Part shown: positions 1-64,000 of the stretch, one piece after another
Layout of the letters: each line of letters opens with the position of its first letter
How positions within the stretch are numbered: the first letter of the stretch is position 1
NCBI GenBank assembly: GCA_964518565.1
Contig: CAZFGX010000001.1
Span: 203,046-267,045 of the forward strand
Direction of reading: 5' to 3'
DNA from: an uncultured Gammaproteobacteria bacterium
GTDB lineage: Bacteria > Patescibacteriota > Microgenomatia > CAZETR01 > Amesbacteraceae
Length of the DNA: 64,000 nucleotides
The notes under the pieces: generated by a model
What the model was told of the DNA's origin: nothing
Database searches by the model: none
What the model saw: the letters and a program-made list of their open reading frames with translations, nothing else
Program-made: the position numbers and the translations under genes

Positions 1-506
1 TTGAGTTTTTAAAAACAGAAAAAATTAATCCAACCGTCTTTGTAATTGCCGATCCCAAAAAGGCAAATACGAAAGAGCTTGGTATAAACAACAAATTATT
101 GTCAATTTCGCAAATAAAGAAACTTATTTCTTATGGATGGGCTATTGGGTGCCATAGTATGACTCATCCAGATTTTAGTTCATTATCAAAACAAGAATTA
201 GATAAAGAAGTGTCCGGAGCAAAAAAACTTCTCGAATCAAAATTAAATACAAAAATAAAATATTTTGCTTTTCCTAAAGGAGTTTATAGTAACCAAATCG
301 TCTCTCAAATAAAAAAGTCAGGATTCTCCCTGGCAGTATCAATGGACGATGGTAAGGTGACGGCATCAAATATCTACAATCTGCCCCGCGTAGGTGTAGA
401 TAGATCACATTCAATTTCGGAGGTAATGACAACAGTTCGACCAAGTGTTGTTGCATTTAGAGGATTAATTAAAAAAAGCCTATTAAAAAACATAATCCAT
501 ATATGA
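1..506 (+). CDS. polysaccharide deacetylase (NodB/CE4-like), 5'-truncated by window edge
   Basis: In-frame ORF from position 3; motifs 'GCHSMTHPDF' (His-His metal site) and 'FAFPKGVY' (RPPYG-like) typical of NodB homology domain. Confidence 0.55.
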   Translation, partial: EFLKTEKINPTVFVIADPKKANTKELGINNKLLSISQIKKLISYGWAIGCHSMTHPDFSSLSKQELDKEVSGAKKLLESKLNTKIKYFAFPKGVYSNQIVSQIKKSGFSLAVSMDDGKVTASNIYNLPRVGVDRSHSISEVMTTVRPSVVAFRGLIKKSLLKNIIHI

Positions 507-1411
507 AAACCGTAACAATTGGTATTGCCGCATATAACGCTGAACGAAATATCACAAAATTGATTGATATTTTGTTAGGTCAAAATATCAAAAACTGGAA
601 ATTCGATATGCTACTAATTCATTCAGATTGTAGTACAGATCAAACAGTAACTAATATCCAAAAAATTAAAAATCCAAAATTAAAAATAATTGATAATAAG
701 GATAGACGTGGGTTTGCTGGATCTGTAAAAAAAATCTTAAGTATCTCAAAATCAGATATAACCTTGTTGTTAAATGATGATATTAAAATTGACGATAAAA
801 ATTTTGTTGAAAAAATCGTCAGGGCGTTTAACTCTGATAAAAGAATAGGATTAGCAACTGCTCGTCCTGTGCCACTTACGCCGCACTCATTTATTGAAAA
901 ATCCGTTATCTCTACTATTACAGCGTATGAAAACACCATTTATGGCGAAAAAATTCAAAATAGCATTTTCACTTGTGATGGAAAGGTTATGGCAATTGGA
1001 AAAGAATTTAAATCAAAAATTAAGTTTCCAGAAAATATCACTTTAGCGGGAAATGTTGATTCGTATATCTATTTATCTAATAAAATAAATGGGTTTAAAT
1101 ATCAACATATAGAGGAAGCAAAAGTGTTATTCAGATGCCCATCAACCTTAAAAGACTGGATCCGCTGGACGTCTAGAAACAATGCCGATAAACTAGTATT
1201 AAAACAAATTTTTGGACCAACAGTAGAGTCAGAATTTGTGTTTCCAAAACCCAATCAGCTATTAAAAAATAAACTTATGGCTACAGTCAGACATCCAGTT
1301 GAGTCAATTTTTGCATTTTTTGTTGGCCAATATTGTCGAATGAAAGCTCAAAATTATTCAACTTGGTTGACCGCCAAGTGGGACGTAGTAGCCACATCAA
1401 AATTGCTATGA
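503..1411 (+). CDS. glycosyltransferase family 2
   Basis: N-terminal 'VTIGIAAYNAERNI' GT-A start, 'LLNDDI' DxD-like; ATGA overlap with upstream stop. Confidence 0.65.
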   Translation: MKTVTIGIAAYNAERNITKLIDILLGQNIKNWKFDMLLIHSDCSTDQTVTNIQKIKNPKLKIIDNKDRRGFAGSVKKILSISKSDITLLLNDDIKIDDKNFVEKIVRAFNSDKRIGLATARPVPLTPHSFIEKSVISTITAYENTIYGEKIQNSIFTCDGKVMAIGKEFKSKIKFPENITLAGNVDSYIYLSNKINGFKYQHIEEAKVLFRCPSTLKDWIRWTSRNNADKLVLKQIFGPTVESEFVFPKPNQLLKNKLMATVRHPVESIFAFFVGQYCRMKAQNYSTWLTAKWDVVATSKLL

Positions 1412-2913
1412 TAAAAAAACTGTTCATCTATACCATAAGCGCGCTACTGATGCTTTTATTAGCAGTTCTAAGTATAAAAGGTCAGGGATTGCGATTTGAA
1501 ACACAGTATACCCAGGATTTAGGAGGTCCATATGAAGCTTCAAATAGTCGTGGTCGTTATATGTTGATCCAAGCAATCGTAGATTCTGGAACGTTTTTTT
1601 TGAATAAAGAGCAAGCAGCATTTTCTCTTCCTGACTTGACTATCTTTAATGGAAAATATATCTCAATTTTTACACCAGGAATTTCATTTTTGGCAGTACC
1701 GTTCTATATACTTGGAAAATCACTTGGTGCAGCTCAACTTACCACATTTGCAATGAATATTTTTATAGGTATTGCAAATGTATATTTAGTGTACGCCCTA
1801 ACACGAAAAATTGGCGTATCTCCAACCTCGTCAGCTATATGTGGATTTTTATTTTTATTCGGCACAAATACCCTGTCCTATTCAACTACACTAACACAGC
1901 ATCCGTTGAGCGCAGCTCTTGTGTTGGTCGGACTCCTCAGTGTGGCAGGTAAACCAACTATATTGAAGAACTTAACTCTCGGGTACATGTTTGGACTTGC
2001 TGCAATGACTGACATTCCCAATATATTATTATTTGCACCCATACTTTTGTATGCTGCTGCAAAACAAATAAATATTAAATATATTAATGATACAAAAACA
2101 ATCGAATTTTCCGGAAAAACTCTAGCCATCGCTCTTGGGGCAATCCCTTTCATATTTGCTTTTGCCTGGTACAACCATCGATTGACAGGATCTTATACTT
2201 CCGTACCTCAGCTTGTTGGTCGAAGTACTACGGTTGAAATTCAGGAGTCTAATATACCTAAGCCCAAAACTGAATTAGCATTTGCTCCTACTCATTTTGC
2301 CTTAAATCCTCGCAACATGATCCGGGGTGTATATACACTCGTAATTAGTTCTGAACGAAGTTGGATATACTATAGTCCATTCTTGGTGGTAGCAATTTTA
2401 GGCCTTGCGATCGGTTCCAGAAAGGAAAATACGTATAAATCATTAATTACTCTGTGTTTGAGCGCTGGAATAGTAAATATGATTGTGTACAGTTTGTTTG
2501 GTGATCCGTGGGGTGGTTGGGCATTTGGTCCTAGATATCTCATTCCTGGAGCCGCAGTACTTACACCAGGTTTGGGAATAATTTTAGACAAATACTCCAA
2601 AAAAATCCCTATTGTGATGTTTTTGTTTACTATTAGTTTGTACAGTGTGGCGATTAGTCTAGCTGGAAGCTTAACAACAAATCTTATACCACCTAAAGTA
2701 GAAGCTGACCATTTAACATCAGGACAAGGATATAACTACAAATATAATTTTGAGCTGTTATTCCAAAAAAACCAAACAGGTTCACTGATCTATAACACCT
2801 GGATATCATCAAAATTGAGTGCGAGCCAATATTATTTGATCTACGTTTTTATCACTATCACTCCTCTGGCATTTCTATTTGCCTTATTAACTATTTCAAA
2901 AAAATATGACTAA
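1408..2913 (+). CDS. multi-pass membrane protein, GT-C-like putative glycosyltransferase
   Basis: ORF track 1333 start is TTG; first ATG at 1408 overlaps upstream stop (ATGA); ~12 predicted hydrophobic helices. Confidence 0.5.
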   Translation: MIKKLFIYTISALLMLLLAVLSIKGQGLRFETQYTQDLGGPYEASNSRGRYMLIQAIVDSGTFFLNKEQAAFSLPDLTIFNGKYISIFTPGISFLAVPFYILGKSLGAAQLTTFAMNIFIGIANVYLVYALTRKIGVSPTSSAICGFLFLFGTNTLSYSTTLTQHPLSAALVLVGLLSVAGKPTILKNLTLGYMFGLAAMTDIPNILLFAPILLYAAAKQINIKYINDTKTIEFSGKTLAIALGAIPFIFAFAWYNHRLTGSYTSVPQLVGRSTTVEIQESNIPKPKTELAFAPTHFALNPRNMIRGVYTLVISSERSWIYYSPFLVVAILGLAIGSRKENTYKSLITLCLSAGIVNMIVYSLFGDPWGGWAFGPRYLIPGAAVLTPGLGIILDKYSKKIPIVMFLFTISLYSVAISLAGSLTTNLIPPKVEADHLTSGQGYNYKYNFELLFQKNQTGSLIYNTWISSKLSASQYYLIYVFITITPLAFLFALLTISKKYD

Positions 2914-4516
2914 GTTTAAATCTTTTTCTATACGACTACGTACGCCAGGATCTAACTTCTGGCCTCAGTGGTTTTTGCCATTATTAGGAGTGATGTTGAT
3001 GGTAATTTCAATATGCTCATTTGTCTATTTCTCTGAAATTAATCTCACGCTTGCATACAACGACGCTCGGTCACATTTGAACATAGGTCGGCGTGTAGTT
3101 GAAGGGCTAAAACCAGGTCTAGCTCAGTTAGGTTCTGTATGGTTGCCACTCACACATCTACTAATGGCGCCTACAATTTGGAACGACACGATGTGGCATA
3201 CCGGGTTAGCTGGTGCCATGCAATCTATGCTCGCATTCATTATTACTGGGCTGCTTATCTCTACTATCTTGAATCGTTTAGGGGTTAATAGGCTAGGGCA
3301 ATTAATCGCCGTATTAATATTTGCCACAAACTTAAATATTTTATATTTACAGTCTACTGCAATGACTGAGTTGATGCTATTAGTCACGATGACAGCTGGT
3401 TGTTACTATCTGATCAAATGGCATCAAAATGATGCCGTATTAGATCTGGTGAAGTCGGGCTTTTGGATCATGCTTTCTACGCTTATCCGCTACGATGGCT
3501 GGTTTTTATTGTTAGTGGCATCAGCTCTAGTAGCATGGAATACCTTTAAAAAGCATAATATCAGAACCGCTGAAGGTACGGTTGTATTATTTTGTTCTTT
3601 GGCTGGATTTGGAATTGCCCTCTGGTTTTTATGGAATCTGCTAATCTTTAAAGATCCTTTATATTTTGCGTTTGGACCTTTCTCCGCGCACACCCAACAA
3701 GAACAACTTTTAGCCTCTGGTGGGCTACCCACAAAAGGCAATCTGGTTTTGTCTTCAGAGGTATATCTATATGCTCTTTTATATAATTCATATAGTTTGC
3801 CCGCAATTATTGCACTTGTTGGACTTATTTGTTTCATTTCTGACCGCTCACTCCCATCAAGTTCACGGATGGCTGGATTGTCACTGCTTGCGCCATTAGT
3901 GTTTAATGTCGTTGCGCTTTATATGGGACATTCTGTGCTATATTTGCCAGATTTTTCTGGAAATAGTTGGTTCAATATTCGATACGGAGTAATGACCATC
4001 CCCGCAATCGCTATTTTTTGTGGCTATGCAATAAAACGACTTACTCAGGCTAAATGGTTAATCATAGGCACGTTAATGTTAGTAATAGGGCTAGCCTTCT
4101 TCAACCATGATGCTGTGACAGTAGATGACGCACGTTATGGTAGTAGCCAAAAAAATGTGACCGAAGTCGCGGGCTTCCTCAATGTTCATGCCAAAAATCA
4201 GAAAGAATTCATTCTTATTTCAGCGGCTTCGCACGACGCTATTATTTTTTCCTCAGGTCTGCCAATGAAAAGATTTATTCACGAAGGTACGGGGGCATAC
4301 TGGGATTCTGCAACAATCAATCCTGACAGATGGGCACGTTGGATAATTATGCGCACCTATGATAATAGTGACTTGACCTGGAAAAACGTCAACAAAACCC
4401 CTGGATTTAGTAGATATGACTTAGTGGGTCATTATCCATTTGCAGATATTTACGAACTTAAACCGGAATTTGTCCCTCAACTGATCACCACCCCCATCTT
4501 CGCCAACCAGAAATAA
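2906..4516 (+). CDS. multi-pass membrane protein (hypothetical, glycosylation-associated)
   Basis: 536 aa, many hydrophobic segments, start overlaps upstream gene end. Confidence 0.45.
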   Translation: MTKFKSFSIRLRTPGSNFWPQWFLPLLGVMLMVISICSFVYFSEINLTLAYNDARSHLNIGRRVVEGLKPGLAQLGSVWLPLTHLLMAPTIWNDTMWHTGLAGAMQSMLAFIITGLLISTILNRLGVNRLGQLIAVLIFATNLNILYLQSTAMTELMLLVTMTAGCYYLIKWHQNDAVLDLVKSGFWIMLSTLIRYDGWFLLLVASALVAWNTFKKHNIRTAEGTVVLFCSLAGFGIALWFLWNLLIFKDPLYFAFGPFSAHTQQEQLLASGGLPTKGNLVLSSEVYLYALLYNSYSLPAIIALVGLICFISDRSLPSSSRMAGLSLLAPLVFNVVALYMGHSVLYLPDFSGNSWFNIRYGVMTIPAIAIFCGYAIKRLTQAKWLIIGTLMLVIGLAFFNHDAVTVDDARYGSSQKNVTEVAGFLNVHAKNQKEFILISAASHDAIIFSSGLPMKRFIHEGTGAYWDSATINPDRWARWIIMRTYDNSDLTWKNVNKTPGFSRYDLVGHYPFADIYELKPEFVPQLITTPIFANQK

Positions 4517-4562
4517 ATCTCGGGTTGTGCATAATACCCTATAGTTGTATAATTATCCCCAT

Positions 4563-6617
4563 ATGAAACTCGTCACCACAGTTATAAATCAGATCGATGA
4601 TCAGGACAAAAACCGATTTGATTCAACAAAAAAAACAAACAAGTTAAAAAGTCTTATAGTCGATATGCTATTGCTCATCCTTGTTGCAAGTATCGGCTTC
4701 ACCCATATTTATTATCTGGTAAACAGTCAATTATTTTCTACCGGATATAGTGACTGGTTAATCCAAGCTTTTCGAGTGCGTTTTATATCAGAATTTGGGC
4801 TCAGCTCTTGGACACATCTTTGGTCAAACGGAATCAGTTTGTGGAGAGGTTATCAGTTCTTACCACATATTCTTACTTCTGAAATTACCAAAATATTCCA
4901 AATAGAAATTACCCGAGCAATGGTCATCTTGACCGTCATTCAGTTTATTGGAATGAGATTTATAATATATGCCTTAGCTAGATCGCAAAAATTCTCAGCT
5001 ATAACTGGCTTAGTTGCTGTAATTCTTTCCTATGATATTGGTCAATATTGGGGAGGAGTAAATGATTACTCTATTTTATTTGGCTTTACAATTTTTCCAT
5101 TATATTTGGCTATATGGATCCAATATACCAAAGGTCGTATGCAATGGGTTCTCCCTTACATACTAGGAATAGCTTTTTATATCCATCCATTATTAGCCGT
5201 ATATTCTGCTGGATTGTGGTTTACAGGTCTGTTGTTCAAAAGTTTATCAAGACCAAGACCAAAAATCTTATTCGCTCAATTGGCCATTTTTGTTGCAAGC
5301 AGTTCACTTTTTTGGGTTCAGCATATCTCGGGGTATGTAAAAAACTATTCTTCGCCTTTTTTTATCAGTTTGGCATTTTTTAAACAAACACTGGCAAATT
5401 TTTCGGCTCTTGGTTTGAGTATTGCCGTACTTATTGGCGGGGGTGTATTGTGGGTAACGCTTCCCACTATTAGTCAATCGGCCCGTTGGACCAGGGCAAT
5501 AGCACTCTACAGTCTAATTTGTCTTGTTGGTGTATTAATTTCTATTAACGTTCAGTTGCCAGGGATAATTGCGGAAACACAGTTTAGTCGAGGTATGACA
5601 TTTATCGCTTTAGCAATAATCGTTGGATTGATGCCTATAATTGAGAAAATAAAACAATCCCCGAGCTCGACACTCAAGTATCTTTTTGTGGCGTGTATCT
5701 CGCTGAGTATGGTCGAATCTTTTTGGATTTCAGGATCATTTGCCCCTCACTCAGGCCTACCGATAGAAGACCCTGTTGTAGCACTTCAAAAAAAATATCC
5801 CGAAATGAATATTCAAAATTCTCGTATTTGGACTCCTTATCTTGATGTTGCAAATAATAAAGCAACATTAAATGAAAAATACCCTAATTCTTATATGACA
5901 CATTCAGATTCTAATCAGGTCTCTGTCCGTTTAAGCAATTTACTTCTATACAACTCATTTCAAGATCGTGTGCCGAATGTCTCTCTTGATCGAGTAAAAC
6001 AATACATGCAAATCACCGCAACGCCATATGTGATATTTGAAAAAAACTCTCCTTTTGTTCGTTCCATTTCAGTTGACGATTCCGATATTAAAGACTTAGG
6101 CGATATAGAGTTAAAACGAAATATATTTCATGCCTATAAACTACTCAATGTCTCGCAGTCAGCAATCATTATTGATCCAACTCAAATACAAAAACTAGTT
6201 AAATTCCCAGAATCATTAAATCCAGCTGACCCACTAGATCAAACTTCTCTTGATCAGTATGTCTCCGAGTGGGTGAATATGGTATATGATCCAAAAAACC
6301 AACCAGTCACGATTCAGTACTCTGCGCAAGACACATTAGATATTTCAATTCCAAAACAACGCCTTTCAAACACCGTTTATATCCCTGAAAGTTATTCCAA
6401 AAATTGGCAAGGCTGGTTCAATGGTCAAAAAGTAGATATTACTCCTGTTGGTCCAAATTTTATAAGAGTAGATATGCATCAATCTGGGTCGTATGGATTG
6501 CTAATTCTAAAACATAATTGGCCTACTATTTGGTATATATCTTTGGCGACAATTTTATTGCTACCGGCTTTGTATATTGTTTTAAAAACAACACATCTTG
6601 TTATCTCAACTAAATAA
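4563..6617 (+). CDS. large membrane protein with C-terminal extracytoplasmic domain (hypothetical)
   Basis: Track start 4545 is TTG; ATG at 4563; ~400 aa polytopic N-region plus ~250 aa soluble region and terminal TM. Confidence 0.45.
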   Translation: MKLVTTVINQIDDQDKNRFDSTKKTNKLKSLIVDMLLLILVASIGFTHIYYLVNSQLFSTGYSDWLIQAFRVRFISEFGLSSWTHLWSNGISLWRGYQFLPHILTSEITKIFQIEITRAMVILTVIQFIGMRFIIYALARSQKFSAITGLVAVILSYDIGQYWGGVNDYSILFGFTIFPLYLAIWIQYTKGRMQWVLPYILGIAFYIHPLLAVYSAGLWFTGLLFKSLSRPRPKILFAQLAIFVASSSLFWVQHISGYVKNYSSPFFISLAFFKQTLANFSALGLSIAVLIGGGVLWVTLPTISQSARWTRAIALYSLICLVGVLISINVQLPGIIAETQFSRGMTFIALAIIVGLMPIIEKIKQSPSSTLKYLFVACISLSMVESFWISGSFAPHSGLPIEDPVVALQKKYPEMNIQNSRIWTPYLDVANNKATLNEKYPNSYMTHSDSNQVSVRLSNLLLYNSFQDRVPNVSLDRVKQYMQITATPYVIFEKNSPFVRSISVDDSDIKDLGDIELKRNIFHAYKLLNVSQSAIIIDPTQIQKLVKFPESLNPADPLDQTSLDQYVSEWVNMVYDPKNQPVTIQYSAQDTLDISIPKQRLSNTVYIPESYSKNWQGWFNGQKVDITPVGPNFIRVDMHQSGSYGLLILKHNWPTIWYISLATILLLPALYIVLKTTHLVISTK

Positions 6618-6618
6618 T

Positions 6619-8097
6619 ATGTTTCATCGTTTACAACCTCTACCTATTTCACTTTTACTCTTTATCACCTTGACACCCTTGGCTATTTTTTACTATGCAA
6701 TATATGTATTTAATCCTGCAAACATTGGGTTTTTGCCTCTATATATATTTCAGGTTGCAGCAGACACGATTTCTATCCTGATTGCCACATCACTTTGGCT
6801 CACTCTTCTCTTAGACATTCTTCAGCCTGAACACCATAAACGAAAGTTGCAAAACAATCCTGAATGGCTCAAAAAAAATCAAGTCACAGTAGACGTGTTT
6901 GTAACCGTACTCAATGAACCCATTGAAATAGTCACCGGCACACTCCAAGCGGCCGTGGATATGGATTATCCTCATAAAACGTTTCTACTTGACGATGGTA
7001 ACTCAGCTGAAATGAAACAAATTGCTGACCAACTTAATATTGAGTACATAGCTCGTCCAGTCACAGGCCGAAAACATGCAAAAGCCGGAAATATTAACTA
7101 CGGTCTCCAACGCACTCATGGAGAGTTTTTTGCGATATTCGATGCAGATTTTTCTCCGCGAAAAAATTTTCTTACTAAATTACTCCCATTTTTTGAAAAT
7201 AAAAAAATCGCTTTAGTGCAAACACCTCAATCATATAGTAATACGCACAATTTTATAGCCAGTGGTACAGCACAAGCTCAGGAAATTTTTTATAAATTCG
7301 TCATGCCAGCAAAAAATAGTTACAATGCGGCATTTTGCGTGGGGACAAATATGATTTACCGTCGCGATTCAATTAATCAAATTGGGGGAATTGCCAAATT
7401 AGACCACTCAGAAGATATTTGGACAACAATCAACTTACATGAAAAAGGTTATGAGTCAGTTTTTTATCATCAAGTATTGGCTACTGGAAGAGCGCCTGAG
7501 ACAGTATCTGCTTTCTTTAGGCAGCAAAATCGCTGGTCACAAGGTGGATTCTCACTCATGTTCACGAATAACCCCCTATTTAGCAAGTCATTAACAGTCG
7601 ACCAAAAAATACAATACTTTCTCTCAAACATCTTTTTCTTTAGTGGCTTTTCAATACTTATTTATTTATTGTTACCACTAACCTTTCTATTATTTGGCAT
7701 TCACCCTATGAAGCTAAACTCGTTGGAGTGGATAAAGCATTATGTACCATTTTTTCTTGCGATGTATATCATGCCCCTGACATTAATAGGTAAACCAAAA
7801 CTTGCAACAATCAGTGTTGCTCTGGCCAGCTTTTATCCGTATATCCAGGGTTTTTTTTCAACATTATTTCAGTCAAAGTTTATTTGGGTACCTACAGAAG
7901 CCAAAAAGAAAATACCAAGCCTAATTTCAATGCAAATCTGGCCACATCTATTTATTATTTTTGTCTCACTTTTCTCTCTTATTATAGGATGGTATAATGC
8001 AAACGACATCACGACAACTGTGGCTACGAGTATTTGGGTATCATTAAACACATATATTTTATTTTCATTTTTAAAAAATAGCCAAATAAAAAGCTAA
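6619..8097 (+). CDS. processive GT2 beta-glycan synthase (cellulose/curdlan/chitin-synthase-like)
   Basis: Motifs 'LDDGNS', 'FDADF', 'LVQTPQSY', 'QQNRWSQGG' (QxxRW) flanked by TM helices; track start 6598 is TTG, ATG at 6619 directly after upstream stop. Confidence 0.75.
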   Translation: MFHRLQPLPISLLLFITLTPLAIFYYAIYVFNPANIGFLPLYIFQVAADTISILIATSLWLTLLLDILQPEHHKRKLQNNPEWLKKNQVTVDVFVTVLNEPIEIVTGTLQAAVDMDYPHKTFLLDDGNSAEMKQIADQLNIEYIARPVTGRKHAKAGNINYGLQRTHGEFFAIFDADFSPRKNFLTKLLPFFENKKIALVQTPQSYSNTHNFIASGTAQAQEIFYKFVMPAKNSYNAAFCVGTNMIYRRDSINQIGGIAKLDHSEDIWTTINLHEKGYESVFYHQVLATGRAPETVSAFFRQQNRWSQGGFSLMFTNNPLFSKSLTVDQKIQYFLSNIFFFSGFSILIYLLLPLTFLLFGIHPMKLNSLEWIKHYVPFFLAMYIMPLTLIGKPKLATISVALASFYPYIQGFFSTLFQSKFIWVPTEAKKKIPSLISMQIWPHLFIIFVSLFSLIIGWYNANDITTTVATSIWVSLNTYILFSFLKNSQIKS

Positions 8098-8103
8098 ATC
8101 AAT

Positions 8104-8892
8104 ATGTTTATACAAAAAATTATTCGATCAAGTATTGATATTTTTGTCATATTTTTCATATTTGTTTTTTCTGTAGTTATTTCAACTATAGGTTTAACCG
8201 TAAAAGCAAATCAGTACAAATCTGAAAAAAATAACATAGTCAAAATCACTGTATATAAAAAGCCTATTCCCATACTTTCAACCACAAAAGGAATCATCCA
8301 AAAAGTTCACGTTAGGCCGGGTCAGGAAGTGCGAAGAGGCGACATCTTAGTAGAAATCGACAACCCAGTGTTAAAAGGTAAGATCACTGCCTTACAAAAC
8401 TATCCAGACAATCTATCAGCCAGAACTGAAGCTGAAGTTGCTCAAATCGAGTTAAATTATTTAAATGTTCCCTCACCAGTTGATGGTGTAGTTGGCGAAA
8501 TTCAAGTAACAGATGGAGTACCTGTCCAAGAGTTAACCCCATTGCTATCTTTGTATTCAAATGAAGATGTGACACTGACTACAAGTTTATATACCGATCA
8601 GTATTTACAACTCAAACAACAATCACTGGTAAAAGCCTATAACGAAAGATTAAACCAGACATTCCTCCTCACTCCATCTTTAGTTCGACCAGATATCGAA
8701 ATTCCTGTCGATCAAACCGATCAAAAAAAGATTGGGTTATATTTCAATCTCTTGCATAAAGAAGAAGCAGCTAGCCTTTTACAAAATGAAGATATGGAAT
8801 TGAGTACGAGTGTGGATGCTGCCGAAAACCCAAATCGCCCAATAGATTACGTTATTAATTTTTGGAATAGAATCCTTTTCGCATCCGAGTGA
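8104..8892 (+). CDS. membrane-fusion (HlyD)-like protein, short form
   Basis: N-terminal TM; lipoyl-like hairpin 'VHVRPGQEVRRGDILVEID' and beta-barrel-like 'SPVDGVVGEIQVTDGVPV' typical of MFP adaptors. Confidence 0.4.
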   Translation: MFIQKIIRSSIDIFVIFFIFVFSVVISTIGLTVKANQYKSEKNNIVKITVYKKPIPILSTTKGIIQKVHVRPGQEVRRGDILVEIDNPVLKGKITALQNYPDNLSARTEAEVAQIELNYLNVPSPVDGVVGEIQVTDGVPVQELTPLLSLYSNEDVTLTTSLYTDQYLQLKQQSLVKAYNERLNQTFLLTPSLVRPDIEIPVDQTDQKKIGLYFNLLHKEEAASLLQNEDMELSTSVDAAENPNRPIDYVINFWNRILFASE

Positions 8893-10787
8893 AATTAGCA
8901 ATCTTTTTGGTCTCCATCTTCGCACTCTCTGCGCTGTTCGTTTGGTTTTTTTTCTCGCCAGAGAAAAAAAACACTTCAATTGAACAACCAACTTCAAAAT
9001 CAAGTCATTCTCTATCCACAATAAAATCAAATAAATGGTTTAGTTCTATATACAAAGGTATACCAACTGCACCACTATATGCTCAGCCATTGGTGTATAA
9101 ATTTACGGATAAAGGAATACAAATTTCTTACCCAAAAATTGTTGTCGAGCCAAATACAATCTTCAGCCCTTTTACCTCTGATATTCAAATAGGTATCGGA
9201 CAAACCATTTCTTCACTAGAACCAGCTCAGATAGGGGATTGGCATATCAAAGTAAAAGCAAGTTCACAGACCGAAAATTTTTTGACAACTATTGGTCAAG
9301 GTCTTCCATATACTTATTTACATTCATCAACTAAAAATTGGCAAATTGATTTCGAAACTGGATATACCACAATAAATAAAACAAATACTTCTCAAACAGT
9401 TATGACAAATGAAAATCTATACCTCATCGTCTGGGATAAATCCGCTACTCTCGATGAGAGTGAACACCAAATAAAAATTAGTAACTCAGAAAAACTTTTT
9501 ATTGCTGTACTCGATGATAAAGAACACGAAAATTTATTTAAACAAATCAGTGAAGGGGCAATTGAATCAACTCAGGTTTCTTGGACAATAGATGCAGATA
9601 CGATAAAAGAAAATTTTCAAATTCAGCAACAAGCCAAATCACTCATTGCAATATTGCCTCATCAATATGCTGGACTCGTCCAAACATTCCCAGCTTTGGG
9701 TCAATATCGTAGCATACGTGGTCCAATGACATTAATACAAACAAATAAATTTCAAATAAAAATTTTTAGAATCACTCCTCCAGAATCATTTTCCATAATG
9801 GATTCTCCTGATTCCACTTTACTAAATAGTTTTATCCAAGACTCAAATGAATTGTTAAACAATCCTATCCCAGAAAGCAAAAATTATGGCCTGAGTGTCT
9901 GGATGGGAAAAATGGCAAATCAAATTGAACTAGCAAATGCCCTCAGGCAAGAAGCAGAAAAAAAACTTCTCATTACTCGTGCCGGAGAAGCATTAGAAGC
10001 TATCAATGAGTGGTATGAATATGATTCTAGACAACAAAGCATTGTGTCCAAGAGTCCTGAATTTGGCAACGAACGGTTAAACGACCACCACTTCCATTAT
10101 GGTTATGTCATTCGATTGGCCGCTATTTTGAAAAGGTATGGATATCAAATCCCGGAAGCAACCCAGCTTCGTATCAATGAAATTGTTCAAGATATCGCCA
10201 CCAATGACAGACAATCTGATCGCTTCCCGTTTGTAAGAAATTTTGATTTTTACGAAGGCCATTCCTGGGCAGATGGCTATGCCCAGTTTGCAGACGGACA
10301 AAACCAGGAGTCGAGTTCTGAAGCCATAAATGCCTGGTATGGATTATATTTATGGGCAAAGGTAAATTCAGATCCTGAAACCGAAAAATTAGCAATATTC
10401 TTATTTAATAGTGAAATCTACAGCACCAAGTATTACTGGTTTAATATTGGCAATATCTATCCCAAGCCGTATGAGCACGCAATTGCGTCACTAGTTTGGG
10501 GTGGAAAAGTAGATTTCACTACCTGGTTCGGTAATGACACAAATTTCAAGTATGGTATTCAGATTCTGCCTGTTACCCCTGCGTCAGGCTATCTCAAGAC
10601 TATTCCTAACTTTTTCAACTATGAAGGGGATTTTTTGCGCAGTGGTGGCAGCTATGATCGACCCTGGGGGGAACTTATGCAATTTTGGAAATCCCAATCG
10701 ACACGAGAAATTAGCCTCGATATGCTGCCAAAACAGCCAGAAACCACCCCAAGGTCAATTTTAGAATATTTTCTGCTTGCCGAGTAA
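8889..10787 (+). CDS. secreted glycoside hydrolase, GH81-like endo-beta-1,3-glucanase
   Basis: GTG start overlapping upstream TGA; signal/TM anchor; motifs 'NDHHFHYGY' and 'ESSSEAINAWYG' recalled as GH81 signatures. Confidence 0.55.
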   Translation: MKLAIFLVSIFALSALFVWFFFSPEKKNTSIEQPTSKSSHSLSTIKSNKWFSSIYKGIPTAPLYAQPLVYKFTDKGIQISYPKIVVEPNTIFSPFTSDIQIGIGQTISSLEPAQIGDWHIKVKASSQTENFLTTIGQGLPYTYLHSSTKNWQIDFETGYTTINKTNTSQTVMTNENLYLIVWDKSATLDESEHQIKISNSEKLFIAVLDDKEHENLFKQISEGAIESTQVSWTIDADTIKENFQIQQQAKSLIAILPHQYAGLVQTFPALGQYRSIRGPMTLIQTNKFQIKIFRITPPESFSIMDSPDSTLLNSFIQDSNELLNNPIPESKNYGLSVWMGKMANQIELANALRQEAEKKLLITRAGEALEAINEWYEYDSRQQSIVSKSPEFGNERLNDHHFHYGYVIRLAAILKRYGYQIPEATQLRINEIVQDIATNDRQSDRFPFVRNFDFYEGHSWADGYAQFADGQNQESSSEAINAWYGLYLWAKVNSDPETEKLAIFLFNSEIYSTKYYWFNIGNIYPKPYEHAIASLVWGGKVDFTTWFGNDTNFKYGIQILPVTPASGYLKTIPNFFNYEGDFLRSGGSYDRPWGELMQFWKSQSTREISLDMLPKQPETTPRSILEYFLLAE

Positions 10788-10805
10788 TTGACTATAGGGT
10801 ATAAT
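10776..10805 (+). promoter_or_regulatory. sigma70-like promoter TTGCCG-18-TATAAT upstream of giant PA14 gene
   Basis: Sequence 'ttgccgagtaattgactatagggtataat'; ATG at 10839. Confidence 0.3.
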
Positions 10806-10838
10806 GCCTTTACTTCCTGCTCTCCTAAACACCGTCTC

Positions 10839-13800
10839 ATGAAAAAAATCATTACATTCTTTATAGGGCTTTTTGCGCTGGTTTTAGCTGGCAGCTTATC
10901 GCCTAAAAGTATATTCGCTGCGCCTCCGCAAAACTTTCAAACCTCAGCCATAATTTCTACTGGGCTAGACGGACCTAGCGGCTTCCAATTTGCCCCGGAT
11001 GGTCGAATATTTATTCTACAAAGAACTGGAGAGGTAAAAATATATAAAAATGGCCAATTACTAGCGAATAATTTCATCACCCTTCCTTCTATCGCCTCAG
11101 GAGACCGTGGATTAATTGGTATTGCCTTTGATCCTGACTATGCTTCAAATAAATATGTATATTTTTATTACACCGCCTTAGACAAGCTTAACTATTTAGT
11201 AAGATTCTCAGCCGTGAACGATACCGCCAGTGATGGTCCGGTTATTATTTACCACACTACAAGCCCATCAGAACAATTACATGTTGGAGGAGGAATAGCT
11301 TTTGGAAATGACGGAAAACTTTATTTCACGGTCGGGGATAATGGATACCCTCCAAACGCACAAAGCTTAGATAATCCACACGGAAAGATACTTCGTATAA
11401 ACAAAGATGGTAGTATTCCCTCGGATAATCCGTTTGTAAACACTCCTGGTGCTTTACCTGAAATCTGGGCATACGGGTTAAGAAACCCTTGGCGTCTACA
11501 GTTTGATAGCACTACAGGAAAATTATATGACGGCGATGTGGGTCAAAATACCTGGGAAGAAGTGAATCTAATTGAGAAGGGGAAAAATTACGGCTGGCCG
11601 ACATGTGAAGGCAATTGTGGCACTTCCGGAATGACGAATCCAATCTATACCTACAACCATGACGGCTTGAGCTCTGCAGTCACAGGTGGTCCTGTATATC
11701 GTGGCACAATGTTCCCTTCTAGCTATGTCGGCAGATATTTTTTTGCCGATTATGCCCGAGGATTTATTCGCACCCTAGGGCTGGATGCAAATGGCAATTC
11801 AACCGACATGTCTGTATTTGATGCCAATGCCGGTACGCCGGTAGACCTGAGAGTTGCTCCAGATGGTTCGCTATATTACATCACCTATTATCCTGGTCGT
11901 TTGTATCGAATCACATATTCAACAACCAACCAGGTTCCAACTGCTTCAGCCGGTAGCAATGCCACAAAAGGATTGAGTCCTTTTACCGTAAACTTCACTT
12001 CAGCCGGATCAAGTGATCCAGAGAATAATCCCTTAAGTTTTTTTTGGGACTTCGGTGACGGTCAAACAAGTACTCAAGCCAATCCGTCTCATACATATAC
12101 AAATAATGGCTCATATCTTGCTCAGCTGACTGTGAGCGATGGTGTGAATACAGTAGATGCTATCCCCATTGTCATACAGGTTGGTATCGCCCCCACGGTG
12201 ACCATTGGTATGCCTGCAAATAACTCGCAATATAAATCTGGTGATTCAATCACATACTCGGTTTCTGCTACTGATGGCGTGGGAAACGATATGAATGACA
12301 ACGATATTGGCGTTGAAATCCTATTCCACCATTTGACCCACATTCACCCGTTTTTAGGTCCTCTGTATGGCAGAAACGGTACATTTGTAATTCCCACTAC
12401 AGGTGAACCATCCGATGCTACCTGGTTTGAGATCAAAGCTACAGCCACTGACACAAATGGACTTTCAACTACGAAATCGGTTTTTATCTACCCAAAAGTC
12501 GTTGACCTGACCTTCCAAACAAACCCCACTGGCTTACAAATTACACTCGATGGCGAACCTACCACTACGCCACAAACTATAAAGCATGTTGTTGGTTTTC
12601 AGCGTGAACTTTCAGCTAATGGTCCTCAATATGTTGGTGCAGACGTTTATCAATTTTCTGGTTGGTCCGATGGGGGAGGAGCAACACATACAATTTCCGT
12701 ACCAAATGTAAACACCACATATACAGCCAATTTTACAAAAACAGGCACAGTAGTACCATTTTCTGCGCAATATTTTTCTAACCAAAACCTTACGGGTTCC
12801 CCAACACTAACCAAAAACGACAATTTTATTAATTTTGATTGGGGAATAAATGCACCTGATTCCGCAATACCTGCAGACAACTTTTCTGTTCGCTGGACAA
12901 AAACAGACTCCTTTTCAGCTGGTAGTTATGAATTCTCAGTCACAGCCGACGACGGTCTGCGTCTATATATCGACAACAACCTAGTTATCGACAAGTGGGT
13001 AGACCAAGGAGCAACAACTTATAAAACCACTCAAGTTCTCACATCTGGTAATCACACCATCAAAATGGAGTACTATGAAAATGGTTACGATGCAGTCGCA
13101 AAATTAAACTGGATTCAATTGTCGGGCAATACCCCTACACCAACACCGACATCAATTCCTAGTGACCCAAATGCATTTTCTGGACAGTACTTCAACAATA
13201 AAAGTTTGACGGGTAATCCAGCCTTCACCAGAAATGACACAAATATAAACTTTGATTGGGCAGCGGGTAGTCCAGACCCAGTAATCACAGCAGACAACTT
13301 CTCTGTTCGCTGGACAAAAACATTGAACATTACTTCAGCTGGTGATTACAAGTTCTCAGTCACAGCCGATGATGGTGTTCGACTCAAAGTTGACGGCACA
13401 ACCATCATCGACAAATGGCAAGATCAGGCAGCCTCTATCTATACATCCACCGTAAATCTGGGACTAGGTAATCACACAGTAATCATGGAATACTATGAGA
13501 ATGGTGGAGAAGCAGTAGCAAAACTATCATGGTCTCAAATCACTCAAGTTCCAACACCCACCCCAACTCCAAATACAACAAATTCATTTACGGGTCAGTA
13601 CTGGAACATAGTTTGGAATGGAAATCCACAAATTCCTTCAACGAATCCAACTCTAACCAGACAAGACTCAAATATAAATTTTGATTGGGCATTAGTTTCT
13701 CCAGGCGCTGGTATAAACGCCGACGACTTTGTTGCTCGTTGGACCAAAACCGAGACATTTACTGCTGGTACATATCGTTTCTCAGTCACAGCCGATGATG

Positions 13801-15218
13801 GTGTACGTCTGTATGTGGACAACAACCTAGTCATCGACAAATGGCAACTCCAAGGTGCAACAACATACACTACAGATCAAATCCTTAGTGCCGGCGCTCA
13901 CACCATAAAAATGGAGTATTACGAACATCAAGAGGATGCAGTAGCCAAACTCTCTTGGACGTCTTTGACAACCGTACCTACTCCAACACCTACTCCGATA
14001 GTAAGTTCCAATTCATTCACAGGTGAATATTTTAATAATACGACCCTTTCTGGGACTCCTTCTCTTACTCGAGTCGATACAGATATTAATTTCGACTGGG
14101 CAAATGGGAATCCAGGATCCCCAATCCCAGCAGACAACTTCTCTGTTCGCTGGACAAAAACATTGAACATTACTTCAGCTGGTGATTACAAGTTCTCAGT
14201 CACAGCCGATGATGGTGTTCGACTCAAAGTTGACGGCACAACCATCATCGACAAATGGCAAGATCAGGCAGCCTCTACATATAATAGTACTAAGACTCTC
14301 GCTTCAGGCAACCATACCGTAGTTATGGAATATTACGAGAACTCTGGCTTAGCAGTTGCAAAACTCTCTTTTTCTCAAGTATCTGCAGCCCCAACTCCAA
14401 CACCGACGCCGTCCTTGAGTAATACCTTTACAGGAGAATATTGGAATGTAACTTGGACTGGTATACCAAATATTCCCAACGTGCCTGCCAATGTAGTGCG
14501 TACTGATGCAGATATCAATTTCGACTGGGCGCAATTAGCCCCAGCATCAGGTATAAACGCCGACGACTTTGTTGCTCGTTGGACCAAAACCGAGACATTT
14601 ACTGCTGGTACATATCGTTTCTCAGTCACAGCCGATGATGGTGTACGTCTGTATGTGGACAACAACCTAGTCATCGACAAATGGCAACTCCAAGGTGCTG
14701 CTACCTATACAACTGACCTAGTTTTAACTGCAGGTTCTCATGCCATAAAAATGGAGTATTTCGAACATCTTTTTGATGCAGTATCCAAATTAAGTTGGAC
14801 TAGTTTGGGAACACCGACTCCTACACCAACCCCAGCTCCCACTAATAATTTTGTTGGCCAATACTTTACAAATTCAAATCTATCGGGTGCTCCGTCTCTT
14901 GAACGTACTGACGCTCAAATCAATTTCGATTGGGGTTATGGTTCCCCGGCCGGAAGTATTCCTGTAGACAACTTTTCTGCCCGTTGGACTAAAACAGACA
15001 ACTTTGTAGGTGGCAATTATCAATTCTCTGTTTCATCAGATGATGGACTAAGAATAAAAGTTGACGGTACAAGTATCTATGATCAATGGATAGATCAGGC
15101 AGCAAATCCACAAACAATTACTGTTCCAATTAGTTCAGGTAGTCACACCATTACCGTCGAATATTACGAAAACGATTTAACTGCTAGTTGCCAAGTTTCA
15201 TGGGCTGCACTTCCGTAA
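10839..15218 (+). CDS. giant secreted protein: PQQ-type glucose/sorbosone dehydrogenase beta-propeller + PKD + Ig-like + 6x PA14 domains
   Basis: Track start 10788 is TTG; ATG 10839 gives signal peptide MKKIITFFIGLFALVLAGS; GSDH motifs 'GKILRINKDGSIPSDNPF', 'YGLRNPWR'; PKD 'WDFGDGQTS'; six ~120-aa PA14 units ('FSVRWTKT...FSVTADDGVRL..DG..IDKW...MEYYE') separated by PTPTPTP linkers. Confidence 0.8.
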   Translation: MKKIITFFIGLFALVLAGSLSPKSIFAAPPQNFQTSAIISTGLDGPSGFQFAPDGRIFILQRTGEVKIYKNGQLLANNFITLPSIASGDRGLIGIAFDPDYASNKYVYFYYTALDKLNYLVRFSAVNDTASDGPVIIYHTTSPSEQLHVGGGIAFGNDGKLYFTVGDNGYPPNAQSLDNPHGKILRINKDGSIPSDNPFVNTPGALPEIWAYGLRNPWRLQFDSTTGKLYDGDVGQNTWEEVNLIEKGKNYGWPTCEGNCGTSGMTNPIYTYNHDGLSSAVTGGPVYRGTMFPSSYVGRYFFADYARGFIRTLGLDANGNSTDMSVFDANAGTPVDLRVAPDGSLYYITYYPGRLYRITYSTTNQVPTASAGSNATKGLSPFTVNFTSAGSSDPENNPLSFFWDFGDGQTSTQANPSHTYTNNGSYLAQLTVSDGVNTVDAIPIVIQVGIAPTVTIGMPANNSQYKSGDSITYSVSATDGVGNDMNDNDIGVEILFHHLTHIHPFLGPLYGRNGTFVIPTTGEPSDATWFEIKATATDTNGLSTTKSVFIYPKVVDLTFQTNPTGLQITLDGEPTTTPQTIKHVVGFQRELSANGPQYVGADVYQFSGWSDGGGATHTISVPNVNTTYTANFTKTGTVVPFSAQYFSNQNLTGSPTLTKNDNFINFDWGINAPDSAIPADNFSVRWTKTDSFSAGSYEFSVTADDGLRLYIDNNLVIDKWVDQGATTYKTTQVLTSGNHTIKMEYYENGYDAVAKLNWIQLSGNTPTPTPTSIPSDPNAFSGQYFNNKSLTGNPAFTRNDTNINFDWAAGSPDPVITADNFSVRWTKTLNITSAGDYKFSVTADDGVRLKVDGTTIIDKWQDQAASIYTSTVNLGLGNHTVIMEYYENGGEAVAKLSWSQITQVPTPTPTPNTTNSFTGQYWNIVWNGNPQIPSTNPTLTRQDSNINFDWALVSPGAGINADDFVARWTKTETFTAGTYRFSVTADDGVRLYVDNNLVIDKWQLQGATTYTTDQILSAGAHTIKMEYYEHQEDAVAKLSWTSLTTVPTPTPTPIVSSNSFTGEYFNNTTLSGTPSLTRVDTDINFDWANGNPGSPIPADNFSVRWTKTLNITSAGDYKFSVTADDGVRLKVDGTTIIDKWQDQAASTYNSTKTLASGNHTVVMEYYENSGLAVAKLSFSQVSAAPTPTPTPSLSNTFTGEYWNVTWTGIPNIPNVPANVVRTDADINFDWAQLAPASGINADDFVARWTKTETFTAGTYRFSVTADDGVRLYVDNNLVIDKWQLQGAATYTTDLVLTAGSHAIKMEYFEHLFDAVSKLSWTSLGTPTPTPTPAPTNNFVGQYFTNSNLSGAPSLERTDAQINFDWGYGSPAGSIPVDNFSARWTKTDNFVGGNYQFSVSSDDGLRIKVDGTSIYDQWIDQAANPQTITVPISSGSHTITVEYYENDLTASCQVSWAALP
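13288..13858 (+). repeat. intragenic duplicated unit copy 1 (two PA14 domains)
   Basis: 13288-13437 is 100% identical to 14128-14277 and 13711-13858 is 100% identical to 14551-14698 (840-bp offset); flanks diverged. Confidence 0.85.
14128..14698 (+). repeat. intragenic duplicated unit copy 2 (two PA14 domains)
   Basis: See copy 1; identical cores verified by direct reading. Confidence 0.85.
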
Positions 15219-15246
15219 CAGTGTCTCAGGCCGTAATATAAACCTT

Positions 15247-16521
15247 ATGACTCGTAAATATCTTATTTCTTCGTCAGCTATGATTCTCGTGGGAATGTGT
15301 ATCTTCATGTATGCGAAAACCAAATCAGCTCTGTCTGCCGAGGAGACTTTACATCCAAAATTTTGGTCGGTGCAATCTATAGATACAGTCAAATACTCTC
15401 GAGACGTTGCTCGCGAAAAACTACATGATAGTAGTTTTGACACGACAATTGACGCCCAGATAAAACAAATAGCTTCAACCGGTGCAACGCATGTTGCTAT
15501 TGGTACTCCATACGACGACGAATTTTTACCATATCTAAAACGTTGGGTATCTGCAGCTCGTACACACAATCTCCATGTGTGGTTTAGAGGAAATTGGTCC
15601 GGCTGGGAAGGATGGTTTAATTATCCAAATATCACTGCTAAACAACATGTTTCCCAAACAGTTGTTTTTATAAAAAATAATCCTGACTTATTTGTGGATG
15701 GTGACATTTTTAGCCCATGTCCCGAGTGTGAAAATGGTCAAATTGGTGACCCACGTCAAACAGGTAAAATTCAAGAATTTCGCCAGTTTCTTATAGATTT
15801 AACCAATGGATGTGAAACTGCTGCAACTGAAATTAAAAAATCAATAATTTGTAACTACCATTCCATGAATGGAGATGTAGCTAGACTAATCATGGACAAG
15901 GAAACGACGCAAAAATTAGGAGGAGTAGTTGTTGTAGATCACTATGTGAAAGAACCCACTCAAATGGCTAAAGATCTCAAGGAATTTGCACTTCAGACCG
16001 GAGGCAAAGTAGTTCTAGGAGAATTTGGCGCCCCTTTACCAGATATTCACGGTAACATGTCCCAAGAACAACAAGCAGCATGGATATCTGAGACATTAAA
16101 CCAAGTAATTGAAATTCCCGAAGTGGTTGGGGTGAATTATTGGACGAATGTTGGTGGATCTACTGGTCTATGGGACTCTCATAACCAGCCAAGAGTAGGA
16201 GTGTCCTCCTTGTCACAAATTTATCAACCTAATGAAATAATTATCCACGTAAAAAATATAATTGATAAACCCATAGTCAGTAGTGCACTGTATTTAGATA
16301 AAACATTTGCTAGTGACAAAACAGGCAGTATTCGTTTACCAAAACAATTAAATAAATCAGTTATCCCTGCGATTATTATTGCTGCAGATGGGTATAAAGA
16401 TCAGGGAGTATATTTAGGAGCCACAGAGGCAGAAACAACAATTGTCTTAGAAAAACAATCTGAAAGTATATGGTTCAAACTCCAAGTATTGCTTTTTAAG
16501 CTATCCCATAGTATAATATAA
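15247..16521 (+). CDS. membrane-anchored clan GH-A (GH5-like) glycoside hydrolase
   Basis: N-terminal TM; TIM-barrel-like strands; 'HYVKEP' (NEP-like acid/base) and 'VVLGEFGAP' (nucleophile Glu) motifs. Confidence 0.45.
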   Translation: MTRKYLISSSAMILVGMCIFMYAKTKSALSAEETLHPKFWSVQSIDTVKYSRDVAREKLHDSSFDTTIDAQIKQIASTGATHVAIGTPYDDEFLPYLKRWVSAARTHNLHVWFRGNWSGWEGWFNYPNITAKQHVSQTVVFIKNNPDLFVDGDIFSPCPECENGQIGDPRQTGKIQEFRQFLIDLTNGCETAATEIKKSIICNYHSMNGDVARLIMDKETTQKLGGVVVVDHYVKEPTQMAKDLKEFALQTGGKVVLGEFGAPLPDIHGNMSQEQQAAWISETLNQVIEIPEVVGVNYWTNVGGSTGLWDSHNQPRVGVSSLSQIYQPNEIIIHVKNIIDKPIVSSALYLDKTFASDKTGSIRLPKQLNKSVIPAIIIAADGYKDQGVYLGATEAETTIVLEKQSESIWFKLQVLLFKLSHSII

Positions 16522-16526
16522 ATACT

Positions 16527-17408
16527 GTGAAGATATCAACAAAAGTTTCGTCCGCGATTCTTATCATGGTTTCCTTAGGACTACAGGCTAGTCCTGTATT
16601 AGCATCGTATACTCCAAATTTTCCTGCGTGTCCTAATCCGGGTGGTAATCTGACCGCTCAATATAATTCAGGTTTACACGGTATTCCAGGTGACTCACAA
16701 GAATATGTTGGATCTGATTCAGTATTTCAAATTAATTCAACCCAGTGGGTTCAATGTTTTTGTCCACAAAACGGTGCAGGAATTCAAACAAACTGGTTAC
16801 TACTCCAAGATCCTTCCGAGTCTGAAATATCAGCATACAAAAACCAAGGCTGGGTATTTATTCCAGATGGATCTGCCTGGGGACTTCAAGCTGCTAGTTA
16901 TGTAGCTCAAAATAGCTCGATTTCATGTGTTGGTGGCACAGGAAATGGTAACGATAGTTCAGCAAATACCAACTCTTCTAATACATCAGTTTGTGATTCG
17001 ATCAAACCAGGCACTCCAGTATTAACTTCAATAAAACGAATAGGATCAACAGCAACCCTTTCTTGGAATCCTGTTCAAAACGCTACTCATTACTCAATTT
17101 CTTATGGAGTCGAATCAGGTAAATATTTATACGGTGTTCCGAATACAGGCAATGTGACTCAATTCACCATTGGTAGCCTAGATCCAAATAAAACTTATTA
17201 CTGGGAAGTACGAGCCGTCAACAATTGTATGCCATCAGACGCTTCCTCCCAGCCTTCAGCTGCTCGAGGTGGTGGGGATATCCTGGGTAGTTCTACAGGG
17301 TTTGCACCTACTGGAGATTGGTCAATACTTATTCTAGCTGCAGGTATTGGGTGTATATTGACTGGTCTATCAGTGGCTATGAGAAATGGCCATGAATCAA
17401 AAAAATAA
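16527..17408 (+). CDS. secreted fibronectin-type-III surface protein with C-terminal sorting-signal-like tail
   Basis: GTG start, signal peptide; FN3 'LSWNPVQNATHYSISYG...YYWEVRAVN'; C-terminus 'GFAPTGDWSILILAAGIGCILTGLSVAMRNGHESKK' (motif+TM+basic tail). Confidence 0.55.
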   Translation: MKISTKVSSAILIMVSLGLQASPVLASYTPNFPACPNPGGNLTAQYNSGLHGIPGDSQEYVGSDSVFQINSTQWVQCFCPQNGAGIQTNWLLLQDPSESEISAYKNQGWVFIPDGSAWGLQAASYVAQNSSISCVGGTGNGNDSSANTNSSNTSVCDSIKPGTPVLTSIKRIGSTATLSWNPVQNATHYSISYGVESGKYLYGVPNTGNVTQFTIGSLDPNKTYYWEVRAVNNCMPSDASSQPSAARGGGDILGSSTGFAPTGDWSILILAAGIGCILTGLSVAMRNGHESKK

Positions 17409-17895
17409 TCTCTCCAGACTTTTATTCTTTCTTGGGCTCCTTTGCTTTGTTTTTGTTGGAGTGTTGATAGTAGATCGGTTAAAAAATAATACGGTATCCT
17501 TTGACCAGCTTCCTGTCACTTCTGAGACAAATACACAACCAGACGGTATCGAAATATCTACCCAACAAATCCGACTTGCCGTTGTCTCAAAAAAAGTTGA
17601 AAAAAGCTTTCCCACATCAAAAACAACCGCTATACATATTCAAGGTACAAACATATATTACGCTCACAACTGGCCAAACTTATTTGGAAATCTTAAAAAG
17701 ATTAAAATCAACGATCCAATAGTAATCCATTTCTCCAACGGTCAAATAAAAAAATATCTGGTCACTCAAACTGAATCTGTGTGGCCATCGGACACGAGTA
17801 TTTTAAATCAGAACAATTCAGAAACGATTGTCGTCTATACATGTACGGGAGTTTTTGACATCAAAAGGTTGGTCATAGTGGCTAAATCTGTTTGA
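17386..17895 (+). CDS. sortase family transpeptidase
   Basis: N-terminal TM, conserved His region 'IHIQGTNIYYAHNWPN', catalytic 'VVYTCTG' (TLxTC) motif; overlaps 3' end of FN3 gene. Confidence 0.7.
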   Translation: MAMNQKNNLSRLLFFLGLLCFVFVGVLIVDRLKNNTVSFDQLPVTSETNTQPDGIEISTQQIRLAVVSKKVEKSFPTSKTTAIHIQGTNIYYAHNWPNLFGNLKKIKINDPIVIHFSNGQIKKYLVTQTESVWPSDTSILNQNNSETIVVYTCTGVFDIKRLVIVAKSV

Positions 17896-17917
17896 CGGCA
17901 TCTGTAATAATAGACAT

Positions 17918-18421
17918 ATGCCATTTTTAGTTATAATTGCAGTAGTAATTTTAGGCGCAGGCATCGTGGCCAATATTGCCTCACCGAACAGTTCAGGGCC
18001 AGACGACCCTATCACCACGAGCGTGACTTCAACCCCTATTCCAACTTCATCTCCTACACCAATACCCACAATTCAACAATCCCTACCAACCCCAACAATA
18101 AAACCTGTTAATACTATCAATCCTACAAATATCGTTAACCCTACCCAAATTACCCAACCAGCTAACTGGCAATACCCTAATAGTCAAAAACGGTCTGAAA
18201 ACGAATTTGTCAGTTCAGAGTCTCCTGAAAAAATTACTCAGTGGTATAAAGACAAAATTATCGCCACTGGGTACTCAAGTAAGTCGTTTGTCCAAACATC
18301 TACAAACGCAAAAATTTTAAATAAGTTAGTTGGCGCAAAACAAAACAATGAAATTTCAGTTGAAATTTACAAAAATCCCGAGGATGCAAATACAACAATA
18401 AAAATTGCGCTTGACAACTAA
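17918..18421 (+). CDS. secreted hypothetical protein with Pro/Thr-rich linker
   Basis: N-terminal hydrophobic segment, 'TPIPTSSPTPIPT' linker. Confidence 0.4.
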   Translation: MPFLVIIAVVILGAGIVANIASPNSSGPDDPITTSVTSTPIPTSSPTPIPTIQQSLPTPTIKPVNTINPTNIVNPTQITQPANWQYPNSQKRSENEFVSSESPEKITQWYKDKIIATGYSSKSFVQTSTNAKILNKLVGAKQNNEISVEIYKNPEDANTTIKIALDN

Positions 18422-18452
18422 AAATTGCATGAGTAATATCCGAAGGTGTTTA

Positions 18453-18486
18453 AGCTGCCCAAATAAAATAAGGGCAGTTTTTTATT
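18453..18486 (+). terminator. rho-independent terminator
   Basis: Stem ctgccc/gggcag, 11-nt loop, followed by TTTTTTATT. Confidence 0.5.
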
Positions 18487-18503
18487 CTGTTTAACTAAAT
18501 AAA

Positions 18504-19079
18504 ATGAAAAAAATTACCTCAAAAAAATATTTACCAGCGCTTATTGTAATAGCATTTGCATTGATAGCTGTTGTTGGAGGGGTTAGGTTGTTATCAAAAA
18601 TAAAACAAAATAGATCAAACAGCCAAACTTCCGGGGAAAAAATATCAGTTCAAGACGCAAAAGCAACAGCCTCGGTAAATCGAGAGTTCTCATTTCCTAT
18701 AAAAGATAGTTCGAATAAAAAAATTACAGACCTAAAATTTATAATTGAATCAGCAGAGTTAAGAGATGAAATAATTGTTAAGGGTAGTCGAGCTACAGCT
18801 GTAAAAGGTCGGACGTTTCTAATTTTAAATTTAAAAATTACGAATAATTTCAACAAGGCTCTTCAAATTAATACCCAAGATTATTTTAGACTGACAGTAA
18901 ACAATTCAAATGACGACTTACTTGCTCCCGACATCCACAATGATCCGTTAATTATTCAGCCAACATCGACAAAATTTACTCGAGTTGGCTTTGCAATAAA
19001 TGATTCAGACAAAAATATTGTCCTACAAGTAGGTGAGATCGATGGAGAAAAAACAAAGATCGAACTAAACCTACAATGA
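18504..19079 (+). CDS. membrane-anchored DUF4352-like protein
   Basis: N-terminal TM; 'ATAVKGRTFLILNLKITNN...FRLTVNNSND' resembles DUF4352 beta-sandwich. Confidence 0.4.
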   Translation: MKKITSKKYLPALIVIAFALIAVVGGVRLLSKIKQNRSNSQTSGEKISVQDAKATASVNREFSFPIKDSSNKKITDLKFIIESAELRDEIIVKGSRATAVKGRTFLILNLKITNNFNKALQINTQDYFRLTVNNSNDDLLAPDIHNDPLIIQPTSTKFTRVGFAINDSDKNIVLQVGEIDGEKTKIELNLQ

Positions 19080-19291
19080 AAAAAAACACTCACATGGTTT
19101 CTCAAGAAGTTTTGGCAGAAATCGTATCTAGTCTTCAGGCGATCGACACTCATGGAAGTGTAGAAATATTTATTACCGATGGGCAAGTCAATCAAATTAC
19201 TGTTCGTAACATTAAAAAAACCACGCGGAAAAATCAAACTCCTGAAAAAAGTATCAACAAAGTACTTGACAAAGCTATATCAATATACTAA
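19076..19291 (+). CDS. YezD/DUF2292-like small protein
   Basis: 71 aa, 'HGSVEIFITDGQVNQITVRN' pattern; ATGA overlap. Confidence 0.45.
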   Translation: MKKNTHMVSQEVLAEIVSSLQAIDTHGSVEIFITDGQVNQITVRNIKKTTRKNQTPEKSINKVLDKAISIY

Positions 19292-19364
19292 ACAAATAGT
19301 ACAAACAACTTCACATCCTGTTTCTTTCCACTGCCCCTGGATATGAAGCAAAAAAGCTGACCGC

Positions 19365-19435
19365 AAACGGAGGCTTCTCTATCTTTAAATGGTCGTATAT
19401 TTCGACCCAAAGATCGAGGAGCCTCCGTTTTTTTT
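19365..19435 (+). terminator. long compound hairpin + U8 intrinsic terminator
   Basis: 15-bp outer stem aaacggaggcttctc/gaggagcctccgttt (one G-U), inner pairs atcttt/aaagat and ggtcg/cgacc, then TTTTTTTT. Confidence 0.6.
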
Positions 19436-19502
19436 AAAAATCGGGGGGATTCCCGAGAGTCAAAAAATACTTTAAGAAAGGGGGTGAAAATTAAAAAATA
19501 AT

Positions 19503-20747
19503 ATGACAACTTTCAAAAAGAAAATTGCTGCTGCATTAACTTCTGGTGCAATGTTTTTGAGTATGACAAGTACAGCCTTTGCTTCTACCTCAATTGAAGT
19601 AACAGGAAATGGATATGATTCGTCAAATTCATCAAATGTAAGTGCTCAAACCTCAACAAATGTAGTCCAAGATAATTCAGCTTCAGTCTCAAACCGTGTC
19701 AGTTCTTCTAGTAATACTGGAGGAAACAAAGCCGATCAAAACACAAACGGCGATGTAATCATCCGCACAGGCGACGCTCAAACAAAAGTGAATGTCGACA
19801 ATATGCTAAACAGTAACAAAGCTATGCTTGATTGCTGCAGCACTGCAGGTGACACTGACGTAACTGTTTCTGGTAACGGTGCCAAGTCAAATAGTGATGT
19901 CTCTCTTTCAAAGGATGCAAACACTTCAGTGTTTCAAACCAATGTAGCAGATGTCAAAAATGATATTGACGCTATTGCCAAAACAGGTGAAAACCAAGCC
20001 AACCAGAATACTGGTGGAACCGTTAACGGTGGTGTTGCTATCCGTACAGGAGATGCAAGAACCAACGTTGATGTGGCTACTGCTGCCAACGTAAATGTGG
20101 CACAAGTAGGTGGTAACGGTCATGTCGCAGGTGACACTACTGCCAAAATCATTGGCAATGGTTACAACTCCGACAATAGTATCGACTTGAGTGAAAATAA
20201 CTCTACAAACGTTGTTCAAGACAACTATGCAGATGTATATAACTCAATCGAAGCCGATGCTAAAACTGGTTACAACAAAGCCAACCAAAACACTGGTGGT
20301 GATACACTCATTTACACTGGCGACGCCAAAGTAAATGTAGCCGTCGATAATATGGTTAACTTCAATTGGGCAAACGTTGATTGCGGATGCCAAATGAGTG
20401 ACCTCGCAGTAAAAGTCGCAGGAAATGGTGCCGATTCATGGAATGATGTTGCTGTCAGTCACGATAGCGCAAAAGACGCATTCCAAACCAACGATGCCAA
20501 CCTAGACAACTGGGTCGATGGAAATGCCAAAACTGGTGACAATTCAGTCAAACAAAGTACTGGTAGTGTCAATGGAGATCCAGCTATCTGGACCGGAGAT
20601 TCAGCTTCATCATTTGATGTAGCAAATTCTGGTAACTCCAACAGTTACGGTAGTGATATGCCTGCATCTTGGCCAAACATGTCAAACATGGATTTCCACT
20701 TTAGCTTTTCGCTAGGTGATCTCATGGCCTGGGCTGGTCATAACTAA
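19503..20747 (+). CDS. secreted Asn/Gly/Thr-rich repeat protein (paralog 1, 4 repeats)
   Basis: Signal peptide; four ~95-aa repeats with GNG..S.N, Q.N.A.V.N, TG.N.A.QNTGG, I.TGDA...V.V.N and CC/CGC pairs. Confidence 0.65.
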   Translation: MTTFKKKIAAALTSGAMFLSMTSTAFASTSIEVTGNGYDSSNSSNVSAQTSTNVVQDNSASVSNRVSSSSNTGGNKADQNTNGDVIIRTGDAQTKVNVDNMLNSNKAMLDCCSTAGDTDVTVSGNGAKSNSDVSLSKDANTSVFQTNVADVKNDIDAIAKTGENQANQNTGGTVNGGVAIRTGDARTNVDVATAANVNVAQVGGNGHVAGDTTAKIIGNGYNSDNSIDLSENNSTNVVQDNYADVYNSIEADAKTGYNKANQNTGGDTLIYTGDAKVNVAVDNMVNFNWANVDCGCQMSDLAVKVAGNGADSWNDVAVSHDSAKDAFQTNDANLDNWVDGNAKTGDNSVKQSTGSVNGDPAIWTGDSASSFDVANSGNSNSYGSDMPASWPNMSNMDFHFSFSLGDLMAWAGHN

Positions 20748-20759
20748 AATTTTTGTGTA

Positions 20760-20785
20760 GTGTCCCGCCAGATATGGCGGGACAC
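20760..20785 (+). other. perfect palindromic hairpin (11-bp stem, 4-nt loop)
   Basis: gtgtcccgcca-gata-tggcgggacac between paralog 1 stop and paralog 2 ATG (20810). Confidence 0.5.
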
Positions 20786-20809
20786 CCACAGAAATTAAAT
20801 ATATTTAAA

Positions 20810-22912
20810 ATGAAAAAAATTATTAGCTTACTCACCATTTTTATAGTTTTCTCTTCGCTGATTACTCCAGTATCGGCTCTAGAGACTCCTATCGCACCCA
20901 CTGCCCCAGATGCACCTATTGCCCCAACAAGTGAACCAGCACCCACTGCCCCTTCTGCTCCAGCAGCGCCAACCTCACCCTCACAACAACAAACAGAACC
21001 TACTCCACGTCCAACAAGATCACCCAGAACTGAAAATTCTTCAAGTACTGATTCATCTACAATGTCAAATCCAACACCAACGAGCGCTCCTGTTTTGACT
21101 CCGGCAACAACCCCTGCAAAAAATAATATAGTAACTGGAAACGATACAAATTCTGCAATATCTACTACAACTGGAAATTCAAACGCGACAGGAAGTTCGC
21201 AAAGCAGTTCTGCAGGTTCAAACTCAATAATAAATACCGAAAATGGTGCTTATTCAGAAAACCATGGGGTAATAAATCAAAATTCTGATTCACAGACTAT
21301 ACAAAATAACGATGCGAATGTTCAAAATGATTTAAATCAATCAAGTAATACAGGTAATAATTCAACCTCATTTTCCGTTGGTGATACAGCAATAAAAACC
21401 GGAGACTCAAATGTATCAGGTACCGTAATTAATAGCGTAAATACAAATATTGATGGAGTATCGGTAGCAGAGTTTAATATTGCTGACACGCAAAAAGGTG
21501 ATTATATTTTAGATTTCGCCAAAAACTGTATCAGTGGCTGTTCTAATGGTGCAAATTTGGCTCAAAACAGTGGAAACGGTGCATATTCACAAAACACCGC
21601 CAATATCGATAACAATCAAAATAACGCGACTTTTCAGTCAAATGACGCTACTGTCGGAAATAAATTAGTACTATCTGCTGATTCAGGTAACAATAACGCA
21701 AATTACAATACTGGAGGTAGTTCTCAAATCCAAACTGGAGATGCAAATGTTTCAGCGAATGCACTAACGTTTGCAAACAATAATTTAAATGGAAATGTGT
21801 TGTATGGAGTCGTAAACATTTATGGTGATTTATATGGCGATATCCTTTTTCCAGAAGAAATTATCTCAAATGCAAATAATGGCGCAAATTCAAATAATCA
21901 AAGTTCAATCGCAACAAATAATACAAACCAAACCTTCCAAAGTAATAATGCAGATCTAGATAATACGGTACTAATAAATGCCAACACCGGCGACAATAGC
22001 ACCACAGGCAATACAGGTGGCGATTCCGGAGTTCTTACTGGAAACGCAAATGTAACAACACAAACACTAAATGTGGCAAACAATAATATTGATAGTGGTA
22101 CTACCTGGTTAGTGTTAGTCAACCAAGCTGGAAATTGGCTAGGACAAATAGTCGGGGCGGCCGGATCAAATTACGCAGGTTCTATAGGCACTCAATTTTC
22201 AGTGTCGCCATCAGGTGCAATTACTGCCTCAAACACTGGAAATGGTTCAGGTTCAGATAATCAAACAAACATTAATCAAACAAATACCAATGTCACCAGT
22301 CAATCAAACAATGTAAATGTGCAAAATGTACTAGATCTATCAGCAAATACTGGAAATAATAGTGCCAATTACAATACGGGCGGGGATTCTGCAATAAAAA
22401 CAGGTGACGCAAATATCGTTGCAAACTTAGTAAACTTTGTAAATAACAACGTTTCTTCAAGTGGTAAGTTAGTTGTAACAGTCGTAAACGTTTTTGGTTC
22501 ATGGGTAGGAGACCTGGTAACCCCTGGACAAAAGCAACAAAAATATACATCAGCAGCTCCAGCTCCTGTTGGCGGCGCAGCCATTCAAACGAACAATATA
22601 GTACCAGTATCTACATCTGCCGCCACCCCTACGCCAACTGTTGCAACCAGCATACTTGTCCAATCCAGCTCCAAATCGGATTCTACTCAAAACGTTACAA
22701 AAAATATTTCAAACACAAATAGGAGTAAAGTGTTGAGTCTGAATACGTCAAAAACAAATGACTCAAGTATTGATGAACCCGCAGTCTCATCTATTCAGCT
22801 TGCTCAGCCACAAAAAAAGATCGTCAAAATAAATTTGGCCTGGCTAATATTAAGCTTGCCATTAATTGGAGTAGGTATTTTAGTGAAAAAACTTCGTGTT
22901 CGAAAAAGCTAA
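20810..22912 (+). CDS. secreted Asn-rich repeat protein (paralog 2) with Pro/Ala linker and C-terminal TM anchor
   Basis: Track start 20753 is TTG; ATG 20810 gives signal peptide; 'APTAPDAPIAPTSEPAPTAPSAP' linker; repeats 'TGNNSANYNTGGDSAIKTGDANIVANLVNFVNNN'; C-term 'LAWLILSLPLIGVGILVKKLRVRKS'. Confidence 0.65.
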   Translation: MKKIISLLTIFIVFSSLITPVSALETPIAPTAPDAPIAPTSEPAPTAPSAPAAPTSPSQQQTEPTPRPTRSPRTENSSSTDSSTMSNPTPTSAPVLTPATTPAKNNIVTGNDTNSAISTTTGNSNATGSSQSSSAGSNSIINTENGAYSENHGVINQNSDSQTIQNNDANVQNDLNQSSNTGNNSTSFSVGDTAIKTGDSNVSGTVINSVNTNIDGVSVAEFNIADTQKGDYILDFAKNCISGCSNGANLAQNSGNGAYSQNTANIDNNQNNATFQSNDATVGNKLVLSADSGNNNANYNTGGSSQIQTGDANVSANALTFANNNLNGNVLYGVVNIYGDLYGDILFPEEIISNANNGANSNNQSSIATNNTNQTFQSNNADLDNTVLINANTGDNSTTGNTGGDSGVLTGNANVTTQTLNVANNNIDSGTTWLVLVNQAGNWLGQIVGAAGSNYAGSIGTQFSVSPSGAITASNTGNGSGSDNQTNINQTNTNVTSQSNNVNVQNVLDLSANTGNNSANYNTGGDSAIKTGDANIVANLVNFVNNNVSSSGKLVVTVVNVFGSWVGDLVTPGQKQQKYTSAAPAPVGGAAIQTNNIVPVSTSAATPTPTVATSILVQSSSKSDSTQNVTKNISNTNRSKVLSLNTSKTNDSSIDEPAVSSIQLAQPQKKIVKINLAWLILSLPLIGVGILVKKLRVRKS

Positions 22913-22951
22913 AAAAACACGTCCTAAATAATTAGGACGTGTTCTTTTTTT
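22910..22951. terminator. bidirectional intrinsic terminator between convergent paralogs
   Basis: A7-acacgtcctaa-ataa-ttaggacgtgt-TCTTTTTTT. Confidence 0.65.
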
Positions 22952-22959
22952 AAGAGCAA

Positions 22960-23553
22960 TTATAGCGAGTTACTTGCTCCTGCAACCACAACTTCCACTT
23001 GTGACGTTGTTGAACCAGTACTGATCTCAACCCCATTTCCTGTATTTAGCTTTGATTTATTTTTACCAGTAGAAGCTTTTGATGTAATCGCGTTCGACAC
23101 TTTAGTTTTTGACTTTTGTTCAGTAATCAAGGCTTTAGCTGAAGAAACCTCGACTTTATTTTTGGATTTTGCTCCATTTCCATCCACTAAAATATCTACA
23201 ACCGTCTCACTGCAACCACAACAAGAAGGCGCAGTAGCGGTATTTTCGCCGCCAATCACACTGACAGATACACTTGATGTTGCATCACCTGTATCGATCG
23301 AATTTAGACCACCAGTATTCATATTTGCAGTATTACTGCCTGTCGATGACGAAGATGAAATAGAATTAGTCACCACAGTACTGCTCATTTGAGTAACTGA
23401 TGAAACACAATCCATTGACATGGCAATTTTATTGTGTGACATAGCTCCATTTCCAGTTATTTCAACTGAAGCAAACGCGGCACTGGTAGCGGAAACAAGC
23501 AGCATTCCCGCACCAGCTGTTACAACTGCAAATCTTTTAATCAGAAAAGTCAT
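22960..23553 (-). CDS. secreted Asn/Gly/Ser-rich repeat protein (paralog 3)
   Basis: AGGAGG 7 nt upstream of ATG (MTFLIKRF...); signal peptide; 'ITGNGAMSHN', 'NTGGLNSIDTGDATSSVSV', 'SCCGCSET', 'VDGNGAKSKN' motifs shared with paralogs 1 and 2. Confidence 0.6.
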   Translation of the reverse strand: MTFLIKRFAVVTAGAGMLLVSATSAAFASVEITGNGAMSHNKIAMSMDCVSSVTQMSSTVVTNSISSSSSTGSNTANMNTGGLNSIDTGDATSSVSVSVIGGENTATAPSCCGCSETVVDILVDGNGAKSKNKVEVSSAKALITEQKSKTKVSNAITSKASTGKNKSKLNTGNGVEISTGSTTSQVEVVVAGASNSL

Positions 23554-23624
23554 ATATATCACCTCCTTTCGTCTCTTATTTTAATTTAAATAATCAAAGC
23601 ATAATCTGTCAACCAACAAATCAC

Positions 23625-23654
23625 TTGACGGTGCTCATACTTGAATCCCATAAT
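23625..23654 (+). promoter_or_regulatory. putative promoter TTGACG-18-CATAAT
   Basis: Ends 7 nt before ATG 23662, suggesting a leaderless or short-leader transcript. Confidence 0.25.
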
Positions 23655-23661
23655 AGGCTTC

Positions 23662-24519
23662 ATGCATTTATTTGCTCCTCATCATACGAACAATCAAAGG
23701 GCAAAACTTCTTCATCCAACAGGCCTTTTAATTTTACTATTCATGATTGTTGGTATTCAGGTAATACTAAGATCAACTGCCCATTATTTACCTCAGGTAT
23801 TAGGATATGCCGCTCAAATACCTAGCTCAGAAATAATTCGTTTAACAAATATAGAGCGTCAGCAACGAGGTCTTTCAGAATTAAAATTCGATGAAAAATT
23901 ATCTCAGGCAGCACAAAAAAAAGCAGTAGACATGTTCTCTAAAGATTATTGGGCCCACGTTTCTCCTGTCGGCACACAGCCTTGGTTTTTTATCACCGAT
24001 GCAGGCTATTCATACAGATATGCAGGCGAAAATTTAGCTCGCGACTTCACTGACCCAAATTCTGTAGTTCAGGCTTGGCTCGCCTCTCCTTCTCATCGAG
24101 AAAATGTATTAAATAATCGATACCAAGATATAGGTGTTGCAGTAGTTGATGGAAAATTAGGTGGAAGAGAGACAACTTTAGTTGTTCAAATGTTTGGCAC
24201 AAAGTTGTCTGCTCAAACTCAACCAAGGTTAACCGACGCCACTTCAATCAATGTAAAGGCTGCTGAACCACTTCCTACTACTCGACCCAAACCAAACTCC
24301 TTGGGCGCGTCTACAAACTTACAAGTCTCCCCATTTGATATTACAAAATATTTTGCTTTATTCGTGTTAAGTCTGCTATTAGTTGTATTAATAATTGATA
24401 TTTTTGTAGTAAATCGAAAAAATCTCGTTCGCTGGACCAGCAAAAGCCTGGCTCATTTAATTTTTGTAGTTGTTATAATCACAGCTGCTGCATTAATTGT
24501 TAGAGGTCAAATCATTTAA
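23662..24519 (+). CDS. CAP/SCP (YkwD-like) domain protein with C-terminal TM
   Basis: 'YWAHVSPVG...YAGENLA...WLASPSHRENVLN' CAP motifs; track start 23641 is TTG. Confidence 0.55.
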   Translation: MHLFAPHHTNNQRAKLLHPTGLLILLFMIVGIQVILRSTAHYLPQVLGYAAQIPSSEIIRLTNIERQQRGLSELKFDEKLSQAAQKKAVDMFSKDYWAHVSPVGTQPWFFITDAGYSYRYAGENLARDFTDPNSVVQAWLASPSHRENVLNNRYQDIGVAVVDGKLGGRETTLVVQMFGTKLSAQTQPRLTDATSINVKAAEPLPTTRPKPNSLGASTNLQVSPFDITKYFALFVLSLLLVVLIIDIFVVNRKNLVRWTSKSLAHLIFVVVIITAAALIVRGQII

Positions 24520-24521
24520 TT

Positions 24522-24800
24522 ATGAATAAAGTTATATTTGAAAAAGATTTAAGCAAACATCCTCTCCACTATTTTGTTCTTTTATGTTTGCAAATTATTG
24601 GTTTATGGGGAATTTTTTGGTTTAGTTATAGACCAGTGCTTCAATTTATAACAATTATATATATGGGGATTGGATATGTGACCTGGGGCATAATTCATCA
24701 TAAAATTCATAAAGATCTTCATATAAAAATTGTCCTCGAATATATATTATTTGCTACAATATTGATCACGTTATTTAGTTCACTAATTTTTCGATCTTGA
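24522..24800 (+). CDS. small membrane protein (hypothetical)
   Basis: 92 aa, 3 hydrophobic helices. Confidence 0.35.
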   Translation: MNKVIFEKDLSKHPLHYFVLLCLQIIGLWGIFWFSYRPVLQFITIIYMGIGYVTWGIIHHKIHKDLHIKIVLEYILFATILITLFSSLIFRS

Positions 24801-25363
24801 AATATCGTTTACAAATCTCTATTGAACTGCCTGAAAATCTCTATTCAACTGTTGAAGAGATTCAAAAAAAACTTGAAGGAGTTAGTCCATTAATAAAATC
24901 TATACCGGTAGATCAAATTCAATTAGTCCTGAACAATCTGGGGTTGATAGAAGAACAGCGTTTACCCGGACTCACCAAAAAACTATCCGAGACCATCGAG
25001 CAATTTTCCAGTATAAATATACAACCATATTTTATTAGTACATTATATAAGCGCCACGACCCTTCTTGTATTTATCTAGAACCAGTTGGCGATATCGCAC
25101 AAATAAAAGAGATTCAAAAAAATATCAGCCAACAATTATCTCTTTTGTCTTTGCCTTCTCAAAATAAATTCTCCGCCCTATTCCCATTAGCTGAAATTAA
25201 CAAGCAAGATCCTACTACTGTCAAACAAGTACTCGATAAAATTCAAAACTTCGAAATTCAACCTCTGGATGTAATTCATGTAACACATGTGTCTCTATAC
25301 CAGGCTGTTTCAAAACTAGATATCTCTAACACAAAAAAAATAGGCGAATTTACGCTCGAGTAG
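24797..25363 (+). CDS. hypothetical protein (TTG start)
   Basis: 188 aa ORF in operon context; no convincing motif; weak 2H-phosphoesterase-like 'HVTHVSL'. Confidence 0.3.
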   Translation: MKYRLQISIELPENLYSTVEEIQKKLEGVSPLIKSIPVDQIQLVLNNLGLIEEQRLPGLTKKLSETIEQFSSINIQPYFISTLYKRHDPSCIYLEPVGDIAQIKEIQKNISQQLSLLSLPSQNKFSALFPLAEINKQDPTTVKQVLDKIQNFEIQPLDVIHVTHVSLYQAVSKLDISNTKKIGEFTLE

Positions 25364-25997
25364 ACTCTCTCCAGGCAACAATCTTTTTATGGTTTCCCGA
25401 TAAGAGAATTTCAGGAACTTTCCAAGACTTATAAACTTCAGGTCGTGTGTACTGTGGATACTCAACGCCATCTTCATTGTGGGACTCTTCGATCAAAGAT
25501 TGGGAATTACCAAGTGCATTAGGAAGCAATCGGACAACTGAATCAACCAATACCATTGCAGCAATCTCTCCGCCAGACAATACATAATCGCCGATAGAAA
25601 TAATTTCATCAGCTATATGCTCATGAATCCGATGATCCACGCCTTCATAATGACCACAAATAATAATCATGTCTGAGTATGTAGACATTTTTTTTGCCAC
25701 AACCTGAGAATATTTTTTTCCTGTCGCATCGGTTAAAACCACCTTGGTTTCAGAATTGTTATTATGATGAACTCTTTTTATATCCGAAATTGCCTGATCT
25801 ATTAGATCGACTCGTAAAATCATTCCTGCCCCTCCTCCATATGGCTTGTCATCAACAGATTTATACGTATCGGTTGCCCAGTCGCGCAAATTTCGTATAT
25901 TGATACTGACTATACCTTTATCTTTAGCTCTCTTGATGATAGAAGTATCAAAAACAGAAAAGCCTTCGGGAAACAAAGATAAAATGGTTATGTTCAT
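25350..25997 (-). CDS. trmD: tRNA (guanine37-N1)-methyltransferase TrmD
   Basis: 'ILSLFPEGF', 'YGGGAGMILRVD', 'ICGHYEGVD', 'SIGDYVLSGGEIAAMVLVD' motifs; alternative start 26003. Confidence 0.85.
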   Translation of the reverse strand: MNITILSLFPEGFSVFDTSIIKRAKDKGIVSINIRNLRDWATDTYKSVDDKPYGGGAGMILRVDLIDQAISDIKRVHHNNNSETKVVLTDATGKKYSQVVAKKMSTYSDMIIICGHYEGVDHRIHEHIADEIISIGDYVLSGGEIAAMVLVDSVVRLLPNALGNSQSLIEESHNEDGVEYPQYTRPEVYKSWKVPEILLSGNHKKIVAWRESTRA

Positions 25998-26032
25998 TAA
26001 CATATTATAAAATATTCAGCTATGATAATACT

Positions 26033-27169
26033 ATGAAAGTGATAATGGTCATAGGTGTATATAATGAAGCCGAAAGTACACCCAAACTTATAGATGAGCT
26101 AGCGAAAGTCGTACCGCAAATTAAAAATCACCAATTAGAATTTCTTTTTGTGGATGGAAATAGTCCCGATGGAACTGCAACAATAATTAGAAAATATCAA
26201 CAGAAATACCCGTGGATACATTTGTTAGTAGAAAAAGAAAAAAATGGTTTAGGAGCAGCATATGCCATCGGTATGACATACGCAATGAAAGAGCTCAAGG
26301 CCGATTTTGTCGGTGAAATGGACGGAGATCTACAACATCCGCCCATGGTACTAAAAAAGCTTATAGATGAAATTGACAATGGGTATGAGTTTGTTATTGC
26401 TTCGCGTTATATACAAGGCGGGGAAATCCCCAAAGACTGGGGGTTCAGTAGAAAATTTTTAAGTGTTGTTGGAAATTTGGTTGCCCGTGTTTTACTAGTC
26501 TTGCCCAGGGTCCACGATGTGACTGGTGGATACAAAATTTCTAAAGTAAAGGGTTTCATGGACGAATTCGATTTTAAAAAATTGCTATCAAAACGTTTTG
26601 CATACAAAGTACATCTACTTTTTTATATGATTCAAAAAGGAGCCAAGGTCAAAGAGGTTCCATTTTCGTTTGCACCACGCCTAGCTGACGAATCAAAGAT
26701 AGGCAAAAACGACCTACAAGAAACATTAAGGGTAATTTTTTGGCTCCAATTTTACAATCCAAAATTACGACGATTCCTAAAGTTTGGTATTGTCGGAGGA
26801 ACCGGCTTAGCTATTCAAACGACTTTCTTCGAAGTCCTATCAGTATTTACTCAAACGTTAACACCCGCAATCGCAACAGTTATTGGAGGGGAAGTTGCAA
26901 TTTTAAGTAATTTTATCCTAAACAACTTTTGGACCTTTAACCAATTTAAAGTCACCGGAATAAAAATGATTAGCAAATTTGTTCAATTTAATACTACATC
27001 ACTTATTGCCCTGACTATCCAATTTGCTATACTAAAAATTGGCGAACATGTAGCTGCAGGTAATAAAGTAGTTATTCAAGGATTTTATTTTGGTGCAATT
27101 ATTCTCGTTTTAATTACAAACTACTATATCTACAACAAATTTATCTGGAAAACGGCAAAAAAGGAGTAA
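26033..27169 (+). CDS. polyprenyl-phosphate glycosyltransferase (GT2, DPM1/GtrB-like) fused to GtrA-like domain
   Basis: 'VIGVYNEAES', 'DGNSPDGT', 'EMDGDLQHPP'; C-terminal 'KFGIVGGTGLAIQ' 4-TM GtrA module. Confidence 0.7.
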   Translation: MKVIMVIGVYNEAESTPKLIDELAKVVPQIKNHQLEFLFVDGNSPDGTATIIRKYQQKYPWIHLLVEKEKNGLGAAYAIGMTYAMKELKADFVGEMDGDLQHPPMVLKKLIDEIDNGYEFVIASRYIQGGEIPKDWGFSRKFLSVVGNLVARVLLVLPRVHDVTGGYKISKVKGFMDEFDFKKLLSKRFAYKVHLLFYMIQKGAKVKEVPFSFAPRLADESKIGKNDLQETLRVIFWLQFYNPKLRRFLKFGIVGGTGLAIQTTFFEVLSVFTQTLTPAIATVIGGEVAILSNFILNNFWTFNQFKVTGIKMISKFVQFNTTSLIALTIQFAILKIGEHVAAGNKVVIQGFYFGAIILVLITNYYIYNKFIWKTAKKE

Positions 27170-28235
27170 AGTTAGAAATATCCAAGGCATTATTTCTTAC
27201 AAAATTTAACGTATACAAAAATAGAGGTATAGTCAAGAAAAGTAAAATTAGCTTCACTTCCTTTCTCGCCAAAAAATCTTCCAGTCCCAAAAGTACAACT
27301 GGTACCAAGGGTAGAGCATAACGGCTAATATCTCGATGCGAAACAAAAAGAATCGAGCCATAAAAAACCAAACCAAACCACCCCCAAACTTTGTGCATTC
27401 GAAATGTTTGCCAAATTCCTATTGCGCCAATCAAGTATATCCACAAAATATCTTCTAGCCAAAATGTACCCACCCACGATTGTGAGCTATCAAATACTTT
27501 AAACGGTAAAAGTTGTAAATGGATGTTATCTCCTGAATGAAAATAAGCCAAAAAATCCCCAGTCTGAAAATAATAGATACCAAACACGCCAAGAAGGCCT
27601 AAAGGAATAAAACATAAGAATACATATTTCCAATTAATCTTTTTTGTATTGAAAAGATTAAACAACGCATATAACCCGTAACTCACAAACAACAAAATAC
27701 CTGGACTCTTAGTAAATGTAGCCAATGCACCAAAAATTCCTGACCAAAAAAATTTCTTTTTTTCAAAAGAAAACAAAGATAAAACTATAAATAATAAAAA
27801 CAACGGCTCAGGGCTGGATATGGATCGAACTGCCCACATTCTGGGCCAGAAAAATAAACCTATCAGCGCCAAGGATAAAGCATGTTTGATGCCCAGTTTT
27901 AGATATACAACATACAAAACTACGCCATACAAAATACTCACACCGAACGTAGAAATTACTCCCGCGGTAAGCAAATTTGTTTGAGTTAAAAAACTTACCG
28001 CTCGAATTAATATGGGGAAAAGCGGAAAATGTGCAGCATAATATTCACTCGGTAGCGGAAAAGAAAATAAAGATTCAATACAAGATTTTTCATATCCACA
28101 ACGAGCAACTACAGAATAATAAGGTCCATCAAAATTTCTGTTGACAATAGATAATCCTGAAAAAATCCATAATATGACAGTTGACAGACCACATATCAAA
28201 AAAACTAGCAAAAGATCTTTCGCTCGAATCTTCAT
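27141..28235 (-). CDS. polytopic membrane protein, GT-C-like
   Basis: 364 aa, ~10 TM helices; convergent 29-nt overlap with upstream gene. Confidence 0.45.
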   Translation of the reverse strand: MKIRAKDLLLVFLICGLSTVILWIFSGLSIVNRNFDGPYYSVVARCGYEKSCIESLFSFPLPSEYYAAHFPLFPILIRAVSFLTQTNLLTAGVISTFGVSILYGVVLYVVYLKLGIKHALSLALIGLFFWPRMWAVRSISSPEPLFLLFIVLSLFSFEKKKFFWSGIFGALATFTKSPGILLFVSYGLYALFNLFNTKKINWKYVFLCFIPLGLLGVFGIYYFQTGDFLAYFHSGDNIHLQLLPFKVFDSSQSWVGTFWLEDILWIYLIGAIGIWQTFRMHKVWGWFGLVFYGSILFVSHRDISRYALPLVPVVLLGLEDFLARKEVKLILLFLTIPLFLYTLNFVRNNALDISNFTPFLPFSR

Positions 28236-28300
28236 TAAATCATCTTAGCGTACTAGTAAAACAGTTAGCAACTCCAGGCTAAAACTGGTATGATTGGCTC

Positions 28301-30484
28301 ATGAAAATTGGTTTGTCAGTTGTTATTCCAGCCTATAACGAAGAAGAAAATGTTGCTAGCTGTCTGGAAAAAGTAAACAAAGTCTTAAAAACGCATCCCG
28401 AAATTGATGCCCAAATAATCTTAGTAAACGATGGTTCAAAAGATAAAACAGGTAAGATAGCAGAAAATTATAAAAATAAAATCGGTAATTTAACGGTAGT
28501 CCACAACAATCCTAATCGGGGATATGGTGGCTCATTAAAAGCAGGTTTTGAAAAAGCAGAAAAAGAATTTATTGTATTCACTCCAGCAGATAACCAATTT
28601 GATTTTTCAGAAGTAACAAAACTAATTGACAAGCAAAAAGAAACAGATTCGGACATTGTATCTGGTATACGTGTTGGAGGAGGTGTAGATCCCATACATA
28701 GAAAGTTAAATAGATGGGGCTGGAATACTGTGGTTCGTGCGCTATTTGGATATTTAGCGACTGATATAGACTGCGGCTTCAAGCTTTTTCGAAGAGAAAT
28801 TTTGTCACATGTGTACATACCTGCCGAACGTGGAGCCATGATCGATACCCAACTCTTTGCAAGCGCTAGGGCTAAGGGGTTTTCTGTGGCTGAAATACCA
28901 CTAACACATCTTCCACGGACGGCTGGAAAATCAACAGGCGCTAATTTTCGAGTTATTATTCAGTCGTTTATTGACTTAATCACTTTTTGGTGGCAATTAA
29001 AAAAAGAAATTTTAGTAGAACGTGGTCTAGCAGTATTCCCATGGGAGATGATTGCAATTTTTAGTATTCTTATTATCTCTTTATTCCTCCGACTATACAA
29101 AATTGATCAGTATATGACATTTTTAGGGGATGAAGGCAGAGATGCCCTAGTGTTACGAGAAATCGTTTTAGGACAACATGTACCTCTCATTGGCCCCGGA
29201 ACATCTATAGGAAACATGTACCTAGGTCCTCTGTATTATTATCTAACAGCCCCTGCAATCGCTATTGCGAAACTTTCTCCAGTCGGACCTGCTGTAGAAG
29301 TAGCATTATTTGGCGTTCTTACTGTTGGACTAATTTGGTGGATAGGTCGTCAATGGTTTGGGAGAATCTCTGCTCTAGTAAGTAGTGTTTTGTATGCAAT
29401 TGCCCCCACTGTCATTATCTACTCTCGTTCATCGTGGAATCCAAATATCATGCCATTTTTTGCCCTACTAGCAATATATTCAATCTGGAAAGTATGGCGC
29501 TTTGGATATTGGCGCTGGTTACTAGTTACTGCAATAAGTATGGCATTTGTTTTAAATAGTCATTATTTGGGTCTTATCCTATTACCCACAATTTGTTTCG
29601 TCTGGCTTTTACGAAAAAAAACCCCGGAATCCAAAAAATATTCACTTCTTGCACTAATAATTTTCTGCGTATGCATGTCTCCGTTGCTTTTCTTTGATTT
29701 AAGGCACAACTGGCAAAACTCACGAGCGGTAAAACAGTTTTTTACCAACAGAGAAAACACTGTCAATTTAAAAGCATACAAATCCTTTCCAAAAATTATA
29801 CCTACCACCAGTGCGATATCTGAGACGCTATTGGCGGCTAAAAAACCTCAATTAAACATTTATATTATTATTTTTGTATCAGTAACATTTATATACGCCG
29901 CATTTTCTAAAAAAATATCCAAAGATATTGGATTTTTACTTTTATGGTTTTTTATCGGTTGTGTAGGACTAAGCTTGTACAAGCAACATGTATACGACCA
30001 TTATTATGGTTTCCTGTTTCCGGTACCCTTTCTTCTGTTTGGGTTCTGTATTTCGATTTTGTTACATCAAAAAAATATTTTAGTTAAAAGCATGGCAGTA
30101 ATTATAAGTAGTGCAGTAATTTTTATAAATCTTTCACAAAATCCTTTAAAATTTAGTCCAAATAACCAGCTAAAAAATACACAAATGATATCAGAATTCA
30201 TTAAAGAAAAATCTAGCGATCAGCCTTTTAATCTCGCGTTATTGTCTAAATCAAATTATGACGCAAGTTATAGATATTTTTTAACATTAAATCAATCTCA
30301 ATATAAAAAAATTGACCATCAAAAAACTAATCAATTATATGTAATCTGTGAGTATCAGCCCTGTTCTCCTATTGGTAATCCATTGTGGGAAATTGCAGCA
30401 TTTGGATGGGCAAAAATTGATTCAGTATGGAATGTGTCAGGCGTAGAAATCTATCGCTTGCTGCCTAACCCTCAAGGATCATGA
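28301..30484 (+). CDS. bifunctional GT2 (DPM-synthase-like) - GT-C membrane glycosyltransferase fusion
   Basis: N-term 'VVIPAYNEEEN...VNDGSKDKT...FTPADNQFD'; C-term polytopic domain with 'GDEGRDALVLREIVLG...GPLYYY'. Confidence 0.65.
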   Translation: MKIGLSVVIPAYNEEENVASCLEKVNKVLKTHPEIDAQIILVNDGSKDKTGKIAENYKNKIGNLTVVHNNPNRGYGGSLKAGFEKAEKEFIVFTPADNQFDFSEVTKLIDKQKETDSDIVSGIRVGGGVDPIHRKLNRWGWNTVVRALFGYLATDIDCGFKLFRREILSHVYIPAERGAMIDTQLFASARAKGFSVAEIPLTHLPRTAGKSTGANFRVIIQSFIDLITFWWQLKKEILVERGLAVFPWEMIAIFSILIISLFLRLYKIDQYMTFLGDEGRDALVLREIVLGQHVPLIGPGTSIGNMYLGPLYYYLTAPAIAIAKLSPVGPAVEVALFGVLTVGLIWWIGRQWFGRISALVSSVLYAIAPTVIIYSRSSWNPNIMPFFALLAIYSIWKVWRFGYWRWLLVTAISMAFVLNSHYLGLILLPTICFVWLLRKKTPESKKYSLLALIIFCVCMSPLLFFDLRHNWQNSRAVKQFFTNRENTVNLKAYKSFPKIIPTTSAISETLLAAKKPQLNIYIIIFVSVTFIYAAFSKKISKDIGFLLLWFFIGCVGLSLYKQHVYDHYYGFLFPVPFLLFGFCISILLHQKNILVKSMAVIISSAVIFINLSQNPLKFSPNNQLKNTQMISEFIKEKSSDQPFNLALLSKSNYDASYRYFLTLNQSQYKKIDHQKTNQLYVICEYQPCSPIGNPLWEIAAFGWAKIDSVWNVSGVEIYRLLPNPQGS

Positions 30485-31920
30485 AATACCTCAGTCTCCT
30501 GGTTGTTATTATTATAGTAGGTGCATTTTTCAGATTGTATCGAACCTCAGAGTTTTTAGGATTTTGGTACGACCAGGGCCGTGATGCAAAGATTGTTTGG
30601 TCAGCTATACACAATCAAAAATTATTCTTAATCGGACCAACTACAGGCATAGAGGGTATCTTCCTTGGGCCATTTTATTATTACTTACTACTTCCTTTGT
30701 ATTGGTTTGGTAAGGGTGATCCTCAAATTCCGGCAATGTCATTCGCTGTGATAAATGTAATAGTTATATTTTTTTTATACAAAATAGGGGAGATATTTAA
30801 AAACAAGAAAACAGGTCTAATAGCAGCCCTATTATATGGACTATCATCAGATCTGGTTCAACTGAGCCGATGGTTATCCAATCCTACACCGCTGCCTTTA
30901 TTCGCAGTAATCTGTATATATTGCTTAGCTAAAATTATTACAAAACAGGGCAGCAGAAAACATTGGTTAATTTCTAGTTTATGTGTTGGACTTGGCCTTC
31001 AGTTAGAAGCTGCTTCAGCTACGTTTTTTATACCCATTCTTGTAATTATCATTCTCATTTACAGAAAATATACAGTTAGTTCACTAGTGGTATTCACACT
31101 AACGCTTTTACCACAATTTATTTTTAACATTCGCCATGACAATATATTACTCGAAGCTTTTCAAAAATTTTTAATTACAGAAAAAAGTTTTATTCCCAAT
31201 ACATCATCATATATTTCTCATCGACTAAGCCAATACATAGATATCTTCTTAGGAAAAATATCTCATGATCAATATATTCAGTTTGCTGTAGGAATTATAT
31301 TAAGTGTAGCAATAATAGTTTATAGAAAAAAAATTATAAATAGAGTTTTTTTACTTCTAATGGTTTGGTGGGTATTGCCAATGCTAGTTTTATTGCTTTA
31401 CCACGGAAATCATGGATTTGTATGGAGTTATTATTTTATTGGAGCGTTTCCAGGTTTTATATTGTCGATCGCATGGATATTGGCTTCAATCAATCGATCA
31501 ATTATGTCTATTTTTTTGGCTTTATTTATATTGCAAAATATCGCGAGTAATATTTCATTTATTACCTTAAAACATCCCAATTACATTACATTTTCAGATA
31601 TATATCAAGCCGTGGAGTGGATTTATAAAGATAACAAGAACAACGATTTCAATGTCGATATATATGTGCCGCCAGTCATGACTGATGCATATGATTACTT
31701 TTTTTTATGGTTGGGTACAACCAAATATAGTCGACTGCCTTCAAGTCAAATGAAAAACCGTCTCTATCTAATAGCAGAACCAGATGGAGAACATCCATAT
31801 TATCGCCAAAAATGGCTGAACAGACAAAATACTTACGGCCAAATTGAACTAACCGACACTATTGGTCCGCTGTATATTGCGCGTCTATCAAGGTATGATT
31901 TCAGTAAATCCCATGAATAA
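30481..31920 (+). CDS. GT-C-like membrane glycosyltransferase (GRDA-motif family)
   Basis: 'WYDQGRDAKIVWSAI...FLGPFYYY' paralogous to C-domain of 28301 gene; ATGA coupling. Confidence 0.5.
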   Translation: MKYLSLLVVIIIVGAFFRLYRTSEFLGFWYDQGRDAKIVWSAIHNQKLFLIGPTTGIEGIFLGPFYYYLLLPLYWFGKGDPQIPAMSFAVINVIVIFFLYKIGEIFKNKKTGLIAALLYGLSSDLVQLSRWLSNPTPLPLFAVICIYCLAKIITKQGSRKHWLISSLCVGLGLQLEAASATFFIPILVIIILIYRKYTVSSLVVFTLTLLPQFIFNIRHDNILLEAFQKFLITEKSFIPNTSSYISHRLSQYIDIFLGKISHDQYIQFAVGIILSVAIIVYRKKIINRVFLLLMVWWVLPMLVLLLYHGNHGFVWSYYFIGAFPGFILSIAWILASINRSIMSIFLALFILQNIASNISFITLKHPNYITFSDIYQAVEWIYKDNKNNDFNVDIYVPPVMTDAYDYFFLWLGTTKYSRLPSSQMKNRLYLIAEPDGEHPYYRQKWLNRQNTYGQIELTDTIGPLYIARLSRYDFSKSHE

Positions 31921-33382
31921 GGCCACCACAACCATTTGCGTAGTCATTTTACTTATAGGAATGTTTTTACGAGTTTATGATTATAAAGAGCGTTTTTATT
32001 ATGGCCATGACAACGATCTTGCTTCATGGATTGTCAAAGACGTTGTTGTAAATCACCACCATAGGCTAATCGGCCAATTGACTTCATCTCCGGGAATATT
32101 TATTGGATCCTTTTTTTATTATGCATTAATACCGTTCTATCTTTTAGGTCATATGGATCCTGTATATAGCGTGGGCTTTTCATGGCTGATGAGTCTATTG
32201 TCTATTTTGAGTATATTTTATGTAACAGCAAAAATTCATGGAAAAAAGACCGCTATTTTTGCAACTCTTATTTATGCTCTTTCGTCAAGCATTGTTTCGA
32301 CTGATCGTGAGGTAGTGCCTACAACAGCTGTGCATATATGGTCTATCTGGTTTTACTATGCAATCTCAAATTGGTTTAATAAGAAAACAAATAGCATATA
32401 TATATTTGCCATATTGTTCGCATTGGTTTGGCATATTCATTTAATTTTAGGCCTGTTGTCCATAATTGTGATAATTGGCTATCTCCCTCAAATCAAGCAT
32501 ATTGAGATAAAAAAAATTATTCTGGCCGCAACAATATTTTTCATACTAGGCAGTCCTTTATTTAGTTTTGAATATCGGCATAATTTCTCTCAAACAAGAG
32601 CCTTATTTGGTTCTTTTGGTCAACATGCGAGAGTTGAAAGAACTGTATCAGAAAAATTTATACATGTAGGGGAGTATGTCGCAAAAAATATAAACAATAT
32701 TGTATGGGAAAAGCCAGAATCTATAAATAAATTTTTTATCCCCTTAATTTTGGCAATCTGCATATTGATTTCTTTCCTAAAACAAAAAGTTTCTTCCACG
32801 AGCATGCTCCCAGCCGCAATATGGATTGGACTGATAACGACTTTTTTTGCTCTCCATCCAATAAATTTATCTGAGTATTATTTAAACAGTTTAAACATTA
32901 TATGGATAGTCTGGATCGGGATTATATTTGCATCGATTTGGTCGAATAATAAAATCGCCAAATTTACTGTATTATCAGCGCTATCTCTCTTCGCATATCA
33001 CAACATTAATCGATATCTCTTCATGAACGTTAACAAGAGCGGTTATGTAGAAAAAACTGCAATTATTTCAGCCATTGCGCGCGATGCGCAAAATCATGGC
33101 TATCCTTGTGTGTCCATTTCATATATTACCGATCCTGGAAACAATTTAGGATACAGATATTTAATTTGGTACAAGGGTTTAAAAACAGCCCCAATCACAA
33201 ACAAAGTTCCAGTATATTCAATCGTATATCCACATGTACTCGTAGGAAAGATTGATGAGTCGTTTGGAGCAATAGGTCTAATTTATCCAGAATATGAAAA
33301 ATTTTCCATGGCTCGTATAATTGAAAATTGCCAAGGTCCTGATCAAAATACTACAGAATCCATGTTTGGTTTCACAAAATAA
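31913..33382 (+). CDS. GT-C-like membrane glycosyltransferase (GRDA-motif family paralog)
   Basis: ATG 31913 (track 31862 upstream extension unlikely); 'GHDNDLASWIVKD...FIGSFFYY'. Confidence 0.5.
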   Translation: MNKATTTICVVILLIGMFLRVYDYKERFYYGHDNDLASWIVKDVVVNHHHRLIGQLTSSPGIFIGSFFYYALIPFYLLGHMDPVYSVGFSWLMSLLSILSIFYVTAKIHGKKTAIFATLIYALSSSIVSTDREVVPTTAVHIWSIWFYYAISNWFNKKTNSIYIFAILFALVWHIHLILGLLSIIVIIGYLPQIKHIEIKKIILAATIFFILGSPLFSFEYRHNFSQTRALFGSFGQHARVERTVSEKFIHVGEYVAKNINNIVWEKPESINKFFIPLILAICILISFLKQKVSSTSMLPAAIWIGLITTFFALHPINLSEYYLNSLNIIWIVWIGIIFASIWSNNKIAKFTVLSALSLFAYHNINRYLFMNVNKSGYVEKTAIISAIARDAQNHGYPCVSISYITDPGNNLGYRYLIWYKGLKTAPITNKVPVYSIVYPHVLVGKIDESFGAIGLIYPEYEKFSMARIIENCQGPDQNTTESMFGFTK

Positions 33383-33386
33383 ATAT

Positions 33387-34148
33387 ATGCAACCATATCT
33401 GTCAATCATTGTTCCAGCATATAACGAAGAGCAAAACATTAATAAAGGGGTGATTGAAGGACTGGTCGAATATCTAAATAGTCAAACATTCACTTGGGAA
33501 ATACTAATTGTAAATGATGGCTCGACGGATCAAACAGATAAATTAATTAAGAAGATTTCAAAAGATAATAATAAAATTATTTACATACAAAACCCTCACA
33601 TGGGAAAGGCAGCTACAATTATGACCGGAGCGGCAAGAGCAAACGGTAAGTACTTTGTGTATACAGATATGGATCAAGCCACCCCAATTTCTGAAATACA
33701 TAAACTTTTGCACCAGCTAAATCAAGGTATAGACATTGTCATTGGTTCGCGCCAAAATCGAAAAGGAGCACCATTGTTTCGTCAAATATTGGCTTATGGA
33801 AATGTTATTATGCGCACATTAATTCTACGTCTACCGTATAAAGATACCCAATGTGGATTTAAGGCTTTTAGTTCATCTTCAGCAAAAAAAATATTTTTGA
33901 TTATGCAAAAATTCCATCCTCTAAAAGTGATTGACGGGCCAGCAGTAAATGCGGGATTTGATATGGAAATACTTTTTTTAGCCAGAAAATTAAAATATCG
34001 AGTGGTCGAGGTACCAGTTCAGTGGCGGCATCAAGAAACAAAACGTGTCTCGTTTATTAGAGATGCTTTCGCGAGTATGAAAGAATTAATGCTTATTCGC
34101 TATCGCGCGATTACAAATGCTTACGATCTAACCGATGACAATAAATAA
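33387..34148 (+). CDS. glycosyltransferase family 2 (polyprenyl-phosphate sugar synthase-like)
   Basis: 'LSIIVPAYNEEQNI', 'VNDGSTDQT', 'YTDMDQATP'; track 33321 start replaced by ATG 33387. Confidence 0.7.
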   Translation: MQPYLSIIVPAYNEEQNINKGVIEGLVEYLNSQTFTWEILIVNDGSTDQTDKLIKKISKDNNKIIYIQNPHMGKAATIMTGAARANGKYFVYTDMDQATPISEIHKLLHQLNQGIDIVIGSRQNRKGAPLFRQILAYGNVIMRTLILRLPYKDTQCGFKAFSSSSAKKIFLIMQKFHPLKVIDGPAVNAGFDMEILFLARKLKYRVVEVPVQWRHQETKRVSFIRDAFASMKELMLIRYRAITNAYDLTDDNK

Positions 34149-35643
34149 AAATCGTCTATCGATAATAAATATCAGTATTATTATTGGAATAATTGCAGTT
34201 GGGGCATTTTTACGATTAACAAATCTCAATGCGATACCGGTTTTTGCGGACGAATCTATTTACATACGCTGGTCTCAAGTAATGAAATCAGAATCGACAC
34301 TGCGTTTTTTGCCACTGTCGGATGGGAAACAGCCATTATATATGTGGACAGTAATGCCTTTTTTAAAATTAATTTCAGATCCACTTATTGCCGCAAGAAT
34401 AGTATCTGGTTTCTGTGGGATTGTTACAACAATTGGCGTTGGACTTGCTGCCTGGTTATTATTTAAAAATAGACGAGTAGCATTTTTATCTGCAGCCATC
34501 TGGTCGGTACTACCCTATGCTGTATTCTTCGAGCGTTTGGCTCTAGCTGATGCAATGTTGGCCATGTTTATTATTTGGACTTTTAATTGTATGTATATTG
34601 CTTTAAAACAAATACGATTAGATTTTGGAATGCTAGCAGGTTTTTGTTTAGGATTTGCCTGGTTAACAAAGTCGCCGGCGATGATCATATTATTACTGCT
34701 TCCTTGTTTATTAATTGTTTCAATAAACAAATCTGAGTTAATCAAACAAATTGGTATTTTGCTTGTGTGTTTTGTAATTAGTTATGTCATGTACAACATT
34801 CTCCGACTGGGGCCAGAGTTTCATATGATTGCCATACGAAATAGAGATTATATTTTTCCGTTATCTGAAATAATTCATCATCCATTAAACCCATTAATAA
34901 GCAATTTGAAAACAACTGTAATTCTTTTTGGCTATTTGCTAACTCCTGTTGGGCTATTGTTAGCATTACTAGGTATTTTAGATAGGGGAAAAAATCACAT
35001 ACCACAACGAATTTGTTTAGTTATTTTTCTGCTTTTACCAATTTTTATCCAATCAGGGATTGCAAAAACATTCACTGCTCGCTATTTACTATATACCATA
35101 CCATTTGCAGTGATTTTAATCAGTCACGCCATTGAACATATTGGTCAACACACCAAGAAACATTTTTTAGTTTTGGTAGCTGCTGCAACAGTCGTGATTC
35201 CTTCGTTATGGATAGACATCCAATTACTTACAAAACCAGAAAACGCCCCCTTGCCCAAAATCGAGCGTTCAGGATACCTTGAAGGCTGGACAGCGGGTTA
35301 TGGAATAAAGGAAATTAGTCAAAAAATAAATAATCTTCCACCAACAGAAAATATTGTAGTGGGTGCAGAAGGTTTTTTTGGAACACCATTTAGTGCGTTA
35401 CAAATTTACACTAATAATCATCCAAATATTCGCATAGTCGGAGTTGGTATATATGTAGACACTTTAAACGAAAATCTTGTCCAAGCCAAAAAGGATAATA
35501 CGGTATTTTTAGTTGTAAATTCTTCTAGGTTTCATATAGCTAATCCTGAAAAAGAGGGTCTTTTGTTGCTAGCAAGTTTCCCCAAGGCAATCCAGGCGGA
35601 TGGATCTCAAGAATTTACTCTATTTTTCCAATTAAAAAAATGA
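34135..35643 (+). CDS. ArnT/PMT-like GT-C glycosyltransferase
   Basis: 'IPVFADESIYIRWSQVM' DE motif in first loop, ~12 TM. Confidence 0.55.
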   Translation: MTINKNRLSIINISIIIGIIAVGAFLRLTNLNAIPVFADESIYIRWSQVMKSESTLRFLPLSDGKQPLYMWTVMPFLKLISDPLIAARIVSGFCGIVTTIGVGLAAWLLFKNRRVAFLSAAIWSVLPYAVFFERLALADAMLAMFIIWTFNCMYIALKQIRLDFGMLAGFCLGFAWLTKSPAMIILLLLPCLLIVSINKSELIKQIGILLVCFVISYVMYNILRLGPEFHMIAIRNRDYIFPLSEIIHHPLNPLISNLKTTVILFGYLLTPVGLLLALLGILDRGKNHIPQRICLVIFLLLPIFIQSGIAKTFTARYLLYTIPFAVILISHAIEHIGQHTKKHFLVLVAAATVVIPSLWIDIQLLTKPENAPLPKIERSGYLEGWTAGYGIKEISQKINNLPPTENIVVGAEGFFGTPFSALQIYTNNHPNIRIVGVGIYVDTLNENLVQAKKDNTVFLVVNSSRFHIANPEKEGLLLLASFPKAIQADGSQEFTLFFQLKK

Positions 35644-37295
35644 AATACCTGCTCATATTGGTAATTTTGTTGACACCTACATATAGTTTGTTATTACAGC
35701 GGGGATTTTTCCCCGTACATGACAATCTTCAACCAATGCGTCAGCTTCAGATGGAGAAATGTTTTTCAGATGGTCAGATCCCTTGTAGATGGGTTCCAGA
35801 TATGGGTAATGGATATGGCTACCCACTATTTAACTATTACCCCCCCCTTCCTTATCTACTTGGACAAGTATTCAGAATTGCTAATTTTTCATTCATAGAT
35901 ACGATAAAAGCAGTTGGTGTGACCGGATTCGTTCTTGGCGGACTTGGTATGTATTATTTAGCAAAAGAAATATGGGGTAAAAAAGCTGGCCTAATCTCAG
36001 CAATACTGTTCAGTTATGCCCCATACCATTCTGTTGACTATTTTGTTCGAGGAGCTGTAAATGAGTTTTGGGCAATGACAGCCTATCCATTAATATTTTT
36101 TCTCTTTTTAAAACTTATTAAATCATCAAGGCCAATATATGTACCATTTTGTGCTATCTCACTTGCCGTTCTGATGCTTTCACATAATTTAATGTTAATG
36201 ATTTTTATTCCATTTTTTGTTCTATGGATCACATATTGGTTAACTACCTATCCTAAAAAAAATTCATTAATATTTGTAATTGCTTCAGGACTACTTGGTA
36301 TTTCAATATCTGCATTTTTTAATATTCCGGTTTTGTTTGAGCAAAAGCTGGTACATATCGAAACATTAACAATCGGATACTTTAACTATCTGGCACACTT
36401 TGCAGATATTAAACAACTATTTTTTGAAACAAATTGGGGGTATGGAGGATCTTCCTTGGGTCATAACGATGGTCTAAGTTTTGCTCTAGGTTATGTTCAA
36501 TCTGCAGCGGCATTGGGAGGATTATTATTTGGAATATTTATAAAAAAAATCTCTGCCGACCGAAAAATAATTTTTGGCTTATTTATAAGTTTGCTTCTAA
36601 GTTTATTTATGACCCACTCACGTTCTTCATTTATCTGGGATCACATTAGGCCTCTTCAGTTCTTACAATTCCCATGGAGATTTTTGACTATTGCTGTATT
36701 TTTTGCTGGTTTGCTTGGCGGAGTTATTGCAAAAATAAATTCAAAAATTTCGATAGTTCTGATAGTAATATGTCTGATGGTAAATGGAAATTATTTTCGA
36801 CCAAGTGAATGGTATTTTGATCAAAATGATAGCCAAATGTTTTCAGGAGATTCGTGGAAAAAATTAATAACAGCAAGTATTTTTGATTATTTACCTATAT
36901 CCGCCACTCTCCCGCCTGTGAACACTGTCACAAGTCCTATTGTTTCGCTCAAAGAACCGATTTTTATCGAAGAATTAGCTCAAAAAACTAACAAGGAAGA
37001 ATATAAAATCGTTTCTTCACACAGCACAGAAATAAAATTCAATAAGTTATATTTTCCATATTGGACAGTTAGCGTAAATAACCAACCAGCAGAGCTAAAA
37101 ATTACCCCAGATGAAGGAACCTTTTCCACTACAATTCCTAGTGGAACAAATTATATTCAACTAAAATTACAAAACACTCCAATTAGACATGTTGCCAATA
37201 TTCTCTCTGTGGTCGGGATATTCGTATCAGTTTTCTGGATTGTCGCGGCTAAGTGGTCTAAAATATCAAATGTATGGAAACTGAAGTTACGCTAG
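35640..37295 (+). CDS. membrane protein of CFSD-QIPC-WVPD-GYGYPLF family (possibly YfhO-like GT-C)
   Basis: Conserved N-terminal loop shared with 52895 and 54520 genes; C-terminal 'FPYW..S.N' beta-rich domain. Confidence 0.45.
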   Translation: MKYLLILVILLTPTYSLLLQRGFFPVHDNLQPMRQLQMEKCFSDGQIPCRWVPDMGNGYGYPLFNYYPPLPYLLGQVFRIANFSFIDTIKAVGVTGFVLGGLGMYYLAKEIWGKKAGLISAILFSYAPYHSVDYFVRGAVNEFWAMTAYPLIFFLFLKLIKSSRPIYVPFCAISLAVLMLSHNLMLMIFIPFFVLWITYWLTTYPKKNSLIFVIASGLLGISISAFFNIPVLFEQKLVHIETLTIGYFNYLAHFADIKQLFFETNWGYGGSSLGHNDGLSFALGYVQSAAALGGLLFGIFIKKISADRKIIFGLFISLLLSLFMTHSRSSFIWDHIRPLQFLQFPWRFLTIAVFFAGLLGGVIAKINSKISIVLIVICLMVNGNYFRPSEWYFDQNDSQMFSGDSWKKLITASIFDYLPISATLPPVNTVTSPIVSLKEPIFIEELAQKTNKEEYKIVSSHSTEIKFNKLYFPYWTVSVNNQPAELKITPDEGTFSTTIPSGTNYIQLKLQNTPIRHVANILSVVGIFVSVFWIVAAKWSKISNVWKLKLR

Positions 37296-38755
37296 GTCAT
37301 ATTGATATAGATACGGTAAAAACCAGATCTATTAGTGGAGTTATTACACTTATCACTCGTTCATTTATTCAAAGAATTATTAGCTCTGTCGGATTTTTTT
37401 TCATATCAGTTTTTTTATCTCGTCCTGAGATTGGTATTTTTATTGCAGTTAATGATTTAGTTTCAATACTTGGATATTTTTCAGACATTGGATTAGCAGC
37501 ATCATTAATTCAAAAAAAAGATCAAATAACACGAGAAGATTTAAAAACCACCTTTACGCTTCAACAATTAATTGTCTCTAGTTTGATAATTTTAACTATT
37601 GCGGGTTCCTATTGGATATTAAAGTTTTATCAAATAGGTACAGGTGGAAGTTGGTTATTCTTTAGTTTGCTGTTAGCTTTCTTTCTAGCTTCATTAAAAA
37701 CAATCCCTTCAGTTATTCTTGAGCGACAATTAAAATTTGAAGTTTTAGCATTAGTAGAAATGGTTGAAACAGTGGTCTTCTATGTCATTGTTGTAGTGTT
37801 GGCATGGAAGGGGTTTGGTATTAGTTCTTATGCGATTGCCGTTTTAGTCAGAGGGGTAATTGGAACAACTATTCTATACAAGTTGTCACCATGGAAAATG
37901 GGGTTGGGGATATCCAAATCAAGTTTAAAAAGTCTTCTATCGTTTGGATTGCCATATCAATTCAACAGCTTAATGGCGGTAATAAAAGATAGGTTTGTAA
38001 ATATTGCTTTGTGGAAAATCGTTGGAGCAGACGGGGTGGGGATATTGGGATGGGCACAGAATTGGTCACAATTGCCACTAAGATTTGTTATGGATAATGT
38101 AACAAAAGTCACGTTCCCGGCATACGCAAGGCTTCAATCGCATCCTGATCAATTAAAAAATGCAATAGAAAAAACACTTTTCTTTATTGCATTTTTAACC
38201 TTCCCGCTCGTTGCGGGATTGGCAATTATTTCGCCAATGCTGATTCATATAATTCCTAAATATGCTAAATGGGAAGTGGCGTTGATTCCATTGATCCTTT
38301 ATTGCTTCAATAGCGCCTGGGCAAGTATATCTACACCATTAACCAATTTAATTAATGCGATGGGTAAGGTAAAAATAAATTCATATCTAATGATTATGTG
38401 GACATTGTTGACATGGATTTTGACACCTTGGTTAGCGATAAAGTACGGATATATTGGAGTTAGTTATGCTTCTGCAATAATTGCACTTTCATCAATTGTT
38501 CCAATAATTATTGCCAAAAATTTGGTAAATTTTTCACTCAAAAAAAGCGTCTTACCTCCTGTAATTGCGGTAATAATTATGTTTATGTTGGGGTGGTATC
38601 TGGTACATGCATTACCCGCAAGTATTGCGAATGTCATTGTTATAATTGTTGCTTGTTCAATCGTATATTTCAGTCTAAATATAGTATTTTTAGGCCAAAA
38701 CTTAATAGTTGACGTTAAAAAATTCTCCCATGCGTTCATTCATCGAAAAAAATAA
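37274..38755 (+). CDS. Wzx-type oligosaccharide flippase (MOP superfamily)
   Basis: ~14 TM, 'polysaccharide biosynthesis protein'-like N-terminus, C-terminal repeat of 6-TM bundle. Confidence 0.6.
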   Translation: METEVTLGHIDIDTVKTRSISGVITLITRSFIQRIISSVGFFFISVFLSRPEIGIFIAVNDLVSILGYFSDIGLAASLIQKKDQITREDLKTTFTLQQLIVSSLIILTIAGSYWILKFYQIGTGGSWLFFSLLLAFFLASLKTIPSVILERQLKFEVLALVEMVETVVFYVIVVVLAWKGFGISSYAIAVLVRGVIGTTILYKLSPWKMGLGISKSSLKSLLSFGLPYQFNSLMAVIKDRFVNIALWKIVGADGVGILGWAQNWSQLPLRFVMDNVTKVTFPAYARLQSHPDQLKNAIEKTLFFIAFLTFPLVAGLAIISPMLIHIIPKYAKWEVALIPLILYCFNSAWASISTPLTNLINAMGKVKINSYLMIMWTLLTWILTPWLAIKYGYIGVSYASAIIALSSIVPIIIAKNLVNFSLKKSVLPPVIAVIIMFMLGWYLVHALPASIANVIVIIVACSIVYFSLNIVFLGQNLIVDVKKFSHAFIHRKK

Positions 38756-40592
38756 ATTTGACTTAAGTAAATGGCTACTCATTATCTGTGGTAGTAGTAT
38801 CTGGTCAATTACTATGGTAAAAAGCGGACTTCTCACGTCGTATGGAATTGGATTTTGGGGTGCAAATGGTCACGATGGTATATGGCACATCGCCTTAATA
38901 AACTCTCTTTCAAGGTTCAGTTTGGACATGCCAATATTAGCAGGATTTAAAATACAAAACTATCATTTGGGCTTCGATTTGTTACTCGCATTTGTTCATA
39001 GAACCACACGTCTCGATAGCTCTATATTATATTTTCAGATCATTCCGCCTATTTTGGCTTTCTTGATCGGATATCTTACATATACTGTAGTATACAAATG
39101 GAAACAAGATCGTTTATCTGCGACACTTTCGACATTTTTTGTATATTTTGGTACAAGTTTAGGCTGGGTATTTAATGGTGGAGATTCGCTATTTTGGGCT
39201 CAACAAAGTTTATCAACGTTAATAAATCCTCCATTTGCTCTCTCGCTTGTGGTCTTACTTTTGGGAATTATTTTTGTCTTGCGCAAAAAATATATATACG
39301 CCAGTATATGTTTTGGGCTCTTAATTGAAATAAAAGTTTATGCAGGGCTCCTTGCATATCTCGGCTTATTAATGGCATCAGTCAAAACAAAAGAGCTACG
39401 AAAAGTTCTTTTGTTTTCCTCCTTTATTGCTTTCCCAATATTTTTAATCACAAATTCAGATTCAGCAAATCTCATCCAATTCGAACCCGGATGGTTTTTG
39501 GAAACATTGTTTGCTCCAGATAGATTAAACTGGCCTAAGTTTTTCTCAGCGTTAAATACATACCGTACAGGTGTAATTTTATACAAAGCCGTACCAGCAT
39601 ATATAGTTGCATTTGTAATTTTTTTAATTGGCAATGCAGGAATAAGAATTTTAGGCTTATGGCAAATAAAAAATAAAGACTGGTTCACAAAGTTTGGCAT
39701 AACAATAGTTGTATTTGGTAGTTTAATTCCAATGGTATTTGTCCAAAAAGGAACTCCTTGGAACACAATTCAATTTTTTTATTACTCTCTATTTTTTTTA
39801 AATATATTTACTGGAATAGTTATCTCTCAAATTTTTAAAAAAGTCACAAACAAAATTTATTTATTTACTTTTTTATCTCTTATTTTGACCATAACTATTG
39901 TAGAAATAACTCAAACACTGAAAAACTATCTACCAAGTCGACCCCCAGCAAAAATTACATACTCTGAATTATCTGCACTCAGAGAATTAAAAAAATTACC
40001 TTCAGGCACTGTATTGACTGAATTATTTGACAAATCAAAAGCAGAAGAACAAAAGAAATTTCCGCCGCGATCTTTGTCTGTATACGAATCTACTGCATAT
40101 GTATCTGCCTATTCAGCACAAGAAACATATCTAGAAGATGAGGTGAATTTATCTATAACAGGCTACAACATAGAGGAACGTAAAATACGTATAAAAAATT
40201 TTTTTGAGAATCCAAACTCACAATTCCTTCGAGATGAAAATATTAAATATATATATTTAATATCAATACCTAAATTCAATTATGAATTAATTCCAGGAGT
40301 TTCATATATCTACAAAAATTCAGAATATTCAATACTAAAATTTGATTCACAAATAGCTGAAAGAGTAAAAATTTCGAAACAAATGGCTATAAATATGGTA
40401 GGTCAATTGCCTCAAGTAAAATCTGCTACAAGCATCGAAGCAGACATGTTTGACTCTTCTAATATCTCTTGGAAAATAAAAGTCTCTTTTGCAAATTCCC
40501 TAATACTATTTTATAAAATAGATGGTCAAACTGGTGTTGTATCAGACTGGTCTTCAAATAGACCAATTACTCCGCTCGCTCCACAGAACTAA
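38730..40592 (+). CDS. large polytopic membrane protein with C-terminal soluble domain (candidate polymerase/GT-C)
   Basis: ATG 38730; ~14 TM then ~200 aa hydrophilic tail. Confidence 0.4.
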   Translation: MRSFIEKNKFDLSKWLLIICGSSIWSITMVKSGLLTSYGIGFWGANGHDGIWHIALINSLSRFSLDMPILAGFKIQNYHLGFDLLLAFVHRTTRLDSSILYFQIIPPILAFLIGYLTYTVVYKWKQDRLSATLSTFFVYFGTSLGWVFNGGDSLFWAQQSLSTLINPPFALSLVVLLLGIIFVLRKKYIYASICFGLLIEIKVYAGLLAYLGLLMASVKTKELRKVLLFSSFIAFPIFLITNSDSANLIQFEPGWFLETLFAPDRLNWPKFFSALNTYRTGVILYKAVPAYIVAFVIFLIGNAGIRILGLWQIKNKDWFTKFGITIVVFGSLIPMVFVQKGTPWNTIQFFYYSLFFLNIFTGIVISQIFKKVTNKIYLFTFLSLILTITIVEITQTLKNYLPSRPPAKITYSELSALRELKKLPSGTVLTELFDKSKAEEQKKFPPRSLSVYESTAYVSAYSAQETYLEDEVNLSITGYNIEERKIRIKNFFENPNSQFLRDENIKYIYLISIPKFNYELIPGVSYIYKNSEYSILKFDSQIAERVKISKQMAINMVGQLPQVKSATSIEADMFDSSNISWKIKVSFANSLILFYKIDGQTGVVSDWSSNRPITPLAPQN

Positions 40593-40914
40593 TTCTAACC
40601 AATACTTGACCTGAAGCGTTAATACTAACAGAACCAGTAACTTTTACCGGTCTATCTGTAAAATGAACTAGACTCGTACTGTTCTCACCGTCTATGCGGG
40701 CGACGCTAGTTTTTCCTTCCTTGATTTTATAAAGATAATATCCCGGACCTGTATCATAATCTTGAGCTCCATGAATAATATAAGTTGCGCCCTGCTCAGT
40801 AAGAGACCATTGTTCACGACTTGAAACTTCACTTTTTCTATTGCGAAAAATTAGTAACCCTGAAAAAATTAAGGCCAGAGCAAGACAGACAATAAACACT
40901 TTTTTCATAGCCAC
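40567..40914 (-). CDS. small secreted/anchored hypothetical protein
   Basis: 115 aa with N-terminal TM; convergent overlap with upstream gene. Confidence 0.35.
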   Translation of the reverse strand: MAMKKVFIVCLALALIFSGLLIFRNRKSEVSSREQWSLTEQGATYIIHGAQDYDTGPGYYLYKIKEGKTSVARIDGENSTSLVHFTDRPVKVTGSVSINASGQVLVRISSVERAE

Positions 40915-40944
40915 ACTTACGATGATACAATAATATGTATTGAT

Positions 40945-41853
40945 ATGCCAAAACCAAAGCTATCGGTTGTTATTACAGCCTGGAACGAAGCAAAAAATTT
41001 ACCCGTTGCTGTTGCATCAGTAAAAGAATTGGCGGACGAAATCATTGTTATTGATACAGAAAGTACTGACGATACCGCCGATATTGCAAAAAAACTTGGC
41101 TGTAGGGTTTTCTCTCATCCCAATACACAAATTGTCGAGCCTGTAAGAAATTTTTCTATTGAAAAAGCTACAGGTGATTGGATTCTATTGCTAGATGCTG
41201 ATGAAGAAGTGAGTTCCTCGCTGGCAGAAGAAATTCAAAAAATTATATTTGAGAATCAGATAGACTACTGTCGAATTCCTCGTCAAAATATCATATTCGG
41301 CCAGTGGATTAAATCAGACCATTGGTGGCCTGATTATGTATATCGCTTATTTAAAAAAGGGGCTATTACCTGGGAATCCACAATCCACAGTATTCCAAAA
41401 ACCCGAGGCCAAGGAAAAGATCTAGACATTTCGGCCAAAACCAGTCTTATCCACCATAATTACCAATCAATAAGCCAATTTATTATCAGATTAGATCGAT
41501 ATACATCAATTCAAGCCCAAGAAATTATTAAAAGTCAAACAAAATTCAATTGGGCCAATTTTATTTCAAAACCCTCCAATGAATTTTTAAATCAATATTT
41601 CGCTCGACAGGGTTATAAGCAAGGTATTCATGGATTGGTCCTATCATTGCTTCAAGCTTTTTCAGAATTTATAGTGTATGCCAAAGTTTGGGAAAAATTT
41701 AGTTTTCCAGAAGAAAAGATAAAATCAAATACGTTAAATCAGTTAGTGGAAAAGGCGACTAACGACACAAAATGGTGGATTTCAGAAACAGAAATTCAAC
41801 AAGAGTCGAATGCTGTAAATAAAATATTATTAAAAATAAAACGAAAATTATGA
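40945..41853 (+). CDS. glycosyltransferase family 2
   Basis: 'LSVVITAWNEAKNL', 'IDTESTDDT', 'LLLDADEEV'. Confidence 0.7.
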   Translation: MPKPKLSVVITAWNEAKNLPVAVASVKELADEIIVIDTESTDDTADIAKKLGCRVFSHPNTQIVEPVRNFSIEKATGDWILLLDADEEVSSSLAEEIQKIIFENQIDYCRIPRQNIIFGQWIKSDHWWPDYVYRLFKKGAITWESTIHSIPKTRGQGKDLDISAKTSLIHHNYQSISQFIIRLDRYTSIQAQEIIKSQTKFNWANFISKPSNEFLNQYFARQGYKQGIHGLVLSLLQAFSEFIVYAKVWEKFSFPEEKIKSNTLNQLVEKATNDTKWWISETEIQQESNAVNKILLKIKRKL

Positions 41854-42755
41854 AAGTCAGTATTGTCGTATTGAACTGGAACGGAGAAAAATATATTTCC
41901 CATTGCCTTGATTCGTTAAAAAATTTATTACACACGTCAATTGAGATTGAAAAAATAGTGGTAGATAATGACTCAACTGACAATTCAGTCGAATTAATAA
42001 AAAATCAATTTTCTGATTGTGTTTTGCTACGTAACCCTACGAATCTTGGTTATGCTCAAGGAAATAATATTGGTATTAAATACGCATTAAGAAAAAAAGC
42101 GGATTTTATCTGGATACTAAACTCTGACATTATTGTCGAAAAATCTAGTCTAATAAAACATATAGAAGCAACCGCCTTGCATCCCAACGTAGGAATTTTT
42201 GGTTGCAAAATTTACTTCGCCCCTGGTTATGAATTTCATAAGGACCGCTATACAAAAAATGATCTTGGTAGGGTTATTTGGTATGCTGGCGGACAAATAG
42301 ATTGGAAAAATGTAATTAGTAGCCATAGAGGGGTAGATGAAATAGACAAGGGTCAATTTGATGAAGATGTTTTGACTGATTATGTAACTGGGGCGTCAAT
42401 GTTTGTAAGAAGTGATGTGTTCGAGAGGGTTGGATTGTTTGATCCAAACTTTTTTTTGTACTTTGAAGAAACAGATTTTTGTCAAAGAGCTATGAAGCAT
42501 GGATATAAAAATATGTACATCTCCAGCCCAGTTGTATGGCATGAAAATGCCCAAGCAACTGGTATGGGATCCCCGCTGCAAGACTACTTTATAACTCGAA
42601 ATAGACTTTTATTTGGCCTAAAATATGCTCCTTTGAGAGCAAAGCAGGCCCTTATTCGAGAAAGTATAAATATCTATCGTTCAGGCAGGGTTTGGCAAAA
42701 ACAAGCGGTTGTGGATTTTTTTGTCGGAAGACTTGGAAAGGGAACATATAAATGA
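41850..42755 (+). CDS. glycosyltransferase family 2 (rhamnosyltransferase-like)
   Basis: 'VSIVVLNWNGEKY', 'VVDNDSTDNS', 'ILNSDI'. Confidence 0.7.
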   Translation: MKVSIVVLNWNGEKYISHCLDSLKNLLHTSIEIEKIVVDNDSTDNSVELIKNQFSDCVLLRNPTNLGYAQGNNIGIKYALRKKADFIWILNSDIIVEKSSLIKHIEATALHPNVGIFGCKIYFAPGYEFHKDRYTKNDLGRVIWYAGGQIDWKNVISSHRGVDEIDKGQFDEDVLTDYVTGASMFVRSDVFERVGLFDPNFFLYFEETDFCQRAMKHGYKNMYISSPVVWHENAQATGMGSPLQDYFITRNRLLFGLKYAPLRAKQALIRESINIYRSGRVWQKQAVVDFFVGRLGKGTYK

Positions 42756-43504
42756 AACTGACCGCAGTTGTCATTACAAAAAATGAACAGGCAATGATCG
42801 AAGATTGCCTCAAATCAATTCAATTTGTGGACCAAATTCTAGTTGTTGATACTGGAAACACTGACGCGACAAATAAAATATCGCAAAAATTTGGCGCAAA
42901 AATTATTAAATCAGTTGGAAAAAATTATTCAGACTATCGTAATGACGGATTGAGTCAGGTAAACACGGATTGGGTGTTATATGTCGATGCAGACGAACGA
43001 GTTTCTCCAGAATTGGCCAAAGAAATTTTAGAAAAAACTTCGGTCACCCAAAAGAATAATTGCTTCCTTATACCGCGAATGAATAATTATTTGGGTAAAT
43101 TTATGAAATATGGCGGATGGGGAGGGGAAAAAATACCTAGGCTATTTAAAAAAGAAGCATTAAAAAAATATACAGGTGATTTACACGAACAACCTATTTA
43201 TGTCGGTTCGACAGGTGAAATGAAGCATTCACTTTTGCACTACTCACATCGAGACATCTCATCTATGGTCGAAAAAACGATTAAGTTTACAGAGTTTGAA
43301 GCAAAATTACGTTTAGATTCAAACCATCCCCCCGTAGTTCCATGGAGAATAATCAGAGTTATGATTACAGAATTTTGGAAGAGATTTATCAAATATTCAG
43401 CTTGGCGAGATGGATATGCAGGTGTTGTTGATGGACTGTTTCAAGTATTCAATATGTCAATTATTTATTCACGCTTATGGGAAATGCAGCAAAAAAAGTC
43501 CTAA
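42752..43504 (+). CDS. glycosyltransferase family 2
   Basis: 'TAVVITKNEQAMIEDCL', 'VVDTGNTDAT', 'YVDADERV'. Confidence 0.7.
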   Translation: MKLTAVVITKNEQAMIEDCLKSIQFVDQILVVDTGNTDATNKISQKFGAKIIKSVGKNYSDYRNDGLSQVNTDWVLYVDADERVSPELAKEILEKTSVTQKNNCFLIPRMNNYLGKFMKYGGWGGEKIPRLFKKEALKKYTGDLHEQPIYVGSTGEMKHSLLHYSHRDISSMVEKTIKFTEFEAKLRLDSNHPPVVPWRIIRVMITEFWKRFIKYSAWRDGYAGVVDGLFQVFNMSIIYSRLWEMQQKKS

Positions 43505-44517
43505 TAGTTAATCCGTATTGGGATTCATATGGAGGAGGAGAGAGATATACTGCAATGGTAATAAGGTATTTTTTGGACAAAGGCTATTGTGTAGATATTG
43601 TCTGGAATGCACCACTTTCAGATTCAATCAAAAATAAATTTAATATTGATATCTCGACTGCAAAAATTGTTAAACGAGACGTTTATACATCAAAGTACAA
43701 AATTGCGTTTTATGTTTCTGATGGATCTATTCCACTTTCCTTTGCTGAAAAAACTATTATTCACTTTCAATTCCCTTTTATAAATGTTTCGGGTAAAAAA
43801 GTTCTCAATAAATTAAAATCAGTTTTTTATAACTATGTTTGTAATTCACAATTCACAAAAACTAGAATTGACAAAGAATTTGGCATAAATAGTCGTGTAA
43901 TATATCCACCTATTGCCACCCAAGATTTCACTCCTGCAAAAAAAATAAATAATATTGTATATGTTGGACGTTTTTCACAACTGACACAAAAGAAAAATCA
44001 ACACCTACTGATAGAGGCGTTTAACAAATTTTCAAAAAACAATCCTACGTGGAGTATGACATTAGCTGGGGGATATGGTGTGGGTACTGATGAAAAATAT
44101 TTTGAACAAATAACAACAGAAGCCCAAAAAAACAAAAAAATTAAAATCCTAATTAATCCATCGTTCGTAGATATTAAAAACATATACGCTAAATCAACAA
44201 TATTTTGGTCTGCAACAGGTTTGGGTATTGACGAAGAAAAAAATCCGGAACAAGTTGAGCATTTTGGTATGAGCTTAGTAGAAGCGATGGCCGCTGGGTG
44301 TATACCTGTTGTAAGTAATAAAGGTGGACATGTCGAAATTGTTGGCGAACAAAATGTAAACCAACTAGTTAGCAATCAACACGAACTTGTTGAGAAAACG
44401 CAAAATATTATCCTAAACCAAAAATTATTAGTTGATTCATTGCAATATAGTATGGCAAGGGCAAAAGATTTTGATCTATCACATTTTTATCAAAATTGGG
44501 ATAAAATTTTTTCATGA
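43477..44517 (+). CDS. glycosyltransferase family 4 (GT-B)
   Basis: 'EHFGMSLVEAMAAGCIPVVSNKGG' E-x7-E motif. Confidence 0.65.
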   Translation: MGNAAKKVLIVNPYWDSYGGGERYTAMVIRYFLDKGYCVDIVWNAPLSDSIKNKFNIDISTAKIVKRDVYTSKYKIAFYVSDGSIPLSFAEKTIIHFQFPFINVSGKKVLNKLKSVFYNYVCNSQFTKTRIDKEFGINSRVIYPPIATQDFTPAKKINNIVYVGRFSQLTQKKNQHLLIEAFNKFSKNNPTWSMTLAGGYGVGTDEKYFEQITTEAQKNKKIKILINPSFVDIKNIYAKSTIFWSATGLGIDEEKNPEQVEHFGMSLVEAMAAGCIPVVSNKGGHVEIVGEQNVNQLVSNQHELVEKTQNIILNQKLLVDSLQYSMARAKDFDLSHFYQNWDKIFS

Positions 44518-45710
44518 AAAAAATTAGCAACTCCATAAAATTATTTTTTTGCGTTGGATTGGTTTTACGACTAATTAGTATGCCATTCACGTATCATCCT
44601 GATCTTCATGGACACTACCTCGGATCATGGTTGATGGTTAAAAAATCGGCATTATTAACCATGTACGACTACATTAGTCATCAACCAAGAAATAGTCAGA
44701 TAGTGAAAATATATGGGGATGATTTTTTCGTATATGGCCCAATGACATATTGGACACACGCAATTTGGCTTACATTGGTAAACCCAATTATTGATTGGAA
44801 TTTATTTAATAATTTTGAAACTAATTACGACATTGCAGAACAGTCATCTCAGTTGCCTTGGTTAATATTTATTCTAAAAACTCCCTATTTATTGGCAGAT
44901 ATCGGCTTATTAATATTGCTAATGAAAATAGCTCCAGAGTCCATGAAATCCAAAATTGTTTTATTGTGGGCATTCAATATTCCTATAATTCATTCGGCAT
45001 TTCTAATGGGTCAATTCGATATATTTATTGCTCTCGGGATACTCGCTGCGGTGTACGCATCCCAAAAAAATCATCCCTTTCTGGCTAGTGTATTTCTTGG
45101 AATTTCAGCTGCATTTAAACCGTTTCCGCTTTTTTTGTTGCCATTTGTACCAAAAACCTCATGGAAAAACGTTGTAATTGGAGTAGCAACATATTCAATA
45201 ATTATTTTGCCCTACATTCTTACATCACCCGGCTTTAGGATGTTTGCCCTTTCTGCTCAACAAAGCAGTAAACTCTGGGAAGCACATATTCCAGTATCAG
45301 CTACCCAATCAGTTGTCATATTTTTTGCATTATTAGGATTATTTGCCTGGATAAAAAAAGATCATCCAGAAAAAATGTCGCAAGTGGGTTGGTTTGCAGT
45401 TCCATTATTACTTTTTTATGGTTTGACCCATTTTCACCCACAATGGATTTCCTGGATTAGTCCAATATTGTTGCTCATCTACGCCCGTGAATCAAAATTG
45501 CGACTTGCTATATTGACCATATTGGGTTGTTGGATATTAATTACGTTGTCATTTGAACCTTCACTGCATACAGGTCTTTTTGGTTTCCCCATAAACCTTA
45601 AGCCGTACCTAAATGACCAGGCTGTATCATTTGTTAGGTCTATTCTAGCCGCAACCACTAGTTATTTTATTTATAACCTATTTATTCAAAATAAATCAGA
45701 AGTTACTTGA
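44514..45710 (+). CDS. polytopic membrane protein, GT-C-like (DUF2029/GT87-like)
   Basis: 398 aa, ~11 TM. Confidence 0.45.
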   Translation: MKKISNSIKLFFCVGLVLRLISMPFTYHPDLHGHYLGSWLMVKKSALLTMYDYISHQPRNSQIVKIYGDDFFVYGPMTYWTHAIWLTLVNPIIDWNLFNNFETNYDIAEQSSQLPWLIFILKTPYLLADIGLLILLMKIAPESMKSKIVLLWAFNIPIIHSAFLMGQFDIFIALGILAAVYASQKNHPFLASVFLGISAAFKPFPLFLLPFVPKTSWKNVVIGVATYSIIILPYILTSPGFRMFALSAQQSSKLWEAHIPVSATQSVVIFFALLGLFAWIKKDHPEKMSQVGWFAVPLLLFYGLTHFHPQWISWISPILLLIYARESKLRLAILTILGCWILITLSFEPSLHTGLFGFPINLKPYLNDQAVSFVRSILAATTSYFIYNLFIQNKSEVT

Positions 45711-46570
45711 AACAAGGCTTGTTTATAATAATTTCGTTGCTGAGGTTTTAAAATCATTCGTAAACTACATCCTAGAAGTATGGCAAATAATAAAAAGGGC
45801 TTGTGCCATCCAGGATTATGTTTTTCAAACCAATATTTCCAACCATTAATTTCGCCGATTACAGCAGGAGATCTATCTGAAGAACTTCCACCAAGTGCAT
45901 GTATACATTGGGCAATAGGTAAATACCATATTTGATATTTAGCCTTCTTGCAACGATATAGCCATTCTATTTCTTCGCCATACATGAAAAATTTTCCATC
46001 AAAACCTTCTGTTGTCAAAAATACTGATTTCCGTAAGAATAAAAACGCTCCTGTTACCCAGTCCGCTCGCTTTGGTGAATAATAACGTTGCGTGCTTCGT
46101 ATATGAATTGAATCAATGTATTCTCGTATCAAAGGCAAATTATCCAAAAAAAACATCATTTGAAATATTCGTCGTAATGTCGGGAAATATCCCCAAGAAG
46201 ATTGAATCGTGCCATCGGTATTTAATAATTGACAGCCAGCAATATCCACATCTTGGTGTGCGATAAAATATTCATAAAACAATTGAATCGTATCTTCAAA
46301 AACATAGGCATCGCTATTTAGTAAAAGTAATAAATCACCCTTAGCATTTCTCATCCCTTGGTTGTTCCCAAGTGCAAAACCAACATTGTCAGAGTTTTTA
46401 ATCAACTGAACTTGTGGAAAATCTTTTTGAATCATTTCTAGACTTCCATCCGTTGATGCGTTGTCGACAACAATAGTTTCAAATTCACCAAAAGTCGATC
46501 GATATAAGCACTCCAGGCATTTACGAGTTTTATCTAGGGTATTGAATGAAAGGATAATAACTGACAACAT
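45686..46570 (-). CDS. glycosyltransferase family 2
   Basis: 'LSVIILSFNTLDKT', 'VVDNASTDGS', 'LLLNSDAYV'. Confidence 0.7.
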   Translation of the reverse strand: MLSVIILSFNTLDKTRKCLECLYRSTFGEFETIVVDNASTDGSLEMIQKDFPQVQLIKNSDNVGFALGNNQGMRNAKGDLLLLLNSDAYVFEDTIQLFYEYFIAHQDVDIAGCQLLNTDGTIQSSWGYFPTLRRIFQMMFFLDNLPLIREYIDSIHIRSTQRYYSPKRADWVTGAFLFLRKSVFLTTEGFDGKFFMYGEEIEWLYRCKKAKYQIWYLPIAQCIHALGGSSSDRSPAVIGEINGWKYWFEKHNPGWHKPFLLFAILLGCSLRMILKPQQRNYYKQALFQVTSDLF

Positions 46571-46591
46571 AGTAAGAAGTATAATATAAAA

Positions 46592-48208
46592 ATGTCATTC
46601 ATATTGTTTTTGCTGCTAATAATCTCAAGTATAGTTCGTACAGTTGCCCCAACAGTTAGTCCACCAGAACTGTTTGGTGACGAGGTAGATGTGGGTTATC
46701 AGGCATACAGTCTTCTAAAAACTGGTAAAGATGTCAGAAATTACCCCGTACCCTTATATGTTCATTCACTATCAGAGTCTAGAGCTCCGTTGCTCATCTA
46801 TGCTACTGTTCCAAGTATTTTGATTTTTAAAAATACTATTGTGGGCGTTCGAGCTCCAGAATATATATTTGGCAGTTTGGCGCCAATAATTTCTGTCTGT
46901 TTGGCGTATAAGCTTACCCGATCCAAAAAAATAAGCCTTCTTACTGGTTTTTTTCTTGCCACATTACCATGGCACATTCATTATTCTAGATCTGCCTTTG
47001 AAGTAGTAATAATGCTCGATCTAATCATGGCAGGAACTACACTACTTTTGTCACAAAAAAGGATCCTCGGCGTCGTTCTCTTATTTTTATCAATGTATAC
47101 ATATAGCACTGCGGTGATATTCGCTCTTTGTTTATTTTTTGGTTTGTGGATATTGATTCCTAAAATACGCCACAAAACCACTTTTGTAGCTGCCTTGATA
47201 ATGTGCCTTCCTCTAATATTTAATCTCATTCAAGGATCGGCTAGTCAGCGTTTTAGTATACTGAGTATTTTTAATGAAAACGAGCAAATAAAAACTATCA
47301 CAGAACTTCGATCTGTCGATCTATCTGTTTGGGCTAAAATTTGGCATAACAAAGCTCAATCACTAGTCTATAAATTTTTGAGCAACTATTTTCAATCATT
47401 CTCCACTGATTTTCTCTTTGTAAGAGGTGATCCAACCCTGCGACATGGAATAGGTCAAATAGGAAATTTCTTATCTATTACCGCCCCTTTAATATTGATG
47501 GGTTTTGTGAGATTTTTGAAAAAAAGATTAATGATTCCAATCTTGTGGTTCATCTTGGCTCCTATTCCTGCCGCCCTCACGGTAGATGGGGGGTACCACG
47601 CCACTCGTTTATTTTTGCTCGTTTTCCCGCTAGTTTTAGCTATGGGACTAGGTGTGATCGAATGTATTCATTTTTTTAATAACAAAAAAATTTCTTATTC
47701 ACTATTAAGTCTTTTTGCAATAATTTTTTGCTACCAGTTTGGTTGGTATACACATTACTACTATGTACACTATCCTACTGCTTCTTGGCGCTGGTGGCAT
47801 GTAGGTTTTTCAAAAACGTTTACTGAAGTATCAAAAATTCAAGATCAATACACACGTGTTTTTATAAACAACACATATGAACCAGCGTTAATTAGATATT
47901 TGTTTTACTCTGAATATGATCCAAAAAGGTTTCACCAAACATTTTCAAACGATCAACCACAGACAAATATATTAAAAGGGTATGATGGCTTTACTCTTGA
48001 TAATAAAATATTTTTCGGTACATTCCACGACAAAGGTGGCGATATCCAAAACAAACTCAGCCCTCGAAGTCTATATATCCTTAGTCAGCGAGATGATGTT
48101 GGTGGCAACTGGGACTGGCGTAAATCCCCCCCAGCAGGGATCAAAGTAATCGATACCATTACAGATCCATACAATGACCCCATATTTTATTTAATAAAAA
48201 AAGAATAG
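46592..48208 (+). CDS. PMT/ArnT-like GT-C glycosyltransferase (DE-motif family)
   Basis: 'GDEVDVGYQAYSLLKTGKD', 12+ TM, C-terminal soluble domain. Confidence 0.55.
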   Translation: MSFILFLLLIISSIVRTVAPTVSPPELFGDEVDVGYQAYSLLKTGKDVRNYPVPLYVHSLSESRAPLLIYATVPSILIFKNTIVGVRAPEYIFGSLAPIISVCLAYKLTRSKKISLLTGFFLATLPWHIHYSRSAFEVVIMLDLIMAGTTLLLSQKRILGVVLLFLSMYTYSTAVIFALCLFFGLWILIPKIRHKTTFVAALIMCLPLIFNLIQGSASQRFSILSIFNENEQIKTITELRSVDLSVWAKIWHNKAQSLVYKFLSNYFQSFSTDFLFVRGDPTLRHGIGQIGNFLSITAPLILMGFVRFLKKRLMIPILWFILAPIPAALTVDGGYHATRLFLLVFPLVLAMGLGVIECIHFFNNKKISYSLLSLFAIIFCYQFGWYTHYYYVHYPTASWRWWHVGFSKTFTEVSKIQDQYTRVFINNTYEPALIRYLFYSEYDPKRFHQTFSNDQPQTNILKGYDGFTLDNKIFFGTFHDKGGDIQNKLSPRSLYILSQRDDVGGNWDWRKSPPAGIKVIDTITDPYNDPIFYLIKKE

Positions 48209-48211
48209 CTT

Positions 48212-49471
48212 ATGCAAATCGTAATCGTCTTATTAATTAGTTTATTATTACGAATTTTTGTTAGCACTGCTATATATAGCGGAGATCTAAACAACCATGT
48301 TGGTTGGGGAGAAAGTAATTTGAAATACGGCTATGAGGGAGCTTACGACAGACAATATGTTGGCATCATGCAACCCACCTATCCCCCCATAGCTATCGGA
48401 GCCTTTACTGCCTCAGTTGGTTTATATGAAACAGTATACAAAATCTCATACAGTCTAAACGAAAAAATAAATCTTTTCCCATCAAAAATTATCTGGTCAC
48501 TTCAGGATGAAAATGTACGACCTGCTTTTACGAAAATTATTGCGATTATTAGTGATGTCGGGGTCGGGCTCCTCATATATAGATTTTGCAAGTCAATATG
48601 TAAAAAAAGCCGAAAAACAAGCGTAATTGTCGCAGCAGCATATCTATTTAATCCAGCTGTTTGGTACATTAGTGCATTATGGGGACAAATTGAGTCATTA
48701 CCAATTTTTTTTATATTGCTTAGTATCTGGATGGCATATCAAAAAAAATACAAACTAGCCAATGTTAGCTTTGTCGCGGCAGTACTTTCAAAACAAACAT
48801 CTTTAATTTTTTCCCCATTATTTTTGATTCTTTCTTACAAAAAATTTGGAATAAAAAAGACTGTCAAAGGTCTGTTTATACAAATGGCAATATTTTATAT
48901 TGCATACCTTCCGTTTGCCCCCACACTGTCACCACTCTGGCCATTCCAAGTATATATAAATCGAATCCAAACAGGATCTGGCTCAGTCTGGATAACTGAT
49001 CATGCATTCAATGTCTGGATATGGTTTTCGCATTTACAAAAAATTCCTGATACCACAAAAGTAATTGGACAAATTTCAGCAAACATAGTTGGTATTGGAC
49101 TTTTTTTCATTGCGGTTTTAGCTCCATTGTTTGCTTATACAAAACGAAAACTCTCCTTTAACCAATTGATACTCCTATGTAGTCTCATGCCGATGGCGGC
49201 ATTTAGTTTTTTAACAAAAATGCATGAACGTTATAGTGCTCCAGCGATACCATTTATTGCTCTTGCTTCTTCATTTGATCCAGTTCTGTGGATTATATAT
49301 TTCCTTGAGTCAGTCGCTCATCTAGTTAACCTCTACCACGAATGGTACTTTCCTCGAATAGGGGGGGTAGACACACTTGTTTCAGATTGGACTACGATAC
49401 AAGTATGTGCAATCACCAATATCATCGTCACGCTTATTCTTATATGGAAAAATCTAAAACCCAAAGCATAA
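48212..49471 (+). CDS. polytopic membrane protein, GT-C-like
   Basis: 419 aa, ~11 TM. Confidence 0.45.
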   Translation: MQIVIVLLISLLLRIFVSTAIYSGDLNNHVGWGESNLKYGYEGAYDRQYVGIMQPTYPPIAIGAFTASVGLYETVYKISYSLNEKINLFPSKIIWSLQDENVRPAFTKIIAIISDVGVGLLIYRFCKSICKKSRKTSVIVAAAYLFNPAVWYISALWGQIESLPIFFILLSIWMAYQKKYKLANVSFVAAVLSKQTSLIFSPLFLILSYKKFGIKKTVKGLFIQMAIFYIAYLPFAPTLSPLWPFQVYINRIQTGSGSVWITDHAFNVWIWFSHLQKIPDTTKVIGQISANIVGIGLFFIAVLAPLFAYTKRKLSFNQLILLCSLMPMAAFSFLTKMHERYSAPAIPFIALASSFDPVLWIIYFLESVAHLVNLYHEWYFPRIGGVDTLVSDWTTIQVCAITNIIVTLILIWKNLKPKA

Positions 49472-50658
49472 ACCAAAAAAAAATTATCTGGACTTGTATT
49501 GGGCTTCGAATAATATTTGCGACCATTTTTTTTCACCCGGATATAAAAAGTCAGCATTTCCATGCTAGCTTGTTTGTAAAAAATAATCTAATCAATATCT
49601 ATGATTACCTAGAATTATCGCGAAACACATTACCATACTCCGATACGTTTAATTATCCGCCGCTCACATATTATTTTCTTGCATCATGGCAAAAAATCAT
49701 CACTACCGCCAGTCTACAAAACTGGCTTTGGGATTGGAGTGAATATGCTATTCAAAATAAAGATATCTACACACATTTATTGCTATTAAAATTACCCTAC
49801 CTCATTTTTGACTTACTATTAATTACGGTTTTGTTGACCCAAACAAAAAAAACTGCCGAAAAGAATGCGTTGATATATCTATGGGGATTTAATCCCATCA
49901 GTCTCTATGCGATATATATGATCGGTCAATTTGATATTTTGCCAGCATTGTTAACATGTTTGTCATACATATTAATGAAAAAATCCAAATATTTTTTGTC
50001 AGGTCTGTGTCTAGGCTTAGCGGCGGCCACCAAAACATATCCATTACTGTTAATACCTCTCTTTTTAGTTACGTATCGGTCAACAAAAGCTTCTGCCCAA
50101 TTGATAATTGGTGCTGTGATTGGTTGGCTGGGACCAAATATATATTTTTTAAATTCAATCGGATATCAACATAGTGTTCTACAATCTTCGTTGGCCGTCC
50201 GTTTATTTGCGGTTGGTATAAACATTAAAAATATTCACATCCCGTTATATCCAATATATTATCTCGCGATCTTGGCAGCAGCAATTCGAAAAAAGATAGA
50301 CGATGTAGTATTTTACTGTTTTTTGATTACTTTCTCACTCGTGGTGTTTACTGAATTTCATGCACAGTGGTTAGTATGGAGTTTGCCCTTTTCCCTTTTG
50401 GTATGTATTAAATATCCAAAAATAAAACTCTTACTTGTTGCCCAATATCTAATAGCAATGATCGTTGTTTTTCTCATACGTGATCAGTTTGTACTTATCG
50501 GACTATTTACTCCATTGAATCCTTATTTAGCTACCATTCCTCCGTTGTCATCATTTATACCGTCGGCTGAAAAAATACAAATAATTTTGCGTTTAATATT
50601 AGCGACAATCTCTATTTCTACGTTTATAAAATATCATCTCACCCCAAAAAATGTATAA
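49444..50658 (+). CDS. polytopic membrane protein, GT-C-like
   Basis: Internal ATG 49444 chosen (track 49342 extension has no hydrophobic start and overlaps upstream gene). Confidence 0.4.
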   Translation: MEKSKTQSINQKKIIWTCIGLRIIFATIFFHPDIKSQHFHASLFVKNNLINIYDYLELSRNTLPYSDTFNYPPLTYYFLASWQKIITTASLQNWLWDWSEYAIQNKDIYTHLLLLKLPYLIFDLLLITVLLTQTKKTAEKNALIYLWGFNPISLYAIYMIGQFDILPALLTCLSYILMKKSKYFLSGLCLGLAAATKTYPLLLIPLFLVTYRSTKASAQLIIGAVIGWLGPNIYFLNSIGYQHSVLQSSLAVRLFAVGINIKNIHIPLYPIYYLAILAAAIRKKIDDVVFYCFLITFSLVVFTEFHAQWLVWSLPFSLLVCIKYPKIKLLLVAQYLIAMIVVFLIRDQFVLIGLFTPLNPYLATIPPLSSFIPSAEKIQIILRLILATISISTFIKYHLTPKNV

Positions 50659-51298
50659 AGCTTTCTCTCTCATATTCATGTACTTGGCAATTATTTTAAT
50701 CTGTCTAGGAATTTTTTCATTATTTTTTGTTCGAAGAATCCAAGAATTCAACCAAGCAGTGGTTGACCGATTTGTTCCAATCACAAAAACTCATCCGGTT
50801 ACCCAAACTATTACTCCTCAGCATAATGGGTTAAATGTAATAGTAATTTTTTTAAAAAATGGTGGTATTAGAAATACAGAAGAATTTATATTTACAGTAT
50901 TAAATACAAAAAATGAGCCTATACGAAAAATTCTTTTATCAGGATCAAATATTGGCGATGGAGAAACAGTTCGATTTCAGTTTGATCCAATAGCAAACTC
51001 AGCTAATCAAATATTCAAGGTCAAGCTTGAAGCCCCAAAAACTGACTTTAGCCATCCATATATAGAAGCAGGATTTTCAAATACAGATACCTACAAACTT
51101 GGCCAATCTGAAGATATAAACACTCCAGGAGATCTATCGTTTCAAATTTATTATCATCCAAATAGTAAGTTGTCTATGGTATATGAAATTAGTCAGTTGA
51201 TAAGTCAAAAAATCTCTTTAAGACTCCTAGTCTCCAATCTAATAGTGATAGTTTCATGTGCAGTGACAATGAAATTGGTAAAATGGGATGATATATGA
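50651..51298 (+). CDS. membrane-anchored hypothetical protein
   Basis: N-terminal TM then beta-rich region. Confidence 0.35.
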   Translation: MYKAFSLIFMYLAIILICLGIFSLFFVRRIQEFNQAVVDRFVPITKTHPVTQTITPQHNGLNVIVIFLKNGGIRNTEEFIFTVLNTKNEPIRKILLSGSNIGDGETVRFQFDPIANSANQIFKVKLEAPKTDFSHPYIEAGFSNTDTYKLGQSEDINTPGDLSFQIYYHPNSKLSMVYEISQLISQKISLRLLVSNLIVIVSCAVTMKLVKWDDI

Positions 51299-52902
51299 AA
51301 TACCTACTGTTGGCAGTCGTTTTGGGAAGCATGCTAAGGCTAGTGTATATAACCCAACTCCCGAGTGGATTTACCCCAGATGAGGCTGCTTTTGGCTATA
51401 ATGCATATAGTCTTGGACAAACCGGTCGTGATGAATGGAGCACACCCTTTTGGCAGCTACCCCTAACCAATCTCAGATCATTTGGAGACTACAAGCTACC
51501 GTTGTATGCTTTTTTGGCAGTCCCCACCATAAAAATATTTGGTTTAAACGAATTTGCTACTCGTCTACCTAACTCAATAATCGGTATATTCTCTATTATT
51601 ACAACGGCTATATGTGCAAGCAAGCTATTCCCAACCAATAAGCGTATCATGCCTATTGCCTCATTTGCAGTCGCCCTATCACCGTGGTCTGTTCAACTAT
51701 CTCGTGGAGCATTTGAAGCAAATCTAGTTACCTGTTTTTTCCCTTTAGCCATTAGCCTATGGCTATCAAAAAAATCACTCCTTGCCGTATTGATGTTTGG
51801 AATAAATTTTTATTCGTATCACAGTGCAAGACTACTAACACCAATTTATTTTGCGTCTATATTTTTATATAAAAAGCCAGCCAACTGGATCAGAAGTATA
51901 ATTTTATTGGTGTGTTTAGTATTTCCAGGAATAATTGCACAATTTTTTTCAGCAAACACGCGTATTGCAGATGTTTCTATCATCTCACCTACAGACAAGT
52001 GGCAAGCCGTTAGTGATCGTCGATATGATAGTGTTGCTTTTGGAGAGCCAGACAAGCTTGCCAGATTTTTTTCAAACAAATTTACATACGTTGTATCTTT
52101 AGTAAAACACAACGTTATTCAGTACATTTCACCAGAATTTTTATTTACCAATGGTCCTGCGGAATCGACATATGGAATGATTCGTGGCAGGGGGGTCTTG
52201 TATGGCATAGAAGGAATTGGCCTAATCTCCTTCTTTGTTATGTTGTGTATAAAGCCAAATAAAACTCAGAGTTTTATTCTTGGCATGTTACTTATTTGTG
52301 CAGTACCCGCGGCATTAGCAAAAGGTCCAGGATATGCCGCCAATAGATCCGTCTCTATGCTTCCATTTTTTCTTATAGCCAGTTCATACGGTTTTTCAAT
52401 ACTAATAAAAAACATTCAAAAGTATAAAAAAATAGTAATTCTTACAGTTTTTATTACCTATACAATTGAATCACTTTTTTTCGTCGAAGATTATGTAATT
52501 CACAGCCCTCGTCAAACAGCAAGTAGTATGAATTACGGCTGGAAAGAAGCATTTGCTCGAACTGTACCAGCGATTGCTCGGTTATCTCATATATATATAG
52601 ATACTGCTCTCTCCGAACCTCATATATTTGCGGCCTTCTATTTAAAGATCCCGCCCCAAACATACCATCGTTATTCAAAATCTTGGACAGATTTCAATCA
52701 AAAGGGGATAAGGTTTTTAGATCAACTCGATGGATATCAATTAGAAAATATGACATTCGGACATGCCGACAAAGCAATCAACGATTCTAAATATCAACTA
52801 ATTATGGCAAAGACATCGGAAATATCTAATCAAGCAAATGAGCTATTCCGTATTAATTATCCGAATGGTCATCCGGCAATATCTGTAATTTCAAATGAAT
52901 AA
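51295..52902 (+). CDS. PMT/ArnT-like GT-C glycosyltransferase (DE-motif family)
   Basis: 'PDEAAFGYNAYSLGQTGRDEW', 'GDYKLPLY', 'GLNEFATRLPN'. Confidence 0.55.
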   Translation: MKYLLLAVVLGSMLRLVYITQLPSGFTPDEAAFGYNAYSLGQTGRDEWSTPFWQLPLTNLRSFGDYKLPLYAFLAVPTIKIFGLNEFATRLPNSIIGIFSIITTAICASKLFPTNKRIMPIASFAVALSPWSVQLSRGAFEANLVTCFFPLAISLWLSKKSLLAVLMFGINFYSYHSARLLTPIYFASIFLYKKPANWIRSIILLVCLVFPGIIAQFFSANTRIADVSIISPTDKWQAVSDRRYDSVAFGEPDKLARFFSNKFTYVVSLVKHNVIQYISPEFLFTNGPAESTYGMIRGRGVLYGIEGIGLISFFVMLCIKPNKTQSFILGMLLICAVPAALAKGPGYAANRSVSMLPFFLIASSYGFSILIKNIQKYKKIVILTVFITYTIESLFFVEDYVIHSPRQTASSMNYGWKEAFARTVPAIARLSHIYIDTALSEPHIFAAFYLKIPPQTYHRYSKSWTDFNQKGIRFLDQLDGYQLENMTFGHADKAINDSKYQLIMAKTSEISNQANELFRINYPNGHPAISVISNE

Positions 52903-54547
52903 AGCCCGACATCTAATTATCCTCCTACTAATTATCCTTCCGACAATTTCATCGCTGATGCGACCAGGTTTCTTTCCAATACAAGATAAAATGCAGCATT
53001 TTCGCATATACCAGATGTCTAAATGTTTTTCGGATTTGCAAATTCCATGCCACTGGGTACCAGATTTAGGTTACGGATATGGCTATCCATTATTTCTGTT
53101 TTATGCACCTGGACCGTTTTACATAGGTGCCTTAATGCATAGTGTAGGAGTTCAATATATTGATGTGGTGAAATTATTATTTGTAATAGGAGTTTTTAGT
53201 TCCAGTGTATGTATGTATCTTGCAGTAAAAAAAATCTTTAGTTCATCTTCGGCCGGTGTTATTGCTGCAACGTTGTACGCATACACTCCGATAAAAGCGT
53301 CTGAAATATATGTTCGTGGTTCGTTGAGTGAGTTTCTATCCTTTATTTTTTTTCCATTACTCTTTTGGTCATTAGTAAAAGATGAAAAAGCTACCCCTTC
53401 AATAAATTTCGCCTTTACATTATCTGTTGCAGCCCTCTTACTAACTCACAATCTCATGGCTTTTATATTTATTCCCATTGCATGTGTGTGGGCAATAGTA
53501 ATTTCTCGTTCAAAGCCTGGAGGTTATTTAACCAACCAAGCCATTTCACTTCTTTTAGGATTTGGCGTATCTAGTTTTTTTCTTTTGCCACTGCTTTTTG
53601 AAAAACAATTTATACACACAGAAAGTCTCACGAGTGGCTATTTCGGCTATCTTCAACATTTTGTATCGTTATATCAGCTCTTTATATCAAATCACTTTGG
53701 ATATGGATCATCTCAGCTTGGAATGGGAGATGATATCACTATTTCGTTAGGACATGTTAATTGGGTCTTAGGTTTGGTGGGAGTTATGCTAGCGTTGAAA
53801 AATTTTCGTGACCGATTGTCAAAAGCGGTGTTGGCAATAGCTGCTATCGTGTTAATGATAATTTTTCTGATGCATCAACGGTCTACCCCAATTTGGGAAA
53901 TTATTACTCCACTTCAGTTTTTACAATTCCCCTGGCGCTTGCTAGTAATTACTTCATTTTTATTATCACTAATTGCAGGCTACGTAGTTTCGAAAATCTA
54001 TAACAAAACAATAATGGCAGCAACGATATTGGTTATTTTTTTATTGTATGGCAATTTCTTTCAGCCCAAGAGCTGGGAGAACACTTCGGATAAAATAGAG
54101 TTTTCAGGTCAAAAATTTTTAGATCAAATGACAATAAGTATTTTTGATTACCTCCCGATATCAGCAAAATTTCCACCAAACAAAATTGCTCCGCCCGAAC
54201 CTGAAATTATTTTGGGAGATGCGTCTATTAGTTCTTACGAAAAAAAATCAGATTCTCAATCAGGTAAAATAGAAGTATTGTCTTCACAAGCCACAATTCG
54301 TGCTCCACTTTTTCAATTCCCTGGTATGCAAGCTCGTATTGATAATCAACCTGTACAAATACAAAGTAATTGCACAAACCAGCCATACTGTTTTGGTTTA
54401 ATAACCATTGACGTGCCTTATGGAGAGCATCAGATTGACTTCGTTTTAAAAAACACACCCATTAGATCGCTGGGCAACTTGATCAGTCTGAGTTCGTTAA
54501 TTTTTATCATTGGTGCCACATGTCGAAAAAAATATTTTTCACACTAA
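52895..54547 (+). CDS. membrane protein of CFSD-QIPC-WVPD-GYGYPLF family
   Basis: 'MSKCFSDLQIPCHWVPDLGYGYGYPLF', 'FPGMQARIDNQPV'. Confidence 0.45.
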   Translation: MNKARHLIILLLIILPTISSLMRPGFFPIQDKMQHFRIYQMSKCFSDLQIPCHWVPDLGYGYGYPLFLFYAPGPFYIGALMHSVGVQYIDVVKLLFVIGVFSSSVCMYLAVKKIFSSSSAGVIAATLYAYTPIKASEIYVRGSLSEFLSFIFFPLLFWSLVKDEKATPSINFAFTLSVAALLLTHNLMAFIFIPIACVWAIVISRSKPGGYLTNQAISLLLGFGVSSFFLLPLLFEKQFIHTESLTSGYFGYLQHFVSLYQLFISNHFGYGSSQLGMGDDITISLGHVNWVLGLVGVMLALKNFRDRLSKAVLAIAAIVLMIIFLMHQRSTPIWEIITPLQFLQFPWRLLVITSFLLSLIAGYVVSKIYNKTIMAATILVIFLLYGNFFQPKSWENTSDKIEFSGQKFLDQMTISIFDYLPISAKFPPNKIAPPEPEIILGDASISSYEKKSDSQSGKIEVLSSQATIRAPLFQFPGMQARIDNQPVQIQSNCTNQPYCFGLITIDVPYGEHQIDFVLKNTPIRSLGNLISLSSLIFIIGATCRKKYFSH

Positions 54548-56139
54548 TAATTTGCATTCTACCGTCTTGTATCGCTCTAATGCATTCAGGATATTATGGG
54601 GCTTCTGATGATTTGCATATTGGCTGGCTTCAACAAATGCATAAGACAGTTACTGCTGGATTTATACCACCCAGATATGTTCCTGACTTAAGCTATGGGT
54701 TTGGCTACCCCTTATTCAATTTTGTCTTTCCATTACCGTTTTATCTTGGAGAGATAGTACATGCATTTGGATTCACTCTTGTAGATAGTATTAAAGTTGT
54801 TTTCGCTCTTAGTATAATTCTTTCCGGCCTTTTCATGTATTGGTCCATGCGCAAGGTTTTTTCTAATGCTGCAAGTTTTATAGCTACTATTTTATATATT
54901 TATACGCCATACAGAGCAACAGAAATTTATATTAGAGGAGCTATTGGAGAAGCTTTTGCATTTGTTTTTTTCCCACTTATTGTTGGTGGGCTAATAGCTC
55001 TAGTCAAAAATAATACAAATAAAAATTTAGCAATAGTTGCAATAGGGGTAGGGTTATTAGTTTTAAGCCACAACATTAGTGCATACATGTTCATTCCTTT
55101 TGCAGTGCTATTAGGTATTATCCTGCAACCAAAAAAGCCTCAAACATGGATTTATCCATTACTTCTCGGTTCGACAATTAGTATGTATTTTTGGTTACCC
55201 GCACTCAGAGATAGTCGTTTGCTAGTCTACGACACCGTCTTTAATTATTGGGATCACTTTCCCACACTGAAACAATTATTGATTCCAAACTGGGGGTGGG
55301 GAGCATCAGTGCCTGGTCCATATGATGGTATGTCGTTTTTTATCGGTACGGTAAATTTGTGTGTTTTAATTATTTCAATACCGCTATTTTTCTTCCTAAA
55401 TAAAAAATTCAGCCAGATTCAATCAAAGATATTTATATGGGCAATATTAGCCTTTGTTGTAGCCTTTGTCTGTATGAATTTTCGTTCAGCAGTTTTTTGG
55501 GAGGTAGTGCCATTAATTAAATACTTTCAATTCCCTTGGCGATTTTTACTTGTAACCTCTTTTTGTTCATCGATAATTGCCGCATTGGTCGTCGAACATC
55601 TAAAACTTCCCAAATATATGGTCTTAATTCTTCCTTTGTTGCTAATTGGTACTGAAAGCTGGAAATTTAATCCACATGATTTTCTTGCAAGGCAGGACAA
55701 TTATTATCTTAATAGATATATTCCATACCCTTTTGCAAGTTATGAATATACTCAAACCAGTGAGGAATATTTACGTCTTCCAAAAAACACTCAAATACGA
55801 CCAAATAAAATATTTCCAAGATTTTATTCTGACAATATCCAAATAAATCAGTTAGATATAGAAAATGATTTCTCTGCTTCGGTAAACATTACTTCACCTG
55901 AAAACGGATCAATAAATTACAACAAATATGCATTTCCTGGGTGGAAAGCTAAATTAGATGGAGAGATGGTAAGAATCAATCCTGGGGAACCATTTGGCCA
56001 AATAAATATTTCCATACCTGCTGGTACACACAATCTTCACGTCTTTTACGAAGAGCCTAAACAAAACTGGCCATTAGACATCATGTCTGCTATGGCATTA
56101 ATATATACTATTTTTAGATTGATATATGCAAAAAAATAA
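54520..56139 (+). CDS. membrane protein of the same family (tandem paralog)
   Basis: 'YVPDLSYGFGYPLFNFVFPLPFYLG', 'FPGWKAKLDGEMV'. Confidence 0.45.
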   Translation: MSKKIFFTLIICILPSCIALMHSGYYGASDDLHIGWLQQMHKTVTAGFIPPRYVPDLSYGFGYPLFNFVFPLPFYLGEIVHAFGFTLVDSIKVVFALSIILSGLFMYWSMRKVFSNAASFIATILYIYTPYRATEIYIRGAIGEAFAFVFFPLIVGGLIALVKNNTNKNLAIVAIGVGLLVLSHNISAYMFIPFAVLLGIILQPKKPQTWIYPLLLGSTISMYFWLPALRDSRLLVYDTVFNYWDHFPTLKQLLIPNWGWGASVPGPYDGMSFFIGTVNLCVLIISIPLFFFLNKKFSQIQSKIFIWAILAFVVAFVCMNFRSAVFWEVVPLIKYFQFPWRFLLVTSFCSSIIAALVVEHLKLPKYMVLILPLLLIGTESWKFNPHDFLARQDNYYLNRYIPYPFASYEYTQTSEEYLRLPKNTQIRPNKIFPRFYSDNIQINQLDIENDFSASVNITSPENGSINYNKYAFPGWKAKLDGEMVRINPGEPFGQINISIPAGTHNLHVFYEEPKQNWPLDIMSAMALIYTIFRLIYAKK

Positions 56140-57682
56140 GCTGGTTATATTAATAAGTTTTTTAATCATATGTGTGAGTCGAATTATATATATATCCCAG
56201 TTTCCGCCTAGCTTAAATTGGGATGAAGTCAGTTTAGGATACAACTCATATTCAGTACTAAAAACCGGTAAAGACGAGTGGGGCGTAGTACTACCAACAA
56301 TATTTCGAGCATTTGGCGATTATAAATTACCAGTTTATATTTATAGCCTAACTCCAGCAATCGCAATTTGGGGGTTAAATGAATTCACTGTTCGATTGCC
56401 ATCGATAATCTCAGGACTTTGTTCGTTGATTGTAATTTATATTTTGGCAAGGAAAATTTTTCCACAAAAAAAATACTTCGCATGGTTGGCATTAATTACA
56501 TATGCATTTTCGCCTTGGAGTTGGTTTTTATCTCGAATCGCTCTGGAAGCCAATGTAGCGTTAGCCTTTACATTACTAGGGATTGCGTGTCTACTTTTTC
56601 GTCGATTTTCTTCATCAGCTTTACTTCTTGGTTTGTCTGTCTGGACTTACAATGCAAATAGAATTTTTATTCCACTGCTCATTTTATTTTATTTCTATAA
56701 AAATTTTTCAGATATCCCACGCAAAAGTTTAACAATAATAGTATTGATTCTAGGTCTTATGTTTTTGCAAATTGCTACTGCTACTGGGCAAGCAAGATTT
56801 AGATGGACCACTATTTTGGACGAAGGAGCAATCGCTAAAATTAATGAGCAATCACTTGAATTTGGTGGAAGAATTCTCCATAACAAAGGAACCTATATTT
56901 TAGTCGAATTTACAAAAAATTATATAAGTCACTTCACGCCAAATTTCTTATTCATAAAAGGTGGAAACCAGTATCAATTTAGTGTGCAAAATATTGGAGT
57001 ACTAAATATTGCTGCCTTACCATTTTTCTATTTTGGATTGATTAGATTAATCAGGTACAAATCAAAATATAAATATCTTCTTTTGGTATGGGTTTTTTTA
57101 TCACCAATCCCCGCCAGTATTACTAGAGATGCGCCTCATGTACTGCGTTCGTTAGCATTATTACCTGTTTCAATTTTCATATCCATTATTGGATTAGATA
57201 TCATAATCAAAAAGTACAACAAGATAATATACTTTTACGTATTGATTTTAGTTATTTTTACAAGTGTTTATATAAATAAACTGCAAACATATAGGACAAA
57301 ATATTCATGGGCATGGCAATTTGGATACAAACAATTAGCTGAAAAGATATTTTTTGAATATCAAAATTTTGACCAAATTATTATTACAAAAAGATATGGT
57401 GAACCTCATGAATTTATTTTGTTTTATACTCAATATGATCCGGAAAAATTTCAATCAGATGAGAATCTAAATAGGTATTCGAAATCAGACTGGTTTTGGG
57501 TTGATGGGTTCGATAAGTTCAGATTTGTAAATGATTGGGAAATATCAGCCTTAGTTGCAAATTTACCACACGACAAAAAATATTTAATTGTTTCCAGCCC
57601 AGAATCACCAACAATTGGTTCTGGTATGTCCAATATTGAATTTCTAGATGGAAGCACAGCCTTTAATTTAAAACAATTATGA
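56126..57682 (+). CDS. PMT/ArnT-like GT-C glycosyltransferase (DE-motif family, tandem copy 1)
   Basis: 'NWDEVSLGYNSYSVLKTGKDEWG', 'GDYKLPVY', 'GLNEFTVRLPS'. Confidence 0.55.
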   Translation: MQKNKLVILISFLIICVSRIIYISQFPPSLNWDEVSLGYNSYSVLKTGKDEWGVVLPTIFRAFGDYKLPVYIYSLTPAIAIWGLNEFTVRLPSIISGLCSLIVIYILARKIFPQKKYFAWLALITYAFSPWSWFLSRIALEANVALAFTLLGIACLLFRRFSSSALLLGLSVWTYNANRIFIPLLILFYFYKNFSDIPRKSLTIIVLILGLMFLQIATATGQARFRWTTILDEGAIAKINEQSLEFGGRILHNKGTYILVEFTKNYISHFTPNFLFIKGGNQYQFSVQNIGVLNIAALPFFYFGLIRLIRYKSKYKYLLLVWVFLSPIPASITRDAPHVLRSLALLPVSIFISIIGLDIIIKKYNKIIYFYVLILVIFTSVYINKLQTYRTKYSWAWQFGYKQLAEKIFFEYQNFDQIIITKRYGEPHEFILFYTQYDPEKFQSDENLNRYSKSDWFWVDGFDKFRFVNDWEISALVANLPHDKKYLIVSSPESPTIGSGMSNIEFLDGSTAFNLKQL

Positions 57683-59277
57683 AAAAAAATCTGATTATAT
57701 TATTTGGTATTACTATTGTTGGATTTTTACTCCGATCCATATGTATCTCAACATTGCCACAAACGTTTACCTGGGATGAAGCTGCTTTGGGATACAACGC
57801 ATATTCAGTTCTAAAAACAGGTAGAGATGAACATGGTGTATTGTTTCCAATAGTCTTTAAGTCGTTTGGCGATTTTAAACCTGGTTTATATATCTATTTT
57901 TCAGTTTTGCCTATCCATTTGTTTGGATTAAATGAGTTCTCTACTCGGATTATTTCATCAATATTTGGTTCACTCTCAATTTTGGGAATTTTTAGTTTGA
58001 CATACATCATTACCAAAAACATGCGTTCTGCTTTGTATTCATCAATTACGCTAACTATCATGCCCTGGGCTATTCAATTTTCTCGTGCAGCTTGGGAATC
58101 TAACATTTGTGTTAGTCTAACACTTTTCGCCTCAACACTTTTCATAAGAAAAAAATATTTTGCTTCAAGCATATTATTTGGTTTAACATTCTGGACATAT
58201 CAAAGTGCAAAATTATTCACTCCAATTATTCTTTTTACACTAATTATTCTAAACAAAAAAAATATCACTACAAAAAACATAATAAAAATATGCACACCCG
58301 CTCTTTTATTATTAATTCCTATACTTCTTGGTTTATCTGTACAGTCTGGTAGATTGAAAGTATTTAGCGTTTTTTCCTACTCAAGACAACTGGATTTTGT
58401 GAACACTTTAGCCCAGCAAGATGGTACAAACATACAAAATATTTTTTTTAATATATTTCATGCTGAAATAATTGACCAGCTTAGGGGTGTAGAACAAAGA
58501 TATTTAAACTATTTTTCGCCCAAGTTTTTATTTTTTTCAGGAGATTGGTCAAATTCTCGGCATGCTACATTATATTATGGATATCTTCATATCGTGGATT
58601 TAATACCGTTACTTTTAGGTATTTATATACTGACAAGGTCAACATACAAGTATAAAAAATTTATTGCCGTATGGTTGTTTGCAACACCACTATTGGGTAG
58701 TCTCTCTAGAGATCTAATCTCTGGCGTTAGATCTTTATCCCTCATTGTTCCATTGGCTTTCATTATTGGAATAGGTCTCGAAAAATTATTACAAAAAAAA
58801 TTTTTTACAACTGTATACATTCTTTCTGTGATCTATCTATCTGTCTATTTTATTGACTTATATAGTATTCATACTACATATAAGGCGAATGATGAATCGC
58901 TTGTATCTTATAAGCCCGCAGTTGAGTCAATGTTGAAATATCAAGAAAAATATCGTCACGTCATCTTTTCTGACAAACTTGGACAGCCATATATATATAT
59001 TCTTTTTTATTCAAAAACAGATCCTAGAGTTTACCAAAAAGACCACATATTTGAAGATGGGGCAAATGGTGATGTGGGTAGGGTGGTTTCTATGTCGAAA
59101 TATTCATTTCGAAAAATTTACTGGCCTCAAGACCGAGGTGAAAGTGATACCCTATTCATAGGTGATGAGTTTGAGCTACCAGAGACGGATCTACAAACTG
59201 TAAACGGTATCCAAAGGTTAGACGAGATTTATTATCCAGATAGAAGATTGTCGTTTCATATTGTGGGGTTGCCATAA
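57679..59277 (+). CDS. PMT/ArnT-like GT-C glycosyltransferase (tandem copy 2)
   Basis: 'TWDEAALGYNAYSVLKTGRDEHG', 'GDFKPGLY', 'GLNEFSTRI'. Confidence 0.55.
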   Translation: MKKNLIILFGITIVGFLLRSICISTLPQTFTWDEAALGYNAYSVLKTGRDEHGVLFPIVFKSFGDFKPGLYIYFSVLPIHLFGLNEFSTRIISSIFGSLSILGIFSLTYIITKNMRSALYSSITLTIMPWAIQFSRAAWESNICVSLTLFASTLFIRKKYFASSILFGLTFWTYQSAKLFTPIILFTLIILNKKNITTKNIIKICTPALLLLIPILLGLSVQSGRLKVFSVFSYSRQLDFVNTLAQQDGTNIQNIFFNIFHAEIIDQLRGVEQRYLNYFSPKFLFFSGDWSNSRHATLYYGYLHIVDLIPLLLGIYILTRSTYKYKKFIAVWLFATPLLGSLSRDLISGVRSLSLIVPLAFIIGIGLEKLLQKKFFTTVYILSVIYLSVYFIDLYSIHTTYKANDESLVSYKPAVESMLKYQEKYRHVIFSDKLGQPYIYILFYSKTDPRVYQKDHIFEDGANGDVGRVVSMSKYSFRKIYWPQDRGESDTLFIGDEFELPETDLQTVNGIQRLDEIYYPDRRLSFHIVGLP

Positions 59278-60887
59278 TGTCAAAAAAAATTCTACTTATA
59301 TTCATACTCCTTGTCGCGACGATTTTGCGTCTAGTACAAATTACAAACTTTCCAGCCGGACTAAATGCTGATGAGGCAGCGCTGGGCTACAATGCATATT
59401 CTTTAATGAAAACAGGTAGAGACGAACACGGACATCCGTGGCCTGTCAATTTAGAGTCGTTTGGGGATTTTAAACCTGCAGGATACACATATATTCTTAT
59501 CCCATTTATTAAATTGTTTGGGTTAAATGAGTTTTCAGTACGACTTCCATCAGCAATTTTTGGCATTTTAGCAGTGTATTTGGTTTACAAATTAGCTAAG
59601 TCTACGGTAGGATCTGAGCATTTTATTGCCGCTGTTTTAGCATTTTCACCTTGGCATATTCAGTTTTCGCGCGGTGGTTGGGAAGTAAATGTCGCCAGCA
59701 CATTAATTTTACTAGCAGTTTATCAATTTACATTATGGCTTGAGTCAAAATCCTATCGATATCTATGTGTTTCATTTTTTTCACTAATATTTTCGATGTA
59801 TGTATACCAATCAGCAAGAATTCTCGCTCCGTTATTCGGTCTAGCACTAATTATACTAAATATGTATGTTGTAAAAAAACAGTTGAAACAATTTTTTCTA
59901 GTATGCATTCTATCTCTAGTACTGATCGCGCCGCTTGCCTATTCAATAGTTTCATCAAATGCCGCCTCTAGATTTTCTGGTGTTGGTTTTACAGCAGATA
60001 TGGGGCCTTTAAACAGAATAAATGAGTTACGAGGCCAACATCTCAACCAAAACGGTTTTATTTCTAAAATGCTTCATAACAAACCAATTGCGTATGGTTT
60101 CCAATTCATCTCAAATTATTTAGACCATTTTAATGGAAACTTCCTTTTCGTAAACGGCGATGTCATACATAGAAATAAAACTCCCGAAACAGGTCTATTA
60201 TATTTCACTGATATTGTTTTCGTTATCATAGGGACAATATTTTTAATCAAAAGTAAAAATAAAAGCAAAAATATTGTATGGGTCTGGTTATTTTTTAGTC
60301 CAATACCAGCTGCCTTAACCTTCCAGACCCCCCATGCATTGCGTGCGCAAAACATGGTGATACCACTAAGTTTTCTTGTAGGGTTAGGAATATACGCTAC
60401 AATAAAGTCATTCGGTAAATATAAATATTTTGTCACTGCTTGCATCTGTTGTGTCTATGCATGGCAAGTTGCCAGATTTATTCATGAATATACAGTGCAC
60501 TATCCAAAAACCTACCCTGATGCTTGGGAATACGGATTCAAACAAATAACCAGTGAGATAAAAGCACATGGTGATCAATATCAAAAAATTATTGTCACTG
60601 ATATTTATGATCAACCGTATATTTTAATATTATTTTATCTCAAATACGATCCAGAACTATTCCAAAAAAATCATCAACTTACTCCAAGAGACAAATTCAA
60701 TTTTTCCACTGTAACATCCTTCGATAAATTTTCATTCGAAAAAATTGACTGGGAGAAGATCAAAAACTCTAAAAACACATTATTGATAGGAAGAAAAGAT
60801 GAAATTCCAGATATAAAGTTGGATAATGTAATAACAATACCCGATCCAGACGGAAATCCGGGTTTTAAAATCGTACAACTTCCTTAA
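59277..60887 (+). CDS. PMT/ArnT-like GT-C glycosyltransferase (tandem copy 3)
   Basis: 'NADEAALGYNAYSLMKTGRDEHG', 'GDFKPAGY', 'GLNEFSVRLPS'; TAATG coupling. Confidence 0.55.
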   Translation: MSKKILLIFILLVATILRLVQITNFPAGLNADEAALGYNAYSLMKTGRDEHGHPWPVNLESFGDFKPAGYTYILIPFIKLFGLNEFSVRLPSAIFGILAVYLVYKLAKSTVGSEHFIAAVLAFSPWHIQFSRGGWEVNVASTLILLAVYQFTLWLESKSYRYLCVSFFSLIFSMYVYQSARILAPLFGLALIILNMYVVKKQLKQFFLVCILSLVLIAPLAYSIVSSNAASRFSGVGFTADMGPLNRINELRGQHLNQNGFISKMLHNKPIAYGFQFISNYLDHFNGNFLFVNGDVIHRNKTPETGLLYFTDIVFVIIGTIFLIKSKNKSKNIVWVWLFFSPIPAALTFQTPHALRAQNMVIPLSFLVGLGIYATIKSFGKYKYFVTACICCVYAWQVARFIHEYTVHYPKTYPDAWEYGFKQITSEIKAHGDQYQKIIVTDIYDQPYILILFYLKYDPELFQKNHQLTPRDKFNFSTVTSFDKFSFEKIDWEKIKNSKNTLLIGRKDEIPDIKLDNVITIPDPDGNPGFKIVQLP

Positions 60888-60888
60888 T

Positions 60889-61665
60889 ATGAAAAAAAAT
60901 ACCCTATCGGTTGTCCTTGCAGTGTATAACGAGTCTGATGTTTTAGAAAAAACATTAAATGCAATTAAAAATATTGCTGATGAAATAGTTATTGTAGATG
61001 GAAGTTCAACAGATAATACGGTTGAGATCGTTAAAAAGTTCAAGGCAAAAGTTATTTCCACCAGCAACAAACAAAATTTTCATATAAATAAAAATATTGC
61101 AATTGATGCTGCAACAAAAGATTGGATACTCCAACTTGATGCAGATGAAATAGTGAGTCCTGAACTTGCCAAAGAAATTGTAGAAAAAATAAATTCAAAT
61201 TCAGAATTCAATGGGTACTGGGTAAATCGAAGAAACTGGTTTCTAAATCAATTTTTAATGAAAGGCGGTCAATATCCAGACCCTACAATAAGATTATATA
61301 AAAGGGGAATGGGCAGACTTCCAGAAAAAGATGTGCATGAGCAAGCCACTGTAGAAGGTAAAACTACCTTTTTGAGAAATGATCTGTTTCACTATCGTGA
61401 CACAACATTTGAAAAGTATCTAAACGGATTCAATAGATACAGTTCATTTCAGGCTATACAGCTTGAACAAAAAAACATTCAAATAAATTTTTTAAATTCT
61501 TTGAAATATTTTTTTATCAAACCGATAAGCATTTTTCTATCAATTTTTATACGTCACCGTGGATATATAGATAAAACAGCTGGATTTATATTTGCTCTTT
61601 ACTCTAGTTTTATACCAATGATTGCTTACATGAAGTTGTGGCAAAAAAAATATATTAAAAAATGA
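60889..61665 (+). CDS. glycosyltransferase family 2
   Basis: 'LSVVLAVYNESDVL', 'VDGSSTDNT', 'LQLDADEIV'. Confidence 0.7.
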   Translation: MKKNTLSVVLAVYNESDVLEKTLNAIKNIADEIVIVDGSSTDNTVEIVKKFKAKVISTSNKQNFHINKNIAIDAATKDWILQLDADEIVSPELAKEIVEKINSNSEFNGYWVNRRNWFLNQFLMKGGQYPDPTIRLYKRGMGRLPEKDVHEQATVEGKTTFLRNDLFHYRDTTFEKYLNGFNRYSSFQAIQLEQKNIQINFLNSLKYFFIKPISIFLSIFIRHRGYIDKTAGFIFALYSSFIPMIAYMKLWQKKYIKK

Positions 61666-62723
61666 AACGCATCGCTTTTGTAAGCCAAAAAGAAATCACG
61701 GATCACTATGTTAGAGGAATCGGGTTCTATGTACAAAATCTTCTTCCGGAAATTCAGAGCTTGGCAAAAAAAATAGATATTGAAGTAGTAGAAATTTCAA
61801 ATACTCAAAAAGTATCAGAAAAGGATTATTCAATTGTACATTACCCATTTTTAGATATTTTTTATCCTACATTGCCATTAGTTTCTAAAGTTAATCGTAT
61901 AGTGACCATTCACGATCTAATACCATTAGAATACCCAAATGTTTATAAAACAGGAATAAAATCAAAGATAAATTTTATTCACCAATATCTATCTGTTAAA
62001 AGGTGTAACGCAATCATTACTGACTCAAATTATTCGGCGGAGAGTATACACAAGCATTTTAATACTCCACGATCAAAAATTAATGTAATTTATTTAGCTG
62101 GAGCAAACAAATTTAATATTGGAGATGACACAAAAAAAAATTCCCTTATCAAAAAAAAATATAATCTACCTAGTAAATTTATTCTTTATGTCGGAGATAT
62201 TAACTACACCAAAAATATTCAATCCCTAATACAGGTTTGTGTTCAAAATAAAATAAACCTTATCCTAGTAGGAAAGGCACTAACAAATATTGAAAATATC
62301 GACCTAAATCATCCAGAACATATCCATTTGAAAAATATTATTCCATTTTTATCATCAGCTTATGTTAAAAGACTTGGATTTGTACCAGATGAAGATTTGC
62401 CTTTTATTTACAAAGCAGCGACTCTATATTGCCAACCGTCATTTGCAGAAGGATTTGGAATGCCAATATTAGAAGCAATGAAATCAAAAACCCCTGTTTT
62501 GGTAAGTGATGCATTGGCAGTTTCTGAAATTATGGGGGCAAAAATGTCTAAATATCAATTTAATCCAAAAGATATGAACGATATGCAAAGAAAAATTGAT
62601 TTGTTATGGAATTCAGAATCAGAAAGGAAGACGAACATCGATCTTTGTATTGAAAGAGAGAAAAATTTTTCCTGGCAAGCGACTGCTAAACAAACCCTAG
62701 AAGTATACAAAAAACTTTTATGA
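61662..62723 (+). CDS. glycosyltransferase family 4 (GT-B)
   Basis: 'FAEGFGMPILEAMKSKTPVLVSD' E-x7-E motif. Confidence 0.65.
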   Translation: MKRIAFVSQKEITDHYVRGIGFYVQNLLPEIQSLAKKIDIEVVEISNTQKVSEKDYSIVHYPFLDIFYPTLPLVSKVNRIVTIHDLIPLEYPNVYKTGIKSKINFIHQYLSVKRCNAIITDSNYSAESIHKHFNTPRSKINVIYLAGANKFNIGDDTKKNSLIKKKYNLPSKFILYVGDINYTKNIQSLIQVCVQNKINLILVGKALTNIENIDLNHPEHIHLKNIIPFLSSAYVKRLGFVPDEDLPFIYKAATLYCQPSFAEGFGMPILEAMKSKTPVLVSDALAVSEIMGAKMSKYQFNPKDMNDMQRKIDLLWNSESERKTNIDLCIEREKNFSWQATAKQTLEVYKKLL

Positions 62724-63826
62724 TAAAAAAAATATCACTAATTTTTTTTTGTTGGCAATTAATAATAATATTTTTGACTCATACTAGCCAATATGTTTTA
62801 CCGCTTCAACCTGGCTATTTAGGCAATTCATTATCTGAGTATGAAAAAAATCCCATTTTATATTCAAGAGAAAATTTTGATGGAAACCATTACATATATA
62901 TAGCTACGCGTGGATATGGATTTGCTCAGCAAGCTTTTTTTCCTCTTTATCCCATGTTGATCAAAACAGTAAATTCATTTATCGCTAACCCTGTACTCAG
63001 TGGAGTTCTTATATCGATCGTCGCATGTTTTATAGGGCTAATTATATTAGCTAAAGTAATAGCGCTAGATTTTGGTGAGCAAATTGCTCTTTGGTCAATT
63101 GTTGCACTGATAATATTTCCCACCAGTTTCTTTCTGTCGTTTGTCTATACGGAGGGGCTATTTTTGTTTTTAACTGTTTCATGTATCTACTTATTTAAAA
63201 AAAATAAATTCTTATTGGCGGGTATTTTAGGAGGGTTGTCATCCTATACCAGGCTTTCGGGCATATTCCTATTTGTAGGAATTGCTACTGAATTTTTTAC
63301 AAATACAAAAAAAATTACATATAAGATCTTGTGCGTGCTCCTTATGCCCTTAGGGTTAATAACATATATGTACCAATTACAAAAAAATTACAACGATGGT
63401 TTGTTATTCATTCACGCACAAAAATTTTTTAATAACAATCGTAGCGAGCAAATTATTTTGCTGCCACAAACATTTTGGAGATATATAAAGATTATCTGGA
63501 CCGTAGATAGGCAAAACAATATTTATCCTGTAGCCCTTCTTGAGATATTTGTTACCCTTTTAGCTATATATTTACTAATAAAATATATTAAAATTCACCC
63601 AAAACTATATTCAATGTATTTTTTCTTATCAATAATAATACCCAGTTTAACCGGAACACTTACGTCAATACCCCGATATATGCTTGTATGTTTTCCCCTC
63701 TTTGTGGCAGTCGGCCAATTTTTGGCGAAGAGTAATTCAAGAATAAAATTATCTGTAACACTTAGTTCGATATTTATATTTTCAGCATTTTTGTTATTAT
63801 TCGTGAGAGGATATTGGGTAGCATGA
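62720..63826 (+). CDS. polytopic membrane protein, GT-C-like
   Basis: 368 aa, ~10 TM. Confidence 0.45.
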   Translation: MIKKISLIFFCWQLIIIFLTHTSQYVLPLQPGYLGNSLSEYEKNPILYSRENFDGNHYIYIATRGYGFAQQAFFPLYPMLIKTVNSFIANPVLSGVLISIVACFIGLIILAKVIALDFGEQIALWSIVALIIFPTSFFLSFVYTEGLFLFLTVSCIYLFKKNKFLLAGILGGLSSYTRLSGIFLFVGIATEFFTNTKKITYKILCVLLMPLGLITYMYQLQKNYNDGLLFIHAQKFFNNNRSEQIILLPQTFWRYIKIIWTVDRQNNIYPVALLEIFVTLLAIYLLIKYIKIHPKLYSMYFFLSIIIPSLTGTLTSIPRYMLVCFPLFVAVGQFLAKSNSRIKLSVTLSSIFIFSAFLLLFVRGYWVA

Positions 63827-64000
63827 AACAACTTTCAATAATTATTCCTGCCTATAAACAAGAAAAAACAATTGTAAAAAATTTACAAAATTTAGATAAA
63901 ATTGCCTCAAGGCTGAATATCTCATACGAAATTATATGTGTAGTTGATGGGATGCTAGACAATACCTGGTCAGAAGCAAAAAAAGCTAAATTGAAAAATG
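63823..64000 (+). CDS. glycosyltransferase family 2, 3'-truncated by window edge
   Basis: 'LSIIIPAYKQEKTI...VVDGMLDNT'; ATGA overlap. Confidence 0.55.
   Translation, partial: MKQLSIIIPAYKQEKTIVKNLQNLDKIASRLNISYEIICVVDGMLDNTWSEAKKAKLKN

Follow-up and report, generated by a model that had tools for sequence, protein, structure and literature searches.

A conserved, GT-C-rich glycan-assembly locus of at least 48 kb in Microgenomates and its possible role in extracytoplasmic glycoconjugate synthesis

Three-component transmembrane glycosylation is known from GtrA/GtrB/GtrV in enterobacterial O-antigen modification, CsbB-GtcA-YfhO and GtlA/GtlB acting on Firmicutes teichoic acids, and GacI-J-K-L of Streptococcus pyogenes (PMC8035078). 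In these systems a membrane-associated GT-A enzyme (GT2) makes a polyprenyl-P-sugar, which is handled by a GtrA-type or Wzx-type flippase, and a polytopic GT-C enzyme with a modified DxD/acidic loop, usually labelled PMT_2 in Pfam, transfers the sugar outside the membrane. Genes for all of these parts were identified in a 64-kb stretch of DNA (the window), and YfhO-type genes lie within the same locus in 39 related genomes. Three-component systems have one GT-C enzyme each and occur as a handful per genome, scattered, whereas here a ~1-Mb genome has 18 GT-C genes packed in a conserved order into 38 kb. Also unlike those systems, the GT-C genes are interleaved with a Wzx gene and a block of soluble glycosyltransferases, and synthase-flippase (g21) and synthase-transferase (g23) fusions are present.

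Many different GT-C enzymes are likewise combined in the mycobacterial arabinogalactan/LM/LAM suite (EmbA/B/C, AftA-D, PimE, MptA/B and other GT87/GT83-type enzymes using decaprenyl-P-sugars), with which the locus would share, as proposed below, serial GT-C action outside the membrane from polyprenyl-P-sugar donors on one large envelope glycoconjugate. Two members (g36 and g40) belong to the GT87 family, and the best structural matches include AftA and AftD. In contrast to the mycobacterial suite, neither decaprenyl-P-arabinose synthesis genes (UbiA-type transferase, DprE1/2) nor enzymes of Emb size (~1100 aa) were seen here, and where mycobacteria have their genes dispersed in a genome roughly four times the size, this unrelated Patescibacteria lineage has them in a single block.

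Lipid-linked oligosaccharide pathways (eukaryotic ALG with RFT1 and STT3, archaeal Agl with AglB, Campylobacter Pgl with PglB) resemble the locus in their cytoplasmic GT-A/GT-B steps, MOP-family flippase, DPM1-like donor synthase and extracytoplasmic GT-C elongation from polyprenyl-P-sugars. Unlike in these pathways, no ALG7/WecA-type initiating enzyme was found in the locus, the WWDYG-type oligosaccharyltransferase motif is absent from every GT-C protein of the window, and against the STT3 HMM g28 scored below the gathering score and g30 gave no match. Wzx/Wzy-dependent O-antigen and capsule loci also have a Wzx, a tightly packed run of genes with soluble GT2 and GT4 among them, and nucleotide-sugar genes on one side, but they are typically 10-25 kb long and contain an occasional GT-C gene at most; the present locus, at 48 kb or more and with 18 GT-C genes, is larger, as the original prediction had claimed. 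It further differs in lacking Wzy, Wzz and an initiating phosphoglycosyltransferase (PGT), and in a core kept over a class-level lineage rather than strain-variable.

In the program-made ORF list, 30 ORFs of at least 100 aa tile positions 26033-64000, largely on the plus strand, with three on the minus strand (Table 1). Pfam, NCBIfam, paralogy, annotated homologues and predicted structure assigned 28 of them to glycan assembly: 18 GT-C-fold polytopic proteins, seven stand-alone GT2, two GT4 and one Wzx/MOP flippase, a further GT2 domain being the N-terminal half of g23, which is counted among the GT-C genes. The original prediction of about 30 glycosyltransferase-type genes, nearly all of GT2, GT4, Wzx or GT-C-like type, was thus a fair count (27 glycosyltransferase genes plus the flippase); the families were as listed, but GT-C enzymes (18) dominate over Leloir GT2/GT4 enzymes (10). 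Only g41 and g31 are without a family: g41 had no match in Pfam or NCBIfam, and g31, without a family match or a homologue among 80 related loci, is doubtful as a gene.

Table 1. Coordinates and assignments of features in the window (E values from BLASTP; TM, transmembrane; L001 and L002, locus labels)
Feature	Start	End	Strand	Assignment and evidence
Upstream glycan block	503	8097	+	GT2 (503), three polytopic proteins (1333, 2906, 4545), processive membrane GT2 (6598); Pfam
g21	26033	27169	+	GT2 with C-terminal GtrA/DPMS transmembrane domain; PF00535 82 bits, PF04138 55 bits, both above cut-off
g22	27141	28235	-	GT-C, PIG-V/Gpi18-like; g50 paralogue (32% identity, E 1e-15); 6-8 predicted TM segments
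g23	28301	30484	+	GT2 (residues ~1-245) fused to PMT_2 GT-C (residues ~250-727); PF00535 109 bits, PF13231 44 bits
g24	30481	31920	+	PMT_2 GT-C, family C; PF13231 41.6 bits; 25% identity to g23 C-terminal half (E 4e-26)
g25	31913	33382	+	GT-C, paralogue of g23 C-terminal half and g24 (E 7e-18 to g23, 2e-16 to g24); likely start ATG 31913 (independent gene call in L001), longest ORF from 31862
g26	33387	34148	+	GT2; PF00535 91 bits; likely start 33387
g27	34135	35643	+	PMT/PMT_2 GT-C (GT39/GT83-like); PF13231 47 bits, PF02366 37 bits, both above cut-off
g28	35640	37295	+	GT-C, PTPS_related (family B); C-terminal beta-sandwich domain, terminal TM helix
g29	37274	38755	+	Wzx/MOP-family lipid-linked glycan flippase; PF13440 143 bits, PF01943 60 bits
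g30 (G30)	38709	40592	+	GT-C; conserved GHDG loop after TM1; C-terminal globular domain
g31	40567	40914	-	115 aa, N-terminal hydrophobic segment; in sole sizeable plus-strand non-coding gap
g32	40945	41853	+	Soluble GT2; PF00535 84 bits
g33	41850	42755	+	Soluble GT2 (rhamnosyltransferase/GlfT1-like); PF00535 and PF13641; NCBIfam matches
g34	42752	43504	+	Soluble GT2; PF00535 57 bits; paralogue of g32 and g48 (E 5e-30 to g32)
g35	43477	44517	+	GT4; PF00534 81 bits
g36	44514	45710	+	GT87-like GT-C; PF09594 39 bits (cut-off 25); HPD loop after TM1
g37	45686	46570	-	GT2, single C-terminal TM segment; PF00535 82 bits
g38	46592	48208	+	Family A GT-C (PMT_2-like by paralogy); 30% full-length identity to g47 (E 8e-65); DE loop kept
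g39	48212	49471	+	PIG-U/ALG6-like GT-C; PF06728 27.6 bits (cut-off 24.5), PF03155 23.9 bits
g40	49444	50658	+	GT87-like GT-C; PF09594 33.6 bits; likely start 49444 (internal ATG favoured by g36 alignment), longest ORF from 49342
g41	50651	51298	+	215-aa membrane-anchored protein; N- and C-terminal hydrophobic segments
g42	51295	52902	+	Family A GT-C; PMT_2 17.9 bits, sub-threshold; E 1e-57 to g47
g43	52895	54547	+	Family B GT-C; g28 paralogue (37% identity over 542 aa, E 5e-113)
g44	54520	56139	+	Family B GT-C; E 4e-67 to g28, 3e-74 to g43; PMT_2 18.6 bits
g45	56126	57682	+	Family A GT-C; PMT_2 20.8 bits; E 5e-79 to g47
g46	57679	59277	+	Family A GT-C; PMT_2 25.0 bits; E 3e-88 to g47
g47	59277	60887	+	Family A GT-C (PMT_2/GtrII-like); PF13231 43 bits, above cut-off
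g48	60889	61665	+	Soluble GT2; PF00535 91 bits
g49	61662	62723	+	GT4; PF00534 88 bits, PF13439 37 bits
g50	62720	63826	+	PIG-V/Gpi18-like GT-C; homologues with PF04188/PF13231, named 'Gpi18-like mannosyltransferase'
Next GT2 gene (260 aa)	63823	64000	+	5' end only, cut by window edge; ATGA junction in sequence; gene table of L002

The region is 99.7% coding. Neighbouring genes on the same strand overlap at 19 or more of the 24 junctions, as claimed for most adjacent genes; ten of these junctions are 4-nt ATGA overlaps and one is TAATG, and the remainder mostly overlap by 8-28 nt, with three gaps of 1-4 nt and a g29/g30 overlap of 26-47 nt. Several raw-ORF overlaps of 59, 62 and 130 nt are artefacts of a list that used the first possible start codon, and an independent gene call placed the starts of g43 and g44 32-112 nt downstream of the preceding stop. 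The predicted pervasive translational coupling is deduced from stop/start overlaps only, some of the longer ones being start-codon artefacts. Promoter and terminator scans gave nothing above chance, and GC content (31-37%) is uniform between the locus and the rest of the window. Beyond the window end the cluster goes on for 9.8 kb or more, which brings the locus to at least 48 kb; the genes there run in the order GT2, DUF3863-like, SDR, GT2, GT4, GT4, unassigned, GT2, epimerase/dehydratase and nucleotidyltransferase (gene table of L002), the last two being nucleotide-sugar genes at the distal end.

Pfam matches to GT-C clan families (PMT_2, PMT, PTPS_related, GT87, PIG-U) attain the gathering score in eight of the 18 GT-C genes, and four more have sub-threshold PMT_2 matches; three were called from paralogy (BLASTP 1e-16 to 1e-113), two from homologues bearing PF04188/PF13231, and g30 from its predicted structure. 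When the region's polytopic proteins were checked for transporters and unrelated families, all those of 360 aa or more proved, from HMMs, paralogy, annotated homologues or structure prediction, to be GT-C-type or the Wzx flippase. Apart from g30, the GT-C enzymes form five or more ancient paralogue families (PMT_2-like A and C, PTPS_related B, GT87-like and PIG-V-like); with 24-37% identity between paralogues, the duplications are ancient, reflecting neither recent amplification nor transfer. The loop after TM1 retains an acidic residue in every GT-C paralogue (DE in family A, D in families B and C, HPD in GT87-like members, GHDG in g30). DNA-level repeats among paralogues are confined to stretches encoding the GT-C DE loop and the GT2 DADE motif, which points to purifying selection on catalytic sites. 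Both features are signs that the paralogues are active enzymes.

A resemblance to polyprenyl-phosphate sugar synthases is seen in three of the GT2 proteins (g21, the N-terminal half of g23, and g26); their matches to named synthases all fall far below NCBIfam cut-offs: PgfS, ArnC, AglJ and Dol-P-hexose transferase for g21, ArnC and Dol-P-hexose transferase for g23, and PgfS, ArnC and PpgS for g26. With its GtrA domain, g21 is a candidate synthase with a built-in GtrA-type flippase module. The halves of g23 are two adjacent ORFs in loci L039 and L056.

The flippase g29 matched the NCBIfam MOP flippase model (E 1e-36), its second-best match being 'O-glycosylation flippase'. The g30 family carries no database annotation and was found in Microgenomates only; of the 80 loci, 71 have Wzx as the gene just upstream of the g30 homologue, and in 66 the gene that follows it directly is g32. 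DUF3863-like-g30 fusions account for about one in four of the 150 top family representatives, and in one case Wzx, a DUF3863-like domain and g30 form a single 1639-aa protein, which links g30 functionally, by gene fusion, to the flippase. The closest solved structures to g30 and g28 are STT3, PglB, AglB, ALG12 and ALG9; both queries returned an identical list, which turns up for any GT-C enzyme (PMC8035078), so these oligosaccharyltransferase matches are generic to the GT-C fold and non-diagnostic.

In at least 80 Microgenomates species representatives (Amesbacteria, Woesebacteria and Blackburnbacteria), the g30 homologue lies within the core gene order g23-g24-g25-g26-g27-g28-g29-g30-g32-g33-g34-g35, and the median count within 10 kb on either side is 7 GT-C-like and 15 glycan ORFs. 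Identity to the homologues in these loci is 42-53% for g30 and g28, taken as representative core proteins; the position of g25 is kept in relatives and that of g26 in 55 of the 80 loci, and orthologues of g27 and g35 occur in 54 and 70, respectively. Families A, B and GT87-like vary in copy number and orientation around the core from species to species. On this comparative evidence, the core is a conserved, syntenic, lineage-wide locus and not a strain-variable island of O-antigen/capsule type.

We propose, with slightly better than even confidence, that the locus encodes a conserved assembly line in which a glycoconjugate of the cell envelope is built on polyprenyl-phosphate lipid carriers and largely outside the cytoplasm, most glycosyl transfers occurring at the outer surface of the cytoplasmic membrane. 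Family and fold assignments, catalytic-loop acidic residues, synteny and gene fusions were observed here; the carrier lipid, sugars, step order, number of products (one or several) and acceptor are deduced. g21, the N-terminal half of g23 and g26 (DPM1/GtrB/ArnC type) would load polyprenyl phosphate with single sugars at the cytoplasmic face, g21 having a GtrA-type flippase domain of its own. The soluble block g32-g35 (GT2-GT2-GT2-GT4), probably joined by g37, g48 and g49, would lengthen a lipid-linked oligosaccharide that g29 carries across the membrane. g30 and its DUF3863-like partner would then receive the flipped intermediate and extend it or transfer it to an acceptor, and the other 17 GT-C enzymes might each add polyprenyl-P-sugar-derived sugars to the glycan or to the final acceptor, which may be a wall polymer, a lipid anchor or a surface protein. 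Tight overlaps, coding density, distal nucleotide-sugar genes, fusions and shared gene order support such an assembly line. The cytoplasmic assembly step would lack its first enzyme unless the gene lies elsewhere in the genome, because no initiating PGT was found in the locus.

Genes for a PGT (PF00953, PF02397), Wzy, Wzz/PCP, an LCP ligase or an ABC exporter were found neither in the window nor in the 9.8 kb beyond, nor among representatives of unassigned-ORF groups (at least 150 aa) in the 80 related loci. The absence of PGT, Wzy and Wzz would be expected if the locus instead comprised several independent transmembrane glycosylation systems side by side, each with a GT2 synthase, flippase and GT-C, adding single sugars to different acceptors such as pili, S-layer or other surface proteins and wall polymers. 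Wzx-type proteins can also flip polyprenyl-P-monosaccharides, as does GacK, and several systems, some with such flippases, can occur in one genome (PMC8035078), so the Wzx-g30 pair could be one more three-component unit. All three component types recur here (g21, the g23 fusion, g26/g27 and Wzx/g30 adjacency), and families A and B differ in copy number between species. Nevertheless, just three candidate donor synthases face 18 GT-C enzymes, the three soluble GT2 and one GT4 genes after g30, kept in most of the 80 loci, would have no role in pure decoration, and the strict order of ~12 core genes suggests one co-functioning unit; we therefore regard this arrangement as possible but rather unlikely. 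Improbable in our view is an N-/O-glycosylation-type pathway in which a lipid-linked oligosaccharide, made in the cytoplasm and flipped by Wzx, is extended outside by ALG-like GT-C enzymes and passed en bloc to surface proteins by an oligosaccharyltransferase-like g30 or g28. The Wzx-g30 fusion and the 'O-glycosylation flippase' match speak for it; the missing WWDYG motif, the STT3 HMM results and the generic structural matches speak against it, and neither an acceptor protein nor an LPXTG or otherwise marked substrate was identified nearby.

The Wzx, GT2 and GT4 genes, the nucleotide-sugar genes at one end and the variable families around the core would also suit an antigenically variable, Wzx/Wzy-dependent island shaped by phage or host pressure and horizontal transfer. 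We give this reading very little credence: for the core it is largely refuted by the order common to the 80-species loci, the identities of g30 and g28, the lack of Wzy, Wzz and PGT, the uniform GC content and the ancient duplications. Scarcely credible is that the supercluster is an annotation illusion of transporters, inactive paralogues or assembly artefacts. At least seven of the 18 GT-C genes have a Pfam match short of the gathering score or none at all, and GT-C calls from weak HMM matches are error-prone, but the sub-threshold genes are full-length paralogues of genes above threshold, catalytic-loop residues are kept, and the proteins occur on three independent assemblies with an order that recurs in 80 genomes; paralogy, loop residues, annotated homologues and structural matches refute it.

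The window sits on a 1,001,365-bp NCBI contig and all named homologues come from the Patescibacteria/Microgenomates group, in agreement with the small-genome, episymbiont-type host that had been proposed; an elaborate surface glycan is apparently built by these tiny, ~1-Mb bacteria of the candidate phyla radiation. In the upstream block, GT-C identity of the polytopic proteins is tentative, since g04 has a weak PMT_2 match only and g05 no family match in Pfam or NCBIfam; g03 matched the NCBIfam LA_3751/LA_3752 family below threshold. Counting this block, with g05 lacking a family and g03 and g04 sub-threshold, glycan machinery occupies ~45 kb of the 64-kb window (71%), consistent with the predicted share of over half.

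The region 26033–64000 contains 30 ORFs (g21–g50) with a minimum length of 100 aa, 27 running in tandem along the plus strand and three on the minus strand, and 28 of them encode glycan machinery. All 30 were searched against Pfam, and the Pfam-negative ones also against NCBIfam. The region holds 27 glycosyltransferase genes, 18 of them of the GT-C type, in good agreement with the original prediction of about 30 glycosyltransferase-type genes. GT2 domains are encoded by g21, the N-terminal half of g23 (a GT2 and GT-C fusion), g26, g32, g33, g34, g37, and g48, GT4 enzymes by g35 and g49, and a Wzx/MOP flippase by g29 (Polysacc_synt_3, 143 bits; PF13440/PF01943). Eight of the 18 GT-C genes reach the curated threshold for a family of the GT-C clan, with scores above the Pfam gathering score for PMT_2/PMT (C-terminal half of g23, g24, g27, and g47), PTPS_related (g28), GT87 (g36 and g40), and PIG-U/ALG6 (g39). 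The other ten comprise four with a sub-threshold match to PMT_2 (g42, g44, g45, and g46), three assigned by paralogy only, two assigned via the annotation of their homologues, and g30, which has no HMM match at all. The ORFs without a Pfam match are g22, g25, g30, g31, g38, g41, g43, and g50, among which two, the membrane-anchored 215-aa protein g41 and g31, a doubtful ORF, were assigned to no family by HMM, BLASTP, or homologues.

All-against-all BLASTP groups g38 over its full length with g42, g45, g46, and g47 at 24–34% identity (family A), g43 with g28 and g44 at 29–37% (family B), and g25 with the C-terminal half of g23 and g24 (family C), and it pairs g22 with g50, whose homologues bear PF04188 (PIG-V/Gpi18 mannosyltransferase) and PF13231 and are labelled "Gpi18-like mannosyltransferase" in some sources. 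A hydropathy scan found 5–12 hydrophobic segments in each of the 18 candidates, which supports their polytopic nature (the GT-C fold has about 8–13 transmembrane helices), and the AlphaFold2 models of g30 and g28 contain multi-helix membrane domains with three-dimensional similarity to solved GT-C enzymes. Sequence searches with g47, g28, and the g30 profile against all PDB chains gave no meaningful match; fold comparison alone succeeded. The original prediction was made to depend on the polytopic proteins being GT-C-like, and 18 of them proved to be so by HMM, paralogy, annotated homologues, or structure. Mis-annotation is effectively excluded for the core because paralogy, annotated homologues, and structure all give GT-C.

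An acidic residue in the loop following the first transmembrane helix is kept in each GT-C family: all five family A genes have DE, families B and C have D, the GT87-like genes have HPD/GD, and g30 has HD. The region shows neither long DNA repeats nor recent duplications; DNA-level repeats among paralogues are just two stretches that encode catalytic motifs, one of 62 nt in the family A DE loop and one of 70 nt at the GT2 D-A-D-E motif. These motif-only repeats, together with paralogue identities of 24–37% in BLASTP, indicate ancient duplications under selection at catalytic sites rather than recent amplification or decay.

The region shows no compositional break (GC content of the window about 35%) and has a coding density of 99.7%, and a tRNA gene scan returned none. 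Ten of the 24 same-strand junctions are ATGA overlaps, one is TAATG, three are gaps of 1–4 nt, and the remainder mostly overlap by 8–28 nt (26–47 nt for g29/g30). This agrees with the original statement that most neighbouring genes overlap. The 59-, 62-, and 130-nt overlaps of the mechanical ORF list are start-codon artefacts that vanish once better start codons are chosen; genes called independently on a second assembly have the starts of g43 and g44 32–112 nt farther downstream. The sole plus-strand gap of more than 100 nt inside the core separates g30 from g32 and could contain an internal promoter. It is filled by g31, a minus-strand ORF of 115 aa with a hydrophobic segment at its N-terminus, of which no homologue was found among the ORFs of 80 related loci. 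Predicted sigma-70 promoters and intrinsic terminators in 44001–64000 were fewer than, or no more numerous than, those in shuffled sequence.

The gene g30, directly downstream of the Wzx gene, encodes a protein of 627 aa without a match in Pfam, NCBIfam, or PDB sequences. It has 1364 strong homologues at 42–53% identity, all from Microgenomates-type sources, and only 1562 members at E ≤ 1e-3 were recovered when 1.84 billion representative proteins were searched exhaustively with its profile. In a 45-member alignment, H55-D56 is invariant within the loop GFWGxNGHDGIWH after the first transmembrane helix, as are the blocks TPWNTIQFFYY, PSRPPA, and EDEVN. AlphaFold2 models the protein with confidence (pLDDT 88.9, pTM 0.86), and the structural match list of this model comprises STT3B (19.3), ALG12 (18.2), Pmt4 (17.0), Pmt2 (16.5), ArnT (16.4), AglB (16.2), AftA (16.1), and PglB (16.1). 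The confident model and these GT-C matches indicate that g30, as judged from predicted structure, is a GT-C family beyond the coverage of the current HMM libraries. A relationship with family B was rejected at a profile-profile probability of 1.5%, which makes them separate GT-C families.

Three GT2 proteins are candidate donor synthases. The best NCBIfam matches of g21, the N-terminal half of g23, and g26 are ArnC, PgfS, PpgS, AglJ, and Dol-P-hexose transferase, at 50–80 bits against cut-offs of 325–529. In g21 the GT2 is joined to a GtrA/DPMS transmembrane domain (PF04138, above the Pfam cut-off); flippase components are PF04138 in g21 and the Wzx type in g29. A single ORF, g23, combines a GT2 with a family C GT-C, its named kin being ArnC and Dol-P-hexose transferase; its halves are separate, overlapping neighbour genes in two related loci. 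The g23 fusion could be genuine or the product of a frameshift or sequencing difference. About a quarter of the best 150 of the 1562 g30-family representatives are proteins of 1000–1160 aa, whose N-terminal 450 aa or so match a DUF3863-like protein (N-terminal fusions P0097, P0250, and P0266), and one protein of 1639 aa (P0288) unites Wzx (residues 14–488), DUF3863-like (494–909), and g30 (1061–1639) parts. In this genome the DUF3863-like gene is separate and lies 0.6 kb beyond the window; the family has a single solved structure, 3LM3, which is uncharacterised. The final 130 or so residues of the DUF3863-like protein resemble the g30 C-terminal domain. Collectively, the fusions link candidate donor synthases with a transferase in one case and a flippase in another, and Wzx with g30.

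Scanning the g30 alignment over one genome per species (GTDB r232) yielded 330 loci, 80 of which were taken with ±10 kb of flank and their ORFs searched with the window proteins. The order [g23/g24/g25-type, one to three copies]-g26-g27-g28-Wzx-g30-g32-g33-g34-g35 recurs almost everywhere, and the GT4 gene g35 is followed by [GT87-like or family C GT-C]-GT2-GT2-[family A GT-C ...]. Wzx directly precedes the g30 homologue in 71 of the 80 loci, and a g32-type GT2 comes directly after it in 66. Where the flanks are complete (55 loci), a median of 81% of the 21.6 kb is covered by homologues of window glycan genes, and the median counts are 15 glycan ORFs, seven of them GT-C-like (range 3–11). The equivalent span of the window has ten GT-C genes, a count that is at the high end yet typical for the lineage. 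A YfhO-family GT-C (about 780–840 aa) occurs in 39 related loci and a SAM-dependent methyltransferase in 41, both of which are absent from the 64-kb window; the latter hints at methylated sugars in these relatives.

Named homologues are exclusively Patescibacteria/Microgenomates (Amesbacteria, Woesebacteria, Blackburnbacteria, and Curtissbacteria). Proteins identical to those of the window are encoded on an NCBI contig of 1,001,365 bp and on Logan assemblies of 130–135 kb, so the arrangement is no assembly artefact. In the gene table of the assembly running past the window end (L002), the block extends for at least a further 9.8 kb with, in order, GT2, DUF3863-like (618 aa), SDR, GT2, GT4, GT4, a 334-aa unknown, GT2, epimerase/dehydratase, and nucleotidyltransferase genes, which gives a contiguous locus of at least 48 kb, or about 5% of the genome.

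Coordinates of features in the window and in related loci
Feature	Sequence	Position	Strand
Upstream block	Window	503–8097	
Processive membrane GT2 (Glyco_trans_2_3/cellulose-synthase-like)	Window	6598–8097	
HlyD-like barrel-sandwich protein	Window	8104–8892	
Protein with GH81 C-terminal domain	Window	8889–10787	
Predicted surface protein, 1476 aa	Window	10788–15218	
fn3-domain protein and adjacent sortase gene	Window	16527–17895	
Sortase gene	Window	17386–17895	
Three paralogous ORFs	Window	19503–23562	+, +, -
g23, GT2 and GT-C fusion	Window	28301–30484	
g30	Window	38709–40592	+
g30–g32 interval, 352 nt	Window	40593–40944	
DUF3863-like gene	L002 (window numbering)	11876–13732 (64595–66451)	
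Separate g23 halves	L039	731–3072	
Separate g23 halves	L056	10–1886	
YfhO-family GT-C (example)	L017	15230–17737	
SAM-dependent methyltransferase (example)	L080	9081–9995	

The components are of known kinds, belonging to multi-component transmembrane glycosylation, mycobacterial GT-C suites, and lipid-linked oligosaccharide (LLO) pathways. The locus shares Wzx (g29) with the Wzx/Wzy-dependent pathway, whereas an initiating phosphoglycosyltransferase (PGT), Wzy, and Wzz/PCP were not found in it. No PGT (WecA/MraY-type PF00953 or WbaP-type PF02397) was detected in the 50 window ORFs or the 9.8 kb downstream, no window ORF has a Pfam match of the Wzy_C/O-antigen ligase type or to Wzz, and none of the 78 representatives (at least 150 aa) of unassigned ORF groups in the 80 related loci is a PGT, Wzy, Wzz, or LCP protein. 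With systems of the GtrABV or CsbB-GtcA-YfhO type it shares both a flippase and a GT-C tied to a candidate synthase (the g23 fusion). In contrast to the mycobacterial arabinogalactan/LAM GT-C system, it has only generic GT2 synthase candidates, and no Pfam families of genes for decaprenyl-P-arabinose or -mannose donor synthesis (UbiA-type, DprE1/2, Ppm1) were found in the window. New aspects are the scale and density (38 kb of a 1-Mb genome encode 18 GT-C genes), a core order that is fixed across the loci of 80 Microgenomates species, a GT-C family lacking annotation that occurs naturally in physical fusion with Wzx, and the lack, within the locus, of the enzymes that usually initiate, polymerise, and ligate. 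The searchable literature yielded no description of the locus, g30, or DUF3863; all that Méheust et al. (2019; PMC6744442) note is that protein families enriched in Microgenomates are hypothetical for the most part and frequently membrane proteins.

The evidence best supports a lipid-carrier-based assembly line, operating largely outside the membrane, for a conserved envelope glycoconjugate. The g21, g23 N-terminal, and g26 proteins would serve as polyprenyl-P-sugar synthases, the cytoplasmic GT2/GT4 block would supply the Wzx flippase, g30 would act as a Wzx-associated GT-C with a DUF3863-like partner, and the 17 other GT-C enzymes would attach sugars outside the membrane. Its main rival regards the locus as a collection of several independent three-component decoration systems, in which Wzx might handle a monosaccharide carrier by analogy with GacK, a Wzx-type flippase that provides a precedent (PMC8035078). 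Such a collection would account for the missing PGT and Wzy, but it leaves unexplained both the conserved block of soluble glycosyltransferases and the surplus of GT-C enzymes over donor synthases. A variable island of the O-antigen type is effectively excluded for the core; relatives differ in how many family A genes and family B triplets (g43-g44-g28 types) they have and in where and in which orientation these lie.

En-bloc protein glycosylation via a non-canonical oligosaccharyltransferase (OST) is possible. OST catalytic subunits are the best nine Foldseek matches of g30 and the closest solved structures for both g30 and g28, and an OST-topped list comes up generically for GT-C enzymes (PMC8035078); the g28 model returns the same generic list. 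A regular-expression scan found no WWDYG-type motif in any of the 21 GT-C-like window proteins, and the STT3 HMM (PF02516) gave 19.9 bits for g28 against a cut-off of 24.5 and no match for g30. Given the missing motif and the generic list returned for g28, the OST resemblance of g30 was downgraded. A more far-reaching scheme, which we consider unlikely, would make the locus a Microgenomates-wide bacterial counterpart of the ER/archaeal LLO pathway. Soluble GT2/GT4 enzymes would make a polyprenyl-PP-oligosaccharide, Wzx (RFT1-family) would pass it straight to a physical complex of the DUF3863-like protein and g30, at least 12 ALG-like GT-C enzymes would lengthen the glycan outside from polyprenyl-P-sugars, and a non-canonical, WWDYG-less OST (g30 or g28) would transfer the whole glycan in a single step to surface proteins or to the wall. 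If true, no denser or more ER-like system of extracytoplasmic glycosylation would be known in bacteria, and the pathway would be a defining envelope trait of these ultrasmall episymbionts.

Microgenomates are uncultured, and their host attachment and surface chemistry are essentially uncharacterised. A genome of about 1 Mb from which most biosynthetic pathways have been lost nevertheless gives about 5% of its DNA to this one glycan locus, and related lineages keep the core order; the product is therefore probably of central importance for the Microgenomates envelope. Concrete parts for further work include g30 with its catalytic-loop motif, the Wzx-DUF3863-g30 module backed by natural fusions, and the GT2-GT-C fusion that putatively couples a donor synthase with its transferase. 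The paralogue families offer a ready set of diverse, predicted polyprenyl-dependent transferases for glycoengineering and for studying the diversification of GT-C specificity. The locus, being conserved, could provide a genomic marker for Microgenomates, and its product a handle for labelling or enriching their cells.

The upstream block, which had also been attributed to glycan assembly, encodes a GT2, three polytopic proteins, and a processive membrane GT2. The attribution holds for the two GT2 genes and is less secure for the polytopic proteins, of which g03 has a weak match to the putative glycosyltransferase family LA_3751, g04 a weak match to PMT_2, and g05 none. The processive GT2 is followed by genes for the HlyD-like and GH81-domain proteins. 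GH81 is a family of endo-beta-1,3-glucanases, and 6598–10787 may represent a module for beta-glucan synthesis and trimming apart from the main locus. The predicted surface protein encoded next combines a glucose/sorbosone-dehydrogenase beta-propeller, PKD, and six PA14 domains; PA14 is a carbohydrate-binding domain, and the protein may be an adhesin or may bind glycans as a partner of the surface coat. A sortase gene adjoins the fn3-domain protein, and no LPXTG-like sorting signal or LPXTG-type sortase substrate was found among the window ORFs. Three paralogous ORFs (414, 719, and 200 aa) with 31–40% identity have no family match. Metagenome-assembled genomes (MAGs) with the locus (L004, L005, L007, L008, and about 30 more) are titled "uncultured Gammaproteobacteria bacterium" (binchicken/TPA co-assemblies); they have gene content and synteny as in Amesbacteria/Woesebacteria, and these organism names look like placeholders or mislabels.

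Follow-up and report, generated by a model that had tools for sequence, protein, structure and literature searches.

The window, that is, the whole 64-kb stretch of DNA analysed here, comes from a small Microgenomates genome of the candidate phyla radiation (matching contig, about 1 Mb) and contained three genes of one membrane protein family, all on the plus strand. Paralog A (35640..37295, 551 aa) is a GT-C-fold membrane glycosyltransferase candidate of the PF10131 type, paralog B (52895..54547, 550 aa) is of the same family, and paralog C (54520..56139, 539 aa) is the most divergent of the three copies. An earlier note on this DNA had described three paralogs, the last two in tandem, and both points hold: the proteins are homologous over their full length, with 37% identity between A and B (E 5e-113), 32% between B and C (E 3e-74), and 29% between A and C (E 4e-67), and the ORFs at 52895 and 54520 overlap by 28 nt. 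The start of A overlaps the preceding gene by 4 nt. A tblastn search and a motif scan found exactly three family copies in the window and no fourth. In a neighbor-joining tree, A, B, and C fell into separate deep clades, each common to several Microgenomates lineages.

Gene neighborhood and fusions

The gene immediately 5' of A encodes a conserved PMT_2/PMT-type GT-C protein (34135..35643, plus strand), and the gene immediately 3' encodes a conserved Wzx/MOP-type flippase (37274..38755, plus strand; Polysacc_synt_3, 143 bits; MOP flippase in NCBIfam). A GT2 enzyme of the GT-A type is encoded at 33321..34148 (plus strand; Glycos_transf_2). A crude hydropathy scan detected no TM helix in its product, and its best NCBIfam similarities (PgfS, ArnC, PpgS, AglJ, and dolichyl-P-hexose transferase) were all far below the cutoffs; we infer that it is a polyprenyl-phosphate-sugar synthase, and it is a candidate for supplying the donor. 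A GT2 of the polyprenyl-phosphate-sugar synthase type, fused to a GtrA/DPMS transmembrane domain (26033..27169, plus strand), indicates that polyprenyl-phosphate-sugar donors are made in the locus. Conserved downstream of the flippase is a further GT-C-fold protein with an oligosaccharyltransferase-like fold (38709..40592, plus strand), which had no match in Pfam or NCBIfam. Its model (pLDDT 89.0) was matched by Foldseek to yeast STT3 (E 1.7e-7, about 590 aligned columns), PglB (E 2e-5), and AftA (TMq 0.50), and its C-terminal domain is mixed alpha/beta. The window contained at least 16 genes for GT-C-fold proteins in 64 kb, and it also codes for large secreted proteins, such as a 1476-aa PA14/PKD protein.

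The order GT2 (33321), GT-C (34135), A (35640), and Wzx (37274) is conserved across Microgenomates. Among 80 Microgenomates loci, a PMT_2-type GT-C gene was located immediately upstream of A in 55, a Wzx flippase gene immediately downstream in 55, and a 33321-like GT2 gene upstream in 66. Known multi-component transmembrane glycosylation systems are defined by a GT-A enzyme, a flippase, and a GT-C enzyme (PMC8035078, PMC11127046), and all three, with a GT2 as the GT-A component, are co-encoded at the locus of A. Fusions were found in other organisms. P0123 is a 33321-type GT2 joined to the family-A domain (37% identity, E 2e-55), and in P0125, P0133, P0142, and P0175 the family's domain follows an N-terminal GT2 of the type encoded at 45686..46570 on the minus strand of the window (32–34% identity, E 1e-34 to 1e-38); at least P0133 carries a B-type domain behind this GT2. 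Some of these fusions could be gene-calling artefacts, yet they were seen in five independent representatives of clusters at 50% identity.

Fold, topology, and family placement

The AlphaFold2 model of A (pLDDT 89.7, pTM 0.90; secondary structure from DSSP) and the positive-inside pattern gave 12 TM helices, 11 in the core and one at the C-terminus, in agreement with the previous estimate of about 12. TM11 ends at about residue 385, and the terminal TM12 comprises residues 514–550. In the model, the segment between them (128 residues, 386–513; 36795..37178, plus strand) is extracytoplasmic and forms a beta-sandwich at about 430–510 that includes F472-P473; locally, it matched glycoside hydrolase beta-sandwich domains over 105 columns in Foldseek. 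The first extracytoplasmic loop comprises residues 20–84, with helices at 31–43 and 70–80. The positive-inside pattern and the co-variation of Cys41 and Cys49 both support the placement of this loop outside the membrane.

In a Foldseek search of the PDB, all matches of A at E<=0.03 were GT-C enzymes, most of them at probability 1.00, including AglB, STT3, PglB, AftD (TMq up to 0.48), ArnT, AftA, Emb, and ALG12; AglB and STT3 were the best (E 1.3e-4), and the matches at probability 1.00 were GT-CA structures only. GT-CA enzymes are defined by a conserved N-terminal module of seven TM helices in which the first extracytoplasmic loop contains two helices, with the catalytic base on the first (PMC13503287). 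The model of A has the two helices, and D28 provides a conserved acid that, in the predicted topology, lies outside the membrane at the start of this loop. When the PDB was searched by sequence, protein A returned nothing relevant, only chance ferritin matches at E~0.1, and the family profile gave zero matches at E<=10.

The earlier note had left the family unassigned. This stands for B and C, which are under every Pfam threshold, but the family as a whole can be placed at the edge of PF10131 (PTPS_related), a family of GT-C clan CL0111 with unknown function (PMC7801869). A scored 36.4 bits, above the gathering score of 26.4, C scored 13.8 bits, and B was without any Pfam match even at E<=1; 23 of 38 family members matched PF10131 at E<=0.01. 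The alignment of A covers only profile positions 1–300 of 621 (residues 64–380), and TM1 and loop 1, with D28 and GYGYPLF, fall outside the Pfam model. A 560-aa protein from E. faecalis that matches PF10131 has the length and layout of the window proteins and likewise aligns only to positions 1–300. It shares R137, E142, H182, W333, QFPWR, and P419 with them, and has a GGYGY-like stretch that resembles the GYGYPLF loop. Two matches labeled "Enterococcus phage" in a tblastn search against phages derive from an unverified record, and a phage link was rejected because the flanking genes (ychF, DUF1129, and guaB) show host chromosome. In NCBIfam, none of the three paralogs was assigned to a family. 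No characterised PF10131 member was found in the literature searched, nor was anything specific on GT-C enzymes or glycosylation in CPR/Patescibacteria.

Relatedness to PMT_2/ArnT/GtrII-type GT-C enzymes (e.g., GtlB, GacL, and ArnT) was also evident. By hhalign, the TM2–TM6 core is homologous to that of the PMT_2-type families in the window (probability 87–95%, E 4e-6 to 6e-8), and R137 and E142 align with their R...E/D pair. PMT_2 (PF13231, gathering score 26.1 bits) was matched by 8 of 38 family members, and some homologs pass, e.g., P0008 at 31.6 bits, but none of the window paralogs reaches the threshold (C, 18.6 bits; A and B, no match). Both groups have an acidic motif after TM1 and work, or are encoded, with a GT2 plus a flippase, which in GacI/GacK/GacL is also of the Wzx type (PMC8035078). 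In contrast, loop 1 reads H-D-D...C...C...GYGYPLF in the A/B/C family and DE...Y in PMT_2-type enzymes, and the former carries an additional C-terminal beta-sandwich and terminal TM helix.

The C-terminus had been described as YfhO-like, and the comparison agrees with this. The YfhO family (CsbB-YfhO of B. subtilis and S. aureus, PgtC2 of S. pyogenes, and PgfM1 of S. mutans) likewise consists of polytopic GT-C candidates, and its genes similarly adjoin a GT2 gene (for a C55-P-sugar donor; a candidate synthase in the window). In YfhO, a long extracytoplasmic stretch (389 aa in the B. subtilis protein) separates the last two TM helices, and a conserved DXD motif was not found in the large extracellular loop examined (PMC5836110). 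The model of A has the same layout of a polytopic core and an extracytoplasmic segment before the last TM helix, although this segment is three times shorter (about 128 aa) and total length is about 550 aa in the window proteins, against 835 positions in the profile. The predicted layout is that of a compact YfhO, in which the 11 core TM helices are followed by the extracytoplasmic beta-sandwich and then by the last TM helix. No match to PF09586 was found for A, B, or C. Ten of 38 family members matched it at E<=0.01, and the four inspected, at 16–21 bits, were all below the gathering score of 28.5 bits. These weak matches are collinear over the TM core and the C-terminal "FPGW" beta region, and map exactly onto the latter (residues ~457–518 to profile positions 765–825 of 835).

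Conserved residues of loop 1 and the outer face

The loop that had drawn attention to these proteins reads RWVPDMGNGYGYPLFNYYPPLPY in A, HWVPDLGYGYGYPLFLFYAPGPFY in B, and RYVPDLSYGFGYPLFNFVFPLPFY in C. Its core is GYGYPLF in A (35811..35831, plus strand) and B (53075-53095), and GFGYPLF in C (54697-54717). The loop is real, but its "invariant" character applies to one part only. Among 98 family members, G60, P62, and F64 were conserved at 99–100%, and GYPLF with the prolines close by at about 100%, whereas D54 of "VPD" was conserved at 95%, and Amesbacteria-type homologs have VTH, TPV, SKN, or GKE in its place. The sole fully conserved acidic residue of the loop, which the earlier note did not mention, is D28, at the H-D-D position directly after TM1 (D28-N29 codons of A at 35721..35726, plus strand). 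It was D in all 94 ungapped sequences of the 98 in the set, and the following position was D in 91 of 98. D28 is the best candidate for the catalytic base on sequence grounds, because it is fully conserved and occupies the position of the DE motif in the window's other GT-C families. D54 ranks below it as a catalytic residue since several homologs carry H, V, N, or E instead. The conserved acid of the A/B/C family lies in loop 1, in contrast to the examined large extracellular loop of YfhO, which has no conserved DXD (PMC5836110).

Cys41 and Cys49, likewise absent from the previous description, were both present in 91 sequences and both absent in six, all of clade C; paralog C lacks the pair. 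This perfect co-variation suggests a disulfide within the extracytoplasmic loop. Paralog B has an additional Cys pair within the beta domain. At the outer end of TM10, the QFPWR motif (A, 36666..36680, plus strand; B, 53924-53938; C, 55528-55542) showed no variation across the family or in the Enterococcus relatives. D28, R137, E142, H182, H253, D277, and R347 form a strictly conserved ring of acidic, basic, and His residues that A, B, and C all retain, and every invariant polar residue is located on the predicted outer face. The C-terminal domain is beta-rich, as had been proposed, but the associated "F-P-(G/Y)-W...DG" motif stands only in part: it reads FPYW..NN in A, FPGM..DN in B, and FPGW..DG in C, and only F472-P473 are near-invariant.

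Proposed function

The Foldseek matches, the PF10131 score of A, and the hhalign alignments agree with the earlier proposal of a GT-C-type glycosyltransferase; no clear fit to a well-characterised family outside glycosylation emerged. A, B, and C belong to this known enzyme class and do not represent a new type of system. They are very probably lipid-sugar-dependent glycosyltransferases that act outside the membrane on the cell surface. It is likely that they are ancient paralogs of one GT-CA family that operate by the following mechanism. A cytoplasmic GT2 (33321 type, or 45686 type for some members) would transfer a sugar from a nucleotide sugar to polyprenyl phosphate, and the lipid-linked sugar would be flipped to the outer leaflet, possibly by the adjacent Wzx-type protein or a GtrA-domain protein. 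There, the catalytic base would be Asp28 at the start of loop 1, and R137/E142, H182/N183, H253, and QFPWR (343–347) would line the site for the donor phosphate and sugar. The beta-sandwich may help to hold the acceptor, and A, B, and C may differ in acceptor, position, or sugar. A monosaccharide-phosphate donor would fit both the GT2 synteny (66 of 80 loci) and the GT2 fusions.

The same fold and donor type could serve a protein acceptor, in which case A, B, and C would be Ser/Thr O-glycosyltransferases like PMT, PgfM1, and PgtC2, with targets on the surface or in the membrane, e.g., pilins or S-layer proteins. For PgtC2 and PgfM1, both of the YfhO family, the glycosylated sites lie in Ser/Thr-rich regions of membrane proteins (10.1101/2024.05.05.592596), and the PMT_2 matches of 8 of 38 family members and the secreted proteins of the window, e.g., the PA14/PKD protein, are consistent with this. 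We regard it as unlikely: the sequence has nothing that tells a protein from a glycan acceptor, the conserved neighbors (Wzx flippase, several soluble GT2/GT1 enzymes, and OST-like GT-C) favor a lipid-linked or polymeric glycan, and no candidate substrate gene is conserved beside the family.

The closest structures by Foldseek (probability 1.00, TMq 0.40–0.48) are those of STT3, AglB, and PglB, together with mycobacterial AftD and AftA, which have in common with the A/B/C family the conserved N-terminal GT-CA module and its pair of loop 1 helices (PMC13503287). Sequence identity to them is 12–14%. Transfer of an oligosaccharide en bloc from polyprenyl diphosphate to protein or lipid, as by STT3, AglB, and PglB, would agree with these top matches, with the sub-threshold STT3 match (PF02516; A, 19.9 bits against a cutoff of 24.5, the only paralog to match), and with the flippase directly 3' of A. 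The WWDYG-type motif defines the STT3/AglB/PglB family; the A, B, and C sequences lack the WWD motif, and no WWDYG-type domain is present, the C-terminal module being a different and much smaller beta-sandwich. The GT2 fusions and synteny suit monosaccharide-phosphate donors, three tandem paralogs suit linkage-specific transferases better than oligosaccharyltransferases, and the 38709 protein, with its stronger STT3 match and mixed alpha/beta C-terminal domain, is the better candidate for such a role. An oligosaccharyltransferase activity of A, B, and C is accordingly very improbable, and their donor is probably a monophosphate-linked single sugar rather than a diphosphate-linked oligosaccharide.

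A non-catalytic role (flippase-associated factor, scaffold, or transporter) or a pterin-related one is hardly credible: the "flippase activity-associated protein Agl23" model has weak matches among other GT-C proteins of the window, and the Pfam name of PF10131 refers to 6-pyruvoyl-tetrahydropterin synthase, but the outer-face ring kept in A, B, and C is typical of an active site, and a pterin-synthase role was rejected because Pfam and NCBIfam detected no PTPS catalytic domain in the three proteins.

Beyond the preferred reading of A, B, and C as GT-CA glycosyltransferases with a lipid-linked sugar donor, a broader proposal is offered tentatively and is itself rather doubtful: the locus, which contains A, B, and C as ancient paralogs, a second family of five members, and an OST-like protein that has no Pfam match, could correspond in bacteria to the ALG steps of the ER lumen or to arabinan assembly in mycobacteria, and the A/B/C family could be a new CAZy-level GT family in which a disulfide-braced "HDD...C...C...GYGYPLF" loop is the catalytic and donor-binding element.

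The enzymology itself is expected and comes as no surprise. GT-C enzymes are difficult to recognize from sequence, and the fold and topology of this family can now be stated, along with its candidate active site (D28, R137, E142, H182, H253, and R347) and a candidate partner for making the donor, the 33321-type GT2 that is fused to the family's domain in some organisms. With these residues and this partner, biochemical tests become straightforward. The number of GT-C-fold genes in the window indicates that a large share of a tiny candidate-phyla-radiation genome is devoted to extracytoplasmic glycosylation, which is relevant to how the cell surface of these episymbiotic bacteria is assembled.

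Three paralogs in a glycosylation island

The window (G+C ~35%) contained three intact ORFs of one membrane-protein family on the plus strand, namely A (35640-37295, 551 aa), B (52895-54547, 550 aa), and C (54520-56139, 539 aa), and exactly these three copies were recovered by tblastn and a motif scan. All three are homologous from end to end (A-B, 37% identity, E 5e-113; A-C, 29%, E 4e-67; B-C, 32%, E 3e-74). Each ORF overlaps neighbouring genes by 4-28 nt, a pattern typical of tightly packed operons. The loop 'WVPDxGYGYPLFxxYxPxPY', which the earlier note had described as invariant, is present, but its sequence differs even among A, B, and C, whose common core is [WY]VPD-x3-G[YF]GYPLF-x-[FY]-x2-P-x-P[FY]. 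The 'VPD' is itself variable: D54 (numbering of A) is 95% conserved, yet VTH, TPV, SKN, and GKE occur in several Amesbacteria-type homologs.

The window forms a glycosylation island, harboring GT2 genes (6598, 33321, 40945, 41850, 42752, 60889, and, on the minus strand, 45686), GT1/GT4 genes (43477 and 61662), GT87-like genes (44514 and 49342), an ALG6/PIG-U-like gene (48212), PMT_2-type genes (30481, 34135, and 59277), and a Wzx/MOP flippase (37274). Two further genes encode a GT2 fused to a GtrA/DPMS TM domain (26033-27169, 378 aa) and a GT2 fused to a PMT_2-type GT-C (28301-30484, 727 aa); in both, donor synthesis is physically coupled to membrane steps. A second polytopic family comprises five ~530-aa paralogs (46592-48208, 51295-52902, 56126-57682, 57679-59277, and 59277-60887) with 24-34% mutual identity, weak or borderline PMT_2 matches, and an 'xDE(A/V)xxGYNAYS' motif past TM1. 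Its genes are interleaved with B and C, and in other Microgenomates loci its homologs flank the A/B/C family. A pair of polytopic membrane paralogs (27141-28235, minus strand; 62720-63826, plus strand; 32% identity) had no Pfam match even at E<=1, and homologs of the former recur in several loci, beside the glycosylation cluster. The window contained no recognisable initiating phosphoglycosyltransferase. Three more polytopic membrane proteins without family assignment (1333, 2906, and 4545, within 1333-8097) adjoin the GT2 at 6598, which is cellulose-synthase-like, and the genes of 8104-15218, including those for an HlyD-like protein (8104), a GH81 beta-1,3-glucanase-like protein (8889), and a surface protein of 1476 aa (10788) that combines six PA14 domains with GSDH and PKD domains.

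Family assignment, fold, and conserved residues

A passed the threshold of PF10131 (36.4 vs 26.4 bits) over profile positions 1-300 of 621 only, C fell below threshold for both PF10131 and PMT_2, and B had no Pfam match even at E<=1. Among 38 family members, matches at E<=0.01 were found to PF10131 (23), YfhO (10), and PMT_2 (8). The YfhO matches were all sub-threshold; three of the four inspected covered the 'FPGW' beta region (residues ~457-518, YfhO profile 765-825 of 835), and the remaining one was collinear on the TM core. PF10131 is a GT-C clan member of unknown function (PMC7801869). By hhalign, residues 65-223 matched both of the window's PMT_2-type families (probability 87% and 95%), with their R...E/D aligned to R137 and E142. 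Past TM1, these families carry a DE motif at the site of the HDD in the A/B/C family. Some members are already annotated as 'glycosyltransferase family 39 protein'. Within a known enzyme class, the A/B/C family is a very large branch, mainly from Microgenomates, that is uncharacterised and already covered in part by PF10131.

An AlphaFold2 model of A, built from a 38-sequence alignment (pLDDT 89.7, pTM 0.90), comprised TM1 (residues 2-19), loop 1 (20-84, with helices at 31-43 and 70-80), ten further TM helices up to about residue 385, an extracytoplasmic segment with a beta-sandwich (386-513), and a final TM helix (514-550). Lys/Arg clusters occur in the predicted cytoplasmic loops, and all invariant polar residues lie on the outer face. 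At E<=0.03, Foldseek against the PDB returned GT-C enzymes only, most at probability 1.00, namely AglB, STT3, PglB, AftD (TMq up to 0.48), ArnT, AftA, Emb, and ALG12. Two features define GT-CA enzymes, a conserved N-terminal module with seven TM helices and a two-helix first loop that carries the catalytic base on its first helix (PMC13503287). The model is consistent with this description and puts D28 at the N terminus of the first helix in the loop.

Across 98 sequences, 94-100% conservation was observed for G60, P62, F64, R137, E142, P150, H182, N183, P230, and E234, and further along for H253, W266, D277, W333, Q343-F-P-W-R347, D397, D416, P419, and F472-P473. D28, in the H-D-D immediately past TM1, is D in all ungapped sequences. 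C41 and C49 are both kept in 91 sequences and both missing in 6, all of clade C; this joint presence or absence points to a disulfide, which would place loop 1 outside the cytoplasm. In the beta-sandwich, B has a small insert containing a cysteine pair (C-x6-8-C, residues ~487-497, window region 54350-54400), also found in its closest orthologs (locus L026) and in the fusion protein P0133, that may form another extracytoplasmic disulfide, restricted to this sub-clade.

Distribution, gene neighbourhood, and natural fusions

Relatives of A number more than 2,300, and the closest (46-49% identity) occur in Amesbacteria and other Microgenomates (Patescibacteria/CPR). A protein identical to A is encoded on an NCBI contig of 1,001,365 bp. 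The family profile gave 17,932 matches at E<=1e-3 and 5,655 at E<=1e-30 against 1.84 billion representatives. A one-genome-per-species scan yielded 80 loci with family genes, and every one with an informative title was from Microgenomates (Amesbacteria, Daviesbacteria, Woesebacteria, Shapirobacteria, and Blackburnbacteria). Many MAG records among loci L003-L081 are titled 'uncultured Gammaproteobacteria bacterium' and hold the typical Microgenomates gene cluster; these organism names look like placeholders or mistakes. In a neighbor-joining tree of 98 members, A, B, and C formed separate deep clades, and their paralogy is ancient because each clade includes members from other lineages.

Distant relatives of the same length (~550 aa) were found in Enterococcus. 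A 560-aa protein of E. faecalis matched PF10131 at 30.9 bits and has R137, E142, H182, W333, QFPWR, and P419 in common with A, B, and C. One Enterococcus copy (L083), flanked by ychF, DUF1129, and guaB, lies in OR846609.1 ('Enterococcus phage Efs 1-1-1', UNVERIFIED_ORG), a 'phage' record that looks like host chromosome. Another, on an E. hirae plasmid (L082, NZ_CP068116.1, 104034-105677), carries the annotation 'hypothetical protein' and had no Pfam match.

Synteny was strong: a PMT_2 gene immediately upstream and a flippase immediately downstream of the family gene were each observed in 55 of the 80 loci. A GT2 resembling 33321 was located upstream in 66, with two copies in 25, and two or three family genes stood in tandem in 12. 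The best NCBIfam similarities of 33321, all below cutoffs, were to the polyprenyl-phosphate glycosyl synthases PgfS, ArnC, PpgS, and AglJ. Furthermore, five cluster representatives carry an N-terminal GT2 naturally fused to the family domain, of the 33321 type in P0123 (37% identity, E 2e-55) and of the 45686 type in P0125, P0133, P0142, and P0175.

Proposed function

[quoted passage not shown] In A, B, and C, D28 would act as the catalytic base, the site for phosphate and sugar would be built from R/H/E residues, and the beta-sandwich would serve as an acceptor-binding module. What the analysis demonstrates is the fold and topology, the conservation pattern, the synteny, and the fusions, while the catalytic activity, its donor, and its acceptor are inferred.

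One rival reading has a protein as the acceptor, as with PgfM1 and PgtC2. Oligosaccharide transfer en bloc is less likely, because A, B, and C lack a WWDYG-type domain and a better OST-like candidate is encoded downstream of the Wzx flippase (38709-40592). This conserved protein (627 aa vs ~540 aa in most homologs) had no Pfam or NCBIfam match. Its confident model (pLDDT 89.0) is another GT-C, nearest to STT3 and PglB (E 1.7e-7) and to AftA, with a mixed alpha/beta C-terminal domain and an invariant 'GFWGxNGHDGIWH' past TM1; the protein may represent an oligosaccharyltransferase-like Microgenomates enzyme. A non-catalytic role for the A/B/C proteins is unlikely because their outer-face residues are conserved.

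As candidate GT-C transferases, the A/B/C family offers testable predictions of an active site and a partner, and the density of GT-C genes is striking for a genome of ~1 Mb.

Follow-up and report, generated by a model that had tools for sequence, protein, structure and literature searches.

Five ancient GT-C glycosyltransferase subfamilies in a conserved gene cluster of Microgenomates bacteria

Five related genes for membrane sugar transferases, named here A to E (Table 1), are present in the window, i.e. the whole stretch of 64,000 nucleotides of Microgenomates DNA that was analysed, and their products form one branch of GT-C class A (ArnT/PMT/STT3-like) that was previously uncharacterised. 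The best explanation for these genes, to which we assign a probability of roughly 60%, is that they represent five ancient and non-redundant GT-C subfamilies, taking different steps of one conserved envelope-glycan pathway.

The five ORFs are intact and full-length (518-538 aa), with intact sites, all lie on the forward strand, and start exactly where the original prediction had placed them, the last one ending at 60887. A public contig of identical sequence, whose genes were called independently, reaches four of the five genes and gives the same starts for them (46592, 51295, 56126 and 57679). As predicted, C, D and E are arranged back-to-back, with an overlap of 4 nt between C and D (56126-57682 and 57679-59277) and of 1 nt between D and E. 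The proteins are paralogs, showing 24-34% identity by BLASTP over 83-100% of their length (E=1e-31 to 1e-89). The genes belong to an operon of 13 genes, extending from 46592 to 63826 with intergenic gaps of -28 to +3 nt; scans for promoters and terminators found no enrichment over shuffled sequences, and the operon was defined without them. Paralog A is 100% identical to P0001. The other retrieved assembly of the same genome is 100% identical over 21.6 kb, and strain-level variation could therefore not be used.

Table 1. Positions of paralogs A to E and of the related or neighbouring genes in the window.
Feature	Position	Strand	Remarks
Paralog A	46592..48208	+	538 aa; most divergent of the five; D30/E31 encoded at 46679-46684
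Paralog B	51295..52902	+	535 aa; DE-motif GT-C enzyme; D29/E30 from 51379
Paralog C	56126..57682	+	518 aa; DE-motif GT-C enzyme; D33/E34 from 56222
Paralog D	57679..59277	+	532 aa; DE-motif GT-C enzyme; D33/E34 from 57775
Paralog E	59277..60887	+	536 aa; DE-motif GT-C enzyme; D32/E33 from 59370
Polytopic membrane protein, intercalated	48212..49471	+	Weak PIG-U/ALG6-ALG8-like (GT-C) hits; homolog beside A in 40 related loci
GT87-family membrane glycosyltransferase, intercalated	49444..50658	+	Maximal ORF from 49342, gene call from 49444
215-aa protein	50651..51298	+	One N-terminal hydrophobic segment; no family match; conserved in 7 related loci
Two intercalated paralogs of a second polytopic family (PTPS_related/STT3-like)	52895-54547, 54520-56139	+	Third copy at 35640-37295
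GT2	60889-61665	+	Downstream, same operon; syntenic in 42 related loci
GT4	61662-62723	+	Downstream, same operon; syntenic in 35 related loci
Polytopic membrane protein	62720-63826	+	Downstream, same operon; syntenic in 16 related loci
Upstream conserved cluster	37274..46570	.	Wzx/MOP flippase 37274; 627-aa polytopic protein 38709
Glycosyltransferases of the upstream cluster	40945, 41850, 42752 (GT2); 43477 (GT4); 44514 (GT87); 45686-46570 (GT2)		The GT2 at 45686-46570 is on the - strand
GT2 fused to GtrA/DPMS TM domain	26033..27169	+	Candidate polyprenyl-phosphate-sugar synthase (donor supply)
GT2 fused to PMT_2 GT-C domain	28301-30484	+
Two GT-C genes	30481, 31862	+	Related
GT2, polyprenyl-P-sugar synthase type	33321-34148	+

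When all 64 kb were scanned in six frames with the pattern [DE][DE]xxx[GA][YF]xx[YFW], the motif DE..GY..YS...TG.D (motif 1) was found in all five paralogs and nowhere else in the window, a restriction that is not due to chance. The other two motifs that had been thought common to the five proteins, GD[YF]K (motif 2) and GLNEF (motif 3), occur in only four of them and are absent from A. At the site of motif 2, A reads SLSESRAP (SESRAP for GD[YF]K), with Glu and Arg conservatively replacing Asp and Lys, a variant typical of the whole A orthogroup, and at the site of motif 3 it reads FKNTIVGVR (KNTIV for GLNEF). The Asp-Glu pair of motif 1, i.e. the presumed catalytic residues, has not been lost in any copy: it does not vary among the five window proteins, and conservation is 97% or higher in every orthogroup or clade. 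In the AF2 models of A and E, the pair is located at the N-terminus of the helix following TM1; topology was taken from DSSP of these models, a crude Kyte-Doolittle analysis being too noisy. Nineteen positions, including the Asp-Glu pair, are at least 80% conserved in each of the five clades described below; among them (E numbering) are the D and E of the pair, D49, R89, a Ser-Arg, E136, Y177, R232 and R356. Divergence between clades peaks in the long external loop and in the C-terminal soluble domain. All five transferases are probably active.

Each paralog has orthologs in dozens of Microgenomates genomes, with identities of 35-58% (at best 49% for B, 47% for C, 49% for D and 58% for E). Of the 334 sequences compared, 319 can be assigned to five clades, each with 46-86 members (A, 86 members from 67 loci; B, 60 from 54 loci; C, 62 from 61 loci; D, 65 members), with identities of 0.35-0.48 within clades and 0.26-0.33 between them, and the nearest neighbours were recovered consistently in 191-200 of 200 bootstrap replicates. 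Gene order is also conserved. All five types occur in the order A-B-C-D-E at 30 of 77 loci, 17 of which carry them as a back-to-back block of 8.1-8.4 kb, and of the 53 loci that are informative, 48 keep a collinear arrangement; the order is common to Ames-, Shapiro-, Woese-, Collier- and Daviesbacteria. Because the copies are closer to their orthologs than to each other, form five clades and share their gene order, the duplications must be ancient. The set of five is not universal, since some lineages have other arrangements (caDA, extra copies of A or D). Copy number varies somewhat between lineages, from 3 to 8 per locus.

These data contradict the original prediction of a lineage-specific tandem expansion, in the sense of a recent one; as far as genomes have been sampled, it can be called lineage-specific only if the lineage is the Microgenomates group as a whole. 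Diversifying selection commonly acts on surface glycans, and the variation in copy number between lineages might be taken as a sign that the array arose recently in this organism and generates variable surface glycosylation, as a combinatorial code or as diversity serving evasion of phages or hosts. We regard this as very improbable, considering that the paralogs are only 24-34% identical to each other but 35-58% identical to orthologs from other candidate phyla, that the five clades and their order are stable, and that none of the five proteins is truncated or has a damaged site. A fixed, conserved gene set favours a fixed pathway over a combinatorial code. The ratio dN/dS between the tandem copies was considered and rejected as uninformative, because at 24-34% (paralogs) and 35-58% (orthologs) amino acid identity synonymous sites are saturated.

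The fold was modelled for E, the copy best matching known families (pLDDT 95.3, pTM 0.94), and for A at the other extreme (pLDDT 92.9, pTM 0.91), while B, C and D are linked to them by alignment over 83-100% of their length. The predicted fold is that of GT-C class A, which is polytopic, has a conserved N-terminal TM module and carries juxtamembrane helices within external loop 1; in both models the C-terminal 120 aa or so form a soluble alpha/beta domain. In Foldseek searches both models matched ArnT, STT3/STT3A, PglB, AglB, PMT and ALG9/12. The probability was 1.00 for STT3A, ArnT, AglB, PglB, Pmt4, ALG9/12, DPY19 and Emb, and AftD was also among the matches. The top TM-scores (0.56-0.57) were those with ArnT (GT83; undecaprenyl-phosphate-L-Ara4N:lipid A transferase; 5ezm/5f15), E matching it at 4.5e-8 and TM 0.57. 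ArnT 5ezm was also the sole solved structure found by sequence, when a profile of the family was compared with PDB sequences (E=8e-5); a profile of the N-terminal part gave no match in PDB sequences, nor did a phmmer search of the PDB with E alone.

Residues of known importance in ArnT can be recognised in this alignment. The roles of ArnT D55/E56, K85 and D158, as well as the first-loop DE pair D77/E78 as a hallmark of PMTs, have been described (PMC7801869). The Lys of GD[YF]K falls on chain index 88 of 5ezm (K85), while D158 (index 161) is matched by the invariant Glu, which is E136 in paralog E, the offset of 73 residues between them being the same as that between K85 and D158 of ArnT; the A clade has the Glu/Arg version of the motif at the K85-equivalent site. 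ArnT also shares with A-E the order and spacing of the first-loop motifs, DE...G(x)D...[ED]xKP..GY...FGxNxFxVR, which in the E. coli enzyme read PDE...GD...FEKP..GY...FGANNFGVR. It should be noted that no significant sequence alignment was obtained between the DE pair and ArnT D55/E56 or PMT D77/E78: local alignments by HMMER and hhalign begin after the pair, hhalign and hmmsearch against E. coli ArnT aligned only the TM2-TM7 region, and pairwise Smith-Waterman comparison of N-termini with those of solved structures gave z=0.9-3.3. The equivalence of the pairs (with D77/E78 of Pmt1 for the PMTs) rests on position, spacing, fold and a sub-threshold Pfam hit, namely that of E to PMT (PF02366; 22.3 bits against a cut-off of 22.7, residues 11-119). 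As for PMT_2 (PF13231, gathering score 26.1 bits), only E passes (43.3), followed by D (25.0), C (20.8) and B (17.9), and no Pfam hit was found for A even at E<=5; PF13231 or PF02366 is precomputed on many homologs. The fold, the ArnT profile hit, the Pfam hits and the retained DE pair together support the view that A-E are GT-C enzymes of the PMT/ArnT type whose DE site lies in the first loop.

The resemblance to ArnT extends to size (about 540 aa) and to a small C-terminal external domain. However, identity is about 10%, ArnT K203 aligns with an invariant Tyr in A-E, and ArnT is encoded by a single gene rather than by five conserved paralogs. The arnA/B/D context is missing too, since none of the window ORFs that were scanned resembles ArnA, ArnB or ArnD, and the similarity of the GT2s to ArnC is far below threshold (46-74 bits against a cut-off of 529). 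CPR bacteria are regarded as having no lipid A, and the acceptor of A-E must therefore differ from that of ArnT.

The surroundings of A-E are rich in further glycosyltransferases. The whole cluster, in which Wzx, GT2, GT4 and GT87 genes accompany further GT-C genes, is syntenic across related loci, and a homolog of the 52895/54520 family lies between B and C, as one copy, in Amesbacteria-type loci. Sixteen window ORFs have Pfam or paralogy evidence for a GT-C-type enzyme, i.e. at least 11 beyond A-E, and five further polytopic ORFs have no family assignment; a relaxed Pfam scan (E<=5) of polytopic ORFs 1333, 4545, 27141, 31862, 38709, 52895 and 62720 returned nothing useful. The window also encodes a sortase and secreted proteins with Pro/Thr/Ser-rich linkers (ORFs 10788, 17918 and 20753).

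A useful comparison is with the three-component transmembrane glycosylation systems of Gram-positive bacteria, such as CsbB/GtcA/YfhO, GtlA/GtcA/GtlB and GacI/J/K/L (PMC8035078). All three types of component are encoded in the window, namely GT-A lipid-sugar synthases (26033, the N-terminal domain of 28301, and 33321, the latter two being ArnC/PgfS/Dol-P-hexose-transferase-like GT2s), a flippase part (Wzx 37274 and the GtrA domain of 26033) and GT-C enzymes, and the monoderm-type envelope context, including the sortase, is shared as well. In contrast, the Gram-positive systems use one GT-C per synthase and per modification, where here there are five ordered paralogs and at least 11 other GT-C-type ORFs; A-E have no sequence family in common with YfhO, GtlB or GacL; and the synthase-type GT2s of the window are 12-20 kb upstream rather than adjacent. 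Synthase, flippase and GT-C may be functionally coupled in the window.

An alternative function would be protein O-glycosylation by PMT-like enzymes, each subfamily, or a heterodimer such as Pmt1-Pmt2, serving its own set of secreted or sortase-anchored surface proteins. PMTs (GT39; Pmt1/2/4 and bacterial PMT), which load Ser/Thr residues of proteins with mannose taken from polyprenyl-P-Man, have the same DE pair, their hallmark (PMC7801869), at the start of external loop 1, and that family likewise splits into subfamilies that have different substrates and are able to act as heterodimers. Pfam PMT or PMT_2 is matched by E and many homologs, Pmt4 and Pmt1/2 are among the Foldseek hits, and the secreted proteins mentioned above are typical targets of O-mannosylation. 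Moreover, the best NCBIfam match of two of the GT2s is PgfS (the entry reads just 'glycosyltransferase PgfS'), presumably part of a protein-glycosylation system of streptococci. On the other hand, neither the MIR domain, lumenal in eukaryotic PMTs, nor PMT_4TMC, the C-terminal 4-TM module specific to PMTs, was found in any of the five proteins by Pfam scan (E<=0.01), and the nearest solved relative by both sequence and TM-score is ArnT, PMTs giving weaker Foldseek E-values and mostly partial coverage of the models, although Chaetomium Pmt4 (9i5k) attains a TMq of 0.50. In addition, the cluster, with its Wzx flippase and many GT2 and GT4 genes, is of a kind typical of oligo- or polysaccharide assembly, and the candidate substrate genes are at least 25 kb away. 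A protein acceptor for A-E is putative, and we consider this alternative rather unlikely.

For the preferred envelope-glycan pathway, we infer the following donor, reaction topology, acceptor and sequence of roles. A polyprenyl-phosphate-sugar would be made in the cytoplasm by a synthase of the GT2/DPMS type (26033, the N-terminal part of 28301, or 33321), and the lipid-linked sugar would then be flipped by a GtrA-type or Wzx-type protein. At the outer face of the cytoplasmic membrane, each of the A-E enzymes would take a single sugar from the polyprenyl-phosphate donor and move it onto an acceptor outside the cytoplasm. This acceptor would be acted on by the Asp-Glu pair with which the first external helix begins, while conserved arginines and the Lys/Arg found in the motif (D/E)x(K/R)P would bind the lipid phosphate. 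The five enzymes may thus correspond to five steps, i.e. distinct linkages, sugars or acceptor positions, in the assembly or decoration of one envelope glycoconjugate. That the steps are different is most likely, because the genes have retained their order within a syntenic cluster throughout Microgenomates. The multiple donor or acceptor specificities of the original prediction are plausible, given the divergence of the external loop and C-terminal domain and the presence of three candidate lipid-sugar synthases.

The conservation of gene order would also fit a hetero-oligomeric complex, or a set of five enzymes that glycosylate proteins independently of each other. In the former case, A-E would be one membrane machine in which some subunits are catalytic and others, for instance A, have a scaffold or acceptor-binding role. 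In favour of this, the genes show strict co-conservation, lie in collinear order and are coupled in translation, two of the structural hits, Pmt1-Pmt2 and EmbA-EmbB, are heterodimers that can serve as precedents, and A has altered motifs (GD[YF]K is absent, and so, in this genome, is GLNEF). Nevertheless, inactive subunits appear improbable, even more so than a role in protein O-glycosylation, since all five clades retain the 19 positions, including the DE pair, three arginines, the Ser-Arg and the Glu that corresponds to D158 of ArnT, and the Glu/Arg change of A is conservative and itself conserved.

A close parallel for an ordered array is provided by mycobacteria, where embC-embA-embB and the LM/LAM/arabinogalactan series (PimE/GT87, Mpt, Aft, Emb) comprise paralogous GT-C enzymes with conserved tandem order and distinct acceptors. 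Like those genes, A-E are paralogs older than the species that carry them, in a fixed order across a clade, and GT87-family enzymes are present in their cluster too (44514, 49342). What would be shared is the logic of serial extracytoplasmic extension, which recalls also the ER-lumenal ALG enzymes. Structural matches to EmbA/B/C, AftA, AftD and PimE are weaker (E=1e-3 to 1e-2), Emb and Aft, which have carbohydrate-binding C-terminal domains, are roughly double the size, and the kinship seen with A-E is at the superfamily level. As a tentative extension of the envelope-glycan pathway, it is possible that the A-E block and its Wzx/GT2/GT4/GT87 neighbours are an extracytoplasmic glycan assembly line that defines the Microgenomates, possibly as one hetero-oligomeric machine, and builds a novel surface glycopolymer. 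If so, it would parallel, in bacteria, the ALG series of the ER lumen or the synthesis of LAM in mycobacteria, and its product would be needed by ultra-small, host-dependent cells for envelope integrity or host attachment.

The enzymology of A-E is not new, as the fold, the motifs and the three-component logic were already known. The family as such comprises 7,630 clusters at 50% identity (E<=1e-30), almost unannotated and mostly below Pfam thresholds, and a literature search, limited in its reach, found no description of the A-E array or of a GT-C expansion in CPR bacteria. Genomes of the Microgenomates group of the CPR, of about 1 Mb, are generally described as encoding very little metabolism. 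A survey of protein families found that those enriched in Microgenomates are mainly hypothetical membrane proteins (PMC6744442). Despite such reduced genomes, a block of five paralogs has been kept in order across several candidate phyla, and this degree of conservation suggests that its product matters for the cell surface, which in these uncultivated lineages is the interface with hosts and phages. With the five subfamilies and their conserved site residues defined, annotation, heterologous assays and glycan analysis can be directed at specific targets.

The original prediction described five ORFs sharing a first-loop catalytic motif, and both the ORFs and the motif are present. The genes, here called A to E, encode proteins of 518–538 aa that are paralogous over 83–100% of their length (BLASTP, 24–34% identity, E = 1e-31 to 1e-89), with 37 invariant columns in the five-way alignment; each is a singleton at 90% identity clustering. 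Across all six frames of the window (G+C 31–43%), the first-loop motif (DE..GY..YS, searched as [DE][DE]xxx[GA][YF]xx[YFW]) occurs at exactly five sites, all in A–E. Two further motifs, GD[YF]K and GLNEF, had also been ascribed to the whole set; they are found in B–E but not in A, which has SLSESRAP at the position of sFGD[YF]K(L/P) and FKNTIVGVR at that of FGLNEFxxR. A public contig of identical sequence reaches A–D, and its independent gene call has the same starts for these four. The interval originally flagged contains ten ORFs, all on the + strand, and the 13 genes from 46592 to 63826 share a strand and are separated by −28 to +3 nt, which indicates an operon with translational coupling. 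Matches to consensus promoters and terminators showed no enrichment over shuffles.

Features of the window, with PMT_2 scores (PF13231, cut-off 26.1 bits) and best ortholog identities for A–E
Feature	Position	Strand	PMT_2 (bits)	Best ortholog identity
1476-aa secreted protein: glucose/sorbosone-dehydrogenase beta-propeller, PKD domain, six PA14 domains separated by PTPTPTP linkers	10788-15218
Sortase	17386-17895
Asn/Ser/Thr-rich secreted protein	19503-20747
Asn/Ser/Thr-rich secreted protein, opening with a Pro/Thr/Ser-rich tract	20753-22912
Asn/Ser/Thr-rich secreted protein	22960-23562	-
CAP-domain protein	23641
trmD	25350-26003	-
GT2 + GtrA/DPMS transmembrane domain fusion, adjoining trmD	26033-27169
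N-terminal polyprenyl-P-sugar-synthase-type GT2 + C-terminal PMT_2 GT-C domain, one ORF	28301-30484
Wzx/MOP flippase, cluster member	37274
627-aa polytopic protein, cluster member	38709
Three GT2, one GT4, one GT87, further GT2 genes	between 38709 protein and A
A	46592-48208	+	no match	up to 51%
PIG-U/ALG6-like protein	between A and B
B	51295-52902	+	17.9	up to 49%
PTPS_related/STT3-like protein	between B and C
C	56126-57682	+	20.8	up to 47%
D	57679-59277	+	25.0	up to 49%
E	59277-60887	+	43.3	up to 58%
GT2	60889
GT4	61662
Polytopic protein	62720

The five copies, three of them in direct tandem, had been taken for a lineage-specific expansion, and the comparison with other genomes speaks against a recent, local one. 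An exhaustive search of 1.84 billion cluster representatives retrieved 7,630 at E ≤ 1e-30 and 18,528 at E ≤ 1e-10. Of 8,000 candidates scored in a word-indexed protein search, 922 were relatives, the named ones belonging to Candidatus Amesbacteria and Daviesbacteria and labelled "hypothetical", "ArnT-like" or "GT39". Of our five proteins only A (P0001) was among the matches listed in that search; B–E, also present as cluster representatives and with expected scores near 700 bits, were probably lost at the 8000-candidate word pre-filter. Scanning one genome per species for the motif confirmed at least 580 stretches, and 77 loci were kept among the matches listed. Where their titles are informative, these belong to Ames-, Shapiro-, Woese-, Collier- or Daviesbacteria or to the Microgenomates/Patescibacteria group, and almost every locus has 3 to 8 family genes.

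Each of A–E is much closer to its orthologs elsewhere (table) than to its paralogs in the same genome. A neighbour-joining tree of 334 family sequences places A–E in five separate clades (86, 60, 62, 65 and 46 sequences respectively, 319 in all, from 45–67 loci per clade), with mean identities of 0.35–0.48 within and 0.26–0.33 between clades; in 191–200 of 200 column bootstraps, each window paralog had its ten nearest neighbours exclusively in its own clade. Gene order is also retained: 48 of the 53 loci having at least three types are collinear with the window, and 30 of the 77 loci kept, counting those with extra copies, contain the complete A-B-C-D-E series in that order. In 17 of these 30 the block spans 8.1–8.4 kb, so that the five genes are directly back to back; here its length is 14.3 kb, owing to five other membrane-protein genes inserted in it, some of which have relatives at the same positions in Amesbacteria-type loci. 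The duplications are therefore older than the split of these candidate phyla, and the array has persisted from then on. A recent and variable expansion, opposed by the ortholog identities, the five-clade tree and the conserved order alike, is in our opinion very improbable.

Copy number and order are not fixed everywhere. Five loci (L016, L027, L029, L034 and L075), from Shapirobacteria where the title is informative, show a recurring 'c a D A' arrangement, in which two copies are inverted and both B and E are missing from the 21 kb fetched; in others (L039, L010) there is an additional A or D copy, or the family genes number up to 8. Amesbacteria-like A-B-C-D-E loci with 45–58% identity to the window (including L002, L003, L007, L009, L018, L058, L062 and L072) also occur in many genome records named 'uncultured Gammaproteobacteria/Pseudomonadales bacterium' (isolates ERP119705_co..., binchicken_co..., SRP..._co...); the taxonomic name there has the look of a placeholder or a mistake.

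Pfam sees the family weakly. Only E exceeds the PMT_2 cut-off, and it also matches PMT (PF02366) over residues 11-119 with 22.3 bits, below the cut-off of 22.7; B, C and D have no Pfam match other than a sub-threshold PMT_2, and A has none of any kind, even at E ≤ 5. Among NCBIfam models, E matches TIGR03663 below threshold (40.4 bits, cut-off 126.25), and A–D match none. AlphaFold2 models made from family alignments (E, pLDDT 95.3, pTM 0.94; A, pLDDT 92.9, pTM 0.91) were compared with the PDB by Foldseek, and the top matches were exclusively GT-C enzymes: for E, STT3A (4e-8) and ArnT (4.5e-8, with the best TM-score, 0.56–0.57), then AglB, PglB, ALG9, ALG12, Pmt4, Pmt1/2, Emb, AftD and DPY19; for A, STT3A (2e-6), AglB, ArnT (1e-5), PglB and ALG12. 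The models thus give A and E a predicted GT-C class A fold, and by fold and motifs A–E belong in the GT-C class A superfamily; their ArnT/PMT-like family is large, has five conserved subfamilies and is essentially without annotation.

Among proteins of solved structure, ArnT (GT83) is the closest relative. A 55-sequence family profile matched ArnT of Cupriavidus metallidurans (5ezm) with E = 8e-5, aligning the Lys of GD[YF]K with chain index 88 and the invariant Glu of a W/F-E-x-N motif (E136 in E) with chain index 161; this spacing of 73 residues equals that between K85 and D158 of ArnT, which contact the lipid-carrier phosphate and the sugar or acceptor, respectively (PMC7801869). E. coli ArnT and E have the same motif order and spacing: PDE 30-32 and DE 32-33; GD 46-47 and G47, D49 (G(x)D); FEKP 59-62 and DFKP 64-67 (acidic-x-Lys-Pro); FGANNFGVR 76-84 and FGLNEFSVR 81-89 (FGxNxFxVR), with Lys-to-FG and Lys-to-Arg distances of 16 and 23 in both. 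The loop-1 active site consists of D55/E56 in ArnT and D77/E78 in Pmt1 (PMC7801869). No statistically significant residue-level alignment of the DE pair itself to this pair was found; its assignment as the catalytic pair rests on its location at the start of the first helix following TM1 in the models of A and E, on the motif spacing and on the sub-threshold Pfam PMT match.

Loss of the catalytic Asp/Glu was looked for in every paralog, and all five retain the pair. Among the 334 sequences, 19 positions are conserved at ≥ 80% in each of the five clades (E numbering: R18, D32, E33, G37, Y38, S42, D49, G52, R89, P125, S131, R132, E136, Y177, R232, Y281, G294, R356 and P459), and A–E have all of these residues with two exceptions: G52 is Asn in A and Ser in B, and Y281 is Val in B. 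In the A clade overall, S.sewRaP replaces sFGDYKP; Glu/Arg for Asp/Lys is a conservative change, itself conserved. With the site residues kept and this substitution conservative, all five are likely to be active enzymes. A hetero-oligomeric machine in which some subunits are non-catalytic seems to us rather improbable. Agreement between clades is 0.76–0.88 in the N-terminal catalytic module, 0.62 in the long external loop and 0.56 in the C-terminal soluble domain, a drop that may hint, as weak evidence, at differing acceptor specificities, for which such a pattern is expected.

The wider cluster around A–E is likewise syntenic in related loci, and is of a glycan-assembly type, with candidate donor synthases and flippases. 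For three other GT2s, further upstream in the window (26033, 28301 and 33321), the best NCBIfam matches are polyprenyl-phosphate-sugar synthases (PgfS, ArnC, Dol-P-hexose transferase, PpgS and AglJ), all scoring far under equivalog cut-offs. The GT2–GtrA/DPMS fusion is a candidate for a lipid-sugar synthase that carries its own flippase-like module, and the ORF at 28301 combines donor synthase and transferase in a single polypeptide, followed by two related GT-C genes (30481, 31862). Besides A–E, 11 ORFs have GT-C-type evidence from Pfam or paralogy (2906, 28301, 30481, 31862, 34135, 35640, 44514, 48212, 49342, 52895 and 54520), giving 16 in the window; five more polytopic ORFs (1333, 4545, 27141 on the − strand, 38709 and 62720) had no family match. 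GT-C-type genes are unusually dense across 1333-63826. The source contig measures about 1.0 Mb. A second paralog family (35640-37295, 52895-54547 and 54520-56139; 29–37% identity) matches PTPS_related (PF10131) and, weakly, STT3; its last two members are inserted between B and C, where Amesbacteria-type loci also have a homolog.

A–E are thus five intact, co-transcribable paralogs with conserved ArnT/PMT-type site residues, each in its own orthogroup. We favour, with a probability of roughly 60% for its general form, a model of five-enzyme glycosylation from polyprenyl-phosphate sugars. Each enzyme would transfer a monosaccharide from the carrier at the membrane's outer face to an acceptor, the DE pair working at the acceptor and the Lys/Arg and conserved arginines at the lipid phosphate; each of the five would serve its own position or step in a single conserved envelope glycoconjugate. 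A function as ArnT proper was rejected: no arn pathway was found among the window ORFs scanned, and candidate phyla radiation cells are regarded as devoid of lipid A.

Alternatively, A–E could be five PMT-like protein O-glycosyltransferases with differing protein clients, as the sortase and the Pro/Thr-rich secreted proteins encoded in the window might suggest. We consider this unlikely; compared with PMT, A–E have neither the MIR nor the PMT_4TMC module in the Pfam scan. The 1476-aa protein is possibly a glycan-binding surface protein and possibly also an O-glycosylation substrate. A degenerate 'N(T/S)GG..(I/V).TGDA' repeat is common to the three Asn/Ser/Thr-rich proteins, which lie near the sortase and CAP-domain genes and match no Pfam family. 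A cellulose-synthase-like processive GT2 (6598), an HlyD-like protein (8104) and a GH81 C-terminal-domain protein (8889), in a row at 6598-10787, suggest a separate module for beta-glucan synthesis and turnover.

Multi-component transmembrane glycosylation systems are described for Gram-positive cell-wall polymers (PMC8035078); all three component types are also encoded in the window, and the logic of three-component systems is similar to its arrangement. As tandem, order-conserved paralogs, A–E resemble mycobacterial embCAB and the LM/LAM GT-C series. No description of the A–E array was found in the literature searched; of 35 families enriched in Microgenomates, Méheust et al. (2019; PMC6744442) note only that most are hypothetical and that 14 are membrane proteins. 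Nothing in the enzymology of A–E is unexpected. What is notable is that a five-gene GT-C block has been conserved in a genome of about 1 Mb, within a window that has 16 ORFs with GT-C-type evidence, and this block offers a concrete way into the surface chemistry of these organisms.
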